Below the pieces are notes generated by a model. It was not told the origin of the DNA. It searched no databases and saw only the letters and a program-made list of their open reading frames with translations. Both the position numbers and the translations under genes were made by a program. From positions 551,045-615,044 of the forward strand of contig JAIVFI010000026.1 of assembly GCA_025558095.1 (NCBI GenBank): DNA of 64,000 nucleotides. Reading direction: 5' to 3'. The number at the start of each line of letters is the position of its first letter. The stretch's first letter is position 1. This document shows positions 1 through 64,000 of this stretch, piece after piece. Source of the stretch: Hyaloraphidium curvatum SAG 235-1 (Eukaryota > Fungi > Monoblepharomycota).

Positions 1-1100
1 GGGAGGAGCGGTACAGCGCGGCGATGCGGTCGATCTCGGCGTTGGCGGCCGCGATGCTGAACATTTCCTGCACCAGGATGGCGAGGATGCACAGGCAGAG
101 GAACACGATCCACAGGGGAACGCACGAGGAGGCGGAGGCAGCGATCACACTGTTCAGGACGAACACGCACAGGATGACGACCAGACTTGCGCGGCCGGCC
201 GACATGTACGTCAGCTCTGAGGCCCATGCGCTGGCCAGGGAGAAATGCAGCGGGACGTAGGACTCATCCGCGGGCAGGGCAGGGGCGGATCCGTCCGCCG
301 CGCAGGCCTTGAGCCGCGAGATGGCACCGCCCAACATCAGATCAACGGCCCGGTAGCGGAGACGACCCTGCAGCCGGAGCAGCACCGTACTGAGAAGGGG
401 AGCGAAAGTGACCGCCAGCGTCCAGAAAAGAAAGAGGAGTGCGAGGACCTCCAACGCAAAGGGCCCTATCGGAGCGAGTGCGCGCAAGACCCCGCCTGCT
501 GAGGAAGAGACCCGGAGCAGGAGACGAGCGGCCAGGGGCAGAGTTTGTCGTCTGGCACGTGTGGAACAAGGGCTGACGAATACGAAATCAGGCGCCGCCA
601 ACGCACGAGCACGGCCATTGGGTGGGCATCAGCCTTTGGTTCAGTGACGTTTGCGCCCATTGTGGCCAGCATGCCGTACAACCCCAAGGCGATGGCGGAG
701 CAAGACCATAGAACGGCGGTGGTCCTTTACGCGGCCATGTGGCGGGTGCTGAAGGTGCCCATGATTCCGATACCAGACTGCGGCGGTGGGCACGGTCCCG
801 AGCGCCGCGCTGACGGCGAGCCGCGCGCCGTTCCACCGCGCAAAGCCGGCCAGCGCAAGGTGGATCCGAGTGACGAACCGCAGGAAACCGTCCTGTTCCA
901 GCCCGGCAAGCAGCGCCCGCGAGTCGAAGGGCGCGTCTCCCGCGGCCCCTTCCCCGTCGTCCTTGGCCGCCTCTGCCACCGTGCCGCTCTCGTCGCCGAG
1001 AAAAAGGGCATGCCTTTCGGCCGGAGTAGGCGGAATGGCGGGGAGGCCTCCATTTTGCCGGGGAAACAGAACGAGGCGGAACTTTCCGCGTGGAAGGCCA
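1..1100 (-). pseudogene. Decayed paralog of the 7TM membrane protein at 9334-10746; runs off the window start
   Basis: Pieces in different frames match the intact paralog (FLRFVTRIHLALAGFARW, GTFSTRHMAA*, HPMAVLVRWRRL, IAAANAEIDRIAALY). There is a frameshift near 765, a premature TAA at 727-729 where the paralog has TAC, and further frameshifts. Confidence 0.8.
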
Positions 1101-1225
1101 TGAACAAGATAGGCTCCCCAGAGCAAGGCTCCTCGATCCCATCCTGATAGACTAGCCGACTTCCTCGACTCCAACGTAATTGTTGAACCGATAGCATGTT
1201 CGATTGCCCCATCCAACTACATCAA

Positions 1226-4200
1226 TCACTGGATCCAGCGCCGGCCGACCCTTGGCCGCAGGCGTCGCTCCGCAGGCTCTTCTACCTCCGCCAGGCCCGA
1301 GTCCGATCCCGACGAAGCGTCCTCCCCGACGCCATCGTCGTCGCCCTTATTCCCGCCCGAGGTTGCGTCCAATGCTCCGTCCGCCGTCTTCTCATCAGCA
1401 CTCCCGGCCCCAGCCTTCTCGTCCGCAGGCCCGTCCGCGGTCTTCTCGACCTGGCCCCCGGTCTCGGCCGCGAGCTCGGAAGCCGATGTTCCGCCGGCAT
1501 TCTTCCCGTCCGTTTCCGCGTCGTCATCTGCATCCATTCCTGCGTCCTCATCATCGGCATCGGCAGCTTTGCCGCTGTCTTCCTTCACCTGCCCCTGCGT
1601 CTCGGCGGCAAACCCGGAATCCCCGGCCGTCCCCACCCCAGAAGGATCCGCATCATCCGCATCCGCAGCAGGAGTCTCTGATGGGCTTGAATCCGTAACG
1701 GCGGGCGGTCCGGCATCGTTCTCGTTGTCCTCCTCGTCGTCATCCGCATCCTTCCCTGCGTCCTCCTTCACCTGCCCCTGCGTCTCGGCGGCGAAAGCGG
1801 GATCCACGGTCCCCTCGGCCTCGTTGTCCCCGGAAGCTCCTGCATCGACCGCCTCCGCGGCGGGGGTCACCGCCAGGCCGGATTCGGAGGCGGTAGGCGA
1901 GTCCACGTCCTCCTTGGGACGCACCCGGGAACTGGCGTCCGCCTCGTCCTCGTCGTCATCGTCCTCATCTTCGGGCGACATTGCCGACCCGTCCTCGTCC
2001 GGCGAATCCCCAGAACCCGCGCTCGCGTCTCCAGGCTCGCCGCCGCCTTCGGTCCCGGCGCCGCCCGTGGAGCCCAGGGCATCCTTGGCACCGTCGTCCG
2101 CGTGTCCTTCGTCCTCAGAGGCCGGTTGCTCGGAGGCGGGAGTCTCGGCGGTGCTGGTATCTGAGGCGGCGGGTTCCTCGGTGGGGCTCGGAATGGCGGG
2201 CTCCGTCGCGCCGTCGCCATCCTCCTCGTGCTCCTCGTCCTCCTCGTCCTCGCCATCCTCCCCATCGTCGTCCTCCTCGGCATCATCCCCTTCTTCCCCG
2301 TCATCATCTCCCGACTCGGTCGCCTCCTTGAGCGCCTCCTGCAGGTCCTCCATGTCCACGGGCTCCCCGCTTCCCCCCCCCGTGCCCACGATGATCTTGC
2401 TCCACCACCTGCACGTCCCCTTGCACAGCGACTGGATCTGCATCATCGCGTCGCTGCCCAGGTACGAGGCGTCCCCGCTCGCGCGGTTGGCGATGGACTT
2501 GTCGACCAGCGCGGCGGCGCGGCGGAGGCGGTCCAGCAGGCGGCGGAGGGACCGGATGGTGGCGATCACGTTCTTGTGGAGCTCGACCAGGCGGGCGTCG
2601 GGGGTGGTGGTGGTGGTGCGGAAGGGGGTGGTGGTGTAGACGGTCCTCGTGGTGGTGAGCGGCGTTGTGGTGGTCGGCTCAGCGGTGGTGGTCGGCTCAA
2701 CGGTGGTCGGCTCGGGGGTCGGCTCGGAGGTCGGCTCGGAGGCCGGCTCGGTGGTCGCCGCGAGAGCCGTGGTCGTCTCCGCGTCCTCATCGTCGTCATC
2801 CTCCTCCTCGTCGTCATCCTCCACGTCCTTCGACGGCTCCGCGCCATCCTCGGCACCCTCCTTGTCCTCCGCAGCCGCCGTCTTGGGCGGCGCCGCCGCG
2901 ATCCGGACCGCCGCGAACGCATTGGTCGGCTGCGCCGCCGCCGTGGTGCCACTCGCTGCCTCCTTGACCTGGCCCGCAGTTTCGGCGGCAAATTCATCGT
3001 CATCCTCCTTGGAGGACGAGGTGCCGGCGGCGGATGCATCCTCGTCCCCAGCCTTGCCGCTGGCGGGCGCATCGTCGTCCTCAGCCTTGCTGCCAGCCGA
3101 TGCATCGTCGTCCCCGCCCTTGCCGGCAGCGGACGCATCATCGTCCCCGGCATTGGCCGCGCCGACACCATCATCGTCATCCCCGTCGCCGTCGTCCCCG
3201 TCCGAGCCCGCCTTTCCCTTGGCCCCGCCCGCGGACGACTCTGCGGCGTCGTCGTCCGAATCCGCGTCCCCGTCCGATCCCGAGCCGGTGTCCGATCCCT
3301 CGCCAGCGCCCGAGCCGGAATCCGAGCCGGCATCCGATCCCGAGCCAACGTCCGATCCCGAGCCAACGTCCGATCCCGAGCCAACGTCCGATCCCGAGCC
3401 AGTGTCCGAGCCCGAGCCAGCGTCCGATCCCGAGCCCGAGCCCGAATCCGTTCCCGATCCCGCGTCCGACCCTTCGCCGGAGCCCGATCCCGAACCCGCA
3501 TTGTCGTCGGCATCCACGCGGCCGGCGGTCTCGGCCCCGAATCCGTCGGCATCCTCGGATCCATCGCCGCCCACATCGCCGCCCGTCTTGGCGCCCTCGG
3601 AATCGTCGTCGGCCTCCTTTTCGTCCGGAGACTCGCCGGATGCATCTGCAGAAGACGAGGTCAGCTCCCGCGCACCTTCCCGCCCGGAAGGGAAACGTAC
3701 CGTCATCATCATCGTCCTCATCGTCCTGCCGCCGCACGAGCCTGGCCTCCTTCTCGCCGGAACCGTCGTCGTCGTCCCCGGCCGACCCAGTGGACTTGGC
3801 GCCCGCCGCGTCCCCGTCCTCCTGATCGTCGTCCTCCGCAGATGCATCCATCGAACCGAGCTCCCCGTCCGCATCCTTCGACCCCTCTTCCCCATCCGCA
3901 TTCTCCGACACCGCGTCCCCGTCCGCATCCGGTCCGGGCGTCGGCTCCACCGCCTCCGTCGCCGACGCCTCGTCCCCTCCGGAAGCACCGCCGACCCCGC
4001 CCTCCGACGACGCATCCGGCGTGGTCGCCGGCTCCGAGGCCTCGGTGGCGGACGGCGGCTCGTCGCCCGCGGCACCGCCCTCGGGAGCGGGAGAGTCTTC
4101 GGATGAAGAGTCCGCGTCGGCCGCCGGGGTCGGCTCCGCGGCCTCCGTCGTCGAACCCTCCTCCGCGCCGACATCATCGTCGTCGTCCCCGGCTGCAGTT

Positions 4201-6212
4201 TTCGAGGATCCGCCGCCGTCGGCGTCAGCTGCGGGCGTCGGCTCTGCGGCCTCCGTCTTCAAAGCCTCCGCCGCATCCCCGCCATCGTCGTCATCGTCCT
4301 CCCCGGCTTCGGTCTTCGAGGATCCCTCCCCGTCGGCATCAGACGCGGGCGTCGGTTCCGCGGTCTCGGTGGTCGAAGCCCCGGCATCACCGTCCGACCC
4401 GTCCACGGATGCCTTTTCCCCGGAGCCGGCGTCCAGCTCGGGCTTTGGCTCCGCGGCCTCCTCGGCCTCCCCATCCTCATCGTCGTCGTCATCCCCGGAT
4501 GCCTTCGACAACACGTCGCCGTCCGCGTCCGGCGCCGGAGTCGGCCCCGCAGCCCCGGTCTCCGACGCATCCGCATCATCGTCGTCGTCGTCCTCCCCGG
4601 ATGCAGCCTTCGACGATCCCTCCTCTCCAGCATCTGGCACGGGCGTCGGCTCCGCAGCCCCGGCGGACGACGCCCCCTCCTCGTCGTCGTCCGCGGAACC
4701 GCCCGCGGGCGCACCATCGTCCGAGGACGCGGGGGTGGGGGTCGGCTCCGCCGCCGCGCTCGCCGACGCCTCCTCGCCGTCCCCATCTCCGGCGCCCTTC
4801 CCCTCCCCCTCCTCCTCGCCGTCCCCATTCTTCCCCTCTTCCGGCGGCGGCGGCACCCCCGTCTCCTCCGCCGCCCTCCCCTCCTCCCACCACATCTCCT
4901 TGGCCTGCCTCCTCATCTCGTCCCAATCCACGCTCGTGGTCGTCGGCGTCCCCGTCCACGTCGTCGTCCGCGTCGTCGTCCTCGTCGTGCTGCTCCGCTC
5001 CGTCTCCAACCCGAGCAACACCGCGGCCTCGTGCCGTTCGCCGACGAGCTTGTCGAGGATCGCCTCCAGGCGGGAGATCTGGGCGCGGAAGCTGGCGGAG
5101 AGGGCGAGCAGGCGGTCCGGCGGGGGGGTGGGGGTCGGGGTCGGTTCGGGTTCGGTCGTAGGGGCGGTCGGATCCGCGGCGGCGTCCCCGGACTCCTTTT
5201 CTCCGTCCTCCTCCGTGCCCTCCTTCTCCTCATCGTCGTCGTCGTCCTCTGATGCGCCGCCCGACGAGGAGGGGGGGGAGGTCTCCTCGGGCGCGGCGGC
5301 CGGGTCGGTCGGGGGCGCGGCCTCGGTGGTCGCCTCCGCCGAGGGTTCAGACGCGTCTCCGTCCTCTTCATCATCCTCCTTCTTGCCCACACCGTCGTCG
5401 TCGTCGTCGTCGTCGGATGCGTCGCCCGACGTGGAAGGTGGGGAGGTTTCCTCGGGAGGGGGCGCAGAGTCCGTGCCGCGGTCGGCCGGGGCGGTTGCTT
5501 CTTCGGCGGAGGTTTCCGAGGCCGCTTCCTCCGCATCCCCCCCCTTTTCGGTCTTCACGTCGCCACCCGCCGCATCCGCGCCGTCGTCGTCGTCGTCCTC
5601 GTCGGCGGAGGTGCTCTTGTCGGTCGGTGTCGGGGCCGGCGTCTCCTCCGCACCGGAAGTGCTCTCCGCTGCCTCCAGCCCCTCCGTCTCGCCCTTCCCC
5701 GCCGCATCCTCCTTCCCCTCCGCGTCGTCATCGTCCGCGCCTTTGCCCGATGCGCTGCCGGAATCCTCGGATGCCTCGTCCGCGGGGGGCAGCCCGCCGT
5801 CGCCCGGCTCGGGTGTCGGCTCCACGGTCGCGTCCGCCGCGGCCTCGGTGCCCGTCGGCGCGTCCCCGGCGGCGCCCCCGCCGCCGGCCTCATCGTCCGC
5901 ATCGTCGTCGTCCGGATCGGCATCGGCACCGTCGTCGTCGGCGTCTTCTGCCCGCGAACCGGTGCCCTCTCCCGCGCCCCCCGCAACGCCGCCGCCCGCG
6001 TCCGCCCCGCTTCCCCCCACCTCGGCAATCTCCGCTTCACTCTCCGATATGGCATCGCGCCGCCACAGCCCGCGCCACGCGCCGCCCCGCGGGATCGCCG
6101 CCGCGACGACCACGCCGTCCGCGCCCGCCGCGCCGAGCACCGCGCAGCACACCGCGAGGAGCAGCAGCGCGAGCAGCGGGGGCGCAGGTCGCCGGCGTTT
6201 GCGGCGGGGCAT
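1226..6212 (-). CDS. Very large (~1640 aa) secreted, acidic, low-complexity repeat protein; one intron at 3646-3700
   Basis: Signal peptide PPLLALLLLAVCCAVLGAAG after ATG 6212. The intron GTACGT..CTGAC..CAG joins the 1135-aa and 983-aa ORFs in frame. D/E/A/G/S-rich with EPTP, AAETxGQV and GSGSD repeats and two amphipathic helical segments. Confidence 0.75.
3272..3497. repeat. 18-bp coding tandem repeat (GSGSDV/A units)
   Basis: GTCCGATCCCGAGCCAAC-type units, near-exact around 3333-3400 and degenerate on the flanks. Confidence 0.85.
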
Positions 6213-6584
6213 CGCGGCACGGGGTGCCGCACTCGAGGTTGCAGGGGCAGAGGGGTGGGGTGGTGGACGGGCGGCGGACGCATTCCGGGTCCAGGACCAG
6301 CCCGCGTTGGTGGCACCCGCGTTCGCCGCCCTCCGATGGGCCGGATGGCTTGGAGAGAGCCAGGCCGGGGGAAGCAGAGAAGAGAGAATGGAGAGTCGGG
6401 GGGCATGTTGATGCCGGGCGAGCAAGGGAGGGGTTGGGGATGAAGTCTGGCAGGGCGGCGACCAACGCTCCTGGTAGTGGATGGCCTTGTTTCGGAGCAA
6501 CTTGACATCAGAATTGCCTCCTGAAAAATGAAACAAGCAAGGACCATCCGACAACCGCGGACTTTGCGCTCCCTTCGCTGCCAA

Positions 6585-7268
6585 TTACACCTCCGCGGGC
6601 TCAATCGTCTGAAAGTAGTACACCACACCCCCGTACTCCTCCGGCGCCGTGTACTTCTCCTTCTTGCCCCTCCTCCACTCGACCGGCCTCGCAAATGCCG
6701 GCCCGTCGTAGACGAACGTGTGGAACTCCCCGTTCTCCCCCGCCGGATCCACGCCATGCGGCAGGCTATCCACGAACTCGGCGTCGAACTCCCTCCCCAC
6801 GAATTCCTCCGTCAGGTACCTCCCATCGACGACCACCACCACCGCGCGGTACCCCGCCCCCAAAAACTCGCGCACGAGCGCGCGCCTGTCGCCGCCCCAG
6901 AGCGGCAGCACCGCCTGCAGCCCCGCCGCCCCGCACACGCGCTCTTCCCACGCGCGGTGCTCGGGGATGTCGATGTCCCCGAACACGGCATGGGTGACGC
7001 CCTCCGCCTTCGCCTCCCTGAGCATCTCGACGAACAGCTCCTCGTACGTCGTCCACGACGCGGAATAGAACCGCACCGGGACCCCCAGCGCCTCCGCCTG
7101 CGCTTCGTGCAATTCGGGGGGCACGCCGTGCGACCGCGAGCGCACGCCGGATTCGTCCAGGGCGGTGACCAGCAGCGCGGGTTGCAGGCCCGAGAGGCGG
7201 GCGCGGTGCAGCGCGAGGCACGAGTCCTTGCCGCCGGACCAGGAGACGAGGGCGCGGGGCGCGTCCAT
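6585..7268 (-). CDS. Diphthine-ammonia ligase (Dph6)-related PP-loop ATP pyrophosphatase, stand-alone bacterial/archaeal type
   Basis: SWSGGKDS PP-loop, VFGDID, PLW, VDPAGENGEFHTFVYDGP motifs; intronless, 227 aa. Confidence 0.9.
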   Translation of the reverse strand: MDAPRALVSWSGGKDSCLALHRARLSGLQPALLVTALDESGVRSRSHGVPPELHEAQAEALGVPVRFYSASWTTYEELFVEMLREAKAEGVTHAVFGDIDIPEHRAWEERVCGAAGLQAVLPLWGGDRRALVREFLGAGYRAVVVVVDGRYLTEEFVGREFDAEFVDSLPHGVDPAGENGEFHTFVYDGPAFARPVEWRRGKKEKYTAPEEYGGVVYYFQTIEPAEV

Positions 7269-7393
7269 CGCGGGAAAGGGAGCGCAAATGGGGAGATCTA
7301 GGAGCTGTGGACGGGGTGGAAGCAGGGCGAGCACGTTGCAAGGGCTTGGCGACGCGGCACGGGTAAACATCGGCCATCTCCATCTCCCTCGAG

Positions 7394-8494
7394 ATGACCT
7401 CCGAGACCGCATCGCAGCCCGCGACTGACGAGGCACCTGCTGTGCTTCCGCAGGCGGCCCCCGCGTGGCCCCCGCACCCCCTCGGCGGGTCCGGCCACCT
7501 GTTCGACCGCGCCTTCGTCATCCGCCCCGTGTCCCCGGGCCTCTACCGCGCCCGCATCTCCACCGGCTTCTCCGGCGTGCCCAACAGGCCCATCGGCAGC
7601 TACGTGCTCGCCTTTGCGCTGCGGTGCATGCTGCACCACGCCGGCGCGGACTACCCCGACGCCGTGTCGATCCACGCGCACTTCTACAGCTCGCCGCCGC
7701 TCGGGAGCGAGGTCGAGATCGCGCTCAGGGAGCGGAGGAGGGGCCGGGCGCTGCTCTTTCTCGACGCGGAGATCACGCTGCCGCGGCAGGGCAAGGAACC
7801 CGAGCCCGTGATTTCGGCGCAGGGCATCCTGGGGCACCTACCCGCCGCCGACCTGCAGCTCCGCACCGCGCGGTTCACAGCCCCCGCGATGCCGCCTCCC
7901 CCCGATGACTGCAGGGACCTGTACGCCGCGCTGTTCGCGGACCCCACGCGTCCCCCGAAAGACCCGCAGGACGTCGACAGGGCGGAATCCGTGTCGGTCC
8001 TGGCCGACCCGTCGCGGCTCTCCTCCGCCTTGGCGCTGATCACCGCGCCGGATGCCACGCCGCTGGACCTCGCCCGCGCGTCGCTCGGCCCCGTCTGGAT
8101 GCTCCATCCCGACGGACGGCCACTGGACCAATCCTCGCTGTGCTTCTTCGCGGACCAGCCGCCCCCCGCCAACGCCGTGCTCACCATGCGGCGCCGCGCC
8201 CTCGACGGGCAAAAGGTGCTCATGCCGTCGACGGTCACCCTCTCGGTGCACTTCCACTGCCGCCCCGCGCGCGACGCGCTGCGGTGCGTCAACGTCTCGG
8301 GGTGCGGGCTGATCGCGGCGGGGGAAACGGAGGGGAAGAACGACAACGAGATACTGCTGTTCGACGAGGGGGGGCATCTGCTGTGCAGTTCGAGGCAGGT
8401 GGTGCATACCGTCGCGATGGGGGGGAAGGAAGGGGGCGAGGGGAGGGAGCAGTTGTTTGGGAAGGAGAAGGGGGACGGCAGGGCGAGGATGTGA
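7394..8494 (+). CDS. Acyl-CoA thioesterase-like (double hotdog fold) protein
   Basis: PIGSYVLA..SIHAHFYS..RRGR; LCFFADQPP; PSTVTLSVHFH; LFDEGGHLLCSSRQ. Confidence 0.8.
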   Translation: MTSETASQPATDEAPAVLPQAAPAWPPHPLGGSGHLFDRAFVIRPVSPGLYRARISTGFSGVPNRPIGSYVLAFALRCMLHHAGADYPDAVSIHAHFYSSPPLGSEVEIALRERRRGRALLFLDAEITLPRQGKEPEPVISAQGILGHLPAADLQLRTARFTAPAMPPPPDDCRDLYAALFADPTRPPKDPQDVDRAESVSVLADPSRLSSALALITAPDATPLDLARASLGPVWMLHPDGRPLDQSSLCFFADQPPPANAVLTMRRRALDGQKVLMPSTVTLSVHFHCRPARDALRCVNVSGCGLIAAGETEGKNDNEILLFDEGGHLLCSSRQVVHTVAMGGKEGGEGREQLFGKEKGDGRARM

Positions 8495-9333
8495 GGCCGC
8501 ATCCGACGGCGGCGGGCGGGATGCGGTCTTGCGGCGCGATGGCAGGACGACGTCTGCCGGACCGGGGCGGGGAACGTCAGGGGCGTTGCCGTGGACGAGG
8601 AGCTGGATTCGGCAGTGGATGCGGCGGGGAGGTGGCCCGCCGTCGGATGAGGATGAATAGGCAGCAATTCCAGTGTTGCCTGGAGTGCGAAGGGGAGTGC
8701 GAAGGGGAATTCTCGTCGGATGCGAGCGTTTCGGGTTTGACGGCATACCATGGAGGCTTTCCCGGTCCATGACGCGAACCGGGTCCCCACCTCCCGAAGT
8801 CCGACGCACATCACACGCGCTTCTGGCCATCCAGAAACATGACTCTAATCCGTGCTCGTGGTTGACGTCGTTGCGGTTCTTGTGAATGAAGGTGTGCGGG
8901 TCACTGAGGCGTCGTTGCGCAGCCGCTTTTCGACTCGTTTCTCCAGGAGCGTGTTTGCGGTTCGAGGTTCGCCCCGCCGCGTCGACAGAGCGATGTCGTG
9001 GAACGTCTTCTAGGAGCCAAACACTATACGGTTTCTCGAGGGGATGGAGAGGTTGTTTGGGAAGGAGAGGGGGGCCGGCAAGGGGAGGATGTGAGGAGAC
9101 CGCCGCTGGCGACGGTTCAACCTGCTAACCCGAGCCCGGCGAGGGTTCGCTGGGTCCACTCGCGCCTACAGACGCCGACGATCTGAAGCGTCAGATTTGA
9201 GACCGATCAAAGTCCGTCACGTTATCCGGATTGGCCTAGCCGGGCAGCGTGAGGTCGCGGCTAGTAGTAGCCCAGGCCGGTGGGCGCCGCCGTCGCAACT
9301 CTGTCGGACGCGAAACCACTATCGCCCCGCAAG

Positions 9334-10746
9334 ATGGACGCCGCCCCTACCTTCCGCTTGTCTGTCGCGGAACAATGTGCCATTTTTCCTGCCGAAGCGG
9401 GCGGCCCCGGTGCGGGGGCGGTCAAGGACGACGATGAAGGCGGCGGGGGAGACGCGTGCTTCAACACCGCCGCCCTCCTCGCGGGCCTCAAACAGGATCC
9501 GTTCCTGCAATTCATCACCCGGTTGCACCTTGCGCTGGCCGGCTATGCGCGCTGGAGTGGGGTCGCGCTGGCCATCACTGCGCTGTTCTCCACGACCTCC
9601 ACCGCCGCGGTTTGGAGCTTTAACGGGATCACCGGCACGTTCAGCACCCGGCACATGGCCGCCTACACTGCCGGAGTCGCGCTGTGGGCTGCCAGCTGCA
9701 TTCTGCTCGGCCTTTTGGTCGTGCTGGCCACGATGAGCTCCTTCGTCTCGGAGCCGCAGGCTTCGGCCCACCCGATGGCCGTGCTCGTGCGGTGGAGGCA
9801 GCTGGTTGCGGATGGTTCGGACCTCGTCGCGCATGTGCCCGGTGATGAGAGCTGCGCGTGTCCCCGGGCGGAGTGCGCCGGCTCGCTGCCGAAGCAGGCA
9901 GCGGTCTTGCGGACGCTGGCCCCGATTGTCCCCCTCGGGTTCAACCTCCTTGGCATCCTCTTCCTCTTCTGGACCCTGGCGGTAACATTTGCGCCCCTGC
10001 TTTGGAGCAGCGCGGGGTGGACTGCCTACTTCGTGGCCTGCCTCTGCTGGGTGGCCCTCATCTACAGCACGCCCACGCACATCATGCTCGCCTGGAACAC
10101 CCCCAGCACGGCACTGCTCCGTCTACAGGGCCGTCTCCGCTATATGGCCGTCTCGCTCGCCCTCGGCGGCGCCATCTCCCGGCTCGAGGCCTGCGCCGCG
10201 GACGGATCCGCCCCCAGCGTTCCGGCCGACGAGCCTTATGTCGCTCTGCACTTTGCGCTCGCGAAAGCCTGGCCCTCGGAGCTGGCACACATGTCCGCCG
10301 GTCGGGCTGGCCTGGTCGCCCACCTGTGCGTCATGGCCTTGGCCGCGGTGGTCACGGCGTCCGCCTCTTCCTGCATCCCCCTCTGGATCCTGTTCGTCGC
10401 CCTCTGCATCCTCGCCGCTTTCGTGCAGGAAATGTTCGGCATCGCGACCGCCAACGCCGAGATCGACCGCGTAGCCAGCCTGTACCGCTCCTCGCGCTCC
10501 CGGATCCTCGTCGCCATTGCGCGCAAGCCCCCTGCGGAAGTGAAGGAGGCGATGCGGGACCACGCGGCGCTGCTCGATGCCTTCGAGCGAACGGAGGAGA
10601 TGCAGGGGTCCTTTTTGGGGTTCAGGGTGCGGTACTCGGTGGTCAGGGGTTTCCTAGCCACGATGCTGACGATCGCGGTGGGCATGTGGTCGCTGCTTCG
10701 GGGGGCGGGCGTGAGCTTCACGGCGGAGACGGTGTGCCCTGGTTAG
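9334..10746 (+). CDS. Seven-TM membrane protein of a locally expanded family (GR/OR/DUF3537-like architecture)
   Basis: Intact intronless ORF with seven hydrophobic segments; C-terminal GSFLGFRV..VVRGFLATMLTIAVGMWSLLRG; paralogs at 1-1100 and 16844-18453. Confidence 0.75.
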   Translation: MDAAPTFRLSVAEQCAIFPAEAGGPGAGAVKDDDEGGGGDACFNTAALLAGLKQDPFLQFITRLHLALAGYARWSGVALAITALFSTTSTAAVWSFNGITGTFSTRHMAAYTAGVALWAASCILLGLLVVLATMSSFVSEPQASAHPMAVLVRWRQLVADGSDLVAHVPGDESCACPRAECAGSLPKQAAVLRTLAPIVPLGFNLLGILFLFWTLAVTFAPLLWSSAGWTAYFVACLCWVALIYSTPTHIMLAWNTPSTALLRLQGRLRYMAVSLALGGAISRLEACAADGSAPSVPADEPYVALHFALAKAWPSELAHMSAGRAGLVAHLCVMALAAVVTASASSCIPLWILFVALCILAAFVQEMFGIATANAEIDRVASLYRSSRSRILVAIARKPPAEVKEAMRDHAALLDAFERTEEMQGSFLGFRVRYSVVRGFLATMLTIAVGMWSLLRGAGVSFTAETVCPG

Positions 10747-10884
10747 TTGCTGCTGCGGTTGATGGGGATCGGACGTTCTTCCGCCAAGAGCCAGGCAGTT
10801 AGATCAAGGCTGTGGCGAGGCTGTGAGACGCAATTGATTTGTCTATCCTACGATCCCGCGAACGATTCTGCTGGGTTTTACCAT

Positions 10885-11082
10885 CCCAGAACTGATCCCG
10901 GATCTGATGCGAAATCTGATCTGGGAACTGGCCTCGGAACTGATCTGGGAACTGATCCCAGATCGGACTCCAGAACAGGTCTCGGAAATGATTTCGTATC
11001 ACCATCCCAAACAGTGATTCCAGAATGATCGTGGAGGTGATACTCGGAACTGATCCCAGTCCCAGAACCGATCCCGGATCGA
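10885..11082. repeat. Degenerate 12-bp intergenic minisatellite (consensus ~CCCGGAACTGAT)
   Basis: Units cccagaactgat/cccggatctgat/ctcggaactgat/ctgggaactgat and others; lower GC than the flanks; between convergent genes. Confidence 0.7.
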
Positions 11083-11173
11083 GAGACGGCTTTGACGATC
11101 ACCGCAGGCGGTTCATACTATTGCGAAGAATGATGATATCTGGCGCTTTCGTTTACCTAGGCCGGAGGAGCGA

Positions 11174-12232
11174 CTACCGGCCCGCCCCGTCCGCCTCCAG
11201 CAGTGAGGCAAAGTGCCTCCCCAGCATCGCCGAGAGCCGCATGAAGGTCCCCGGCATGTGGCAGCGGATCCAGTAGATGACGCGCTCGATGAATGCCGGG
11301 GCCAGCATGACCACGGGCTCGGGGTCGTTGGAGAAGAGCCGCGCGGCGATCTCCCTGGCGACGCACTCGGGCCGAAGCATGCGGTCCAGGGGCATCGTTC
11401 CGTCCTGGACCTTACCCACGGCCGCGACCACCCGCTCCGCCCCGCCGTATTTGTTTGCCGGGTCCACCCCCTCCGCCTCCTTCCGCCCCGCCTCCAGCTC
11501 CGCCCACCAGGTCCGCTCCCTTCCTGCTCGATCCTTCATCGCCTCCCACATCGCCGTGTGCACCTCGAACGGGCGCACCTCGACGACGTCGATCCCGTGC
11601 GCCGCGGCCTCGTCCCGAACAACGTCCGCGAAGCCAGACGCGGCGGCCTTGGAGGCGTGGTAGGGTCCCAGTAGCGGGATGTGGACGACGGCGTTGGCGG
11701 AGGTGACGACGACGATCTTGGGGCGGAGGGAGCCGGTGCGGCGGGAGCTTGCGGCGGCGCGGTGCAGGAGGTGCGAGACGGCCACGGTGCACCGCACGAC
11801 GCCGAGGAAGTTGACGTCGAGCACCCTCCTGTAGCTCTCCACGGCGGCCAGGTCCCACGGGAACACGGGCCCCGCGACGCCCGCCACGTTGCAGACGGCA
11901 TGCAGCCCGCCGTCGCCGCATTCGCCGTCCGCGATCGCGCGCATCGCAGCGACCGACGCGGCGTCGGTCACGTCGAGCCGGAACGCGCGCACGTTGTCCA
12001 GCGCGGCCAGCGCGGCGACGCCGCCGTCGGTGAAGCAGCCGGCGAGCACGCGGACGCCGTCGGCGGCGAGCGCGCGCACGAGCGCGTGGCCGATGCCGCC
12101 CGCGTCGGCGCCCGTGACGACCACGTGGCTGCCCGGCGGGGGCGCGACGGGGGCGGAGACCGCGCGGCGCACGATGCGGTACGCGCAGTAGGAAAACGCC
12201 GCAGCGGCGATAGCGAGGAGAGGGCGAGGCAT
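11174..12232 (-). CDS. Short-chain dehydrogenase/reductase with N-terminal anchor (retinol/hydroxysteroid dehydrogenase-like)
   Basis: VVVTGADAGGIG, LDVTD, NVAGV, VNFLG, YHASK catalytic motif. Confidence 0.9.
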   Translation of the reverse strand: MPRPLLAIAAAAFSYCAYRIVRRAVSAPVAPPPGSHVVVTGADAGGIGHALVRALAADGVRVLAGCFTDGGVAALAALDNVRAFRLDVTDAASVAAMRAIADGECGDGGLHAVCNVAGVAGPVFPWDLAAVESYRRVLDVNFLGVVRCTVAVSHLLHRAAASSRRTGSLRPKIVVVTSANAVVHIPLLGPYHASKAAASGFADVVRDEAAAHGIDVVEVRPFEVHTAMWEAMKDRAGRERTWWAELEAGRKEAEGVDPANKYGGAERVVAAVGKVQDGTMPLDRMLRPECVAREIAARLFSNDPEPVVMLAPAFIERVIYWIRCHMPGTFMRLSAMLGRHFASLLEADGAGR

Positions 12233-12629
12233 TTCGTCGGCGAGGGGCGGATTCGCGGCGGGGTGGGCCATCCGGGAATGTTCGACGCTCGGCACCAGCC
12301 ATCCTCCTTCGAAACATCCACGATCTGAGGGTACCGCAGCAAAGCACTTCGACGTGTTCAATCGAGACCAGATACAGACGCAGCATGACGTTCACGGTTG
12401 GCGACTTGCCGTGCCTTGCGGGGTACATGGCCTTGGGGGCGTTTAGAACCAGCTTGACGCCGCGCACCACGGAGGTCCAGATGCCCTAAATGCGAGCACG
12501 GTGAGCGCATGACGCCATCAAGACGCTTGGCTCCACCTTCTGTTTGCCGTCGATCGCCGAGAGCGCGTCTTGGAAGCCAACGGGCGATCAGCGCCTCACC
12601 TTGGCTCACGACAGGCCAACCCACGAAAT

Positions 12630-12790
12630 CCACGACCATCCCGTTGAGCAAATGGAGCAGGTACACGACGTAACCCTCTTTTGCGATGGAGTCGGCGATG
12701 AGCCGCGCGTTGGGAAACGTCCAGCCAAGGACGTCGTGCACTATGACGACGGCCTTGCCCGCCTTGCCCTCACCGCCCTTAGCAAAGTCT
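12630..12790 (-). pseudogene. Dienelactone hydrolase family N-terminal relic
   Basis: KAVVIVHDVLGWTFPNARLIADSIAKEGYVVY matches the DLH N-terminal block; I found no intact GxCxGG or rest of the gene. Confidence 0.6.
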
Positions 12791-13624
12791 GTGCGGGGAA
12801 AGCAAAGGCGGCGGCACGAAACCAAGGCAAAGAACGCGTCAAGATGGGATCCGAGAGAAGGAGATAGGGTCCGTGAACTCGGGCCTCGGCCCGCGAGACG
12901 CGTTTGACGCACACCAGTCAATCTCGCGAGCGGCCCCGGCCAAAATCCGGTCTGTCCTCCCTAGGCCGGCCCTGTGGCACGCCAAGCATTTGCAGCATGT
13001 CGCTCACCAACGTCTTCATCTAGAATGTTCGAGGCTCGGAAAGCAGCCAGTCGGAGGTCCCCCGCATTGCTTGCCGCGCGACCCGTCGGTCCTGCAGCTC
13101 ATGGCACCAGGCATCTCTACGCCGCCATAGCTTGGACGTAATGAGGCAGGCAACGCTGATGCCGCGATGGTGGCGATGAAACCCGGCTCACCGGGAGGGG
13201 ACGTATTCCCGTGAAGACTCGACGTAATCTGAGCCTCGGGGAGCGATACTGGGTCTAAAACGACGCGAATTCTCCGCATTTCGGTCCATTGCTATGCCTC
13301 ATCGTACAGATATGCGAATCAAGCGTAAGGGGAACAGCGCACCAGCCCGGGCGGAAGTTCCGTCGGCCGGCCACCCCGCCGAATACCCCGGCGCCCAGAA
13401 GGTTGAAAGCATGAGGATTTTCCCTTTCAATTTGTGCTGCTCCGGCCGCGAAAATATCCCTCGCGGAGGAGGAACTGAAGTCGACCGTCGGCGTCGCCAA
13501 GCATGAGCCGGCGGCGGCGACGCTTCGAGGGACACAGCATCGAGGACGCAGCACCTTGATTCAGGGCACCCGCATAAAAGGTGACACAGCAGTGCCGTTG
13601 CTCATCGACATCGCTGTTCCTCCA

Positions 13625-13935
13625 CGCGTTTCGCCTAGAGCCAAGATGCACCGCGGCTTCGTCGCCCTCTTCCTCTGCCTTTCCTACGCTCTCACTTCCC
13701 CCGGCGCCGTCACCGCCGCCCCCTCCGGCCCGACGGACCCCACCGCGCGCGCCGAAGCCCTCTTTGCCCGCGCAGAGTCGCGTTTCGCCTAGAGCCAAGA
13801 TGCACCGCGGCTTCGTCGCCCTCTTCCTCTGCCTTTCCTACGCTCTCACTTCCCCCGGCGCCGTCACCGCCGCCCCCTCCGGCCCGACGGACCCCACCGC
13901 GCGCGCCGAAGCCCTCTTTGCCCGCGCAGAGTCGC
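13625..13935 (+). repeat. 154-bp tandem duplication of the 5' end of a secreted-protein gene
   Basis: Apparently identical copies with ATGs at 13646 and 13800; the first copy stops at TAG 13790-13792. Confidence 0.9.
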
Positions 13936-14394
13936 TGTTCGCCGAGCTCGAGGGCATCCGCGCGGCTCTCGGTTCGCTTTCGAAGGGCGAGGCGAAGTCC
14001 CGCGTCGAGGAGCGCCAAGACTGCAGCATCTTCGGGCCCAATTGCGAGAATTGCACCACCGCCGCCGCGTTCCAGCAGTACTACGAGTCGTGCTTCGGGG
14101 CCAGGATGACGGCCGCCGCCGCCGCCGCCGGGTGGGTACCACCCCTTCCGAAAGACATCGTCAGCGTGCGACGGCCGGGCCAACCCATCCCTTCGGTCCC
14201 GCAGATTCGGCCGCTTCGCGGTGTACCAGGCCCTCCTCACGAGCCGCCCCAACGGCCTCGTGCCGCGCACCGCCGCGCTCGAACTGATGACGGCCAGCAA
14301 GCAGTCGTTCCTCAACGACGTGGCAAGCACCGTGAACAGGCTGTGCAACTCGGGGATCCCCAACGTGGGGGGCAGGAACGTTTGCTGGTCGTGA
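13800..14394 (+). CDS. Small secreted Cys-containing protein; intron at 14132-14204
   Basis: Signal peptide MHRGFVALFLCLSYAL; EERQ processing-like site; the spliced frame ends RLCNSGIPNVGGRNVCWS*. Confidence 0.7.
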
Positions 14395-14638
14395 GGAGGG
14401 GGGAGGGAGTTGCGAGGGAGGGGGGGACGGGTGGAGGTGCTGTACAGAGGATTTGGAGAATGATCATCGTCTATCTGACGCTACAGTCCTTCAAAGCATA
14501 TCCAGATCTTTGATTCTTGTGCTGCGGTAGCTTCCATCCGTCCTACGAAAGGGGTGCCTCGCGTAGCCGCCTTCGCCACTCCAGCAGACGCCACCGGAAC
14601 GCCGCGGTCAACATCGACTCACCTTCCACCTCCACACG

Positions 14639-16621
14639 ATGTCCGCCTCCGCCCGCCGCGCCGTCTCGGACCTCCATGCTCTTCTCGCCCGCGGCGCCGA
14701 CCGCAACGACCCCGCCCTCCTCCAGTCGTGCTTCTGGCCCGGCGCCGCGGCCGACCTCCCGCCGCACCGCGGCCGCGCCGAGATGCTCCCCGCGGCGCTC
14801 GACGCGACGCACCTCCGCTGCACGCGCCACACGCTGTCGAATCTGACGGCCGCGTTCGACGGGCAGAGGTGCGCGGGGGAGGTGTACGTGCGGCTGGACG
14901 CGGCGTGGGGCGTGGGGGACACTCCGGATCTGGAGCTGCATACCGTGTTGGGGAGGTGGCTGACGCGTGCCGAGAAGAGGGGCAGCGAGTGGCGCTTCTC
15001 GTGGGTTGCACTTCGACGCGGCCTCGTCATTGGAGAGCAGAAGTTGAGGCATCGGGCCACCACAGGTCGGCCAAGTTCCTCTACGACTGGTCCACCGCCG
15101 AGCGCGTCCCCGACGCCCTCGTCCTCATCGCCCCCGCGGCCCCCACCTCCGTCATCCCCAACCGCGCCGGCATCGTCGGCGTGCGGGACCCGCTCTCCTC
15201 CTCCGAAGCGGAGCGGCGCGACCCTTCGTACGAGGTGCTCCCCAACGCGCTGGCGGCGTCGTCGGCCGCCGAGGGAGGGGACGGGTGGGCCCTGGATGCG
15301 GCGAGGATCGAGGAGGCGATGGTGCGCTACGCCCGGGCGGTGGACAGGAACGATCTGGAAGCGGTCAGGGCGGGGACCTTCTGGCCGGAAGCCGAGATCG
15401 CCATCGGGGTTCGTGCCATGCGCGGCGGCCGTCGTTCCCGACCGCCGCCCTTACCACCTTGGGTCACGAACAGGGCTTCGTCGGCGACCTCCCCGGCTAC
15501 CTCGAATGGCTCGGCCGGTTCAACCGCTCCGCCGTCGCGCGGTTCCACAACATCACCAACGCGCTCGTGAGGCCCGCGGGGCCGGATGCTGCGGTCAGCG
15601 AGTGCTACATGGACGCGCACAACGTGCGCAAGTCGAAAGCCGGGGTGGATGAAGATCGGTGGGGGTACGGGCGCTACGTCGATAAGTGGGAGAGGAGGAA
15701 CGGGGTGTGGAAGATCATGTGGGTACCACCGGGAGAGGCGCTGGGGACCTTTGCTCACTTCGCACTATCCCTGCCGTGCTTGTGCCCACAGATCCCGCAA
15801 GCTCATCAACGACTTTGCCCGCACCGTCCCGCACCACCCCCCCGCGCACCTGGAACCCACCATGGCCCGGGGCTCCTCCCTCGACGACCGCTCCTTTGCC
15901 CTGCTCCCCGCCTCCCCGCTCGCGCTGTCGCCCGAGCTCCTGGCCGCGCGCGACGAGATCGCCGCGAAGCTGGTGCGCTACTGCAGGCTGGTGGACCGGT
16001 TCGACGAGCGCGCACTGGGGTGGGAGGGCAACGGCGCCGGGGACCTGTTCTGGCCGGATGCGTACCTCGATTTCGGGGTGGGTGTCCGCAGGGGGCTTAC
16101 CATCCAGTTCGAGACACAAGGCTTACCGCCCACACCCACAGAACCCCCAAGGCCTCCCCGAATCCTTCTTCCCCTCCCTGATCCGCGGCATCAGCACCGC
16201 CCCCCGCAACCAGCACCGTCTCTCCAACCCCCTCGTCGCCTTCTCCTCCCCTTCGTCCGCGGCGTCCGAGAGCTACGTCGTCGCGAGGAGGCTGGTGGGC
16301 AAGCCGGGGGGGAAGACGCTGGCCGATAGGACGCTCGCCGGGAGGTACCTCGACCGCTGGGAGAAGCGCAACGGCGTGTGGAAGATCGCGGGGAGGACGC
16401 TGGTGGGTCGCTTCCGATCCGCGGCGGCGCGCGGGCCGCTGATCCGCCCGCACGTCCAGGTGATCGACTTTGTCCGCATCGAAAAGGGCCTGCGCGAGGG
16501 CGACGCCGCCGACTGGCTGGGCACGGGCAAGGCCATGGAGGCGGAGCACGGGCGCAGGGGGACGGGGATGGACGCGAGCTTCGCGTGGCTGGGCGAGTCG
16601 GACGGGAAGCTGAAGCTGTGA
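14639..16621 (+). CDS. Triple SnoaL-like (NTF2 fold) domain protein; introns 15001-15065, 15409-15473, 15719-15791, 16078-16141, 16403-16459
   Basis: Three repeats of the pattern RYxRxxDR..FWPxA..H..SN..GRYxDxWExRxGxWKI; the predicted introns keep the frame. Confidence 0.8.
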
Positions 16622-16843
16622 TTGGACGGCGATCGCTGGGGAGACGAAGGAATCGAATCGCTTGCTGCGCCGAAGACATTGCATTTTGTTGCTGGCGAGG
16701 GGGAGCGAAGTCCGGCGGAAAGTTCGATCGTCGCTGCCTCCACGGAAAGTCGCCTCTGCGCCGCGCCGCAGAAACACCGCCGTGAACGTGAACCCGTGGA
16801 CAGCACGGACTTCAAAGCTTCTCTAAGCGACCCGTCGTCCGTC

Positions 16844-18453
16844 ATGGGCCCCGAAGCGCCGGAGCCCGCGTGGCCCGAGGCATTCACGCCCGCCGTCTGG
16901 GCCGCCCTCTTCCCCGCCTACCCGACGCCGCCGCCCCCGACGGACATGCCGGCCGACCTCGCACGCGTCGCAAAGCCCGCCGTCGCCGACGAGGCGCGCG
17001 CCGCGAGGCCGATGACCCTCGCTGCGCTTCTTGAGGGCCTCAAGGACGCGCCACTGATGCGCGGACTGCTGCGGTTGCAGGTGGCCGTTGTCAAACGGAC
17101 TTCAGGGAACGCGTTCTACGCTCTCGCGAGGGCACTTTACGTGGCGCTGCGGGTGGGGGCCATGCCGGCGCTCGCCTGGGTCGGGAACAGGCCCTACGGG
17201 CTGTTCGGGGATAAGCAGCTCGTGGCCATGACCGTCGCGTTCGTCGTGCAGGACGTGATCTGGGAGGTCGGGATGCTCCGGGGACGGGCGTTCGCCAAGG
17301 AGAAGGAGGCTCCCGTTCGGACCCCGCAGGCTGCGGACGAGCGGTCGCCGCTAGACAATCATCCGCTGGCGGGCCTGGCGAGGTACCGGTTCCTTGAACA
17401 GGACACATCGGACCCCGAGAGTCCCGCGGGCGAACTGGCCCACTATCTTTTGCAACACCGGCCGGATGACCCGTTCTGCTCCTGCCCGAGAAGGACCTGC
17501 ACGGGATACCAACTGAAGGCGGCACCAGCTCTGAGTTTTGTCGAATTCACTGGAAGCTTGGTTGTGTTGCTCGTCGTTTACACCATTCTCAGCTTCTGGA
17601 CCGTCTTCGTGACCTTTGGCGGATTCACATTCAGTTCACCTTGGGCCGGCACCATCGCTGCTTTCGCAACGGCGTACATTTCTGCGTACCTGCTCTACCT
17701 GGCGATCGGTGCTAATCTGAATCAGTCTAACGTCGCGGTGTTTGGCCTCGAGATGCGCCTGCGGCGCCGTGCCGTGGAATACTGCCTGTCACAGCTCACC
17801 AATCGGATTGAAGGCCATCTGGCCGACGCGGAGCAGGAGTGGAAGCCGCAGGCTGCGGAGTCGGAGCCGTATATCGTGCTCCACGCCGCCTTGGCATCGT
17901 CATGGAGCACACGTCTTGCCATCGGCGACAGCGTCCGATTTTCGCTGGCTGTGGGGTTCGTGGGCGATCTAACGGCTCTATCTATCGTCATGGTGAGTCG
18001 CTGCCCTGACTTCTCTGCTGATCAGCCTGACACTAGTGCTGTGCGTTGCAGCTTTCAACGTCCTGCATCGCCGCCCCGTTCGTCAGCAGCCTGTTCTGGT
18101 CCCTGGCGGTACTCTTCCTCCTGGATCTCGTCAACCTCGCCGCCGCCAACGCCGAGACCTCTCGCATCTCAGCGCTCTACTCGTCCGCCGCCTACACCCT
18201 CCGCTCCCTCGCCCTGCGCGCCGGCGGCCCCTCGCAGCTGACCAACGCGATCCAATGGCATGAGGCCATACTGCGGGGGTTTGCGGACGCCGACGCTTAC
18301 AGGGCGAGGTTCTTCGGCGTGCCCGTGACCCCGGCGGTGGTGAGGACGGCGGCTGTGACGGCGTTCACGGTCGGCGTGGGCATGTGGAGCGTGCTCAGGG
18401 GCGCGGGGATCGGGGTCACCATCGAGATGGCGTGCCCGTCGGGGAACAGCTAG
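16844..18453 (+). CDS. Seven-TM family paralog; intron at 17993-18051
   Basis: HPLAGLARY, CSCPRRTC, EPYIVLHAALASSW, AAANAE..LY and RFFGVPVT..TVGVGMWSVLRG are shared with 9334-10746. Confidence 0.75.
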
Positions 18454-18793
18454 TCGTTCGATTCGGCACGTCATGTGAATTTGAACGACACGATGTTGCG
18501 AGATGGTCGGTTACGTTGGGAATTGCACGCTCGTGAGGGCGGGATGAATCTGCCGGGAGAGCAGATGGGGAAGGAGTGTGAGGCGAGCCGGCCCGGCTGC
18601 GGCAGTCGGGCGCCAAAGCGAAGCTGCCATCAGGTGAATGGCAGCCAGCGAAGGTAAGTTATATGCGGCCGGAGTGACATGGAGCCTGGTGATTGGGGGA
18701 TCTGAGGGGACCTTGCGGGGCGTGGTCGGAGTTTGGGGAGGGTCCGTCAGCCGCAGCCGCCGCCCCAACATCCCAGCAGCACGGAACAGAATC

Positions 18794-21160
18794 ATGCGAC
18801 CTGCCCCCTGGCCGTACCTGCGGCCGTTGCCGCACCGCTGTTATGCTACAGCAGCTGCGGTGGGCGCCGCCGAGCGGACGCTGCCGGCGTTTGGGGCCGA
18901 GGACGCGAGGAGGCTCACGAGGGCCTTCGCCCCGGCGAACTCGCCGGCGTTCGCCGCCGACTCGCTTCGCGCCCGCGTCGACCGGATCCGGATATTTGGC
19001 GATGGGGACGGCGCCGAGGCAGATTCCCGGGCCCGGAAGCTGCTCGTCTGGCTGTGGATCCGCGACTCGTTCCGGCGGACCGCTCGGCCCCTCTCCGTCG
19101 GCCCGGGCGGCCTGCTCCGCCCCGCGACCCGGCCGACGTTCGAATTTGCCCGCACTTTGGACTACCATGTCGCCCTCTTCGACACCCTGACCGTGCAGGT
19201 GGCCCAGGAAGGGGCGTTCGGGAGGAGGGACAAGCTGGTCACCAGGTTCTCGGTGCCGCTCCGGTCCGTCGCCGCCTCCCTCGAGGCCCAACCGGGATCC
19301 GAGGAAGGCACTCAGCTGACATTGAAGGCGACCATCGAGTTTCCGGCCGGGGACACGCAGTCGTTCCTCGAGGCGGAGGACTTTCTCCGGCCGGTCGGTC
19401 AGCTGCCCCGGCCGCGGGTTCCCGGCGGCGAGATCGACCTCCTCTTGACCCTCTACCACGCGGGCCATGATCAACCTGCGCCAGAGCGGCCGAGCTCGCC
19501 GGTCACGGCAACCACTCCGGCCGAGGCTGTCTCTGTCGACTTTCGGTCTCGACTGGCCGCGATTGACCTCCCTGCTCTGGCATCCAGAGTCGTCGCGGCC
19601 GTCAACCCTGCCCCGAAGCAGGACCCAGACGCCGACGGCGACCGCCCGACCTATACCCGCACCCACCTGACGCCCTTCCACATCATCCGGGACCGCTTCT
19701 TCCCTGTCCTCGCGCCCTTCCTGTTCCCCGACACACGGCACCGCGACGCCTTCCTCAACTCGGCCAAGGACGTTGACTCGCTGCTCGCCGCCTGGTTTGG
19801 CATCACCAACATCGTCACCCCGCGGCGTTGGATGTCGGCGTGGGACGCGCTCAAGCTCGTCGAGGGGGACGAGGCCCGGCGCCCGCCCGACGGGAGGGGC
19901 AAGCCGGCCGACCCGCGGCTGTTTACCGATGCCGCGCGGTGGATCAAGCACGCTCGAGCGGCCTACGGACGGAGCGCGGGGCAGGGGCTTTTGGCATCCC
20001 AAGCGGCTTCCGAGGGCGCCCGGAGCGGGTTCCGGCTGGCCGCCTCCACGGCCTCGCTCAGGAAGCTCCTCGACTTCCGCCGCAGCCCGGCGCAGCGCAC
20101 CCACTTCTTCCCCGAAGACGAGCAGATCCTCGCCTCGTACGTCCGCGACGCCGCGCACCGCGACGCGGCCCGCGAGCGCGCCGGCGCAGAGCGTTACCTC
20201 GCCCTCGCCGACTCCGACGCCTCGATCCTGTACTGGGCCTCGCGGTACGAGTCGGTCTCGCACCCGGTGTTCTACGCCGCGCATGCGCGCGAGGACGGGC
20301 CCGGGGGTGGGGCGCTGGTTTTGTCTTTGAGGGGGACGTGGAGCGTCGAGGCGCTGGTGAGCGATTTGGCCGCGCACTACACCCCCGCCGCGGGTTTCCT
20401 CGCCAACCTGGGGCGGCGGATATCAGCGGAGGGGTGGGATGGGACCACGCTGGACCAAGGCGTCGCCCACCACGGCTTTCTGGCCGCTGCTTCGGCGCTG
20501 GTCTCGGAGTACGCCAGCCTTCTCGAATCGCTGGTCCTCGGCTACCGCCCCTCCCGTATCGTCCTGACCGGGCACTCATACGGAGCTGCCACCGCCACCC
20601 TCCTCGGCGCGGCCCTCGCGCACGGCGGCTGGCTTGACAAGTGGGCCTCGTTCGGCCTGCCCGGCCTGCGGGCCGAGGTCTTTGCCTTTGCCCCCGTGCC
20701 CGTCGCCAGCCCGCAGCTCGCTTCCCTCCTCTCCTCCCCCGGCGCTCGGGATCGGCTCGCCGTGCGCAACCTCGCCATGCACCTCGACGAGGTCCCCCGG
20801 ATCTCGTACGGCGCCCTGCTCGACCTCCGCGAGCGCGTGGTGTTTGCCGAGTCCGTGCTCCGCGGGCTTCCCCCCGGCACGGACCGCACGGCGGAGCTCC
20901 GCGCCCGCCTGGCGGACCGCCGCCGCGGGCTCGAGGCGCGGGGGTGGTCGGGCCACCCCAAGCTGCAGTTGCTCGGCGAGACGGCGGTTCTCCGCGAGGA
21001 CGGGGGACAGTGGGGCGCAGAAGTGATGGGACCGTGCGAGATGCTCGGGGTGCGGGCGAGGGGAGCCAGGGAGTGGATCGGGTGGCATGCGCTGGAGAGG
21101 ATGGAGGAGGCAGTGGGGCATCTGGCGGGCGAGAGGGGGGAGGCGGCGGCGTGTGCGTAG
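18794..21160 (+). CDS. Class 3 lipase domain protein with long N-terminal region (possible mitochondrial presequence)
   Basis: LVLSLRGT..D, AHHGF, IVLTGHSYGAATA, DEVPRI, C-terminal H. Confidence 0.85.
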   Translation: MRPAPWPYLRPLPHRCYATAAAVGAAERTLPAFGAEDARRLTRAFAPANSPAFAADSLRARVDRIRIFGDGDGAEADSRARKLLVWLWIRDSFRRTARPLSVGPGGLLRPATRPTFEFARTLDYHVALFDTLTVQVAQEGAFGRRDKLVTRFSVPLRSVAASLEAQPGSEEGTQLTLKATIEFPAGDTQSFLEAEDFLRPVGQLPRPRVPGGEIDLLLTLYHAGHDQPAPERPSSPVTATTPAEAVSVDFRSRLAAIDLPALASRVVAAVNPAPKQDPDADGDRPTYTRTHLTPFHIIRDRFFPVLAPFLFPDTRHRDAFLNSAKDVDSLLAAWFGITNIVTPRRWMSAWDALKLVEGDEARRPPDGRGKPADPRLFTDAARWIKHARAAYGRSAGQGLLASQAASEGARSGFRLAASTASLRKLLDFRRSPAQRTHFFPEDEQILASYVRDAAHRDAARERAGAERYLALADSDASILYWASRYESVSHPVFYAAHAREDGPGGGALVLSLRGTWSVEALVSDLAAHYTPAAGFLANLGRRISAEGWDGTTLDQGVAHHGFLAAASALVSEYASLLESLVLGYRPSRIVLTGHSYGAATATLLGAALAHGGWLDKWASFGLPGLRAEVFAFAPVPVASPQLASLLSSPGARDRLAVRNLAMHLDEVPRISYGALLDLRERVVFAESVLRGLPPGTDRTAELRARLADRRRGLEARGWSGHPKLQLLGETAVLREDGGQWGAEVMGPCEMLGVRARGAREWIGWHALERMEEAVGHLAGERGEAAACA

Positions 21161-21396
21161 CGCTCGACAGATTGGCTAGCTGGTGGAGCTTTCTCAGTTT
21201 CATCCGCCACCATAACATCGAGCGGACGGCGGAGGAGCTTCGAGACTTTTTGTATTGAAAGAAAGACTAAGAATCTATGTCCCTAGCAATGGTCCGGCTG
21301 TTGACGGCGCTGCCGCCTGCGTCCCTCGTTGCCGATCTTCGGGTGACTCACGAAGGCGCCAGCCGGGGTGCACTCCACTGTCTCCCACACTTCCAA

Positions 21397-22330
21397 TGTT
21401 CTGGGCCTGCATCCTCCTGCTCGTCATTCTGGCGCCCTCGTGCCCACCGGCGCGGCCGTCCGCCGTGCCCCTTCTCCACCCAATACCTCCGTTCCGGCCG
21501 CGCGGACCGGGCGACGGCATCCCGCTCCGACCGCCCCTGACCAACGTCACCGGCATCCTCTCGAGCGGAGACGATCCTGCGCCGACCGAAGTCCTCTGGG
21601 CGGTCCTTGACAAGGTCGGCAACGGTTTTCGGAGCTCCGTTAGGCTGCACTGACCGGTTGTCGGCGGGGCTTCTGACGTGACGACGTCCAGGCGCCGCAC
21701 TTCGTCGTCCAAGCGAGCTTCTACGGGCCCTCCACGGCAGTCGGCGCCTTTTCGTGGGATCTGCTCCCCAACAACACGGTGCGCGAGTCGGTGTCGGGGT
21801 GGAACGAGACGCGGCCGCCGCACCGCCCCGGATTTCTCCGCCCGGCGGCGCTCCGGCCGACCGGAGGAGGTGAATTGATGATTCCGGGGGAAGAAGCGGA
21901 AGCGTGGGTGCCCTTCCCTTGCCTCTGATGCAGCCGCTGAGTGGCAGATGACGAATGGACAGGTGGAACTCGGTGTCGTGGCGTGGAAGCTGCACACCGT
22001 CGCCATGGCGCTGCTCAGCAGGAAGCCCCTGCCGAAGTTGCCCTCCATGGGCACCAGCTGTTCCCGGCTTCCTTGCTCGACGGCCTTGACGGATGAGACA
22101 GGGTCGTTTACGCCGGCGGCGTTGCGGCGTGGAAGATGGCCATGGACGAGATCGAGGTCCTCGAGGAGCTCCTGGCGAGGCTCTACGGGCGGGACATGGT
22201 CACGGAGGAGCTGAGCGCGGCGCGGATCGACGGCGTGTGGAGGTGGTGGGGAGACCAGAACAGGATTCCGGCGCTCGAGAAGCAGGGGATCCGGGGGCCG
22301 GACAAGGCGGGCATCTTTGTCGCTGTGTGA
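21397..22330 (+). CDS. Putative multi-exon secreted protein of unknown function; exon structure uncertain
   Basis: Signal-peptide-like MFWACILLLVILAPSC; coding-like last segment MDEIEVLEELLARLYG..GIFVAV*. Confidence 0.4.
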
Positions 22331-22407
22331 TACCACGGGGCGTCTAAGCGGGGTGCGATCGTTATCGGGGTTTTGGCGACTCCCTACACGCCGCTACATT
22401 CTCGTCC

Positions 22408-23544
22408 TTACTCAGGGAGGAGCTCGATTGCGTTGGTTTCCATCGCGGTCTCGAAAGCTCGCGAGAACATTGCCCAAAACATTTCGTCTCCCCTGTCGGT
22501 CCGCCCGACGAGCATCCCGGCGTACACCGCCGTCAGCATGCCCGCAAACTGGCCGTGTTTGAAGCCGTCCCACGCGGCTTCGAACGAGTAGTCCTTGACC
22601 CCGAGCCGTGTCACCTCGTCGTGCCAGAGCCTCAGCAGCCGCTCCTGGTGGGCCCGGCGATCCTCCGGCCGCAGGCTCGCGCCCAGGAAGTAACCCACGT
22701 CCACGGCGCCGAGGCCCAGAGCGGGTGATTGCCAATCGAGGGTGTAGCACCACTCGGGCTCGCCGTCCTTGCCCGGCGGCGAGAAGATGACGTTGTCGAC
22801 GCGGTAGTCGACGTGCTGCATGGTGTAGGGCCCCTTTCCCGCCCTTCGGGCGATGTAGGTGCCGAGCATGGTCGCGAAGCGGTTGCCGAGGGCGAGCATG
22901 TCCGGTGTCAGACGGTCCTTGTAACGATCCACGAACCCCGGCCACAAGTGGTCCGCAAAGAGCTGGCAAAAGGCCGTCGTGTCGCGGGGCTCGCGCGGGT
23001 CACCCAGCCACGACGTTGTAGCCCACAGTTCGGGAGTCTCCCACATGGTGGCGTGGAGGATGGCCATCTGCTTCATGACCAGCTCGGCGGCCGCGACCGG
23101 ACAGCCCCTGATCTGGTCCCCGGGCTCCCCAGGTGCGAGGTCCTCGAGCAAAACTATCGTCGCCTCCCGCTCGGGCGCGTACTCGGCGGCCCAACAGCGC
23201 GCTATCCTCATCCCCGCGCGGCGAAGCATGGGCGCAATTGTGCGGTAGAACAGCGCCTCGCGCTCGTAATTGCGGCCCGTCAGTCCCAGCTGCCGGCTCG
23301 CGGGATCCGTCGAGACCATCTTGGCGATCAGCGTCCTCGGCGCGTCCTTCGGCACCTCTCCATTGTAGCCAATCGCGATCCGGTACGAGGTCGAAATCTG
23401 GCCCGTTCCAATCGCCTTTGCGGAGACGGTCGCGACATCGACGTCGAGCCCGTTGGCCCGGAGCACGCCCGCGAGCCAATCAGCCGTGATATCTTCCGCC
23501 TTCTGAGGGTATTCCTCGATCCGCGGCGGCCCCGAGCTGACCAT
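22408..23544 (-). CDS. Aminoglycoside phosphotransferase / ecdysteroid-kinase-like protein, bacterial type
   Basis: IGTGQ, P.TLIAK, YEREALFY, LLEDL, HVDYRVDNVIF (Brenner-type motif), LDWQ; intronless. Confidence 0.85.
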   Translation of the reverse strand: MVSSGPPRIEEYPQKAEDITADWLAGVLRANGLDVDVATVSAKAIGTGQISTSYRIAIGYNGEVPKDAPRTLIAKMVSTDPASRQLGLTGRNYEREALFYRTIAPMLRRAGMRIARCWAAEYAPEREATIVLLEDLAPGEPGDQIRGCPVAAAELVMKQMAILHATMWETPELWATTSWLGDPREPRDTTAFCQLFADHLWPGFVDRYKDRLTPDMLALGNRFATMLGTYIARRAGKGPYTMQHVDYRVDNVIFSPPGKDGEPEWCYTLDWQSPALGLGAVDVGYFLGASLRPEDRRAHQERLLRLWHDEVTRLGVKDYSFEAAWDGFKHGQFAGMLTAVYAGMLVGRTDRGDEMFWAMFSRAFETAMETNAIELLPE

Positions 23545-23708
23545 CCTCGGTGGATTGGCAAGGGACTGTCTGGGTGACAACAGACTGTTCTCCCGGATCC
23601 CCGGCTGTGGCAACCTCGAAGGACGTCTGATAGGCCCGGAAAGCAGCTGATACGGCTGTTGAGCGCTTTCGTTTGAAGCACCTCGGGTCGTTGCTGGACC
23701 GCGCCGCC

Positions 23709-24931
23709 ATGCCGCTGTCCCGCGCGGCGGCCGTTGTCGCCGCGGCAGCTGCCGCGGCCGGCGCCGCGATTGCCGTCTACCTGGGGCGAAAGGCGTGGAG
23801 GTCGGCAAAGGCCCGCGCCGAGCACGAGGAGAAGCTGCGCCCGCTCATCGAGAAGTTCGTCGCGTCCGGGGAGACCGACATCCACATCGCGGACGAGATC
23901 CGGTGGGTGCTCCCGTCCGGATCTCCTCAAGGTCCAGCTAACGGCTGGGCCGACGTCGCTCAGAACGCTCGTCATGCACTCGACCAACCCCCACGTTCAG
24001 GCCCTGACGGGCGTCCACGTCGGCTTCTCCTCGTTCATGGGCCAGAACATCGCCCGGATGGTGATGGCCTCGCCGCAGGGCCGCACGCCCGAAGCCAGCT
24101 ACGCCCGCTTCGAGCAGACCAACCGGCTGCTCTACCAGTACCTGCACTTCCCCCCCGACCACCCGCGCGCCGTCGAGGCCATCGAGCGGACCAACTACAT
24201 ACATTCGAGGTTCCCGGCAATCTTCGAAAAGTACAAGGACGACATGGTCTACATCTGGGCCCAGTACGCGCCCTTTGCGCACAAGCGCGTGGCCGAGCGG
24301 ATCGGCGCGCGGCGGCGGATGAAACCGGTGGAGCTGCAGGCCATCTGGCTGCTGAGCCGGGTGACGCTGCAGAAGATGGGCTGCGACGCGCCGGAGCGGT
24401 GGGAGGACGCGGAGAAGTTCTGCTACGGGTTCGAGGACGCAAAGATGGTCGAGACCAAGTCGTCGTGGGTCGTACCTGCCTCGTCCTCCGACGACCCGAC
24501 TAATCGCCACGTTCGCGGCAAGCATCATGCTCAGCGACCTCCTCCTGTCCTTCCCGAAGCACGTCAAGCCGACCGGCGCCCCGGAAGGCCTCTTCCGGAT
24601 CCTGTGCGAGGGCATCCTCTCCCCGCCCATGAAGCGCGCCGCCGGGCTCGCGGACCCCGCCCTGTCGACCCGCCTGGGCGCGTGGTACTTTTTCAACGTC
24701 GTCTTTCCCCTCACGGACCTGTGGTACTACCACTTTGCCTTTTCGGCCGCGCGGCACACGTTCCCTGGCGAGATGGGGGACGACGGGCTCGTGGCGAGGC
24801 CGATCATCGCGGGTCGGGAGATGCGGAGCGTCAAAGAGGAGGACTACGGGGCGAGGTTCCGGATCGCGGACGTGAACGACCGGTACGAGGTCGGCGCGAA
24901 GCTGCCCATGGGGCTCGATGGGGCGCAGTAG
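23709..24931 (+). CDS. MpaB/Lcp-like ER-bound oxygenase (DUF2236-type) with N-terminal anchor; introns 23903-23963 and 24465-24522
   Basis: RFEQT..AIERTNYIHSRF..DDMVY..IGARRRM..ELQAIW..MG motif series. Confidence 0.7.
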
Positions 24932-24985
24932 ATTGGGCTGCAGGCAAGACGAATCAAGCTTCCTTCAACGGAGACCTCCCCGCGA

Positions 24986-25553
24986 CTACTCCTTTGGCGG
25001 ACCGGCCAGGTACACCTCGTCCGGGACATGTTCCATCCAGTTGACCACCTTGCCGTCCAACGCCTCCTGGATAGCGATGTGGGTCATCGCCGTCGTCGGC
25101 GTCGCCCCGTGCCAGTGCCTGCGAACCATGAAAGGGAAACTCAGCGTCATGTCCGCCCTGCCCGCATGCGCCTTTCAGTACCGGTGGTTCGAAGGGCACG
25201 TTACCACGTCGCCGGCGCGGATCTCCGCCACAGGGCCGCCCTCGCACTGCGTCCAGCCGACGCCGTCGGTGACCACGAGGATCTGCCCAAGCGGATGCGT
25301 GTGCCTGGCAGGGAAGACGGACACAAGGTGGGAGAAGAGCGGAACCGCAGCGAGCAGGTCAACCACGAGTCGCCCCCGGCAGACGCTTCGACACCCACCA
25401 CGCCGTCCTCGCACCGGGTTGGAACGTGACCTTTGCGCACGCCACCCTCCCCGGGGCCGCGGCGGACGCGAGGGGCTGGTGGGAGACGCTGCCGGTGAAC
25501 CACGCGGGGTTGCCCGCGCTGGCCTTGTTGGTCCCCGCGCGGATGACGTTCAT
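24986..25553 (-). CDS. Cupin (bacterial hydroxynitrile-lyase-like family); introns 25305-25398 and 25119-25181
   Basis: Spliced sequence [62 protein letters not shown]. Confidence 0.9.
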
Positions 25554-26274
25554 CGCGGGGGGGGTGGGGCGCTTGGTAGAGTTAGGGCGAGGGCGCTGGG
25601 GAACGGGGGGTTCGGAGGTGCTTTGCGACGCGAAGATGGAGTTCTCGCGCGCTATGGTGCAGTGGAGGGAGACAGCGCCGCGTCGATTCCGCCACCATCC
25701 CGCCGCACCCCGCGTTCGCAGGCGAAGCGATCCAAACAATCAGTAAACGAACAAAGAGCGATGAATGGAATGCGAACAGAAACCGAGGTGGTGCACCATA
25801 TGACCATCTCCAGTGTCGCAAGCCACGATCCATCCGCATACTCTTTGGAAGCACCGATCTATAACACCAGTGCCCGAAGCTAGACCTGTACAGTGCAGCT
25901 CTCGTCACGAAAGGCTCCGTTATCGACCCCACGTCACAGCACATACGCCCGCCCTCGCGTTCCACCCGCTACCCATGACCCAGTCCATGCCGTGCACCAA
26001 GTCGAGAAAAGAAAATCCGCGGCCCATTGTGGACGCAGGAACGCGTACACGTCCTGCACCACGAATCAGGCAGCAGACTGAGGTGGGAAGAGTGCGTGGG
26101 GAAGAGCACGCCCCGGCTTCCCCGAGAGTCCGAATCGGCCACCGAGTGGAGCCCCGTATGGCCGCGGAACAGCCCCACGTCCGAGCTATTATCCACAAAG
26201 CCCCGTCGCCCGCGTCCATCCGCCGATCCGAGCCCCTCCCGCGCCGCGGTGCCGATGCCGGAGCCCGCGGGTGG

Positions 26275-26567
26275 CTAGGTGTCTCCCGCCGCGGCCTTGC
26301 CCTCCGCCGGTATCGCCACCGCCACCGCCACGCTCGTATTCCCCACGTTGCACACGGGCCTGTGTTCCGGGTACGCCAGACGCTGGCACTCGGCGCTGCG
26401 GGGCGGGGGGATGAGCCCCAAAGCCGGGGCCCTTGCGCGGCGGACACCGACCTGCAGTACCGCTCGATCCCGCAGCGCAGGCAGCAGCGGCGGCCGGCGG
26501 GCTTGGAGCAGCCGGCGCGGCCGCATTGGAGGCCGGCGGCGGGCGGCGCGGCGCCGCCGAGGTTCAT
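26275..26567 (-). CDS. Small zf-MYND protein; intron at 26396-26451
   Basis: Spliced CGRAGC..CLRCGIERYCSAECQRLAYPEHRPVC. Confidence 0.65.
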
Positions 26568-26813
26568 CGCGGGCCGGGTGAACTCCTTCAAACTCCTTCC
26601 AAGGGGTCCGGGCACCGCACTGCGCTGCCGGCAACGGCCTGGCTGAGCACGCACGCTCTTTTCCGGTCGCTGCGGTGTCCTGGAAGCCCGCAGGGGTGCG
26701 GTTTTTGTGGTCCGCGAAATCGGCTTCCGGTTCGATGCGGCACCGTGCGGCAGAGGCGGCGACGTGGCGATCGGACCCGCGCATCGGCACACATCCGCGG
26801 GCCAAGGGCGGCC

Positions 26814-28109
26814 ATGGAGCATCCCGGCAGCTCGGAGTCATCCGATGCATGGTCCTCCTTCGACCGGAGTGGGTTTTTGGAGGCCGTGACGTCGATGATG
26901 GCCGTGGTCCGCGGCGGCTTATCGGACCTGCTCGGGGAGCTCCAGGCCGGCCCCAAGGGCGAGGATCAATTGGAGCGGATCCGGAGATTGTGCCGAGACG
27001 TGTCTGCCGGGTTCCGCGACGTCGTGGTCCTCTGCAATGCGCTCCGTGAGGCCGTCCGCATCAATCCGGCGGATCTGGCGCGGTCGACGCACTCCGGGTT
27101 CCTCGAAGCGTTCCTGCCGGCCGACTTTGCTGCCACCTGCACGAGTTTTGCACCCGGGCCCCTATATGGCGAGATCGTGCACGCCGTGTTCCGCCAGCAC
27201 TTCCATCTGGTCTTCGACATCCTCGTTTCGCTCACGGACGAGGCGCTGCGGCGTGATTGGGGCTACACGGGCGCAGCCGTGCCGCGACCCGTCTGGGACG
27301 CAGACCTGGATGCGTTCGCGATCTCCCCATCTTCGCCGCCGGGCCGGTGGAGAGCCTTCGGCGCCGTGGCCCATGTCGCCGACCACGCGGGGGTGCTGGT
27401 CGGCCGGTTCATCGACGTGCTGCCGCTCCGGAAGCGGATGGCGGAGGACGCGGCGTTCGTCGGCGCCATGTGCGCCCTCGCATTGACGGACAGGGACCTC
27501 TTCGAGGCGATGGACCTGGGCTGGAACTGCGGCCTCCGCCGCCTCGACGGCGTGCTCGGGACCTTGGTCATGGTCGGGAGCATCGCCGGCAGCATCATAG
27601 CCGAGGCATGCGGCTCCGATGGCCGCCTGCCGCCGGATTCCTCGCTGCGCAAGCCCGCGCGCGAGAAGCTCGGTCTCGAGACCGCTCTTCTGCTGCGGTC
27701 GGTGCCGTCGGCGCTCGCCGGGGAGCTCGATAGCCCGGGATTCAGAGGCAGGCGCGCGCTGGAAAACTTTGCGGAGCACATGCTCGAGATCACCGGCAGG
27801 GATCCCGGGGGAGCATCGGCTCCTTACGACGAAGTAGCAGACCCGGAGGAAACGCTCAAGAGGATGAAGGTCTCGCTGCGGACCATGGCCATGGATCGAA
27901 CCGACCGCTGCGACGGGTGTGGTTCTGTGCGCAAGGGGGGGGAGCTCAGGAAGTGCGGCGGGTGCGGGACGGCGCGGTACTGCGGGACAGAGTGCCAGCG
28001 CGCGGCGTGGGCCGAGCACAAGGGGGTTTGCCGCCGAGCCAGCACGAGGACCGAATCAAGACCCGTTCTCTTGCGAATCAGACGCTGCCTCGGCGGATCG
28101 TCCACGTGA
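26814..28109 (+). CDS. Protein with C-terminal zf-MYND finger
   Basis: CDGC..RKCGGCGTARYCGTECQRAAWAEHKGVC. Confidence 0.85.
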   Translation: MEHPGSSESSDAWSSFDRSGFLEAVTSMMAVVRGGLSDLLGELQAGPKGEDQLERIRRLCRDVSAGFRDVVVLCNALREAVRINPADLARSTHSGFLEAFLPADFAATCTSFAPGPLYGEIVHAVFRQHFHLVFDILVSLTDEALRRDWGYTGAAVPRPVWDADLDAFAISPSSPPGRWRAFGAVAHVADHAGVLVGRFIDVLPLRKRMAEDAAFVGAMCALALTDRDLFEAMDLGWNCGLRRLDGVLGTLVMVGSIAGSIIAEACGSDGRLPPDSSLRKPAREKLGLETALLLRSVPSALAGELDSPGFRGRRALENFAEHMLEITGRDPGGASAPYDEVADPEETLKRMKVSLRTMAMDRTDRCDGCGSVRKGGELRKCGGCGTARYCGTECQRAAWAEHKGVCRRASTRTESRPVLLRIRRCLGGSST

Positions 28110-28376
28110 TCGAGATGCCGAAGTCTTGGCGCCGCCTCGTGCGAGGGTCTCCGACTTCGTGGGGGAAGACTCCACAAGGTTCCGGCCGCAACTCGCCGAA
28201 TCTCCCCGGGATCGTTCTCCTGAACATCTGGCGCACTCGCCGGGCGCATCCTTCCTGCCGATCGGGCCTTCCCGTCTGTTTACTGCTTCGGGACGAATGG
28301 GCTTGTGGCTGAGCCCGGGTTTTCCTCGCTGAACGTTCCAAACACGGACCCCCGACCGACGGAGCATCGCGGCCCG

Positions 28377-30410
28377 ATGCCCGCCATGGCCCGCTTCGGT
28401 GTTATTGCGCTGCTGACGCTGCTCCCGGGCGCGCTCGCGGCGACGTACCGGGTCGAGGCGGGCGGCTCGTCGCCCCCGGCGCTGCCTTCCAACGGGTCGC
28501 TCTCTCTCGCGGGTGCCTCGGCCCTCTCTTCCCAGCTGCGGCCGGGCGACGTGCTCGAGCTGTGCGGCGACCTCCGCGGCGGGCTGGCGGTGGCGGCGTC
28601 GGGGCAGCCCGGGGCGCCGGTGCGCGTCACGGCGTGCGCGGGCGGGGCGCGGCTGTCGGCCGGCTTCGGCGTGCCGGCCTCGGCGTGGACCCCCTTCAAG
28701 GGCAATATCTTCAAAGCGACCGTTGCGGGCGACGTCGCCGGCTTGCTCTCCAACGGGGTGCAGATGGTCCGCGCCCGCACCCCCAACCTCGTCGACCTCG
28801 CCGACCGCACCGGCGCCCGCGAGGAGGAGTGGATAAAGCCCGGCACGCCCGGCCAGGACGTCTGGGCGGCCGACGTCGGCGGCCCCGACGGGCGGTGGAA
28901 CGGCGCCGTGGCCCGCGTGCGGTCGCAGAACTGGATCTACGAGGCCGCGACTGTCAGGTCCAGCACGGCCAAGGAGCTGGCGTTCGACAGGCCGCTGGTC
29001 TTCAAGCCCAGCGAGGACGCGCGGTTCTACCTCGAGGGCAAGCTCGAGATGCTCGACGCCCCGGGCGAGTGGTTCCACGACGCCGCGGCAAGCACGCTCT
29101 ACTTCCAGCCGGCGAACGGTTCCGACATGTCGGGAGCCGCGGTCGAGTGGCTCCCCGCCGGCGTCCCGCTGCTCACCGTCACCGGCTCCTACGTCACTGT
29201 CGACAACCTGGTCCTCTCGGGCGGCCAGGACGGTATCCTCCTGGGCGCCAACGTCGAGGGCGTCACCATCGCCAACAGCACCTTCCGCACCATCCTGCAC
29301 CACGGCATCCACGCCCCCGAGAACGTGCGCAACGTGACCATCTCGGGCAACGACATGTCCGGGTGCGGGCGGCATGGCATCCTCCTCCCCAACTCCAACT
29401 ACTCCTCGATCGAGGGCAACAGGATCACCAAGATCGGCCTCGCCGCGGGCCTCGGCCCCTCCGCCGGCCCGGAGCTCCCCAACCTCCCCCTCGTCTACGC
29501 CGGCGTCGCGGTGTACACCACCGGCACCGCCAACTCGATCGCGGACAACCGGATCGACGACGTCGGGTACCACGGGATCCAGCTCGCCGGCGGGGACAAG
29601 CTCGCCACCTTCGCGTGGAGCTACTCCCCCGCCTGCACGGGCAACGTCATCAGCAGGGTGTGCAGGGCGCTGGCGGACTGCGGCGCCATCTACGCCCGCG
29701 AGACGCTGGACCCGCTGGTCGAGGGCAATACGATCGTGACGGCGGTCGGCAACGGCGAGAGCGCGGGCAGGCCCGAGAGAAGCTACCTCGCCAACGGGAT
29801 CTACATCGACGAGGAGAGCGCGCGCGCCGTGGTGCGCGGCAACACGGTCGTCAACGCGAGCACGGCCGGCATCTACGTCCACCGCGCCGTCAACTGCACC
29901 TTCGAGGGCAACACGGTCGCGGGCAGCGCGACGGCCAAGCAGATCCGGCCCGTGGGGCGGAACGCGATGTTCGGGAACGTGTTCCGGAACAACGACCTCG
30001 CGGCGCTGCGGGCCGACGCGAGGTTCACGTGGCAGGAGGGGAGGGAGCCGAGCACGACGGGGATCATGGCGGACCACGAGGGGGAGGCGTATTGCCCCCC
30101 CGAATCGGAAGGTACCGATCCCGGGCAGCGGTTCTCGGTGGTGCAGAGGGAGCTGGTGACCTACGACGAGTGGAGGACGGTGGTCAACGACAACGCGACG
30201 CGGGTCTGCGACGCCGGCGTACGGGCCAGGATCGCGGCCGCCATGTCGGCGGCCATGGAGAAGCTGGACGCGGCGATGGTGGTCGGCGCGCAGAAGGAGC
30301 CGCCGGCGGTGGTCAACCCGCCGGCCAAGCCCGGGGCCGCGGCGAGGGTGGCGGCCTGGGCGGGCTTGGTGCTGGCGACTTTGGCGGCGGCGGGGGTGCT
30401 GGCCTGGTGA
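28377..30410 (+). CDS. Secreted right-handed beta-helix (pectin-lyase fold) protein with C-terminal GPI/TM segment
   Basis: Signal peptide; RARTPN, FYLEGKLEMLDAPGEWF, PbH1-like repeats, DCGAIY, GIYIDE; hydrophobic tail; intronless. Confidence 0.85.
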   Translation: MPAMARFGVIALLTLLPGALAATYRVEAGGSSPPALPSNGSLSLAGASALSSQLRPGDVLELCGDLRGGLAVAASGQPGAPVRVTACAGGARLSAGFGVPASAWTPFKGNIFKATVAGDVAGLLSNGVQMVRARTPNLVDLADRTGAREEEWIKPGTPGQDVWAADVGGPDGRWNGAVARVRSQNWIYEAATVRSSTAKELAFDRPLVFKPSEDARFYLEGKLEMLDAPGEWFHDAAASTLYFQPANGSDMSGAAVEWLPAGVPLLTVTGSYVTVDNLVLSGGQDGILLGANVEGVTIANSTFRTILHHGIHAPENVRNVTISGNDMSGCGRHGILLPNSNYSSIEGNRITKIGLAAGLGPSAGPELPNLPLVYAGVAVYTTGTANSIADNRIDDVGYHGIQLAGGDKLATFAWSYSPACTGNVISRVCRALADCGAIYARETLDPLVEGNTIVTAVGNGESAGRPERSYLANGIYIDEESARAVVRGNTVVNASTAGIYVHRAVNCTFEGNTVAGSATAKQIRPVGRNAMFGNVFRNNDLAALRADARFTWQEGREPSTTGIMADHEGEAYCPPESEGTDPGQRFSVVQRELVTYDEWRTVVNDNATRVCDAGVRARIAAAMSAAMEKLDAAMVVGAQKEPPAVVNPPAKPGAAARVAAWAGLVLATLAAAGVLAW

Positions 30411-30739
30411 TCCGAGGACGTCGAGGACTGGATTCCATTTGGATTTGTTCGTGTATTCGGGGAGGATCCCCGCTAATGCTAGTGCGTGTACGACACGTTC
30501 CCGTGCGGCACCGCCACGGCGAGCCGGCGGTGTCCGCGGGGATCCGCCGCCAAAACCACCAGATCGGCGTCAGCAGCCCTTCCTCAAACAAAGACGCACC
30601 GTATCGGACGGTCGGAGCCCCGTTCCCGCGTCTGCGGATCGGACTTCCGGACGCGGGCTGGTGCCTAGCCACTTGACGTTTTCCCTCGCAGGAACCACCG
30701 ACAGCCGGGAACGTTCCATTCCCCTCGCGCCCCCCCCCC

Positions 30740-31799
30740 ATGAGCCGCCCCGCCCTCGCCGCCACCGTGTTTGCGCTGCTCCTCGCGGGCGCCGCCGCGC
30801 AGTCGACGACGGTCGCTGCCTCGGCGACGTCGGGATCCGCCACCGCCACCCGCACGCGGACCACCACGGCGCCCGGTATCGCCCCCACGGGAGTCGTCAA
30901 CGGGTTTCTCCCGTGGCCCACGAATGGAACGCTCGTGTTCAACCAGGTGGGCGGGTCTCGGGCGTCGGAGTGCCGAATTGCCCGACCAACCGTCGAACCT
31001 CCCGGCCATTCTGCCCGCTCCCTTCTAGACGACCGGCTGCCAGAGATGGTACATCTTTGTTCCCAAGGATCACCAGCTTGTTAGCACCGCCTGCGTGAAT
31101 GCCGTGGGTTTTATTTGATTGGAGGACGCCGTTTGCCCGCCCGTCTCACCCCAACCGCCTCGCAGGGCTTCGCCTGGGCCTGGATCTACGACAAGGACGA
31201 GACCACCCGCGGCGACACCATCCCCGCCAACATAACGGCCGAGAACAACGTCTGCCTGCTGCCCAACTACGACCAGCCCCCGTTCAACCGCGACGTCCGC
31301 GGGCGGTGGGTCCCTCCGTCCCGCCTCCCTTCCCGGCCGCCCTGACACGCCTTTCCGACAGCCGCTACTTCCCCAGCAACCCAGGCGAGACCACCCGCCA
31401 GCGGTGCTTCACCGAGCCCGTCCCCAAGACGACGACCAACTGCCTGAGCTACGACGCGGTGTTCTACATGTACACCGTGACCAACTGGACCAACGCCACG
31501 GACTCGGACGGCAGGCCCGTCGCGGCGACCGAGTTCAAGGTGCCCTCGATACTCAACATCACCGACTCGGACATTGTTCCCTGCGGGTCGTGGTGGGGTT
31601 GCCCCGACGTCGCTCTCCCGGGAGAAGCTGATCCTGCCATCCTGACAGGACCACCGCCACCGGCGCCACCAGCGCCACGCGCACGGGGACCGCCACGGCC
31701 AGCACCTCACGGCCGGGCGCTGCCGGTCCGGGACTCCGCGCCGGCGTGGAGGTGGTCGCGGCTGCCGTCTTTGCCGCCGTTGGGATGCTCGTGCTGTAG
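30740..31799 (+). CDS. Secreted Cys-containing, S/T-rich, probably GPI-anchored protein with micro-exons
   Basis: Signal peptide; predicted exons of 20 nt (31029-31048) and 19 nt (31085-31103) keep the frame; tail VEVVAAAVFAAVGMLVL*. Confidence 0.65.
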
Positions 31800-32182
31800 T
31801 GTATCGATCTGGTTCGCGGCGTTGCAATGTCGAGTTGAGGGGTCTATTGGATGCAGGCTACCGCATTATGCAGGCAATACAATTGAAAGTGGAAAAGACC
31901 AGTCTTGCTCAGTGGTCCCCCAGGCCTATCCCCTGAAGCCGCGAGCCGCTGCTGTCGAACATCGCAATTGTCGGCCATTCGAACGAGAATTGTTGAGCTT
32001 TACGCAGGCACCAAACTATCCTATCCGTGCGGTGCAAGTTGTGCAGCGATCAGCGTAAATGACTTTGCGTTGCGGCCGGACGCCCACACACTTTCGCGTT
32101 ACCGCCCCGTCTCGAAAGCGACACCGTCCTCCGAAGCGTGGCTGCTCGCGAAGCTGAAGCGACCGCCCTCGCCAGCCCGTAG

Positions 32183-33250
32183 GTGACGTTCGACCGCGCC
32201 CGCTTCCTCGCGGACGTGGCTTCCCTCCTGGCCCCCGTCCGGCCTCGCTTCGAGCAGCTCCTCGCGCTGCTTCGCCCGGGTCTCCGGGGACGTAACGCAC
32301 GCAGTCGGAGGCAGCTCATCACGGAGCTTGTTGCGGGTGCACGGCGCCTTTTTGGCCCGCTTCCATGCTCGTCGGAGGGCTTCTGCAGGTGGCGGCGGGG
32401 ACGGAGCCCGCCAAGTTAGTGCCCGGCGACGGGAAGCAGGCCCAACAGGACCTGGAAACGTATCTTTCCGCTACATGCCACGGTCACGAATGGTCCCTTG
32501 CCCCCGCCGATCTCGTCGCGGACATGCTCCGCGCCGTGTTCCGCGAACACTTCCCCCTGGTACGCAGGATCATGGTGACCTGCATGTCCGACGAGCTCAG
32601 GCACGCCTGGGGCTACGTGCTGCATTGGCGCGAGGCGGAACGGGACAGGCCCGCGCACGCTGCGGCCGCCGCGCGGCGGTGCGTGGAGGCCGTTCGCGGA
32701 GGTGACGAGGATCGCCGCCGCTGCGGAGGGCATGGTGACATTCTTTTCCTATTCGAAGCCGCTGGTGGACAGGGTATCCGACGACGCAATCTTCGTGGGG
32801 TCTCTGCTGACCAACGCGTGGAACCTCGGCGACGTTTGGGACGCCATGGACAGGGAATGGATCCGGGACGGACCGACGCTGAGCAAGGTGCTGACGGGGC
32901 TGATTTACTCCACCTTGTTGGACGCACAGCCCTGTACAAGCTCGTCCGCAAGAGGATCGGGCCTGCCCTCGGCCTCGCGGGGTTCCTGCGGTGTATCGTC
33001 CCCGAAGCGCACAGGTCGCTGCAAACCCGGCCGGATTTCCGCGAGATCGGACTTGACGAGACCCGTTGGACGCTGTTGTCGGCTTGACAATGGGTGGAGG
33101 ACATCGTGAGGGACCCGTACGGTCCGATCGGACACGGGTTGGAGCAGTCTGCGCCGGCCGAGCGACCCGCATGGAAGCAATGGCTGGCCTCTGTGCGCAG
33201 TGACAGATCGCCGCATTCGACGGCCAACGGGAGGCGTGCAGGTCTGCCAG
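32183..33250 (+). pseudogene. Frameshifted paralog of the MYND-family gene at 26814
   Basis: FDRARFLADV, AVFREHFPLVRRIMVTCMSDELRHAWGY and DAIFVGSL..WDAMD blocks match the 26814 product but lie in different frames; no MYND finger seen. Confidence 0.7.
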
Positions 33251-33409
33251 GGACAAGTGCAGGTAGCAAGTTTCATTCCCTTGTTCGTCTTGTGCGCACT
33301 TTGCGTGTACGAAGCAATCAGAGCAATCGAACGTTCCAAGGGCTTCTCGAGGTGCCCCGCTTCGGCCCCCCTACCGCCACGCGCATCAGGATTTTGCTCC
33401 CATTCTCGC

Positions 33410-34110
33410 TCAAAGTGCCGCAAGCAGCCCCGCGGCGCCGGCAATCAGCGAAGCCGCCGCTCCGTTGCGCCATCCGATCCTACCCGCTCCGGCTGGCCGC
33501 GGGGGCCGGGAGGTTGTCTGCGCCGGGACAACGGGCTGCCCGGGCGTACGCGTCTGCGTCGGGACGGTCCTGCGGGGAACGGTGATCAGTCCGCGCCGTC
33601 GCCAGCCGCGGGAGGGACCCACGTGGCGACGGGCTCTGCGGTGCGGGTGCGGGTGGCGGGGATGGCGGTGGCGGTGGGCGACGCGCTGGCCAGCGAGGCC
33701 AAGATCGACCTGCTTGCCAGCGAACTTGCGATCGATCTGCTCGCGAGCGAGCTCGCGATCGACCCCGTGGCGACGGCGCTGACGGCGGACGCGGCGGCGG
33801 TGGCTGCGCTGAGGATGCTCCCCGACGCCGTGGCGAGGGCGCCGCACGCCGCGGCCAGCCCGTCCGCGGTGACGTTTGCCCACGCGAGCTGGTCGCACGT
33901 GGCGACGCAGGAGGCGACCAGCGTCGGGCTGCCGCACGCGCACGCGACCGCCGCCGCGGCGCCGTCCGCCGCCGCCGCCGCACAGAGGGTGGCGAGCGCC
34001 GCGCACGGCGGGGTCGCGCAGCCGGTCTGGCGCGGCGACGCGGCGGCTGCGGGCCAGGCAAGGAGCGCGAACAGCAGGCAGAGTGTGGGCGCGGCGAGAA
34101 CGGCCCTCAT
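33410..34110 (-). CDS. Small GPI-type surface protein with Cys-rich (CFEM-like) N-terminus; intron at 33570-33622
   Basis: Signal peptide, C..C..CxC..C..C spacing, A/S/T stalk with a SLAS repeat, tail SLIAGAAGLLAAL*. Confidence 0.7.
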
Positions 34111-34501
34111 GTTGGTAGTTGGCGTGCTCGTGATGGCGTCCTATTCGTGGTGTTTTGGCGCCCGTCATTTGGGCCACAGCAAGGCACAGCAGCGAGGATC
34201 CTCGAAAAGTCTGGGCGGAAAGAATCCGGACTCAGCAGCTCCTCTGGAAGCACCCGCGCCCGAGGGTTCGAAGCAGTGTTAGAAGGCGGGCTTGAACTGC
34301 GCCGCTGTGCAGTTTCGATGGCGGAGGCGCTCGACTTGAACCTGTCGCCGCCCGACAATGCAACCTCCGGACAGCGTACACGCCAGAACGGCAAGCAGGG
34401 GACGAGGACCGCGACCGACCTTCGGGAGAGAGTTCAACACAGTGGTGACGCCGGGCGCCCCGAGCGCATGGTGGGACAGCTACAAGTCGTGGTGACCTGC
34501 A

Positions 34502-34576
34502 GACGGCTGGCAGCCCCTGTGCGCGTTCCTCAGGCTGCCCGTGCCCGAGGGCGTGCCCTACCCGCGGACCAACGAG
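34502..34576 (+). pseudogene. Sulfotransferase-like (Sulfotransfer_4) C-terminal relic
   Basis: DGWQPLCAFLRLPVPEGVPYPRTNE matches the family GWxPLCxFL..PVP..P.P..N motif; an in-frame stop lies just upstream. Confidence 0.55.
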
Positions 34577-34672
34577 CAGGGTTTAACGCTGAGCTGACGG
34601 CGAGGGGAGGGTTGCTCACGCAGTACAAAGAGCGGCTGGGGAGCCGTTCGCGGATATCGTTAGGGAGTCCGC

Positions 34673-35542
34673 CTATTCCTCCTTGCTGCCGCCTTCCGGC
34701 CCCCTCCGCGCCTCGACGGCGGCCCGCGTCGTCCCGTGCAGGTAGTCCAGGATCCCCAGCACGCCAAAATTGGCGTTGAACAGGCGGTGATGGTCGTCGT
34801 GCCCTTGCGGGTTGGGCATCAACGGCACCCTGTACCCGGAGTGCGAGTTCACGGTGTTGACGACCGCAATGGCGATCCACAGGTACAGCGTCGTCGCGTG
34901 CGCCCCGCAGACCACCGGGCCCGCGACGACGGGCACCACGTTCCCCAGAAAGAACTCGGCCGGGTGGGCGTAGATGGCCGTCAGCCCCGCCGGCGCGGTG
35001 AACTCGTGGTGCACCTTGTGCACGGCCCTGTACAGCGCCGGGGTGTGCAGCAGCCGGTGCGAGTAGAAGAAGAGCAGCTCGACGCCCAGGGCGGCCGCGA
35101 GCAGGTGCACGAGGACCTCGCGCGCGGGGGGGAGCTCCCGCGAGGTGCGGCCGCCGAAGAACCTGAATGCCGGGAGCAGGAAGAGGTACCCGACCAGCGG
35201 GCCGCAAACGAAGACGTTGGCTGCCACGGAACGAGCCGCCCGGGCATAGTCCGCGGGTGTCACGTGCTTGTCCTTCTGGAGCTTCGTCTTCGCGATGGCC
35301 TCGGGGCGTCCGGAGAGGTCCACGACGGCAAACGCGGCGGAGCTCAGACCGTACGACGCGAGGAACACCGCGTACGTGCCGGCGAGGAACGCCGCGTCGG
35401 GCGGCAGGCGGTCCAGCAGCCAGTTCCACGCGGGGGCGACGGCGCGCTTCCGGAGAGCGAGGAACGCGGCGACGGATCCGAGGAAGAAGGCGTTGTCCTT
35501 GGCGGACCCGACGCGGTGGTAGAGGACGGAGAGGAGGCTCAT
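34673..35542 (-). CDS. Fatty acid hydroxylase / sterol desaturase superfamily protein
   Basis: His boxes [31 protein letters not shown]. Confidence 0.92.
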
Positions 35543-36008
35543 CGGGCGGAACGGAGATGAGGTTCTTGGGGTGCGGCGCCTCCTCGCCCGCGTCTCGCGC
35601 AGAGTCCCGCTTCCTAGGTCAAACCCCCCATCAGATGTCACATGAATCTGGAGCATGGAGGATCACATCGGCATCTTCGGCGGGCGGGATCACGGTCCTT
35701 CCGTGTCGCCGTCCGCAACCCCCCTGAATGCCGGAGCGAGCCGACCCATCCGCCTTAGGAACCTCCAATCGGCGGAGCATCATTGTGATCCAGCTTGCGA
35801 AAGGAAAATTCCACAAGGGTGCCGAGTCTCCATCGAAGCCGATGGAAACATCCCTGAGCGTCTGCTCGCTTCGCATCCGTCAGCCCGCCGAGGATGCTGC
35901 TGACCAAGCTTCTCCGCCTCAACTCCGGTCCCGCGCGAAAGCACAAAAGGCGCGGCCTCCCGGGTCCAGAGCCATCGTGCACATCAATTGACGTCAATAC
36001 CGCAAGAA

Positions 36009-36233
36009 ATGAACCCCCTCCGCGCATTCCGCCGCCTACCCGCGGCCAACTGGGCCTGCGCCGCCGGCGCCGGCGGCTGCGCTTCGGGCGGGTGCGCGCG
36101 CACCACGGTGGCGGACTGGAAGGTGGTGGCACTGGCGGTGGTGCCGTTTGTGCTGCTGTGGGGGGCGGACGAGGCGAGGAAGGAGTGGAGGAGGAGGGTG
36201 CGGGAGGGGAGCGAGGCGCGGGAAGCGCCGTGA
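36009..36233 (+). pseudogene. Short ORF resembling the last TM helix of a P2-type ATPase (relic or microprotein)
   Basis: WKVVALAVVPFVLLWGADEARKEWRRR resembles the TM10 motif P..LL...DE.RK...RR. Confidence 0.3.
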
Positions 36234-36537
36234 GGGAGGACAAGGACGCGGACTTGCGACGCCCGGCACTTCCTGCCGTTCTTCCGCTCACGGGGGAGCA
36301 TCGACAGCAGAACCAGGAGGGCGGTTCCATGGGGTCGCCGCTTCATGACTTCGCAAGTTGCGAGCAGACTACATCGATTGCTGTGTCCAGGCTAGACATC
36401 ATCATATCCCAAAGCAAATGTATCGCATGAAAGATTCCAATGGCCGGTCTTCAATCGCTTCAACCTCGGTGTCCGTTCCTGAAATTGCCGCGCGCGGAAG
36501 TCCGAGAATTGAACGGGCAACAACGGGTCCCCCGCAG

Positions 36538-37239
36538 CTAAGCCAAGTCAAGCAGGATCTTCGCCGTCTCATCCGGCTTGTTGTTGGGCAGCATGTGGTT
36601 GCACGCGACCTCGAGGTACCTCCACCTGGGCGCCTTGGCCTTTGCCTTGTCGGCCGCATCCCGCAGCGCCGGGACGCTATCCCACTCGGTTGCGAACACG
36701 TACGTCAGCCCGAACCCGGACTCCTCCAGAGGCTTCGCCAGCTTCACGCGCTCCGTGAAGCACCGCACAGGGTGGGACACCCTCCGTGGCAACGAGAAGG
36801 CCGCCTCGGCGGGGTCGTAGAACTCCCTCGGGGGCGAGGGCACGAGCCACGGCGCCCCGAGCTCCGCGGGGTCCTGCAGCACCAGCGCGCCGCGGGTGAG
36901 AGATGCCACGCTGTCGCCGTCGGAAGGGACGAACGCGTCGAGATACACGAGCTCCCGCACGCGGTCGGCGACGTGCTCGAGCGCGCCGGTGACCACGAAG
37001 CCGCCGTACGAGAACCCCACGAGCACAATGTCGGTCAAATCCTCGTACAGAATGCAGTTGACCACGTCCAGCACGTGCACGGAGAGGTCTACGGTCGGGC
37101 TCGCGAGGTGCGCGCGCTCGCCGATGCCCGTCAGGCTCGGCGTGAAGACCTGGTGGCCGGCGGCCTGGAGCAGCTTCCGCACGTGGCGCCAGCCGTGGGC
37201 GCCGGCCCAGCCGCCGTGGACGAGCACGTAGATGGCCAT
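36538..37239 (-). CDS. Alpha/beta hydrolase (methylesterase/salicylate-esterase-like), bacterial type
   Basis: YVLVHGGWAG, TPSLTGIGER, LVGFSYGG nucleophile elbow, LVYLDAFVP, C-terminal H; intronless. Confidence 0.9.
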   Translation of the reverse strand: MAIYVLVHGGWAGAHGWRHVRKLLQAAGHQVFTPSLTGIGERAHLASPTVDLSVHVLDVVNCILYEDLTDIVLVGFSYGGFVVTGALEHVADRVRELVYLDAFVPSDGDSVASLTRGALVLQDPAELGAPWLVPSPPREFYDPAEAAFSLPRRVSHPVRCFTERVKLAKPLEESGFGLTYVFATEWDSVPALRDAADKAKAKAPRWRYLEVACNHMLPNNKPDETAKILLDLA

Positions 37240-37773
37240 CGATGGTTCGGGGCCGCGATGCGGCGGGTGTTGGTGGGCGGCGGCGCTAGGTGGGAGACGT
37301 TCCGAAACCCCCGCTGAGGGAGCCGGCGATTGCGCTTGCGGACTTTCCCTGTTGCTTCCTCATCGAAGCCCAGACCGTGGTGGCAGACCGACCGGACTGC
37401 ACAGAATCTGGACTTGCTCGCGCTCTACTCGACGCTTTGGACGGCGTGGGATTGGCCGGAGGAGATGACCAGGGATGTGGACCTGAGGGCACGGCATGAA
37501 GCGGCATTGGAATCTCGATTGCGGCTGATGTTGAAGGACTACCGGCGCAAAGGCACTCTGGGAGATGGCAGCGGGCAAGACGGCACGGTACTGCAGCCGC
37601 GAGTGCCAGCTCGCCGCGTGGGACGGCCACCGGGAGGGTTGCGAGTCCGTCGGGGGCGATGGCAAATAGCAGGCCGCTGGCTTCGTTTCGTGTTAACGTA
37701 CTTCAACAGCAGACCACATCACGCTGCCACTTCGTCGCCACGCCAGTTGCAGCTCCCCCGGATCCGCCCTGCA

Positions 37774-39582
37774 TCACGCCATCCCCTGCGGCGGCATCTC
37801 CGCCTCGGCCTCGGCCAGCATCGCCCCCACAACGTCCCGGTTCAGGTACAGGTCCCCGACCATCCTGTCCTGCGCCTCCAGCCGCGCGATCCGCCGCATG
37901 CCCGCGTCCAGCGCCGCGCGCAGCTCGGCCATCTCGCGGCGGACCTCCTCCCGCGAGGCCTTCTTGCCCGATGCCGGGGCGGATGGGACCGAGGGGGGAA
38001 GCGAGGCGCGCTCCTCGAGCCACGCTTCGACGGCGTCGTGCGCGGCGGCAGGCTGCCGGGCGGCGACGGAGCGGGCCGAGGCGGGGACCGAGATGGAGGC
38101 CTGGCTTGCGAAGGCGGTGCTGGGCATGAAGTTGTCGGGGACAAAGAGGGTCGCGGAGGAGGTGCCGCGGGTGGCGGGGGTCAAGGAGGGCGGGGTCGGG
38201 GCAGGGGCGGGCGGCGAAGGCGGGGCGTAGGCCTTGGAAGGGTCGTACCCGCGGCCGTAGAGTTCGCCCATCCGCCGGGCGGCGCGGGAACGCAGGAAGC
38301 ACATCTGCACCAGGCCGAGGGGCTGCAGCCGCCCCTGCCCGAAGAAGGCGCGGTACAGCACCGCGCACCAGGTCATCATCGCGCCGACGCTCGTGATGAC
38401 GTCGAGAGTGGTGAACGTGTAGACCGAGGTGGTCTCGACGACAGTGAACGTGCCCGGGGTGGCGGCGGGGCGGTTCTCGGAGACGACGACGACGTCGGCG
38501 TACCGCAGGAAGGTTCCCAGGGCAAAGTCCTCGCGGAGCAGGCCCTGCCGCTGGTTGCTGACCAGGTAGACCTCCCCGCCGGGCGTCGCCTGCACGTAGC
38601 GGCCGCCGCCGTTCTCGCTTCCGAGGCCGACGGTCTTGTCGATCGCGAAAGTCCAGGCCAGAGTGGCGATGGTGTTGACCTGTACGGGGAAAGCGTCGAG
38701 CACGCCGAGGCTCCGGATGCGGCCTGAGAAGAAGGCTTCGGTCACCCGGGGGTGCACCAGGGCAGCCCACAGGGTGCCTTGCCACGGCCCAGGCTCGGCG
38801 GTGGTGCGGTCGGCGGGGGCCGTGACAGACACGGTGTAGCTGCGTGTGTCGTTGCCGACGAGCGTGCCGCCGGCGACGGCCCGCGAGGCGGGGAAAAGGT
38901 GGCACGAGAACGAGATGCCGGTGGCGTCGAACGCGACTTCTGAAGAGGCACCTGAGCCGGGGGGATATGCGAGGCGGAGCTCGATGGGATCGGGCATCGG
39001 CGGCGAGGGCGGAGGGAGGTCCTGGCGTTCGGTCTGCGCGACCACCTCGGGTTCCAGCTCCAGTTCCGCGCTCCGGCGCGAGAGCCTAATCTTCCTGCGT
39101 CCCACGCCGGGGTTGCTCTCCATGTAGGCGTCCCATTCCGCCCCCGACACGCCCATTGGCCGGCCACACCCGAACAGCCCCTCCTGCCTCTTCCTCCGCC
39201 TGCCCGGCGCCGTTTCGGAGCCCAGCTTGCCCGGCCCACTCTCTGAAAACACGGTGTAGGTGGCCGCTCCGTCGACGCAGAGCCCCAGCGCGCGGCGGTC
39301 GAGGCACAGCACGAGGTCGGGGTGAGGGAGCGGCCGCACCAGCGTCGCCGCCTGCGTCACGGGGGTCTGGGTGAGGTACTGCCTCACAGCAAGGGCGATG
39401 TAGATCGCGCCGCCGACGGCCAGCAGCACAATCCCGAGCACGCGGGCGAGGAAGACGCTCTGCGGGCCGATGCCCCACAGCCCGCGCCGGAGCTCGCCGA
39501 AGGGGTCGCAGCCGCACCGCCGCTGCAGCACGCCCGGCCTGGGCTGCGGCGGGGGCGGGCCCTTGACGTCGCGTGGCTCCAT
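37774..39582 (-). CDS. Two-TM protein with large extracellular loop and C-terminal coiled coil (DEG/ENaC-like topology)
   Basis: TM1 VLGIVLLAVGGAIYIALAV followed by QY..TPVTQ..LPHPDLVLC; TM2 TLDVITSVGAMMTWCAVLYRAFFG. Confidence 0.65.
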   Translation of the reverse strand: MEPRDVKGPPPPQPRPGVLQRRCGCDPFGELRRGLWGIGPQSVFLARVLGIVLLAVGGAIYIALAVRQYLTQTPVTQAATLVRPLPHPDLVLCLDRRALGLCVDGAATYTVFSESGPGKLGSETAPGRRRKRQEGLFGCGRPMGVSGAEWDAYMESNPGVGRRKIRLSRRSAELELEPEVVAQTERQDLPPPSPPMPDPIELRLAYPPGSGASSEVAFDATGISFSCHLFPASRAVAGGTLVGNDTRSYTVSVTAPADRTTAEPGPWQGTLWAALVHPRVTEAFFSGRIRSLGVLDAFPVQVNTIATLAWTFAIDKTVGLGSENGGGRYVQATPGGEVYLVSNQRQGLLREDFALGTFLRYADVVVVSENRPAATPGTFTVVETTSVYTFTTLDVITSVGAMMTWCAVLYRAFFGQGRLQPLGLVQMCFLRSRAARRMGELYGRGYDPSKAYAPPSPPAPAPTPPSLTPATRGTSSATLFVPDNFMPSTAFASQASISVPASARSVAARQPAAAHDAVEAWLEERASLPPSVPSAPASGKKASREEVRREMAELRAALDAGMRRIARLEAQDRMVGDLYLNRDVVGAMLAEAEAEMPPQGMA

Positions 39583-39735
39583 GGCGGGGGAAGGCACCAG
39601 GGCAGGGAGATCGGAGCCAGCCGCGAGGTGGATGAACCAACACCGCCGGCAGGACCCGCCCATCTCCCGCCCACGGCCGTTCGCCACACGACCAAAAGTA
39701 TGCCATCCATCAGCGGAGCGCGAGGCAATTTGTAT

Positions 39736-41134
39736 TCACTTGATGCGGTAGAACTTCCTCGCGTTGTCGCGGAACAGCTTCTTCAGGTCCTCCTTGCCCA
39801 GGCCCATCTCCTTGGCGACGATCACGTACGAGGCCAGCAGCTCGCCGTAGCGGGCCATACCGGCGTCGACGGGGACTGTGGGAAGAACGACATATCACGT
39901 GAGCCGAGAATCAGCGCACGGGCCGCCGACAACCCACAGTTGGATCCGTAGAAGCACCTGTCCGTCCCGAAGACCTCGATGGTCCACCTCACCATGTCCC
40001 CGAACCTCGACCCCGCGATCTCCTTGGCCGTCGGTCCGGCGTTGGGCCACGTCCCCTTGTACACCCCCCAGTCGAACCCGAGCATGGGCATCAGGCCCGA
40101 CAGCTTCGCGTACACGTTGGGCGACGCGTCGGCGAGGGCCTTGATGTCCGTCTTCCACTTGGCAAACATGGCGTCGTCGTTGGCGATGCCGAGGGGGGTG
40201 CCGAAGTGGTTGAGGACGATGCGCACCTCGGGGAACTTCTTGGCGAGCTCGGTGACGAGGGGGATCTGGTCGCCGTAGCTGTGGGTATGTACCGAACGAG
40301 CTCAGGTTCGGCGCTTCGCGGAACCTGAACGGCAGGCAACCCACCACCACGCGTCAAACTCCAGGTCCAGCTTCCGGAACAGCTCAAAGTTCTTGACCCA
40401 GCGCGGGTCGCGGGTGATGTCCGGGATGGGCGCGTGCGGCATCTGCACGTCCGTGGGGTCGAACGTGATGGACTGCCTGATCCCGCGGAAGTTGGGGCTC
40501 TTCATGTGGGCGCGGAGGAGGGCCTCGACCTGGCGCGCGGGTGGGGGATCAGGCTCCAAAGGCGGGCCGGGGCGGATCGGGCGGGCGCACCTTGGCCGTG
40601 TCCTCCTCGAGCAGGTCCGCGGTGCCGACGATGGCGGCGCCGATCTGGTTCCCCGTCGCGTCCGCGATCTTCTGGATGTACTCCGTCTCGCCATCCTTGG
40701 TCCCCACCGTCCACCCGCACTCGAGGTGGACCGTCGACTCGACCACCACCGGCGCCGCCTCGGCAATGTCCCGCCGCAGGTCCTCGGGGTTATAGTCCTG
40801 CATCATGCAGTCGATGTTGCCGAAGCTCGCGACGAGGCCCGAGAGGAACTTCCTGTTGCCTTCCGCGGGGAGGGGGGAGGGCTTGACCTCGAAGCCGGGT
40901 GGGATCTTCTTCTTGATCTGCAGCGGCGGGTACCCGAACTCCTCGGGCTTGAGCGCGGCGAAGAGGGACTGCGCGCGGGGCGTCGTGACGTCGCCCCAGA
41001 TGTGGTGGTGCTGCGGGGGACACCGGTTGGTCGCCGTCTGCGCAGGAGCCGCGATGGGCACCCACCGAGTCCACGATGGGAAAGTCGAGCTCCTTCACGG
41101 CCGCGGCAGCCTCGGGCGAGAGCGGGAACGACAT
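39736..41134 (-). CDS. Amidohydrolase family 2 protein (lactonase-like), multi-intron
   Basis: IVDS|HHHIW across intron 41011-41065; FRGIRQ, IVLNHFGTP, PNVYAKLSG, FGTDRCFYGSN, LFRDNARKFY. Confidence 0.88.
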
Positions 41135-41586
41135 GGCGGCGGGCTGGGGCGAGGGGAGACAGAGAGAGTTTTTGAGGGGACGCGTCGGGGGCCGTTGCCG
41201 ACGACGCCGACGCCCGACGCCAATACGACGCGGCCGCCATCCAACGCTACTCGGATGCGGCGCCGATCACGGTGATGTATCGTCGTAAGATCTGCGCTTT
41301 TCTGAGGCAGATCTGCAGGGACATCCCGGTGGCTACGGGTCTGTACCTGGCCAACAGCGTCTACCCGGAAGTGGCCATCCACATCAATCCACATTCGAAT
41401 CGATGGATTCAGCATCACAAAATGTTCCGACTGCGCTTTGAAACGCGATTTGGAGAGATCCGCGCCGGACCTGCGGATTGGTTTGGCTTGTCGCGCCTTA
41501 GACCGCTCTCAATCAAAACTCCTAACCACCTTCACCTGCTCGGAACCGGATCCGATAACCTTCCCGGCTCTCCCGCCCTCCGCGCC

Positions 41587-43147
41587 ATGTCCGGTGGGTC
41601 CTTCTGCGCGCGTCGTGCGCGAGGCTGCCCCGCGGGAACCCGCTGCTGACCTCCCTTTCCCCGTTCCCCCCCCTGGGACCGCGGTCGCGCCACGGCCCAT
41701 TGCGCTGCCCGGCCTCCCGCCCTCCTCCCCTGCGTGGCTCCATCCTCGCCGCGCGCGTCTCAGACTGGAACCGGAACGGCGGCGGCTACGGCGGCTACAA
41801 CGCCGGCGCGTTCGGCGGCGGCGGCGGCAACTACGGCCCGTCGTTCGGCGGCGGCGGGGGCAACTACGGGGGCAACTACGGCGGGGACAACTACGGCGGG
41901 GGCAACGTTGGCGGCGGGGGGAACAGGTTCGGCGGGGGTGGGGGCGGGGGCGGCTTCGGGGCGGGGGGGTTCAGCCCGGGAGCGCAGGGGAGCCCGGGAG
42001 AGAAGAAGGTGCGTTGGTGGGCGCCGCAGCCTGTCTTTCGGACGGGCGGCGGTCTGGGAAGGAGCTCGAGAGCTTGCGACGCTGGTCAGACGGGGAGATC
42101 TCGCTCTGCTTTGCGGGGAACGGCCTCGACTTCCTCCGGACCGTCGCCAGACCCGGTCGAGGCCGAAAAGCGCTCAACCTCCCTCCACCACCGCAGCAAT
42201 CCCGCCTCTCGAACCAGACGCTCCGCCCCCTGACCTGCAAGCAGCTCGCCGAGGCCACGCAGCCCATCCCCGACCAGAACTTCCAGCTCGACGGCGCCGA
42301 GATCGGCCAGTTCGCCCTCGTCGGCCGCATCCTCGCCGCGCAGGCCAAGTCGACCAACCTGACCTACACGGTCGAGGACGGGACGGGGCAGATGGACTTT
42401 ACGGTGTGGTTCAACAAGAACGAGGACCCGGGGATGAGGGAAGACAGAGGGCCCGAGTACCCGTGCGTCGCCCGGTCGCCGAGTCGGGGCACCTAGCCTG
42501 ACGCCTATTGGATCCACAGGGAAGGCACGTACGTCAAGATCATCGGCAACATCAAGTCGTTCCAGGGCAAGCGGAGCTACGTCTCGCAGGCGATGCGCAA
42601 GGTCGAGAACTTCAACGAGGTCACGGCCCACGAGCTCGAGTGCATATCGGTGACGCTGTACCACCGCCGGGTAGGCACTCACCGCCTCAGCCGTGCCCCA
42701 CCCACCGCTGATCCCGTTCCCGCTTCCTGTCCGGCAGGGCCCACCGTCGGCCAACCAGGTCCCCGCCGGCGACCACGCCAACCCGTACGTCGTCCCCCCC
42801 GTCGGACTCGCCCGCCCCACGGGCGCAAACCCCTACGCCCAGGCCCCCGCCGGCGGCGGCATCGACCCCTCCTCCAACCTGCACCCCACCGCGCAGCGCG
42901 TCATGGCGGTCGTCCACCGCTCGCCGGACACGAACGAGGGCGTGCACGTGCAGACGATCGTCGCTGCGCTGAGGGGGCAGGGGATCGCGGAGGGGGAGGT
43001 GAGGACGCAGGTGCAGTGGCTGATGGACGAGGGGCACCTGTACAGCACGGTGGACGACGAGCACGTCAAGGTGGGTCTCGGGCGGTTGCGGGTGTCTGAC
43101 GGGCGGCTGATTGCGATGCGTCGTTGCAGCCGACGGAGAGCATGTGA
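41587..43147 (+). CDS. RPA2: Replication protein A 32 kDa subunit, multi-exon
   Basis: Gly-rich N-terminus; TLRPLTCKQL, VEDGTG, YVKIIGNIKSFQGKR, FNEVTAHELE OB fold; winged helix EGVHV..EGHLYSTVDDEHVK. Confidence 0.93.
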
Positions 43148-43194
43148 GGAGGAGAAGGGAGGACCGGAGATACCAAGCGCCGCGTCGATATCGT

Positions 43195-44774
43195 TCAATA
43201 CCCATCCGCTGTTTCGATCCCGATGCCCGCCGCCCGCCGCCTTTTGCTCCCCGCCCCCTTCCGCGCTCGCTCCCACTCCCGGTAGCCCACGAACGGCCCC
43301 CTGCCCTTCACCAGCTCCGCGTACCCCCTCCTCCGCATCTCCTGCCCCATCTCCACCTCGATCGCCGCCCAGTCCGCACCCTCCTGCAACGCCGCCGCCC
43401 GCCGCACGATCTGCAGGAGATAGCACAGCGTCGCCTTGAGCCCGAGGTTCCTTGCGGCAAACCGCATGGCCCCCAGCGCCGTCCGCCGCGCGCGGGCGTC
43501 GTCCCCTCGCAGCCCCTCCACCGCGCGCCCGAGGTGCACCAGCGCGGGGGCGGCGTGGTCCCGGCCCGGTTCGAGGAGGAAGGTGTAGTGCTGCACGAAC
43601 GCCGAGTCGCGGGGGAGGATGGGGAGCATGCCGGAGGAGAGGAGGAAGAGGGTGCGGAAGGCGGCGCCGAAGCCGTCGGTGCTCACGGCGTAGCGGTAGC
43701 GGTCGGCCTGCTGCGGCATGGAGAGGCGGGAAGCGTTGCGGCAGTCTGCGGAAGGGGGGGCGGTAGGCCGATGACGGGGGCGAAGGATGCGCCGGACCCA
43801 CATTTGGCCACTACGTGCTCCTTGATCTCGGGGGTGAAGGACGCCGCCAGCGGGCCCAGGTCCTCGGGATCGCAGGATGCGTCGATCAGATCCGGCCGCA
43901 GCGAGCCCTGGTGCAGCACGGCGATCCGCGCCGTCTGCTGGGGCACGATCCCCGCCGGCCCGAAGTCGGGGGCGTTGAGCGCCCCGCGCCACACGGCGAC
44001 GGGGAGGCGGGACTCCCAGGGGGCCCTCCCGACCCAGTCGTTGACGGCGCGGGAGCGGTCGAGCAACGTGACGGCGTGGATCCAATCGGGGAGCAGGATG
44101 GCCTTGGAGCCGCGCACCTTGGAGGCGGCGAAGATGGGCAGCGTGGGGCCGGCGTCGGGGATGCCGTCTGCGGCGAGGAAGTGCAGCCGCGCGTCGGGCA
44201 CGCGGGCGCCGGCGGCGGCGACGGTGTCGAGCAGCAGCTGCACGAGCGGCAGCATCCACTTGCCGCCGTCGTGGCCGGCGGTGCAGGCTGCGCAGTTCTT
44301 GACGGTCAGGTTGCCGCCGACGATGCGGAACAGGTCGAGGTCGGCGTGGCGCACGGCGGTCTCGCGGAACAGCCGGGTGCGCACTTGCGGCGGGTCGCCC
44401 TTGTACGCCGCCCACGTGCCGAACTCGGCGTCGGCGTGCAGCCCGCCGGCAAAGTCGGATTGTGCGCACAGCGCGGCCTCGACGCCGTCGAGCGTTGTGG
44501 GGGCGGTGGAGGCGCGTAGTGGCGTTTGCGCGGGCGGCCACCCGCGCAGCTCGGCGGGCGAAAAGAGCAGCGACGCGTTGCGCAGCCGTGCCCGCAGCGC
44601 GGAGAGCTCGGCGTCCTCGGCCGCCGTCCACGAGCCCGGCGGGGCCGCCCGGCCGCGCGCGCCGCCGCTCCCAGCGTCCCGCGGCGGCAGCGCGCCGCAC
44701 GCGAGGGCAAAGAGCAGCAGCGTAGCCCATGCGGCGACCGCGGGGACGCCGACAGCGGAAAGCGGCGCACCCAT
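43195..44774 (-). CDS. Glycosyltransferase family 90 (CAP10-like); intron at 43746-43801
   Basis: N-terminal anchor; PWESRLPVAVWRGA; QQADRYRYAVSTDG..AFR..LLSSG; LEPGRDH; FA..NL..LCYL. Confidence 0.8.
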
Positions 44775-44822
44775 GCTTTGGCGAACGATTGGGCGGGGTT
44801 GTGTGGGCGAAAAAAGGACATC

Positions 44823-44835
44823 CATCAGACATTGG
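44823..44835 (+). repeat. Left copy of 13-bp direct repeat CATCAGACATTGG (candidate target-site duplication)
   Basis: Exact second copy at 54210-54222. Confidence 0.7.
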
Positions 44836-44852
44836 TGTGTAAACGGACCTCA

Positions 44853-46991
44853 ATGGACCCCCCTGACACAGGGCAGGGGCCCAATGATGCGGCCGCTCCC
44901 GTGGTCCTGCCTGATGGCAAGGTCTCCCCTGCGCTCGCCGCGGCCTCCTCGGAGGCGCTTGCGAATCCCGTCCACTCTTCCCACGCTCCCGGCGTCGCTG
45001 CCTCTCCTCGCCTCCCTGGCGCGGCAGAGGAGCCCGCGCCGGCCCCCGCTGGTGCTACGGCTCAGCTGACAGGTTCTAAGGAGGACGCTGCTGAATCGAC
45101 CACTGAAATCCGCCCCGCGTCCGCCAACGGCGGCGCCCGGGAGGAGCCGGCTCCGCAGAATCATCTCCCGAAAGCAACCGCCCCCGCCACGCGCCTGGGG
45201 TCTCGCTCTTTCGCCGCAGCAACGTCGCGCACCTCGCCCGACCGCCCGATTGTTCGTGTCACGGACGGCGCGATGGCGGAGCATCTGGCTTCTGCCATGC
45301 CTTTCTCGGCGCCCACCAACTACGCCAAGCTCATCGATCGGGTGCAACCGCACGCCAACGGTCGGGGCTACACGCCGGCCTTCATTGGGCCTGTCCCCCA
45401 CTGCCTCATCGACCTCAACGGTGTGCCAAAGGACCGACGGCGCGTCGTCGCCGAAGCCGTGGCGAAGGCGACCTTCCCCACCACCGTCTTCACGACCGAG
45501 ACGCGAGGCTACAACCCGCGTTACTCGCGACTGGACCTCTTCTGTGTTGTTGGTGCTGTCGACGGGGCAGACGCTATCAACGCCTTGGTGGAGCAGGGGG
45601 TGCTGGAGGTCAAGTTCCCAAACGGCCCGACGCGTCGGCTGCGCATCCACCCTGTCTTCAAGGACACGCACGCCGAGCTCAAGATCGGGCCCATGATCGT
45701 CCCTGGTTCGGTGCACGAGTGCCCGGACTGGTGGGCCCGCCTCTACGCGACTTTCCAGAACCACTATGGGGCCCCTTGCCAAGTCATTGAAGCGGCTCCC
45801 ATCTCGGGCACCGACAGCAACGCCTTCTGGCGGGTCACTTTCGACGTCTCGCAGTGCGGGGTTGATGCCTTCTTTGACCGCGCAGCACGCATTGGCCCAC
45901 CCTCGTACTGCTTCCTTGACTCGTGGGGGACACTCCTCCAGCACAAGCTCCTTCGCCCAGCTGTCCGCTATGACAGTAGCAACGGACAGTGCGGCCACTG
46001 CAAGCGCACGGGCGGCCACGTCGGTGACGATGCCACGTGCACCAACTGTGCTTACTGCCCAGACGGTCTCAACCGCATGAATCCCGGCGCCTTTGCCAGC
46101 CCGCAAGCACGCCGTGCGCACGAGGCGGACTGCATTCACAACCCGGCCAACGTACGGCTCTCTCCCCCAACGGTGGAGCCCGCCACGACCCCGCGGCTGC
46201 CCCCCCTGAGGGAAGAGGTCGTTCCTCCGCATCTGGCTTCCCCCACCGCCCCTGCGGCCAACGAGTGGCTTACAGCTGGGCCGTCCGGCAAGCGCGCAGG
46301 CTCTGCGCCCCCAGCTCTTGCCCAGCCAGTGGCCAAGGCGTCCCACAACAGGTTTTCGGCACTCGGTGGTGGTGGTGCCGGTGCTTCGGTCGATTGGGGG
46401 GAGTCTGACGCCGCCGAAAAGATGGATTTCCATGGTCTTCCCATTTTGGAGCCGGCTGACAAGGATGGGGACGAGGACATGGGTGGTGCCGACCAGCTGG
46501 CCGCTGAGAACGCCATCAGCAGTGCTGCACAGCAGGTTGCAGCCAATACCGCGCTGGAGGATCTGGAGCTTGCTGCTCCCGCAATGGAGGGCACGGAATC
46601 TGCGATGGAGGAGGATGCCACCGGCTCTGAGGCCTCGGGTGGAAACGACGCCGCCTCCGAAGCCTCTGCTGAGGGCGATGGTTCGAACTCGGAGGCACCA
46701 AGCGAAGACATGCACACGGCCGATGAGGCCGCTGGGGCATCCGCGGTTGGTGATCCTACGATGGCCCCAGGCCCCAAGCACGCAGGCAAGGGCCGTCCCG
46801 TGGAGGATGTGGCAGGGACAAACCCGGACAAGGTTGCCAAGCCGTATCAGCAAATCGACGTCAAATCCGCCAAAGCGGAACGGAAGGCCAAGGCGGCCGT
46901 TCGCAAGCTCGGCTCCCCCCAGGCCAAGGCCGCCTCCACGTCAACCGGATCCCTGCTGCCGGCTCCTGGCTCACCGTCCTTGAATGCCTAA
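44853..46991 (+). CDS. Retrotransposon ORF1 (gag-like, zinc knuckle)
   Basis: 712 aa; central globular region, then CGHCKRTGGH..C and CAYC..HEADC; acidic then basic disordered tail. Confidence 0.7.
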   Translation: MDPPDTGQGPNDAAAPVVLPDGKVSPALAAASSEALANPVHSSHAPGVAASPRLPGAAEEPAPAPAGATAQLTGSKEDAAESTTEIRPASANGGAREEPAPQNHLPKATAPATRLGSRSFAAATSRTSPDRPIVRVTDGAMAEHLASAMPFSAPTNYAKLIDRVQPHANGRGYTPAFIGPVPHCLIDLNGVPKDRRRVVAEAVAKATFPTTVFTTETRGYNPRYSRLDLFCVVGAVDGADAINALVEQGVLEVKFPNGPTRRLRIHPVFKDTHAELKIGPMIVPGSVHECPDWWARLYATFQNHYGAPCQVIEAAPISGTDSNAFWRVTFDVSQCGVDAFFDRAARIGPPSYCFLDSWGTLLQHKLLRPAVRYDSSNGQCGHCKRTGGHVGDDATCTNCAYCPDGLNRMNPGAFASPQARRAHEADCIHNPANVRLSPPTVEPATTPRLPPLREEVVPPHLASPTAPAANEWLTAGPSGKRAGSAPPALAQPVAKASHNRFSALGGGGAGASVDWGESDAAEKMDFHGLPILEPADKDGDEDMGGADQLAAENAISSAAQQVAANTALEDLELAAPAMEGTESAMEEDATGSEASGGNDAASEASAEGDGSNSEAPSEDMHTADEAAGASAVGDPTMAPGPKHAGKGRPVEDVAGTNPDKVAKPYQQIDVKSAKAERKAKAAVRKLGSPQAKAASTSTGSLLPAPGSPSLNA

Positions 46992-47835
46992 AACACCACC
47001 AAGCAAGTGGCAACGCCGAGTAGTGGGCTGCTCTTCTCGGCGCCGAGCTCGTCCGGATACCTCCCGGGCGCGGTCAGCCCCTCCATCTTTTGCTGTTTTG
47101 CAGTCTTCACCGGTACGCCAACTACCACTATCTACAACGTCTCACCGAGTTCCGAGGCCGTTCGCGGCAGCAGGGGAGACTTCCGACATTGACCCCGCGT
47201 CCCCCGGGGCCCCTCGGCCAAATGCCGTGCCTAGCTTGGCCGAGGGTCACACTCTGCCCACGCCGCCCCGCGGCTCCTCCCGCTTGCCGGCACCAGCGGG
47301 GGGGAAAGGGGCGGCATGCTCGGAAGTATCTCCCTCCTCGTCATCGCAGATCTTGATCGCTGATGCCCCGGCTTCGGCCGCTTCCATGCTCTCGGCGCAC
47401 CCAGGCCATCCTCCGTGGGAAACCCCAGCTGCAACCGCCGTGCCGAGCTTGCAGCTGCCGCCTGCGCCGCCCCGCACAACCCCCGGCACGCCGCCGGCAC
47501 CAACGGCCGGGGGGGGGCAGAGCTCCTCGGAAGTATCCACTCCGACGCGCACCTTGCCTCCTTGGTATGCTCACACGGAGCCCGGTTCGCCGGCGCACCT
47601 CGAATGGCCAGGTTCCGAGCTCCTCGATGACGGCGGCCGTGATGCTATCGGTGACGCGTGGTCGGCGCTTGCGGCCTGGCACAGGGCGGGGGGCGACCTG
47701 ACCGAGTCACAGGAGGTTTGGATGCGGACACATGCGCTCGACGATTGGGAGATCTCGTCGGACAAGGCACCGTCCGCGGTAGCTGATCCTGGCGGCGGGA
47801 CACCGGCATCGCCGCCGCCACCGTATTCGCCATGA
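46984..47835 (+). CDS. Middle ORF of the retroelement (283 aa, P/S/A-rich, Trp-rich C-terminus)
   Basis: Its ATG sits just before the ORF1 stop (ATGCCTAA), and its stop overlaps the RT start (ATGA). Confidence 0.4.
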   Translation: MPKTPPSKWQRRVVGCSSRRRARPDTSRARSAPPSFAVLQSSPVRQLPLSTTSHRVPRPFAAAGETSDIDPASPGAPRPNAVPSLAEGHTLPTPPRGSSRLPAPAGGKGAACSEVSPSSSSQILIADAPASAASMLSAHPGHPPWETPAATAVPSLQLPPAPPRTTPGTPPAPTAGGGQSSSEVSTPTRTLPPWYAHTEPGSPAHLEWPGSELLDDGGRDAIGDAWSALAAWHRAGGDLTESQEVWMRTHALDDWEISSDKAPSAVADPGGGTPASPPPPYSP

Positions 47836-50800
47836 GCCGCACGCCGCTCCTGCCTTACAGCTGCCACCGCTGCGCGGCAGCTTTCGCCAACATCGGAGCT
47901 CTATCTCATCATCACCAATCTTGCATCGACGGCGATGTGCCGATGGCGGAGGCGCCTGCTGAACCCGGCCTCCATGCGTGCCCGGTTGATGGTTGCCGCT
48001 TCCAGCCAACTCCAAACAAAAACAAACGGGACGGTCATCTTCGGGTCACACGGAGCCCGGAGCACTGGTTGGCGATGCAGCGCCTGTCTGCCGATGCGTT
48101 GCGCGCCATGGGGCTAGCGCGGTGCGGGGGTTGCCGGCGTCCCTACGCCGCAAACGCCTCTGGTGCCGGTGTTTCTGGACAGCACACCTCGTGCAACCCG
48201 GACGCAGCTAACCCGCCACTCGGCGTCTCTTTAGCTTCGCTTCCACCCGATCTCGTCGAGTTCCTCGACCGCGTGCGTGCCGAGCGGGCGGCTGCCACGG
48301 GACGCGCGGAGGGACCGGCGTCACCAGCGGCATCGTCGGCATCTCCCCGTGCTTCGCCACCCGCGCCCGCGCTGATGGCGGCCCTTGCGGCCGCCCGGGT
48401 TGCGGCCGACGCCCCGCAGGACGGCCAGGCGCAACGGGCGGCGCTGGCGGCGGCGGCGGCGGCGGCGCGTGCCGCCCCGGACGGCGGTGATCCCCCAGGC
48501 GGCGACGGCGCGCCGGGCGGCAACGCCGCGGCTGGCGGGCACGGCAACGGCGGTGATCCGGGCGACCCGGGCGACGGTGGTCCACCCGGGGGTCCCGGGC
48601 CTGATCCGCCGCCGGGCGGGGGCGCGGGGGCGCCGCCGCCGGAGCCGCTGAAGCACCGCTACCGGACCACCACCTGGAGCACGCTCGCCTTCCGGGCCAG
48701 CGAGTCTTTCCAACGGGCCTACGAGGACCCGGCGGCACCGGAAACCGACCTGCACCGCACTCTCACCGCCTACCTTGCGTTTGGCGGCTACGTCATGTCG
48801 GGGGACTACATGTACGAGCAGAACTACTTCGCCGCCCGTCAGGTCAACCGGGGCGCGCGGCGGGACGGGCTGCGGCCGCTCAACTACCAGCTCTTCAAGT
48901 CCATCGTGCTTGCCGCCTTGAAGGGCGCTCCTGGTGCTGCGTCCGCGGCCCTCTCGGGGGAGGCCGTTCCGGCTGGCTTCACGCCCACGCTTCAGGCGGA
49001 ACTGGAGGAGCTGTACCCGGGGCTGCGGGAGGGAGAGCCGCTGTGTCGGCTGTCTCTGCCCCCCAACGCGCCCGCGCCCTGCCCTGCCTACACGGACGCG
49101 GCTTTCCTGGAGGACATCTGGGCCCGGTTGCGCCGGAAGAAGGACGGCGTGGGGGCCGGCATGTCGGGTTTCAGCATGGCCAAACTTTTCATCGTGCACA
49201 ACTGCGAGAACGACGCGACGCGGCGGAAGCTCCGCCCGCTGGCGGCCATGGTGCATGGCGTGTGCACTGGCCGACTCGACACCCCCATGCTCCGGCCGCT
49301 CCTCACGGATCAAATCCTCGTCCCTCTGCTCAAGCCGGAGGGGGGGCTCCGGCCGATTGGCATTATGGAGGGCATCACGCGGCTCGCGGGCTCGTACCTG
49401 GCCGTGCGGCACAAGGCTCTTCTGAGGAAGCTCCAACAGCAGGAGGACCTGGGTCACGGGGTGGACGGGGGCGCGGAGGCGACCGCCCACGCGGTGAACG
49501 CGTGGCTGGCGGCCTTCCCCGACCACGTCGTCATGAAGGTCGACTCTAGGAACGCCTTCAATACGCTGCGCCGCCTCTTCGCGCGCGAGGTGGTCCGCCA
49601 GGTGCCTCAGCTTATCCCGTACTACAACCTCGTTTACTCGCGCCCTTCCCACGCCTACTTCCGCGACCGGCGCTCGGCGGAGCTCCTTTTCCGGATCACC
49701 ATGTACGAGGGCAACATCCAGGGCGACCCGCTGTCGTCTGCCATCTTCTCCTGCGCCATGAGCCGCATGCTGCGGCCCATCCGCTCTGGGCACCCCGACT
49801 GCCTCATCCTTGGGTACCTCGACGACCTCACCGTGGTCGGGCCGCTGGACTCGGTCATGGCCGTCCTGGGAGAGGTGCGTGACGGCCTTTCTTCCCTCGG
49901 CATGACCCACCGCCCGGACAAGAGCTACCTGCTTTCGCTCTCGACGAACCCGGCCGTGCTGGAGCGGGTGCGCGCGGCCGGTGCGGCCCACAACATCCGC
50001 GTCGCTGGCTTCCCGCCTCACGAGGCCGACCCCGAGGTGCATGCCACGGCGTCGGCCCCGGGCTCGCCTGACTTCGCTCGCTCGTGCGGCCTCAAGGTGG
50101 TAGGTGCCCCGGTCGGCACCCCTGCCTATGTGGAGTCGTTCCTCGCGGCCAAGATCGACTCCATTGCCGCTCTTCTCGATGAAATCGAGCGCGCCGCGCT
50201 CGGCTACGCCATGCCGGCCGACATCCCCTCCCTCCAGGGCCTGTACTCCCTCCTCCGTCTCTGTGTGACCCAGCTCTTCTCGTTTTGGCTCCGCATTCTC
50301 CCCCCCTCGGTTACCCAACCCTTTGCTCGACGTCTTGACAACGCGCTTTTCACCACCTTCTTGCGCTTGCTGGGAGATCGGGCCGAGGCTCTGGATCCGC
50401 TGTCGGTGGAGGGTCGGACTGTGCGGGAGCAGGTATTCTTGGGTCTGCACTACTCGGGGATGGGGCTTCTGTCATCGGAGAAGGTGGCCTCGGCGGCTTA
50501 CCTGTCTTCACTCAACCTCACGGCGGGCCCCTTGGACGCCATGCTTGGTCTTCGAACCTCGGCCCGGGGTGTGGGCGTGGAGCACGTGCGGGAACTGGTT
50601 CCCGTCATCGAGGCCCTCCGCCCCGCCTTTGAGCGTGTCGAGGATGACACGGCCGCAGCGTACGCCGAGGCTGCGCGTGCTGGGCAACCGGTGGGCGCCG
50701 CGCCCGCCCGCCGTACGCTCCCTGCGGACGCCAGTTTCTTCGCTCAGCCGGTCTGGCACGGCCTGCAGAGCGACCTTACGCGTCTCGAGGACCAGCGCCG

Positions 50801-51422
50801 CCTCGCGGCTCTGATTGCCTTGCAACCCGACACTTCCGCTGGTCTGGAGCGCCGCAAGCGGCTCGTCCAGGCGCAGGACGGCCTGTCGGCTTTCCTGACT
50901 GCCTCTCCCGCGCTGCTTGCCAACCACATTCGCAACAACTTTTTCCGCTTACTTGTCCGCTTCCGGCTTTGCCTCCCGCTCCTGCACGAGGCCGACTACC
51001 CTGGTCTTTCCTTGCCCTGCCGGCGGGGCTGCAAGCGATCGGCCATGTCGCTGACGGGGGAGCACGCGTTCTCGGGCTGCTATGGCCGGGATCTCTTCAG
51101 TCCTGGTCACGACGACATTTGCGCGGCCATCCGCGCGGCGCTTCGCTCCATCCCGCTCCTCCGCGTGCACCCCATGCCGCCAAACCTCCTTGCGCATGGC
51201 TACGAGACTGTCACCCCGCCCACGCCTGCGGATGCTGGCCGCCTTGGCGACGTTCTCATCACGCACCGCGAAACCCGGAAACGGTGGTTGCTCGAAATCA
51301 AGACCCTCACCTCTATGGCCCATTTGCACGCGGGCCTGGTCTTCTCGGTCCCGTTCTTCATACACTGCTATCTTCCCCGCCCCGCCCCCCCGCCCCGCCG
51401 CTCGCACATGATCGCCCGTTGA
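47832..51422 (+). CDS. Reverse transcriptase with N-terminal zinc fingers, CCHC motif and partial restriction-like endonuclease
   Basis: CHRC..HHQSC, CPVDGC..H; GLRPIGI, GGAE, VDSRNAFN, QGDPLS, GYLDD, GAPVG; CRRGC..HAFSGC, HDD, RLGDVLI..LLEIK. Confidence 0.92.
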   Translation: MSRTPLLPYSCHRCAAAFANIGALSHHHQSCIDGDVPMAEAPAEPGLHACPVDGCRFQPTPNKNKRDGHLRVTRSPEHWLAMQRLSADALRAMGLARCGGCRRPYAANASGAGVSGQHTSCNPDAANPPLGVSLASLPPDLVEFLDRVRAERAAATGRAEGPASPAASSASPRASPPAPALMAALAAARVAADAPQDGQAQRAALAAAAAAARAAPDGGDPPGGDGAPGGNAAAGGHGNGGDPGDPGDGGPPGGPGPDPPPGGGAGAPPPEPLKHRYRTTTWSTLAFRASESFQRAYEDPAAPETDLHRTLTAYLAFGGYVMSGDYMYEQNYFAARQVNRGARRDGLRPLNYQLFKSIVLAALKGAPGAASAALSGEAVPAGFTPTLQAELEELYPGLREGEPLCRLSLPPNAPAPCPAYTDAAFLEDIWARLRRKKDGVGAGMSGFSMAKLFIVHNCENDATRRKLRPLAAMVHGVCTGRLDTPMLRPLLTDQILVPLLKPEGGLRPIGIMEGITRLAGSYLAVRHKALLRKLQQQEDLGHGVDGGAEATAHAVNAWLAAFPDHVVMKVDSRNAFNTLRRLFAREVVRQVPQLIPYYNLVYSRPSHAYFRDRRSAELLFRITMYEGNIQGDPLSSAIFSCAMSRMLRPIRSGHPDCLILGYLDDLTVVGPLDSVMAVLGEVRDGLSSLGMTHRPDKSYLLSLSTNPAVLERVRAAGAAHNIRVAGFPPHEADPEVHATASAPGSPDFARSCGLKVVGAPVGTPAYVESFLAAKIDSIAALLDEIERAALGYAMPADIPSLQGLYSLLRLCVTQLFSFWLRILPPSVTQPFARRLDNALFTTFLRLLGDRAEALDPLSVEGRTVREQVFLGLHYSGMGLLSSEKVASAAYLSSLNLTAGPLDAMLGLRTSARGVGVEHVRELVPVIEALRPAFERVEDDTAAAYAEAARAGQPVGAAPARRTLPADASFFAQPVWHGLQSDLTRLEDQRRLAALIALQPDTSAGLERRKRLVQAQDGLSAFLTASPALLANHIRNNFFRLLVRFRLCLPLLHEADYPGLSLPCRRGCKRSAMSLTGEHAFSGCYGRDLFSPGHDDICAAIRAALRSIPLLRVHPMPPNLLAHGYETVTPPTPADAGRLGDVLITHRETRKRWLLEIKTLTSMAHLHAGLVFSVPFFIHCYLPRPAPPPRRSHMIAR

Positions 51423-51432
51423 GCCCCGCTCA

Positions 51433-51794
51433 CTATCCCCGCACTATCGTGGCCCGGCGAGCGACCGGAGCCCGACGTCCTCCCCCGCCGCCCGCCCGCG
51501 CGCCGTACGCCGCCTCCAACAGCTTCCCCAGCGCCGCCGCCCCGTCCTCGAACGCCCGCTCGCCTACCCCGTCCCTGCCGTGCGCCCCGTCCAACTCCGC
51601 GCCCGCGACCCGAGCCCGTGCTGCGACCCGGCGGGCGAACTCGAGCTGCGGTGGGACAGGGGTGCGTGGGAATCGCCCGGCCAGGGCACCCAAGACCGAG
51701 AAGGAGGTCTGCACGTCCTCGGCGAGGCCGGACGTGACGGGGTCCAGGGGAGAGGAGGGTGAGGAGCCGCCGACGAGTCGGTGGTAAAGGAATA
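51433..51794 (-). pseudogene. Orphan 3' fragment of a host-like gene
   Basis: Host-like codon usage (LAEDVQTSFSVLGALAGRF..IVRG*); cut at an LTR-like end; no matching 5' part in the window. Confidence 0.45.
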
Positions 51795-52178
51795 TGTTGA
51801 TCAAAGTGACGCGGGCCAGAGAGCCCACTAGGGGGGCGGCGGGATAGAGCCGCGGGTTCAGGCCGACACCCTCAGAGCGCGGTGCGAGGCGTCGATCCGG
51901 TCGCCACCCGACGCTCCATCTCCTCCCCCGGCAGCGGCGCCTTCCCGTGCCGATCTTCCCCACTCTCTCTCTGAGGGTCCTTCCCGGCATCAACGCGATA
52001 CGGAGCGTCGGCGGGGCACCCTCAGAGCGCGGTGCGAGGCGTCGATCTGTCAGGACGGGGCGCGGGGGACCCGTAAAGACCTGTGTTGACGACGTTGAGG
52101 AGTCACTACACAGCACTGCGCCAAGTCTTCCCTCGCCGGGGACCACCGTCCCCCTTGCCCCGACGCCGGCGCGTTACA
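51795..52178 (-). repeat. 3' LTR of the Gypsy remnant (alternative inner end at 52048); includes a 31-bp direct repeat
   Basis: On the minus strand a G-run polypurine tract and TGA precede TGTAACG; it ends ..CCTGACA (52048) or ..ATCAACA (51795); CACCCTCAGAGCGCGGTGCGAGGCGTCGATC occurs at 51867 and 52017. Confidence 0.6.
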
Positions 52179-53867
52179 TCACCCCCCCCCAACCGCCGCG
52201 TAGGACCCGGCTTGTCCGGAAAGCGGCGGTGAAAGTCGGCAACGGCGTCGGGGGCGTGCTGGAGGTGCTCCCACGGTTCCCATGAGCGCTCCGATAGAGG
52301 AAAGTCCTTCCAGTCCACCAAGTACTGCAAGTGATTGCGGAATCGGCGGGAATCCAGGATCTGGTTAACCTCGTACTCGGGTTCGCCGTCAATGATGTCC
52401 GGGGGTGGAGTCTCTGCGACGCGGCCGGGAAAATCGGCGGTGTCCGAGGGAGTATAGGGTTCGAGAAGCGAGACGTGAAAAACGTCATGAATGCCCATCG
52501 TGGGCGGAAGATCCAATCGAAACGCAACGGGATTGATCTGCTCCTTAATGCGGTAGGGCCCGAGGTAGCGAACGTCGAGCTTGCGAGACGGTCGACGCGT
52601 ACGAATATTGTGCGCCGATAGCCAAGCACGGTCGCCGACGCGGAAAACGGGAGCATCCTCACGACTGACGTCTGCGGAGTCTTTGTAGCGTTCCTGGGCC
52701 CGCTGGAGGTTCTCGCGAAGGACGTCGTGGAGGGCGCGAAGCTCCCTGATGCGTTCCTCGGCGGCGGGAACGCGCGGCGCGTCGGGTGCTAAAAAGTCGG
52801 CTCGCGGGTCGTAACCGTAGTTGGCGCGGAAAGGCGACATGCCAATGCTGGCGTGCACCGAGTTGTTGTACGCGAACTCGGCGAGCGGGAGCTGATTGAA
52901 CCAGTCGTCCTGGGCGTAATTGACGTAGGTGCGGAGGTACTGCTCCAAAATCTGATTGATGCGCTCCGTCTGGCCGTCCGACTCGGGGTGCGCGGCCGAG
53001 GAGCGGTAAAGCTTGATGTCCATGAGTCCAAGAAGCCTTTCCCAGAATTGGGCGATGAATTGCGGTCCGCGGTCGCTGACGATGTCGAAGGGGAAGCCGT
53101 GGAGGCGGAATATTTCGCGAAGGAAGAGCCGAGCGGTGTCGTCGGCGGAGAAGTCCTTCCGCGCGCCAGCGAAATGAGCCTGCTTGGTCGACCGATAGGC
53201 CACGACGAGCACGGCGTCGAATCCCTCGGACTGGGGCAGGTCCGTGACGAAGTCCATACTGATCGAACGCCAAGGTCCGTCCGGGATTGGAAGTGGCTGG
53301 AGAAGGCCGTGCGGGGCATGGCGCGGGGCCTTGGTTCGCGTGCACGTCTCGCAGCTCCGAATGTAGCGGGCGACGGTGTCCCAAACACGCGGCCACCAAA
53401 AATCTCGCACTATGAGCTCCACAGTCTTGCGAATTCCGAAGTGGCCGGCAGTAACGGCATCGTGACGGGTTCGGAGAAGCTCCGTCCGAGACTTGCCGAC
53501 CGGCACGAAGATGAGACCGTCGCGGTAGAGAACGCCATCAAGAAGATGGAAACGAGAAACGGACGCGTCGTGAGCCTCCAGAAGAGCGATAATGCGACGG
53601 GCGAATGGGTCCTTGGCCGTATCGCGACGGATCATGTCCAGGAAATCCAACGAAGTCGCGTGGAGCGCGGCAACCAGGTGCGGCCCGAGGAGCGTGACGC
53701 GCTGTTGCGTAGAGACATCGTCGAAGTTGCCCGGAACGTAGTCGGAGCGGCGAGAAAGCGCGTCGGCGACGACTTGATCGGTGCCGGGTCGATGCTTCAA
53801 AACAAAGTCGTAGCCCGCGAGGGTCATGGCCCATCGAGCCTGACGGCGATTGAGCATCTGCTGCTTC
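52106..53867 (-). mobile_element. Ty3/Gypsy chromovirus pol remnant: RNase H end, integrase and chromodomain
   Basis: LNRRQARW, VADALSR, HHCC motif (H..GHFG..CETC), DFVTDLP / SDRG / DGQTER DDE triad, GPY, EYEV..YLVDWK..SWEP; gag, protease and RT absent. Confidence 0.95.
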
Positions 53868-54166
53868 TGTCAGGAGAGGTCGTGGGAGACCAGTCCTGGC
53901 CTGCGGGGCACGGAGAACGGGAGCACGGAGTACAAGGGCTTGTAACTCTATCCGAACGTTCGGGGAATACATGTGGAGATCTATGGGTTTATATAGTCCG
54001 AGCCGTGCAAGTTGAGGCGCAGTCCGGATCGAACTTGCGAGAAGCCGACTGTAATGAGGAGCTAGCAATCCCACCGTACACTTAGAAATCCCCCTACGCC
54101 CCAAGAATCAGCTCCTCATCTACATTCAAACCAAATGCGACCGGCGCGGGGGCCGGAGCGTTGACA
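53868..54166 (-). mobile_element. 299-bp solo-LTR-like unit of a different family, interrupting Gypsy pol
   Basis: TGTCA..TGACA inverted termini; TATATAAA on the minus strand near 53990; lower GC; flanks GCTTC/GCGGC do not form a TSD. Confidence 0.65.
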
Positions 54167-54209
54167 GCGGCGGCTTCGGTGCACAGCTGAAGCCAGTGTT
54201 GGAGTTGGG

Positions 54210-54222
54210 CATCAGACATTGG
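54210..54222 (+). repeat. Right copy of 13-bp direct repeat CATCAGACATTGG
   Basis: Exact match to 44823-44835. Confidence 0.7.
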
Positions 54223-54365
54223 AAAAGGTGTTTCAGCCCGCGCAGACCGGTTGGCGCACTGCACGAAAAGGACGTTCCGGTCGATACTCGAAAAGGACGT
54301 TCAAATTGGACGGCGCGATTTTGAGCCCATTTTGTCTATCTCGGCCCACCTTCGGACGACCCGGA

Positions 54366-56306
54366 TCACACCGCGATCCCGCGCATCCCGCGCGCCCCCA
54401 TCTCCGCCCACATGTCCCCCTCGTCGCCCGCGACCGCCGCCCACGAAGCCTTCCTCAGCAAAAACGGCGCCCCGGGTTCCGCCGGTGCCTCCCTGCCCTC
54501 CACCCCGCACGCCGGCCCGGGCACCGCGAACGCCGCGACGGTGTTCTGCATTGCCTTCAGCATCGCCGCGAGGCAGGCTTGTGTGAGAGGCCTGCCGGGG
54601 GAAGGAAAGTAGACCAGGTGGGCGAACGAGAGGTGCACCGCGAGGTCGAGCAGGCCCGTGGGATCCGACGCCGCGGCGCGCAGGTGCAGCACGCGCGCAC
54701 ACTTGCCTGCGTTGAGCGCCGCGATGACGCCGGAGGGGAACGGCGTACCGGGCAGCTCCACCGCCACCACCTCGATGGCGGCTCCGGCAGGCAGATCGGC
54801 CTCCTCCCAGGTCACCGTGCGCATCAGCACCGCCGCCAGCTCCGGCACCCCCCTCGCCTTGCCCTCAAACACCACCTCGTGCCCGACCATCTCCGGCGGC
54901 ATCCTCGGCCCTTCCCCCACCACCCCCTCCTGCTCCTCCGCCAGCCTCCGCGCCTCCATCCCGTCCCCGCGCTTCCCCGCGAGCACGCTACGGAACGCCA
55001 GGTCCAGCATCCTCGCCCTCCGCTCGGGGGAGTACCTCCACAGCACGGAGTGCCTCGCTGCCCGCCCGGCCCCGCGCCTCGCCCGGGCGTCCGAAAGCAG
55101 CAGGTCCAGCGCGTCGTACCACCCCCCGTCGTCGCCGGCGAGGAACCCGTTACCGGCGTGGCGGATGGCCGGGACGAACGGGCCCACAGGCGACGCGACC
55201 GTCGGCACCCCCGCCAGCGCGGCGTCGAAGAACTTGAGCTCCGACTTGGAGGAGGTGAACGGGTTGCCGGTCTGCAGCGGGGCGATGTTGACGTCGAACC
55301 GGCACAGCTCGTACGGCAGGTCGGAGTAGTTCACGGCCGGGCGGTGTTCGAGCTGCGCCTCGAGGCCGGGGAACTCGGCCGGGTCGAGGTTGGCACCAAA
55401 GTACACGAGCCGCGCGTGCGGGCGCTCGCGGAGCACCCGGCGGAGGGCGGGGTAGGCTGCGCGGAAGTCGCGCTGGTGCGTCGGCGTGCCGGATGCGTAG
55501 CCGATCCTTAGCAGGGTGTCGTTGGCGTCCTTCCGGCACGCGTCGACGTTCGCGCGGTCGCTGGCCTCAAGAAAGGCGCGGTCGAAGGTGTTGGGAACGA
55601 CAAAGGTGGTCAGGTTCCACCTGCGCATGGTGACGGCGAGGTCCTGCGTCGAGGCAAGGCCAAAGTCGGCCATGAGCATCGCCTTGAGGTTGGCGTCGCA
55701 CATGGCCTTGATCGCGGGCAGCGCCTCGGGATGCTGTCTCACAAAGTCGAAGTGGTCCGTGTCGACGATGGACGAGTCGATCACGAGGTCGTCGAGGTCG
55801 TACCCGACGGGGATCCCGCGGTCCCGGGCCAGCCGCACGAGCTTCTCGTAGGCGGGCGAGTGCTCCATCCGCCAGACCACGAGCAGCTCGGCCCCGCCCA
55901 CCGCGGCCTCCACGCGGTCCCAGGACTCGGCGAGGTCCGACATGCCAAACACGTTTGTGCGGTAGCCGGCCAGGTTTGCGGCGGCGGCGGCGCGCACAAC
56001 GCGGTGCTCGGAGCCTGCGTAGAAGGTCGTCTCGTAGGAGATGAAAACGACGAGCGGGGCGGCGGCGGGGGGGCCGGGGGCGGGATCGCGGGTGGAGGGC
56101 GGGACGGCGGGCTGCGGGGAGGGGAGCGGCGGCGGGGGCGGTGCCGGTTGGGGTTCCGGCGGGGGTGCCGCCGGCCGGGGCAGGTCCGCGGCGTGCGGCA
56201 CGGGGGCTGCCGGCGCGGGGAGATCCCGCGGGCCCAGGATCGCGAGCCCCACCAGCGCCGTGACTGCGGCGGCGCCGAGCAGCGACGCCGACAGCCGCGC
56301 CCGCAT
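54366..56306 (-). CDS. Type II membrane glycosyltransferase, bacterial GT4-like
   Basis: N-terminal TM plus Pro-rich stem; YDLDDLV, VVPN, RIGYASGTPTHQRDF, DVNIAPL..NPF..KSELKFFDAALAGVPTVASP; intronless. Confidence 0.88.
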   Translation of the reverse strand: MRARLSASLLGAAAVTALVGLAILGPRDLPAPAAPVPHAADLPRPAAPPPEPQPAPPPPPLPSPQPAVPPSTRDPAPGPPAAAPLVVFISYETTFYAGSEHRVVRAAAAANLAGYRTNVFGMSDLAESWDRVEAAVGGAELLVVWRMEHSPAYEKLVRLARDRGIPVGYDLDDLVIDSSIVDTDHFDFVRQHPEALPAIKAMCDANLKAMLMADFGLASTQDLAVTMRRWNLTTFVVPNTFDRAFLEASDRANVDACRKDANDTLLRIGYASGTPTHQRDFRAAYPALRRVLRERPHARLVYFGANLDPAEFPGLEAQLEHRPAVNYSDLPYELCRFDVNIAPLQTGNPFTSSKSELKFFDAALAGVPTVASPVGPFVPAIRHAGNGFLAGDDGGWYDALDLLLSDARARRGAGRAARHSVLWRYSPERRARMLDLAFRSVLAGKRGDGMEARRLAEEQEGVVGEGPRMPPEMVGHEVVFEGKARGVPELAAVLMRTVTWEEADLPAGAAIEVVAVELPGTPFPSGVIAALNAGKCARVLHLRAAASDPTGLLDLAVHLSFAHLVYFPSPGRPLTQACLAAMLKAMQNTVAAFAVPGPACGVEGREAPAEPGAPFLLRKASWAAVAGDEGDMWAEMGARGMRGIAV

Positions 56307-56440
56307 GCCTGCGATTCGGGGCGGCGCAAACAGTTGTAATTGGGGGCTGGGGGCGGGCTGGTGGGGAGGGGCAGGGACACATGCCCCTAATAATCATCAA
56401 ACACCGACACTCGGCCGGGCGAGCGACGCCCTGCGCGGCC

Positions 56441-58132
56441 ATGCGTGTCTTGGCGCTCCTCGGTTCGCTGGCGGCCCTGGCGGCGGGCTGCGCCGCCGCC
56501 CCGCCACGCTCCGCCGCCCTCGCCCGCGAGATCCCGCCCGCCGCCGCGCTCGACGCCGTGTCGCCGTCCGGGCTTGCGGGCTGGGCGTGCGTGCCCGGCG
56601 TTCCCGGCGACGGCGTGCGGCTTGTCGCCCGCGCGAACGGCGCCGAGGTTGGCCGCGCCCGCTTCGCCGTGCCGCGGCCGGACGTGCTCGCCAGCGTCGG
56701 CGCGGCGTGCGGGGGATGGAAGGCGCCCGGCTTCGAACTGCGCTTCGACCCGCCGCTCAACGACCGCACCGTGCTGCAGCTCGCAATCGCGCTGCCCGCT
56801 GGCCGCGAGCTCCCGTTCCCCGAAAAGCCCGCCGTCGACGTCGGCGTCCGCAGGCGCGAGACCGTCGACGTCACCCTCGGCGGGCACGCGCGACGCCGCC
56901 GCCCCCTCAACGTGACACTGGACGACGCCCAGCCCGTGCGGCTCAACATCCTCGTGTGCGCCCTGGGCAACTCGGCATTCACCGGCGGCCCGCTGTCGAT
57001 CATGCGCTTCGCCGTGCTGGCTTCCCGTGCCGGGTTCGCCGTGCGGTGGATCAACGTCGACGGCGGCGGCGTGCCCTGGGCGGACTTGGCCACCGCGGCC
57101 GCCAAGTACCCACTTTTGGAGAAGCTCGCAGACGAGCTCGAGTTCGTCGACGACGCCCTGGGCTTCTCCGCCGGGACGCCCCCGCCCGTCGTCCCCGCAA
57201 ACCCCGGCGACCTGTTCATGGGCACCCTCTTCTACACCGTCCTCCAGGCCCGCGCGACGGTCGCCGCCCACCCCGGCCTGCGCAACCGGAACGTCGTCAA
57301 CTTCGTGCAGGACGACGAGGGCATCTTCTTCCCGCACGGCACCTCGCACCTCGAAGCGCGGGAGGCCCACGCCGGCCCGCACTTTCCCATCTTCTCCACC
57401 GACTTTCTCCGCTCGCACTTTGAGTCCAACCGCGTCGGGCTGTTTGCGCACTGCCACCCCGCCGAGTGCGCCGAGCTCCACTTTTCCGCGCAGCCCGCCA
57501 TCCGGCCCCGCGCGCCCTTCGACCCCGCCCTCTTTGCGCCCAACCGCACCAGGAGGCTCATCATGTACGCACGCCCGCTGCACGACCGCAACGCGTTCGA
57601 CCTCGGCGTCCTGGCGCTGGACGAGGCCGTGCGGAGGGGCATCTTCGGCCCGCGCCTCGAGGAACGGTGGGAGTTCCTGGGGGTGGGAAGCCACGCCGAG
57701 CACGCGGACCAGTGCAATCTCGGCGGCATCAGGGGCATGTGCCTGCAGATGCGCCCCTCGGTCCCCGAGCCCGAGTACTTTGCCCTGCTCGGCACGGGGG
57801 ACGTCGGGCTGGCGCTGATGGTCTCGCCGCACCCGTCGCTGCCGCCGCTGGATTTCGCGGCGGCGGGGATGGCCACGGTGACCAACACGTGGGGGAGCAA
57901 GACCGCCGAGGCGCTGCGGGCGGCAGGGGGGAACCTGATTCCCGCCGAACCAACGCTGGAGGGACTGGTGGCCGCGTTGGAGCAGGCGGTGGCAAGGGCC
58001 GAGGATGTGGAGGGCAGGATGCAGGGGAGTAGGCTGGACTGGCCCGAGAGGTGGGACGATCCCAGGTGTTACGGGGCGCCGCTGTGGAGGAGGATGCGGA
58101 GGTGGTTCGCGACCACCAATGCGCTGTGGTAG
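56441..58132 (+). CDS. WsaF-like (rhamnosyltransferase-type) GT-B glycosyltransferase with signal/anchor
   Basis: RLNILV..FTGGP, FVQDDEGIFF, YARP..RNAFDLG, WEFLGVG, DVGLALMVSPHPSLPPLDFAAAG..VTN; intronless. Confidence 0.85.
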   Translation: MRVLALLGSLAALAAGCAAAPPRSAALAREIPPAAALDAVSPSGLAGWACVPGVPGDGVRLVARANGAEVGRARFAVPRPDVLASVGAACGGWKAPGFELRFDPPLNDRTVLQLAIALPAGRELPFPEKPAVDVGVRRRETVDVTLGGHARRRRPLNVTLDDAQPVRLNILVCALGNSAFTGGPLSIMRFAVLASRAGFAVRWINVDGGGVPWADLATAAAKYPLLEKLADELEFVDDALGFSAGTPPPVVPANPGDLFMGTLFYTVLQARATVAAHPGLRNRNVVNFVQDDEGIFFPHGTSHLEAREAHAGPHFPIFSTDFLRSHFESNRVGLFAHCHPAECAELHFSAQPAIRPRAPFDPALFAPNRTRRLIMYARPLHDRNAFDLGVLALDEAVRRGIFGPRLEERWEFLGVGSHAEHADQCNLGGIRGMCLQMRPSVPEPEYFALLGTGDVGLALMVSPHPSLPPLDFAAAGMATVTNTWGSKTAEALRAAGGNLIPAEPTLEGLVAALEQAVARAEDVEGRMQGSRLDWPERWDDPRCYGAPLWRRMRRWFATTNALW

Positions 58133-58522
58133 GCATGCACATCGGCACACATAGACGGGCCGTCGGAGTCGCCCCCGTGCAACACCCCGTGTAGGGTCCT
58201 GAACCCTTCAACCCCTTTCCGCGGCAACACGGACATGTTCTGCAACCTCGACCAGAGCAATGCCGGGCAGGTCGGAAGCACCAATGTTCTCCCGGGGAAC
58301 TTCCAGCAGGAAGGGATGTGCGAGAAAAACGGGCCCGACACCGTCTACGGCTGCTGCCTGCCGAAATGATATACCCCCGTCCCGGAAAATGTCACGCCTT
58401 CGCCCGCCTTCATCCTCGTCGCTCAGATGCCCTCGGGTCCTTCCACGCGCCTGGACCGGGACGCCTGCCTCATCGGTTGCGGGGCCGCCGGCCGGCTGGG
58501 CATCCGCATCCGTCGTCCGCCG

Positions 58523-60889
58523 CTACATCGGCCCGTCCATCGAGCACTCCCGCAGGTGGTTGTACACCTCCCTCGCCATCCCCTCCGCCGTCGGCCTCCT
58601 CGCCTTTTCCAACATGTGCGCCGACGCCCTCCTCACCGCGCCGTCGTCCAGCCCCTTGGCCAGATCCCACACGTTCCGCTCGAGCCCGGTCTCGCCGTAG
58701 AAGAGGGGGTACGAGAAGCCGAGGTGTTCCTCCGCCGCGGGGCTGACGGGCATCGGATCGGGGGAGCGGGGGATGATGGCGGGGGTGCCCGCCGCGATCG
58801 CCGCGAGCAGGAGCGGGGGGGCGTGCGGCTGGTGGTAAGGGAGGAGGAGAACCGACGTGCGGAGGAGGGCGAGGAAGGAGGGGAGGTCGGGGACGGGGAG
58901 GAAGGCGGCGCTGGAGTTGCCCCACGCGGCGCGGAGGGCGGGTTCGGAGGAGAGGGAGGGGTCGTAGGCGACGGTTTTGGACCAGCCGGGGGGGAGGGGC
59001 AGGGTCGCGAGGAGGGCATGGGTGTCGCGGCCGCCGTACTCGACGGCAGGGGCGACGACGGTCCGGCCGCCGGCTTTCCACGCCGCGAGGTCGAACTTTG
59101 TGCCGCCCAAGTCGGGGAGGGGGTGCCCGACCGAGCGCACCCGCGCCGCCGAATCGCGCGAGCGGGCCAGGCCGCGGCGGAAGACGTCCGCGGCGTCCTC
59201 GGTGAAGGTGATCACGAGGTCCAGCCGCGGTCGGATGGCAGCAAAGGCGGGGGAGGCGAGCAGCTGCTCCGCCGTCGTGGTGCCCTCGACCGCACGGCCC
59301 TTCGCGGGGGTTGCGCCGTGGAAGAAGCCGACGACCCGGGAGGCGCCGTCGGCGACGAGGGGGTGCCTCTCCGCGCCGGGGGCTGCGAGGTGGTCCAGCG
59401 AGAGGGCAAGGACGTGGCGCGGGGGCGTCCGCGCGCCGCCGGGGCGGACAAAGACCCCGGTCTCCACCATCCGCCTCGCGAAAAGATCCCACTGTCGCCC
59501 AAACAGCCCGTTGCCGCCCAGTTCGGGCCCGCGGGGGTCGAATTGGCTGGGGGCCGACCACGAACTCGCCCCGCCCAGCGCCTTGCCCAGCACGAGGCCC
59601 TCGGGCACCTCGACGCGAGCGAGGAGCGTCCGCTCGAGGAACGCGAACCAGTTCCGCTTGAAACCGAGGAACGCGTGGCCGCCCAGGGGGCGCTCGGAAT
59701 GGTACGTGTGCTCCACGAGGACGCGGGCGGCGGCGCGCGGCGCGACGCGGCCGACCCCGCGGACGCCCAGGGCGTACGAGAAATAGATGTCCTCGGGGGG
59801 GTACTTCAAATCGTGGATGAGCACGGCCTTGGTGGCCTCGGTGAGGTTGAGGGACGAGGGGTGCACGCGGTCCAGCGCCTCGACCATCTTCAGGCGGGTG
59901 CGGAGGGAGAGCCCGCCGTTGCCGACGGCTTCGAATCCCTCGGTGACGAGCGTGTTCCACGGCGCACCGGCGAAATCGTATGGGAGCAGGTCAGCGATGC
60001 CGGAGCGGAAGAGCGCGCTGTCCTCCTGAAACAGAAGCACGCGGTCGCCGTGCAGCGACAGCCAAAAGTCGCGGTTCAGCGCGACGCGGTCGTTGAAGTG
60101 CGCGACGGACATGTCGGCCATGCCCGTGTCGACGACGCGGGCGAGGGGGGAGACGCGGGCGGCTGCGGCGCGCAGGGCCGGGCAGCTCTTGGAGCCGCAG
60201 AAGACGCGGAGCGACCAGCCGGGGCCGAGGTAGCGAAGCGCGGTGCGGATCACGAACTCGGCGTGCGGAAAGTCGCGATGCTCGAGGATCACGGCCTCGT
60301 GCGTCGCCGCGGCGGGCGTCTGCGGGTACGGCGGGAGGTCGAGCAGCAGCGACTGGGCGAGGTGGCGGAAGCAGAAGTAGCGCCACGGCCATTTCGTCGA
60401 GCCGTCCCACAGGCTGACGTCCTTGACGGCGAAGTAGGAGGCATTGAGGTCGGGGAAGCCGTAGCGCGCGGCGAACGCGGGCAGCCGGGCAAAGTGGGCG
60501 AGGTCGGCCGTCCCCGCGATGCCGAGGCGGGCGAGGGACGACTGCAGCTGAGACGCGGCGGCGCGCACGGCCGGGTCGGCGAGCAGCTCCGACATCGTCC
60601 GGTCGGGGGAGGAAGGGGCCGCGAGCAGCGCCAGTTCGGGGAGCAGGCCCGCGCCGCCGGCGTCCGCCGTGCCCCCCCCCTCCCCAAGCAGCGCGTCGCG
60701 CGACGGCCGCCACGGCGCGGAGTGGTCGCCGTCGGGCGGTGGCGGCCCCGCGGTAGACGCGGGCGGCCACTCGTCCCTCGGCGGCGCCGTCTGTCCCGGG
60801 CCCCGCAGCGACGCCGCGAGCAGCAGCACCGCCGCGACGCCGAGCACTCGCGCCGCCCACCGCAGCGACGGCGGCACGAGGCGCGGCAT
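58523..60889 (-). CDS. Type II membrane protein: DUF5672-like domain plus C-terminal GT-like domain
   Basis: VILEHR, FW..L.GDRVLLFQEDS, YDFAGAPW, VGNGGLSLR, PEDIYFS; C-terminal HP..KFD..W, GTP.I..AAEEHLG.SYPLFY; intronless. Confidence 0.8.
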   Translation of the reverse strand: MPRLVPPSLRWAARVLGVAAVLLLAASLRGPGQTAPPRDEWPPASTAGPPPPDGDHSAPWRPSRDALLGEGGGTADAGGAGLLPELALLAAPSSPDRTMSELLADPAVRAAASQLQSSLARLGIAGTADLAHFARLPAFAARYGFPDLNASYFAVKDVSLWDGSTKWPWRYFCFRHLAQSLLLDLPPYPQTPAAATHEAVILEHRDFPHAEFVIRTALRYLGPGWSLRVFCGSKSCPALRAAAARVSPLARVVDTGMADMSVAHFNDRVALNRDFWLSLHGDRVLLFQEDSALFRSGIADLLPYDFAGAPWNTLVTEGFEAVGNGGLSLRTRLKMVEALDRVHPSSLNLTEATKAVLIHDLKYPPEDIYFSYALGVRGVGRVAPRAAARVLVEHTYHSERPLGGHAFLGFKRNWFAFLERTLLARVEVPEGLVLGKALGGASSWSAPSQFDPRGPELGGNGLFGRQWDLFARRMVETGVFVRPGGARTPPRHVLALSLDHLAAPGAERHPLVADGASRVVGFFHGATPAKGRAVEGTTTAEQLLASPAFAAIRPRLDLVITFTEDAADVFRRGLARSRDSAARVRSVGHPLPDLGGTKFDLAAWKAGGRTVVAPAVEYGGRDTHALLATLPLPPGWSKTVAYDPSLSSEPALRAAWGNSSAAFLPVPDLPSFLALLRTSVLLLPYHQPHAPPLLLAAIAAGTPAIIPRSPDPMPVSPAAEEHLGFSYPLFYGETGLERNVWDLAKGLDDGAVRRASAHMLEKARRPTAEGMAREVYNHLRECSMDGPM

Positions 60890-61215
60890 CGCGTAAATGG
60901 ATTGGGGATAGTAGGACGCGCGGCCCTTTCCCGCCACCCTCTGCGAAGAAAGCGCCGGCCGCCTGCCGAACCGGTCTGCGGATGTGCTCGACTAGGAAGA
61001 GAGATTTTGGGCTCCGGCGATGTTGATTGTCGACCGATCGCCCGGACCCGCCTTGTATGGACCCCGGCCGAAGCCTGATTCCGCCGAAACCGCCACAGAG
61101 TGTACAGCGGGTGCATAGAACCGCGCTAGTAAAGAGTACATCACTTCTACTCTCCCGGCCTGCACAGTCGACATCAGGAGTTTGGCCCGGACACGTCAGC
61201 TCTGGTCGACTTAAT

Positions 61216-62079
61216 TCAAACGTCATGGTAGATCGCTTCGCACGAGTCTTCAAGCGGGCCCGCGGGAGAGCCCAACGACACCCACTCGTCCACAGGCAGC
61301 TGTAGAAAGTCCAAGGAGCCAGCGGTCCGCGATGTGGGTCCGTGTTCGCCGTGCAGCGCACGGACCCACGGAAACAAGGGGTCAGGGTCGGCCCAAAGGG
61401 GGGTGCCGCACACAGCGAAGCACGCGGCAGAGAGGGAAGGAATGAACAGGTCAGGAATCAATGCAGGTTCCTGGTCCTCGAGGAGTGATGTCGGGATCGG
61501 GGGGAGGGAGACGACGCGCGGGAAGCTGGAGGGGGCCAGCGGACCCACGGAGGGCAGTGTGCGGCCGTCGCCCGACCCTGGGGTAGCCGCCGACCCGGCA
61601 TCCGTGCTGCTCGGCGGCTCCTCCGCAGGTCCGCAGTCGTCGGAGTCGGAGGCGTCCCCATTGCCTGAAGAGGCCGAGATGTTCTCGGAGGCGCACTTCC
61701 GGGGCATCCTGGGCGGCGGGTACTCGCACACGGCCCCGGCGGCTTCGCAGCGTCCGCAACCCCTACGGTCCCCGTCGCAACCCCTGCGCGAGGCCCTGCA
61801 GCGCACGCACGCCGTCTTTTCGACGGCGAGGGAGGCGCCCAGCGCCGCGGCGGCCCGGAGGTACGCCGCCGCCGAGGGTGCGGTGGCTGCCCGGACGCCG
61901 CAGGCCGAACCTTCCGGCCACGCGCAGGGGAATCCATGGGAGCGACAGCGTCCGCAGGTGCCGCCGTCGCGGGGGCATTTGACCCTCCTGACACGGCAAG
62001 CCCAACACGCGGCGGTCCGAACTCGCGGCGGGCGCTGCGCCCGTGCGAACATGCCCTGGCTCGGGGGAGCGCGCGGCAT
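61216..62079 (-). CDS. Transcription factor with two Zn(II)2Cys6 binuclear clusters
   Basis: ACWACRVRRVKC..CGRC..C and ACVRCRASRRGCDG..CGRC..CEY. Confidence 0.85.
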   Translation of the reverse strand: MPRAPPSQGMFARAQRPPRVRTAACWACRVRRVKCPRDGGTCGRCRSHGFPCAWPEGSACGVRAATAPSAAAYLRAAAALGASLAVEKTACVRCRASRRGCDGDRRGCGRCEAAGAVCEYPPPRMPRKCASENISASSGNGDASDSDDCGPAEEPPSSTDAGSAATPGSGDGRTLPSVGPLAPSSFPRVVSLPPIPTSLLEDQEPALIPDLFIPSLSAACFAVCGTPLWADPDPLFPWVRALHGEHGPTSRTAGSLDFLQLPVDEWVSLGSPAGPLEDSCEAIYHDV

Positions 62080-62843
62080 GGGGCCGGAACGGTGTTTTGG
62101 CGGGCGCGTTCGGGCCCCTCGATCCGGATCAGGCGGCGCCGCGTCCCGACCCCGACTGGCTGGCCTCCACTAGACCGCACGAAACCCGCAAGCGCAAGGG
62201 TGAGCGATACCAAGGATCCGGGTCGCGAGCGAGCAGAGGAGGTCGACGAGGCTGCGCTCTCCGAGCCCGTGTCGGTTCAGCGCGTTGCCTTTGAGTCAAG
62301 GTCCGCTTTGCCGCGGGCGCGGAAACCGCGGGCGGCAACCGGTTTCGGCGCCCCGGACCGTCTTCCTTTGCCGGATCGGGGAAGACTTTAATTGGACCTC
62401 GAGGTGCTATTGACCGACTGATCGTGGCCATGACGCAGGCTTTGGTCTGGGAATTCTCTTCCTATATCCGGCCGCGCAGTGAGCCGCGTGGTGAACGTGA
62501 TCGATCGGCGTCGCGCCTTGCACCTCTTGGGGGTCCTTGCTGAAGATATCGAAGCGAGGCGTCGTTCTCGAATGTATTTCGACTCGCATACTCAGGAATC
62601 CCGGGAGTGCTCCAAAGTAGCGGTGAGTTGTGCGTTCGTCCCCGAGCATGTCGGCGGTGTCTCCGGGAGCCGTCCAATACTACGACCACGACGCTTGCTC
62701 TTTCATTTCGCATTCCAGGATCCGGATCTGGAAATCCGGACACCGCCGTCCCGGATTTTCGCCGGACGGCCGGGAACTTGGAGCGTCTGCCTCCCAGGAC
62801 CCCGTTCAGGGCTCTCGCTTCGACACCTCTACGCCATCTCGCG

Positions 62844-63855
62844 ATGGCCGACCCGAACCCGTTCAGATCCGGCGGCGAGGCTGTCGAGCCCGCCGTTCCC
62901 GAGGTGCCGGCTGCTGCGGCGGCGGGGGACGCGCCGCCGGCGCCACCCACCGCCACGGACCCCTCCGGGAATGCCACCGCCCGGGGGGACGACGACGACG
63001 ACGGGCCGGGGCTGTCGGGGCTGCCGCTGCCCGCGGGATGGGACGCGGAATGGGACGAACAGTCGTCGAAGTATTACTTCGTGGATCTCCGGAAGGATCC
63101 GCCCGCGACCACGTGGGATGACCCCCGCCTGCCCGAGATGGAGGAGGTCGCGGCGCGTCTCAAGGCCGAGCCGGCGTTCGGTACGCCCTCGGCGGCGGAG
63201 GCGGCGGGGAAGGGGCTCGAGGAGGCGGCGGCTGGGCTGCAGGAGGCCGTGGCGAGGGGTGGGCTCGGCAGGCTGGCGGTGCGGGGTCGGGGGCTGATAT
63301 GGAGCTCGTGTTGTCAGCCGAGGACGCAAAGAAGAAGGCGGACGAGGTCAAGGCGGCGGGACAGAGCGACGAGGCCGCCAAGAAGGCGTGGGTGGTGTCC
63401 TCCACCCGGACTCGACGCGTCGCTAATCCACGCCTGCCGCAGCCTCGAAGAAGCCGAGGCCAAGGTCAAGCAGCTGCAGGACAGCTTCGACGTCGCCGAG
63501 CGCGAGGTCTACCTCCGTGGGTCTGACGAGCTCCGCCTGGGCACACCCCGGCTCACCTGATTGCCGGACAGAATCAGTTGGCGTCGAGACGCGCCGGCTC
63601 GGAGCAGCAGGGGGCGCTGCTGCTCCCGCTGCGGCTTCCGCCGACGCCGCTTCCCCCGCTCCAACCGCCCCGGACAACGGCTCAACCGCAGCGGCAGCCG
63701 ATCCCGCCGGAGACGCCGCAAACGCCGAACCGCCCCCGCCCTACACCGAACCCGGGGTCCCCGCCGAGGACGTCCCGGCCGGCCCGGTGGCCCCGACGGG
63801 TCCCCCTCCCGCCCCCGTACCTGCCGCGGTGCAGCCCGCCATCGGGTTAGGTTAG
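62844..63855 (+). CDS. WW-domain protein apparently truncated by the telomere; introns 63259-63317, 63388-63442, 63517-63571
   Basis: LPAGWDAEWD..YYFVD..TTWDDPR, coiled coil, PPPY motif; the frame stays open until a TAG inside the telomeric repeat. Confidence 0.75.
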
Positions 63856-64000
63856 GGTTAGGTTAGGTTAGGTTAGGTTAGGTTAGGTTAGGTTAGGTTA
63901 GGTTAGGTTAGGTTAGGTTAGGTTAGGTTAGGTTAGGTTAGGTTAGGTTAGGTTAGGTTAGGTTAGGTTAGGTTAGGTTAGGTTAGGTTAGGTTAGGTTA
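63844..64000 (+). repeat. Telomeric array (TTAGG)n, about 30 units visible
   Basis: Pentamer array running to the window end, G-rich strand 5'->3' outward; one TTAGGG unit at 63852-63857. Confidence 0.95.

Follow-up and report, generated by a model that had tools for sequence, protein, structure and literature searches.

The window analyzed here comprises 64,000 nucleotides at the end of contig 26 of Hyaloraphidium curvatum, a monoblepharid and thus early-diverging fungus. A cluster of glycosyltransferase (GT) genes lies at this chromosome end in the order GT90-like, GT4-like, WsaF-like and DUF5672 gene, followed by a small double Zn2Cys6 gene and, 1.8 kb past the latter, the telomere. All elements of the gene models in a preliminary description of this locus were recovered at the same positions, as follows:

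42693..43100, + strand: RPA2 (RPA32)-like gene, C-terminal exon (Pfam RPA_C, E 8.6e-14)
43195..43745, - strand: GT90-like exon 2, C-terminal part including the stop codon (Pfam Glyco_transf_90, 23.2 bits)
43746..43801, - strand: GT90-like intron, 56 nt, GT..AG (junction sequence read)
43802..44825, - strand: GT90-like exon 1, N-terminal membrane anchor (hydropathy and paralogs)
44823..54222, no strand assigned: composite retroelement insertion (Pfam RVT_1, Integrase_H2C2, rve, Chromo, SH3_Tf2-1)
54366..56306, - strand: GT4-like gene, intronless (Glyco_trans_1_4, E 3.5e-9)
56307..56440, no strand assigned: spacer between the divergent GT4-like and WsaF-like genes, 134 bp (gene coordinates)
56441..58132, + strand: WsaF-like GT-B gene, intronless (WsaF_C, E 1.7e-34)
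58523..60889, - strand: bifunctional DUF5672 and GT-B gene, intronless (DUF5672, E 1.2e-16)
61216..62079, - strand: small double Zn2Cys6 gene, 287 aa (Zn_clus, E 5.1e-15, two stretches)
63845..64000, + strand: telomere, (TTAGG)n (TRF period 5, 31 copies)

Once the 9.4-kb retroelement insertion (44.8-54.2 kb) is discounted, the four GT genes are consecutive and each encodes an N-terminal anchor, as the preliminary description had proposed and as Pfam, fold and hydropathy evidence confirms (a hydrophobic N-terminal segment in 4/4 GTs by hydropathy); the gene models likewise agree that three of the genes are intronless and that two diverge across the 134-bp spacer. In the set, five GT domains appear intact and one GT2 remnant is dead; an NCBIfam search returned nothing useful for the four GTs. 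The four families together account for about 39 loci in the 31.9-Mb genome, and four of these fall within 8.2 kb here; assuming uniform placement, about 0.01 loci are expected per 8.2 kb, and hence four together would be of order 1e-5 genome-wide, a rough estimate. The physical clustering of the four genes is therefore beyond chance, i.e., non-random. None of the other scanned genes of the window and the preceding 30 kb is a GT, and no sugar-nucleotide synthesis or transporter gene was found in the window. On the centromere side, the boundary is an RPA2-like housekeeping gene (with an OB-fold-like stretch upstream of its RPA_C exon) that is convergent with the GT90-like gene and stands outside the cluster. 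The codon GC3 of the cluster genes (0.87-0.92) equals that of host genes, which argues for long-resident genes and led us to reject their recent horizontal transfer.

The exon lengths of the GT90-like gene sum to a multiple of three, and the hydrophobic peak of its protein starts at residue 25. When the two exons were searched separately against Pfam, exon 2 scored 23.2 bits over profile positions 212-324, under the PF05686 cut-off of 24, and exon 1 alone gave no match to Pfam GT90. Exon 1 shares 40-47% identity with three paralogs on contig 21, the frames of which score 57-70 bits, above the GT90 cut-off. These similarities hint at GT90 (CAP10/POGLUT-type) membership, which we regard as a tentative assignment. 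The neighboring insertion combines a non-LTR reverse-transcriptase element (+ strand) with a gypsy integrase/chromodomain fragment (- strand), with copies of the 13-bp direct repeat catcagacattgg on either side (44823-44835 and 54210-54222). The GT90-like ATG falls within this repeat, which places the insertion 10 nt upstream of the start codon; it may have uncoupled the GT90-like gene from the rest of the cluster.

In the GT4-like protein, an N-terminal anchor and a proline-rich stem precede a GT4 (GT-B) domain (about residues 85-450), and about residues 500-646 form a degenerate GT2 remnant without the DxD motif. Its GT4-type match (Glyco_trans_1_4 / Glyco_trans_1_2) reaches 37.5 bits vs. 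a cut-off of 27; identity to bacterial homologs is 39-46% over about 365 residues, and the roughly 50 columns that are invariant across 20 bacterial homologs are all kept. The C-terminal part, on the other hand, gave no match to Pfam GT2 and, relative to the intact GT2 domain of the paralog on contig 10, has 'VEL' for 'VDD' and 'PSP' for 'DAD' (the paralog's 'AMILDADN' reads 'LVYFPSPG'), so that this second GT domain is, judging by its motifs, a dead remnant. We found 167 relatives of the GT4-like protein, the named ones all bacterial and, in bacteria, of multidomain architecture (GT4+GT2+/-methyltransferase). Bacterial and archaeal genomes contain at least 540 loci for such relatives, and the 79 loci retained share 37-45% identity with the fungal protein, every named one again being bacterial. 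Three H. curvatum paralogs and a sequence from an environmental metagenome contig, L017, form a single clade (SH-like support 99; FastTree). These data support a GT4-like enzyme of bacterial type that has gained a eukaryotic anchor and a proline-rich stem.

The WsaF-like gene is single copy in the genome, and its product has an N-terminus resembling a signal peptide. Its WsaF_C match (119 bits vs. a cut-off of 27) is the basis for predicting membership in the WsaF family; WsaF_N stays under its cut-off (21.8 bits vs. 27), and phmmer aligns residues 154-488 with the solved WsaF structure 2x0e (E 1.4e-18). Comparison with the nucleotide, pyrophosphate and rhamnose contact residues listed for WsaF (PMC9415975) revealed that, among the nucleotide/pyrophosphate contacts, G63, R249, V282 and G283 are kept while K302, the thymidine contact, is replaced by S and L303 by V, changes that would fit a different nucleotide. 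The rhamnose contacts K225, N227 and Y329 have become A, R and L, respectively, and E333 has become D. The WsaF fold is retained, but these residues do not point to rhamnose specificity. A phylogenetic analysis placed the gene with the P0019/L017-type sequence (95/98) and separated it from the clade of named bacterial sequences; its own clade is sparse and also contains a rotifer sequence and eukaryote-like contigs. In the ESM Atlas, the large clusters of the WsaF family are 95-100% bacterial. The earlier proposal of bacterial-type domains given Golgi-style anchors holds at least for the GT4-like protein, and WsaF-like enzymes with altered sugar-contact residues also occur in the sparse clade.

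The DUF5672 gene encodes an N-terminal (type-II) anchor, DUF5672 at about residues 160-430 (61.2 bits vs. a cut-off of 24.4; 18 of the 18 columns invariant in a 30-sequence alignment are kept) and a C-terminal domain at about residues 440-788. The AF2 model of DUF5672 (pLDDT 91.6) has as its top Foldseek matches exclusively GT-A enzymes, at probability 1.0, including C2GnT, GT6, glycogenin and LARGE1, and the model of the C-terminal domain (pLDDT 68) matches the GT-B enzymes BshA, SdgB and MshA. On the strength of these models, we interpret DUF5672 as a GT-A-fold transferase domain and its C-terminal partner as a predicted GT-B fold. A word-based search with the fusion gave one weak match; an exhaustive search recovered the full-length relative, which was seen only in a GT cluster on contig 21 (36-38% identity). 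The same two-domain architecture also occurs on metagenome contigs with giant-virus-like gene content, where the C-terminal domain again shows the conserved ...E.LG..YP(L/M)F motif. However, the C-terminal identity of these fusions to the fungal protein is only 13-24%, and the fungal protein differs from them in its type-II anchor and host-like composition.

The Zn2Cys6 gene directly follows the four GTs, as previously described; it lies upstream of the DUF5672 gene, on the same strand and at a distance of 326 bp. Its 287-aa product contains two Zn2Cys6 clusters of canonical form, and no Fungal_trans domain was detected in it. Co-regulation of the GTs by this gene had been suggested from that adjacency, which is all that connects them: the genome holds at least 96 Zn_clus matches, many close to contig ends, and the nearest paralogs (56% and 45% identity, same contig) are found among Fungal_trans, CN_hydrolase and ADH genes rather than GTs. 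We therefore consider the Zn2Cys6 gene to be tied to the cluster by position only, with no specific association. When the regions upstream of the four genes were compared by k-mers, no shared promoter motif proved significant; the 12-mer CGCAGACCGGTT, present twice (54241 and 60969), was rejected as a common promoter box because 10 of 100 shuffles did equally well.

The 134-bp spacer is presumably a bidirectional promoter, and the pair that it separates is the part of the cluster for which conservation can be demonstrated. The divergent GT4-like/WsaF-like arrangement recurs on L017, a 6.1-kb contig, at identities of 44-63% (WsaF-like) and 48-53% (GT4-like). Thus, at least this pair is conserved; the synteny in relatives that had been put forward as a check is seen for the pair, and the four-gene set was seen nowhere else. 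The searches returned no named fungal relative of either protein beyond H. curvatum's own paralog, so that the comparison is limited to this environmental contig. Among bacteria, a WsaF-like neighbor (23-24% identity) occurs within 10 kb in only 2 of the 79 GT4-homolog loci, although one bacterial protein, P0146, fuses both domain types of the pair. That both genes of the pair were transferred together from a single bacterial locus was consequently rejected as a general explanation.

The rhamnan- or xylose-containing coat that the preliminary description envisioned can be evaluated on sugar supply as well. RmlC (dTDP_sugar_isom) has no match in the genome, and the best RmlD-like gene (contig 30, 87805-88980) is ambiguous, scoring 67.7 bits vs. 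a cut-off of 224, with MAT2B matching equally well. RmlC was present in 12 of 12 bacterial genomes tested, in only one clear case within 10 kb of the GT4 homolog, and also in 11 of 14 control genomes. The bacterial context is therefore uninformative about rhamnose, and we rejected reading a rhamnose chemistry from it. Taken with the changes at K225, N227, Y329 and E333, these results do not bear out the proposed coat.

The closest known counterpart of the pair is found in the S-layer glycan (slg) cluster of Geobacillus stearothermophilus, where WsaF, a beta-1,2-rhamnosyltransferase, works with WsaE, which has a methylase and two rhamnosyltransferase domains (PMC9415975). There too a WsaF-family GT-B enzyme stands beside a multidomain GT, and the H. 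curvatum WsaF-like protein shares G63, R249, V282-G283 and the SPHPS-PPL motif with Geobacillus WsaF. In contrast, the H. curvatum host is eukaryotic, both pair proteins are secretory-anchored, the residues that contact rhamnose have changed, the second GT domain of the partner is dead, and no ABC transporter, oligosaccharyltransferase or rml genes lie near the pair; moreover, bacteria seldom have the two families side by side (the two loci and one fusion protein mentioned above).

Glycan gene clusters are the norm in bacteria and rare in eukaryotes, the galactosaminogalactan cluster of Aspergillus being one of the few fungal cases. This five-gene cluster of Aspergillus and Metarhizium (uge3, gtb3, agd3, ega3, sph3) is compact and co-regulated, encodes an exopolysaccharide and has parallels to bacterial systems (PMC8224951, PMC8647848), and its existence (PMC8224951) means that the claim of no such cluster in fungi was too broad. 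The families involved are, nonetheless, entirely different: one large synthase plus epimerase, deacetylase and hydrolases there, vs. four Golgi-type GTs here, known from genes alone and without modifying or sugar-nucleotide enzymes. Nor is the cluster unique within the H. curvatum genome, since contig 21 carries a second GT cluster at 420-440 kb (GT2+GT4 fusion, DUF5672-GT-B paralog, GT90, GT61). In the latter, too, anchored and mostly intronless GTs from unrelated families stand back to back, but its GC content is much lower, and only the subtelomeric, retroelement-split cluster has the WsaF-like and the bacterial-type GT4-like genes.

We favor, at about even odds (a probability of roughly 0.5), the hypothesis that the four secretory-pathway GT genes are a real cluster acting on one secreted or wall-bound glycan. 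Because each protein carries a signal or type-II anchor at its N-terminus, we expect all four to face the lumen of the ER/Golgi, where they would act in succession on that single glycan; that is, we infer their common pathway, luminal location and enzyme activity. The core of the cluster would be the divergent pair with its shared 134-bp promoter region. The GT4-like enzyme would descend from bacterial multidomain (GT4+GT2+/-methyltransferase) polysaccharide synthases through one acquisition and three duplications, followed by the loss of GT2 activity in this copy, while the DUF5672(GT-A)+GT-B fusion would contribute an architecture otherwise seen in giant-virus-like contigs.

Alternatively, the genes may be co-located without a common pathway, the subtelomere simply collecting lineage-specific, horizontally acquired and duplicated genes that serve separate glycans, with the pair as the sole functional unit. 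The subtelomeric position, the retroelements inserted in the cluster, the paralogs that three of the families each have elsewhere in other contexts, the restriction of synteny outside this genome to the pair, and the lack of significance of any shared promoter motif are all consistent with this scenario, and we take it to be a genuine possibility, if not a probable one. However, four unrelated GT families within 8.2 kb are expected by chance at only about 1e-5, and the repetition of clustered GTs on contig 21 argues for selection for clustering rather than accident.

Much less can be said for a model in which the adjacent double Zn2Cys6 factor turns on the synthesis of a rhamnan- or xylose-containing coat. 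WsaF family membership, the resemblance of the pair to the partnership of WsaF and multidomain WsaE (PMC9415975) and the Zn2Cys6 gene directly upstream would speak for it; the replaced rhamnose contacts and the K302 to S change at the thymidine contact, the missing RmlC and an RmlD-like gene that matches MAT2B equally well (68 bits vs. 224), a tentative GT90 assignment that is uninformative on xylose, and a 287-aa factor without Fungal_trans, whose paralogs sit among transcription-factor, nitrilase and dehydrogenase genes and not GTs, make it very unlikely. We find it even harder to credit that the cluster is the remnant of an integrated giant-virus glycosylation module. DUF5672 is indeed joined to the same GT-B domain on giant-virus-like contigs, and the paralogous cluster on contig 21 is atypically low in GC (56-59%), but the window genes are host-like in both GC and GC3, family scans of the window's coding-like frames gave no virus-specific family, and the GT4-like relatives are bacterial. 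A further reading, according to which the pair is a bacterial O-polysaccharide/S-layer-glycan chain-extension pair (WsaE/WsaF-like), refitted to the Golgi lumen, kept in at least two eukaryotic lineages and making a bacterial-style repeating surface polymer that the GT90-like and DUF5672-GT-B enzymes prime or decorate, seems to us unlikely as well, though worth stating.

The cluster mixes GT families of bacterial, giant-virus and eukaryotic type, all with secretion anchors, in a lineage whose wall has hardly been studied chemically. If its members act together, gene position would predict the enzymes of one surface glycan, and bacterial cytoplasmic polysaccharide synthases would have been redeployed into the Golgi lumen.

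Finally, it is important to note that L017 has one frame change in each pair gene, which represents either assembly error or decay, and an esterase-like gene beyond the WsaF-like one. The rotifer and metagenome contigs that carry the other WsaF-like relatives showed no shared neighbors, and one of these relatives, P0005, is exceptional in being adjoined by an O-FucT gene.

The four glycosyltransferase (GT) genes and the adjacent double Zn2Cys6 gene lie in the terminal 64 kb of contig 26 (615,044 bp) of the assembly (31.9 Mb, 55 contigs, GC ~68%) of H. curvatum, an early-diverging monoblepharid fungus. True frames were distinguished from the spurious ORFs of GC-rich DNA by codon-position GC, with real genes in the window showing GC3 of ~0.85-0.94 and GC2 of ~0.55. 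The preliminary description of the genes and their layout was right at every point that could be checked, as follows (window coordinates).

28224-30407, plus strand: right-handed beta-helix protein, 728 aa (NosD, Beta_helix, GH141 insertion domain)
Centromere side of the cluster, bounding it: RPA2-like housekeeping gene (RPA_C, E 8.6e-14)
44825-43802 and 43745-43195, minus strand: exons 1 and 2 of the GT90-like gene, lengths adding up to a multiple of three
43801-43746, minus strand: GT90-like intron, 56 nt, GT..AG
Between the GT90-like and GT4-like genes: insertion, 9.4 kb, with a reverse transcriptase (plus strand) and a gypsy integrase with chromodomain (minus strand)
54366-56306, minus strand: GT4-like gene, Glyco_trans_1_4 above threshold
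Between the GT4-like and WsaF-like genes: spacer, 134 bp
56441-58132, plus strand: WsaF-like gene (WsaF_C 119 bits; solved WsaF E 1.4e-18)
58523-60889, minus strand: DUF5672 gene
61216-62079, minus strand: double Zn2Cys6 gene, 287 aa, two canonical C-x2-C-x6-C-x6-C-x2-C-x6-C clusters
63845-64000: telomere (TTAGG)n, pentamer, 31 copies closing the contig

The idea that anchored, partly bacterial-type GTs were assembled into a glycan cluster holds up as the best explanation, and the odds that all four GTs serve a common pathway are about even. With about 1, 5, 13 and 20 loci of the four families in 31.9 Mb (lower bounds), only about 0.01 loci are expected per 8.2 kb, where four were seen, and a rough estimate assuming uniform placement gives a probability of order 1e-5 genome-wide for the four together. 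Scanning ~25 further frames, from the window and the 30 kb preceding it, revealed no GT. All four GT proteins carry a hydrophobic N-terminal segment (Kyte-Doolittle 19-residue mean 1.7-2.1 within the first ~30 residues), followed in the GT4-like and DUF5672 proteins by a proline-rich stem, an architecture typical of Golgi type-II enzymes. In codon GC3 the four genes are all at the level of host genes, so none of them arrived recently.

The GT4-like gene, at the least, is of bacterial type. Its residues 85-450 are 39-46% identical to bacterial enzymes and retain all columns invariant among 20 bacterial homologs. A word-based search returned 167 relatives, the majority being GT4+GT2 proteins with or without a methyltransferase domain, and the named ones, apart from H. 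curvatum's own paralog, are all bacterial (Gluconacetobacter, Halochromatium, Rhodospirillales, Planctomycetia and others). A genome scan found at least 540 loci encoding such relatives in bacterial and archaeal genomes; the 79 retained showed 37-45% identity, the named ones again all bacterial. The last ~150 residues align with the intact GT2 domain of a contig-10 paralog and are a dead remnant, both acidic motifs being gone ('IEVIAVDD' to 'IEVVAVEL' and 'AMILDADN' to 'LVYFPSPG'). A FastTree phylogeny of 121 sequences places the three H. curvatum paralogs in one clade (SH-like support 99) with P0034, a relative on the environmental metagenome contig L017, which fits a single acquisition followed by duplication.

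The WsaF-like gene is single-copy in the genome. Closest to it, at 42-49% identity, come a protein of a bdelloid-type rotifer and several unnamed sequences, two of which (P0004 and P0005) sit on contigs that are eukaryote-like in gene content. A separate, long-branched clade in the tree is made up of the four sequences recognizable as bacterial by name (P0020 only) or domain architecture, and the large WsaF clusters in the ESM Atlas are 95-100% bacterial. Rotaria magnacalcarata assemblies (L002/L003) contain an intronless WsaF-like gene, 42% identical to the window gene and adjoining a hAT/ZBED transposase, that looks like another horizontally acquired family copy.

Synteny is conserved for part of the cluster. 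On L017, a WsaF-like gene (44-63% identity) and its GT4-like partner (48-53% identity) are divergent as in the window, and the gene list of a second (JGI) metagenome contig matches this layout; these sequences are the nearest relatives of the window genes in both trees. Next to the pair, in the position that the DUF5672 gene takes in the window, L017 carries an esterase-like gene; only the divergent pair is seen conserved. The WsaF-like and GT4-like homologs on L017 (ENA, 6141 bp) each contain one frame change, at about 2640 and about 4075-4112, with no gap hinting at an intron there, and split ORFs also occur in the JGI gene list; either an assembly error or degeneration of the two genes could account for this. 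In favor of a functional cluster, the bacterial protein P0146 has a GT4-like domain (42% identity) fused to a WsaF-type domain, and in Geobacillus WsaF extends the glycan jointly with the multidomain WsaE (PMC9415975); against it, a distant WsaF-like neighbor occurs at only two of the 79 bacterial loci, and no significant promoter motif is shared.

The DUF5672 gene encodes two transferase domains, as had been guessed. For the DUF5672 region, an AlphaFold model built on a 30-sequence alignment (pLDDT 91.6) has GT-A transferases as its only matches (core-2 GlcNAc-T, ABO/GT6, glycogenin, LARGE1), and for the C-terminal 350 residues (pLDDT 68) the matches are all GT-B/GT4-type enzymes (BshA, SdgB, MshA, WaaG). 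Of the 1,552 relatives that an exhaustive search returned for the DUF5672 part, a single one is full-length, the contig-21 paralog in the same genome. The DUF5672-GT-B architecture is seen again on contigs that are giant-virus-like in gene content.

With the exons of the GT90-like gene searched individually, exon 2 scored 23.2 bits against Pfam GT90, marginally short of the 24-bit cut-off, and exon 1 gave no GT90 match. Three contig-21 paralogs that share 40-47% identity with exon 1 have frames that clear the threshold at 57-70 bits, which makes GT90 membership likely, though by an indirect route. The insertion is bounded by a 13-bp direct repeat, catcagacattgg, at 44823-44835 and 54210-54222, and the GT90-like ATG falls inside this target-site duplication, placing the retroelements 10 nt upstream of it and severing the gene from the 143 bp formerly between it and the GT4-like gene. 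Since the open frame is still intact, this is probably a young insertion, or the element now supplies the promoter of the gene.

The specific product and regulation proposed fared less well. The contact residues of WsaF are listed in a review (PMC9415975). In the HMMER alignment, the window protein retains the diphosphate contacts G63 and R249, together with V282-G283 and the SPHPS-PPL motif; the rhamnose contacts K225, N227 and Y329 are replaced by A, R and L, E333 by D, and the thymidine contact K302 by S. Among NDP-rhamnose synthesis genes, an RmlC-type epimerase is absent genome-wide, and the top RmlD-like gene falls far under the equivalog cut-off, matches MAT2B equally well and has neighbors unrelated to glycans. 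Given the altered contacts, the RmlC absence and this ambiguous gene, rhamnose is not indicated, and the rhamnan product is not supported; nothing found bears on xylose, and a xylose-containing product is likewise not supported. The beta-helix protein, 13 kb from the cluster, is possibly a polysaccharide lyase or hydrolase. Control of the cluster by the Zn2Cys6 gene is not supported beyond its adjacency: its paralogs (56% and 45% identity, 25 and 15 kb before the window) lie amid transcription-factor, nitrilase and dehydrogenase genes, not GT genes, and the short protein is without a Fungal_trans domain. Zn_clus has at least 96 matches in the genome, many close to contig ends, and several H. 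curvatum genes hold two clusters. Double-cluster genes are present also on contigs 4, 8, 16 and 35, and a small family of them is restricted to the final 90 kb of this arm (contig 26 525499-526257 and 535502-536152; window 61216-62079).

Nor is the window cluster unique; it is one case of a genome-wide H. curvatum pattern.

Contig 21, 420-440 kb: second GT cluster (GT2+GT4 fusion, DUF5672-GT-B paralog, EGF-repeat protein, GT90, GT61)
Contig 21, 551-555 kb: GT90, NDP-sugar dehydratase-type gene and GT4 gene (family tables)
Contig 24, 225-229 kb: GT4 gene near the gene with the genome's strongest GDP-mannose dehydratase family match

The NDP-sugar dehydratase/epimerase family has 38 exon-level matches genome-wide, seemingly many for a fungus, and several lie beside GT genes. 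Further, the statement that no such cluster had been described in fungi has a precedent against it, the established galactosaminogalactan cluster (PMC8224951). Contig 21 at 420001-440000 has a GC of only 56-59%, vs. 68% for the genome, with weak codon GC3 bias, and may represent foreign DNA or a stretch of distinct composition. Most GT90 copies are located on contig 21, where the dehydratase-type gene occupies 552.6-553.3 kb between the GT90 and GT4 genes. At the end of contig 26, the telomere unit is TTAGG, the arthropod type, instead of TTAGGG, and coding-like sequence belonging to a WW-domain gene reaches directly up to the repeat.
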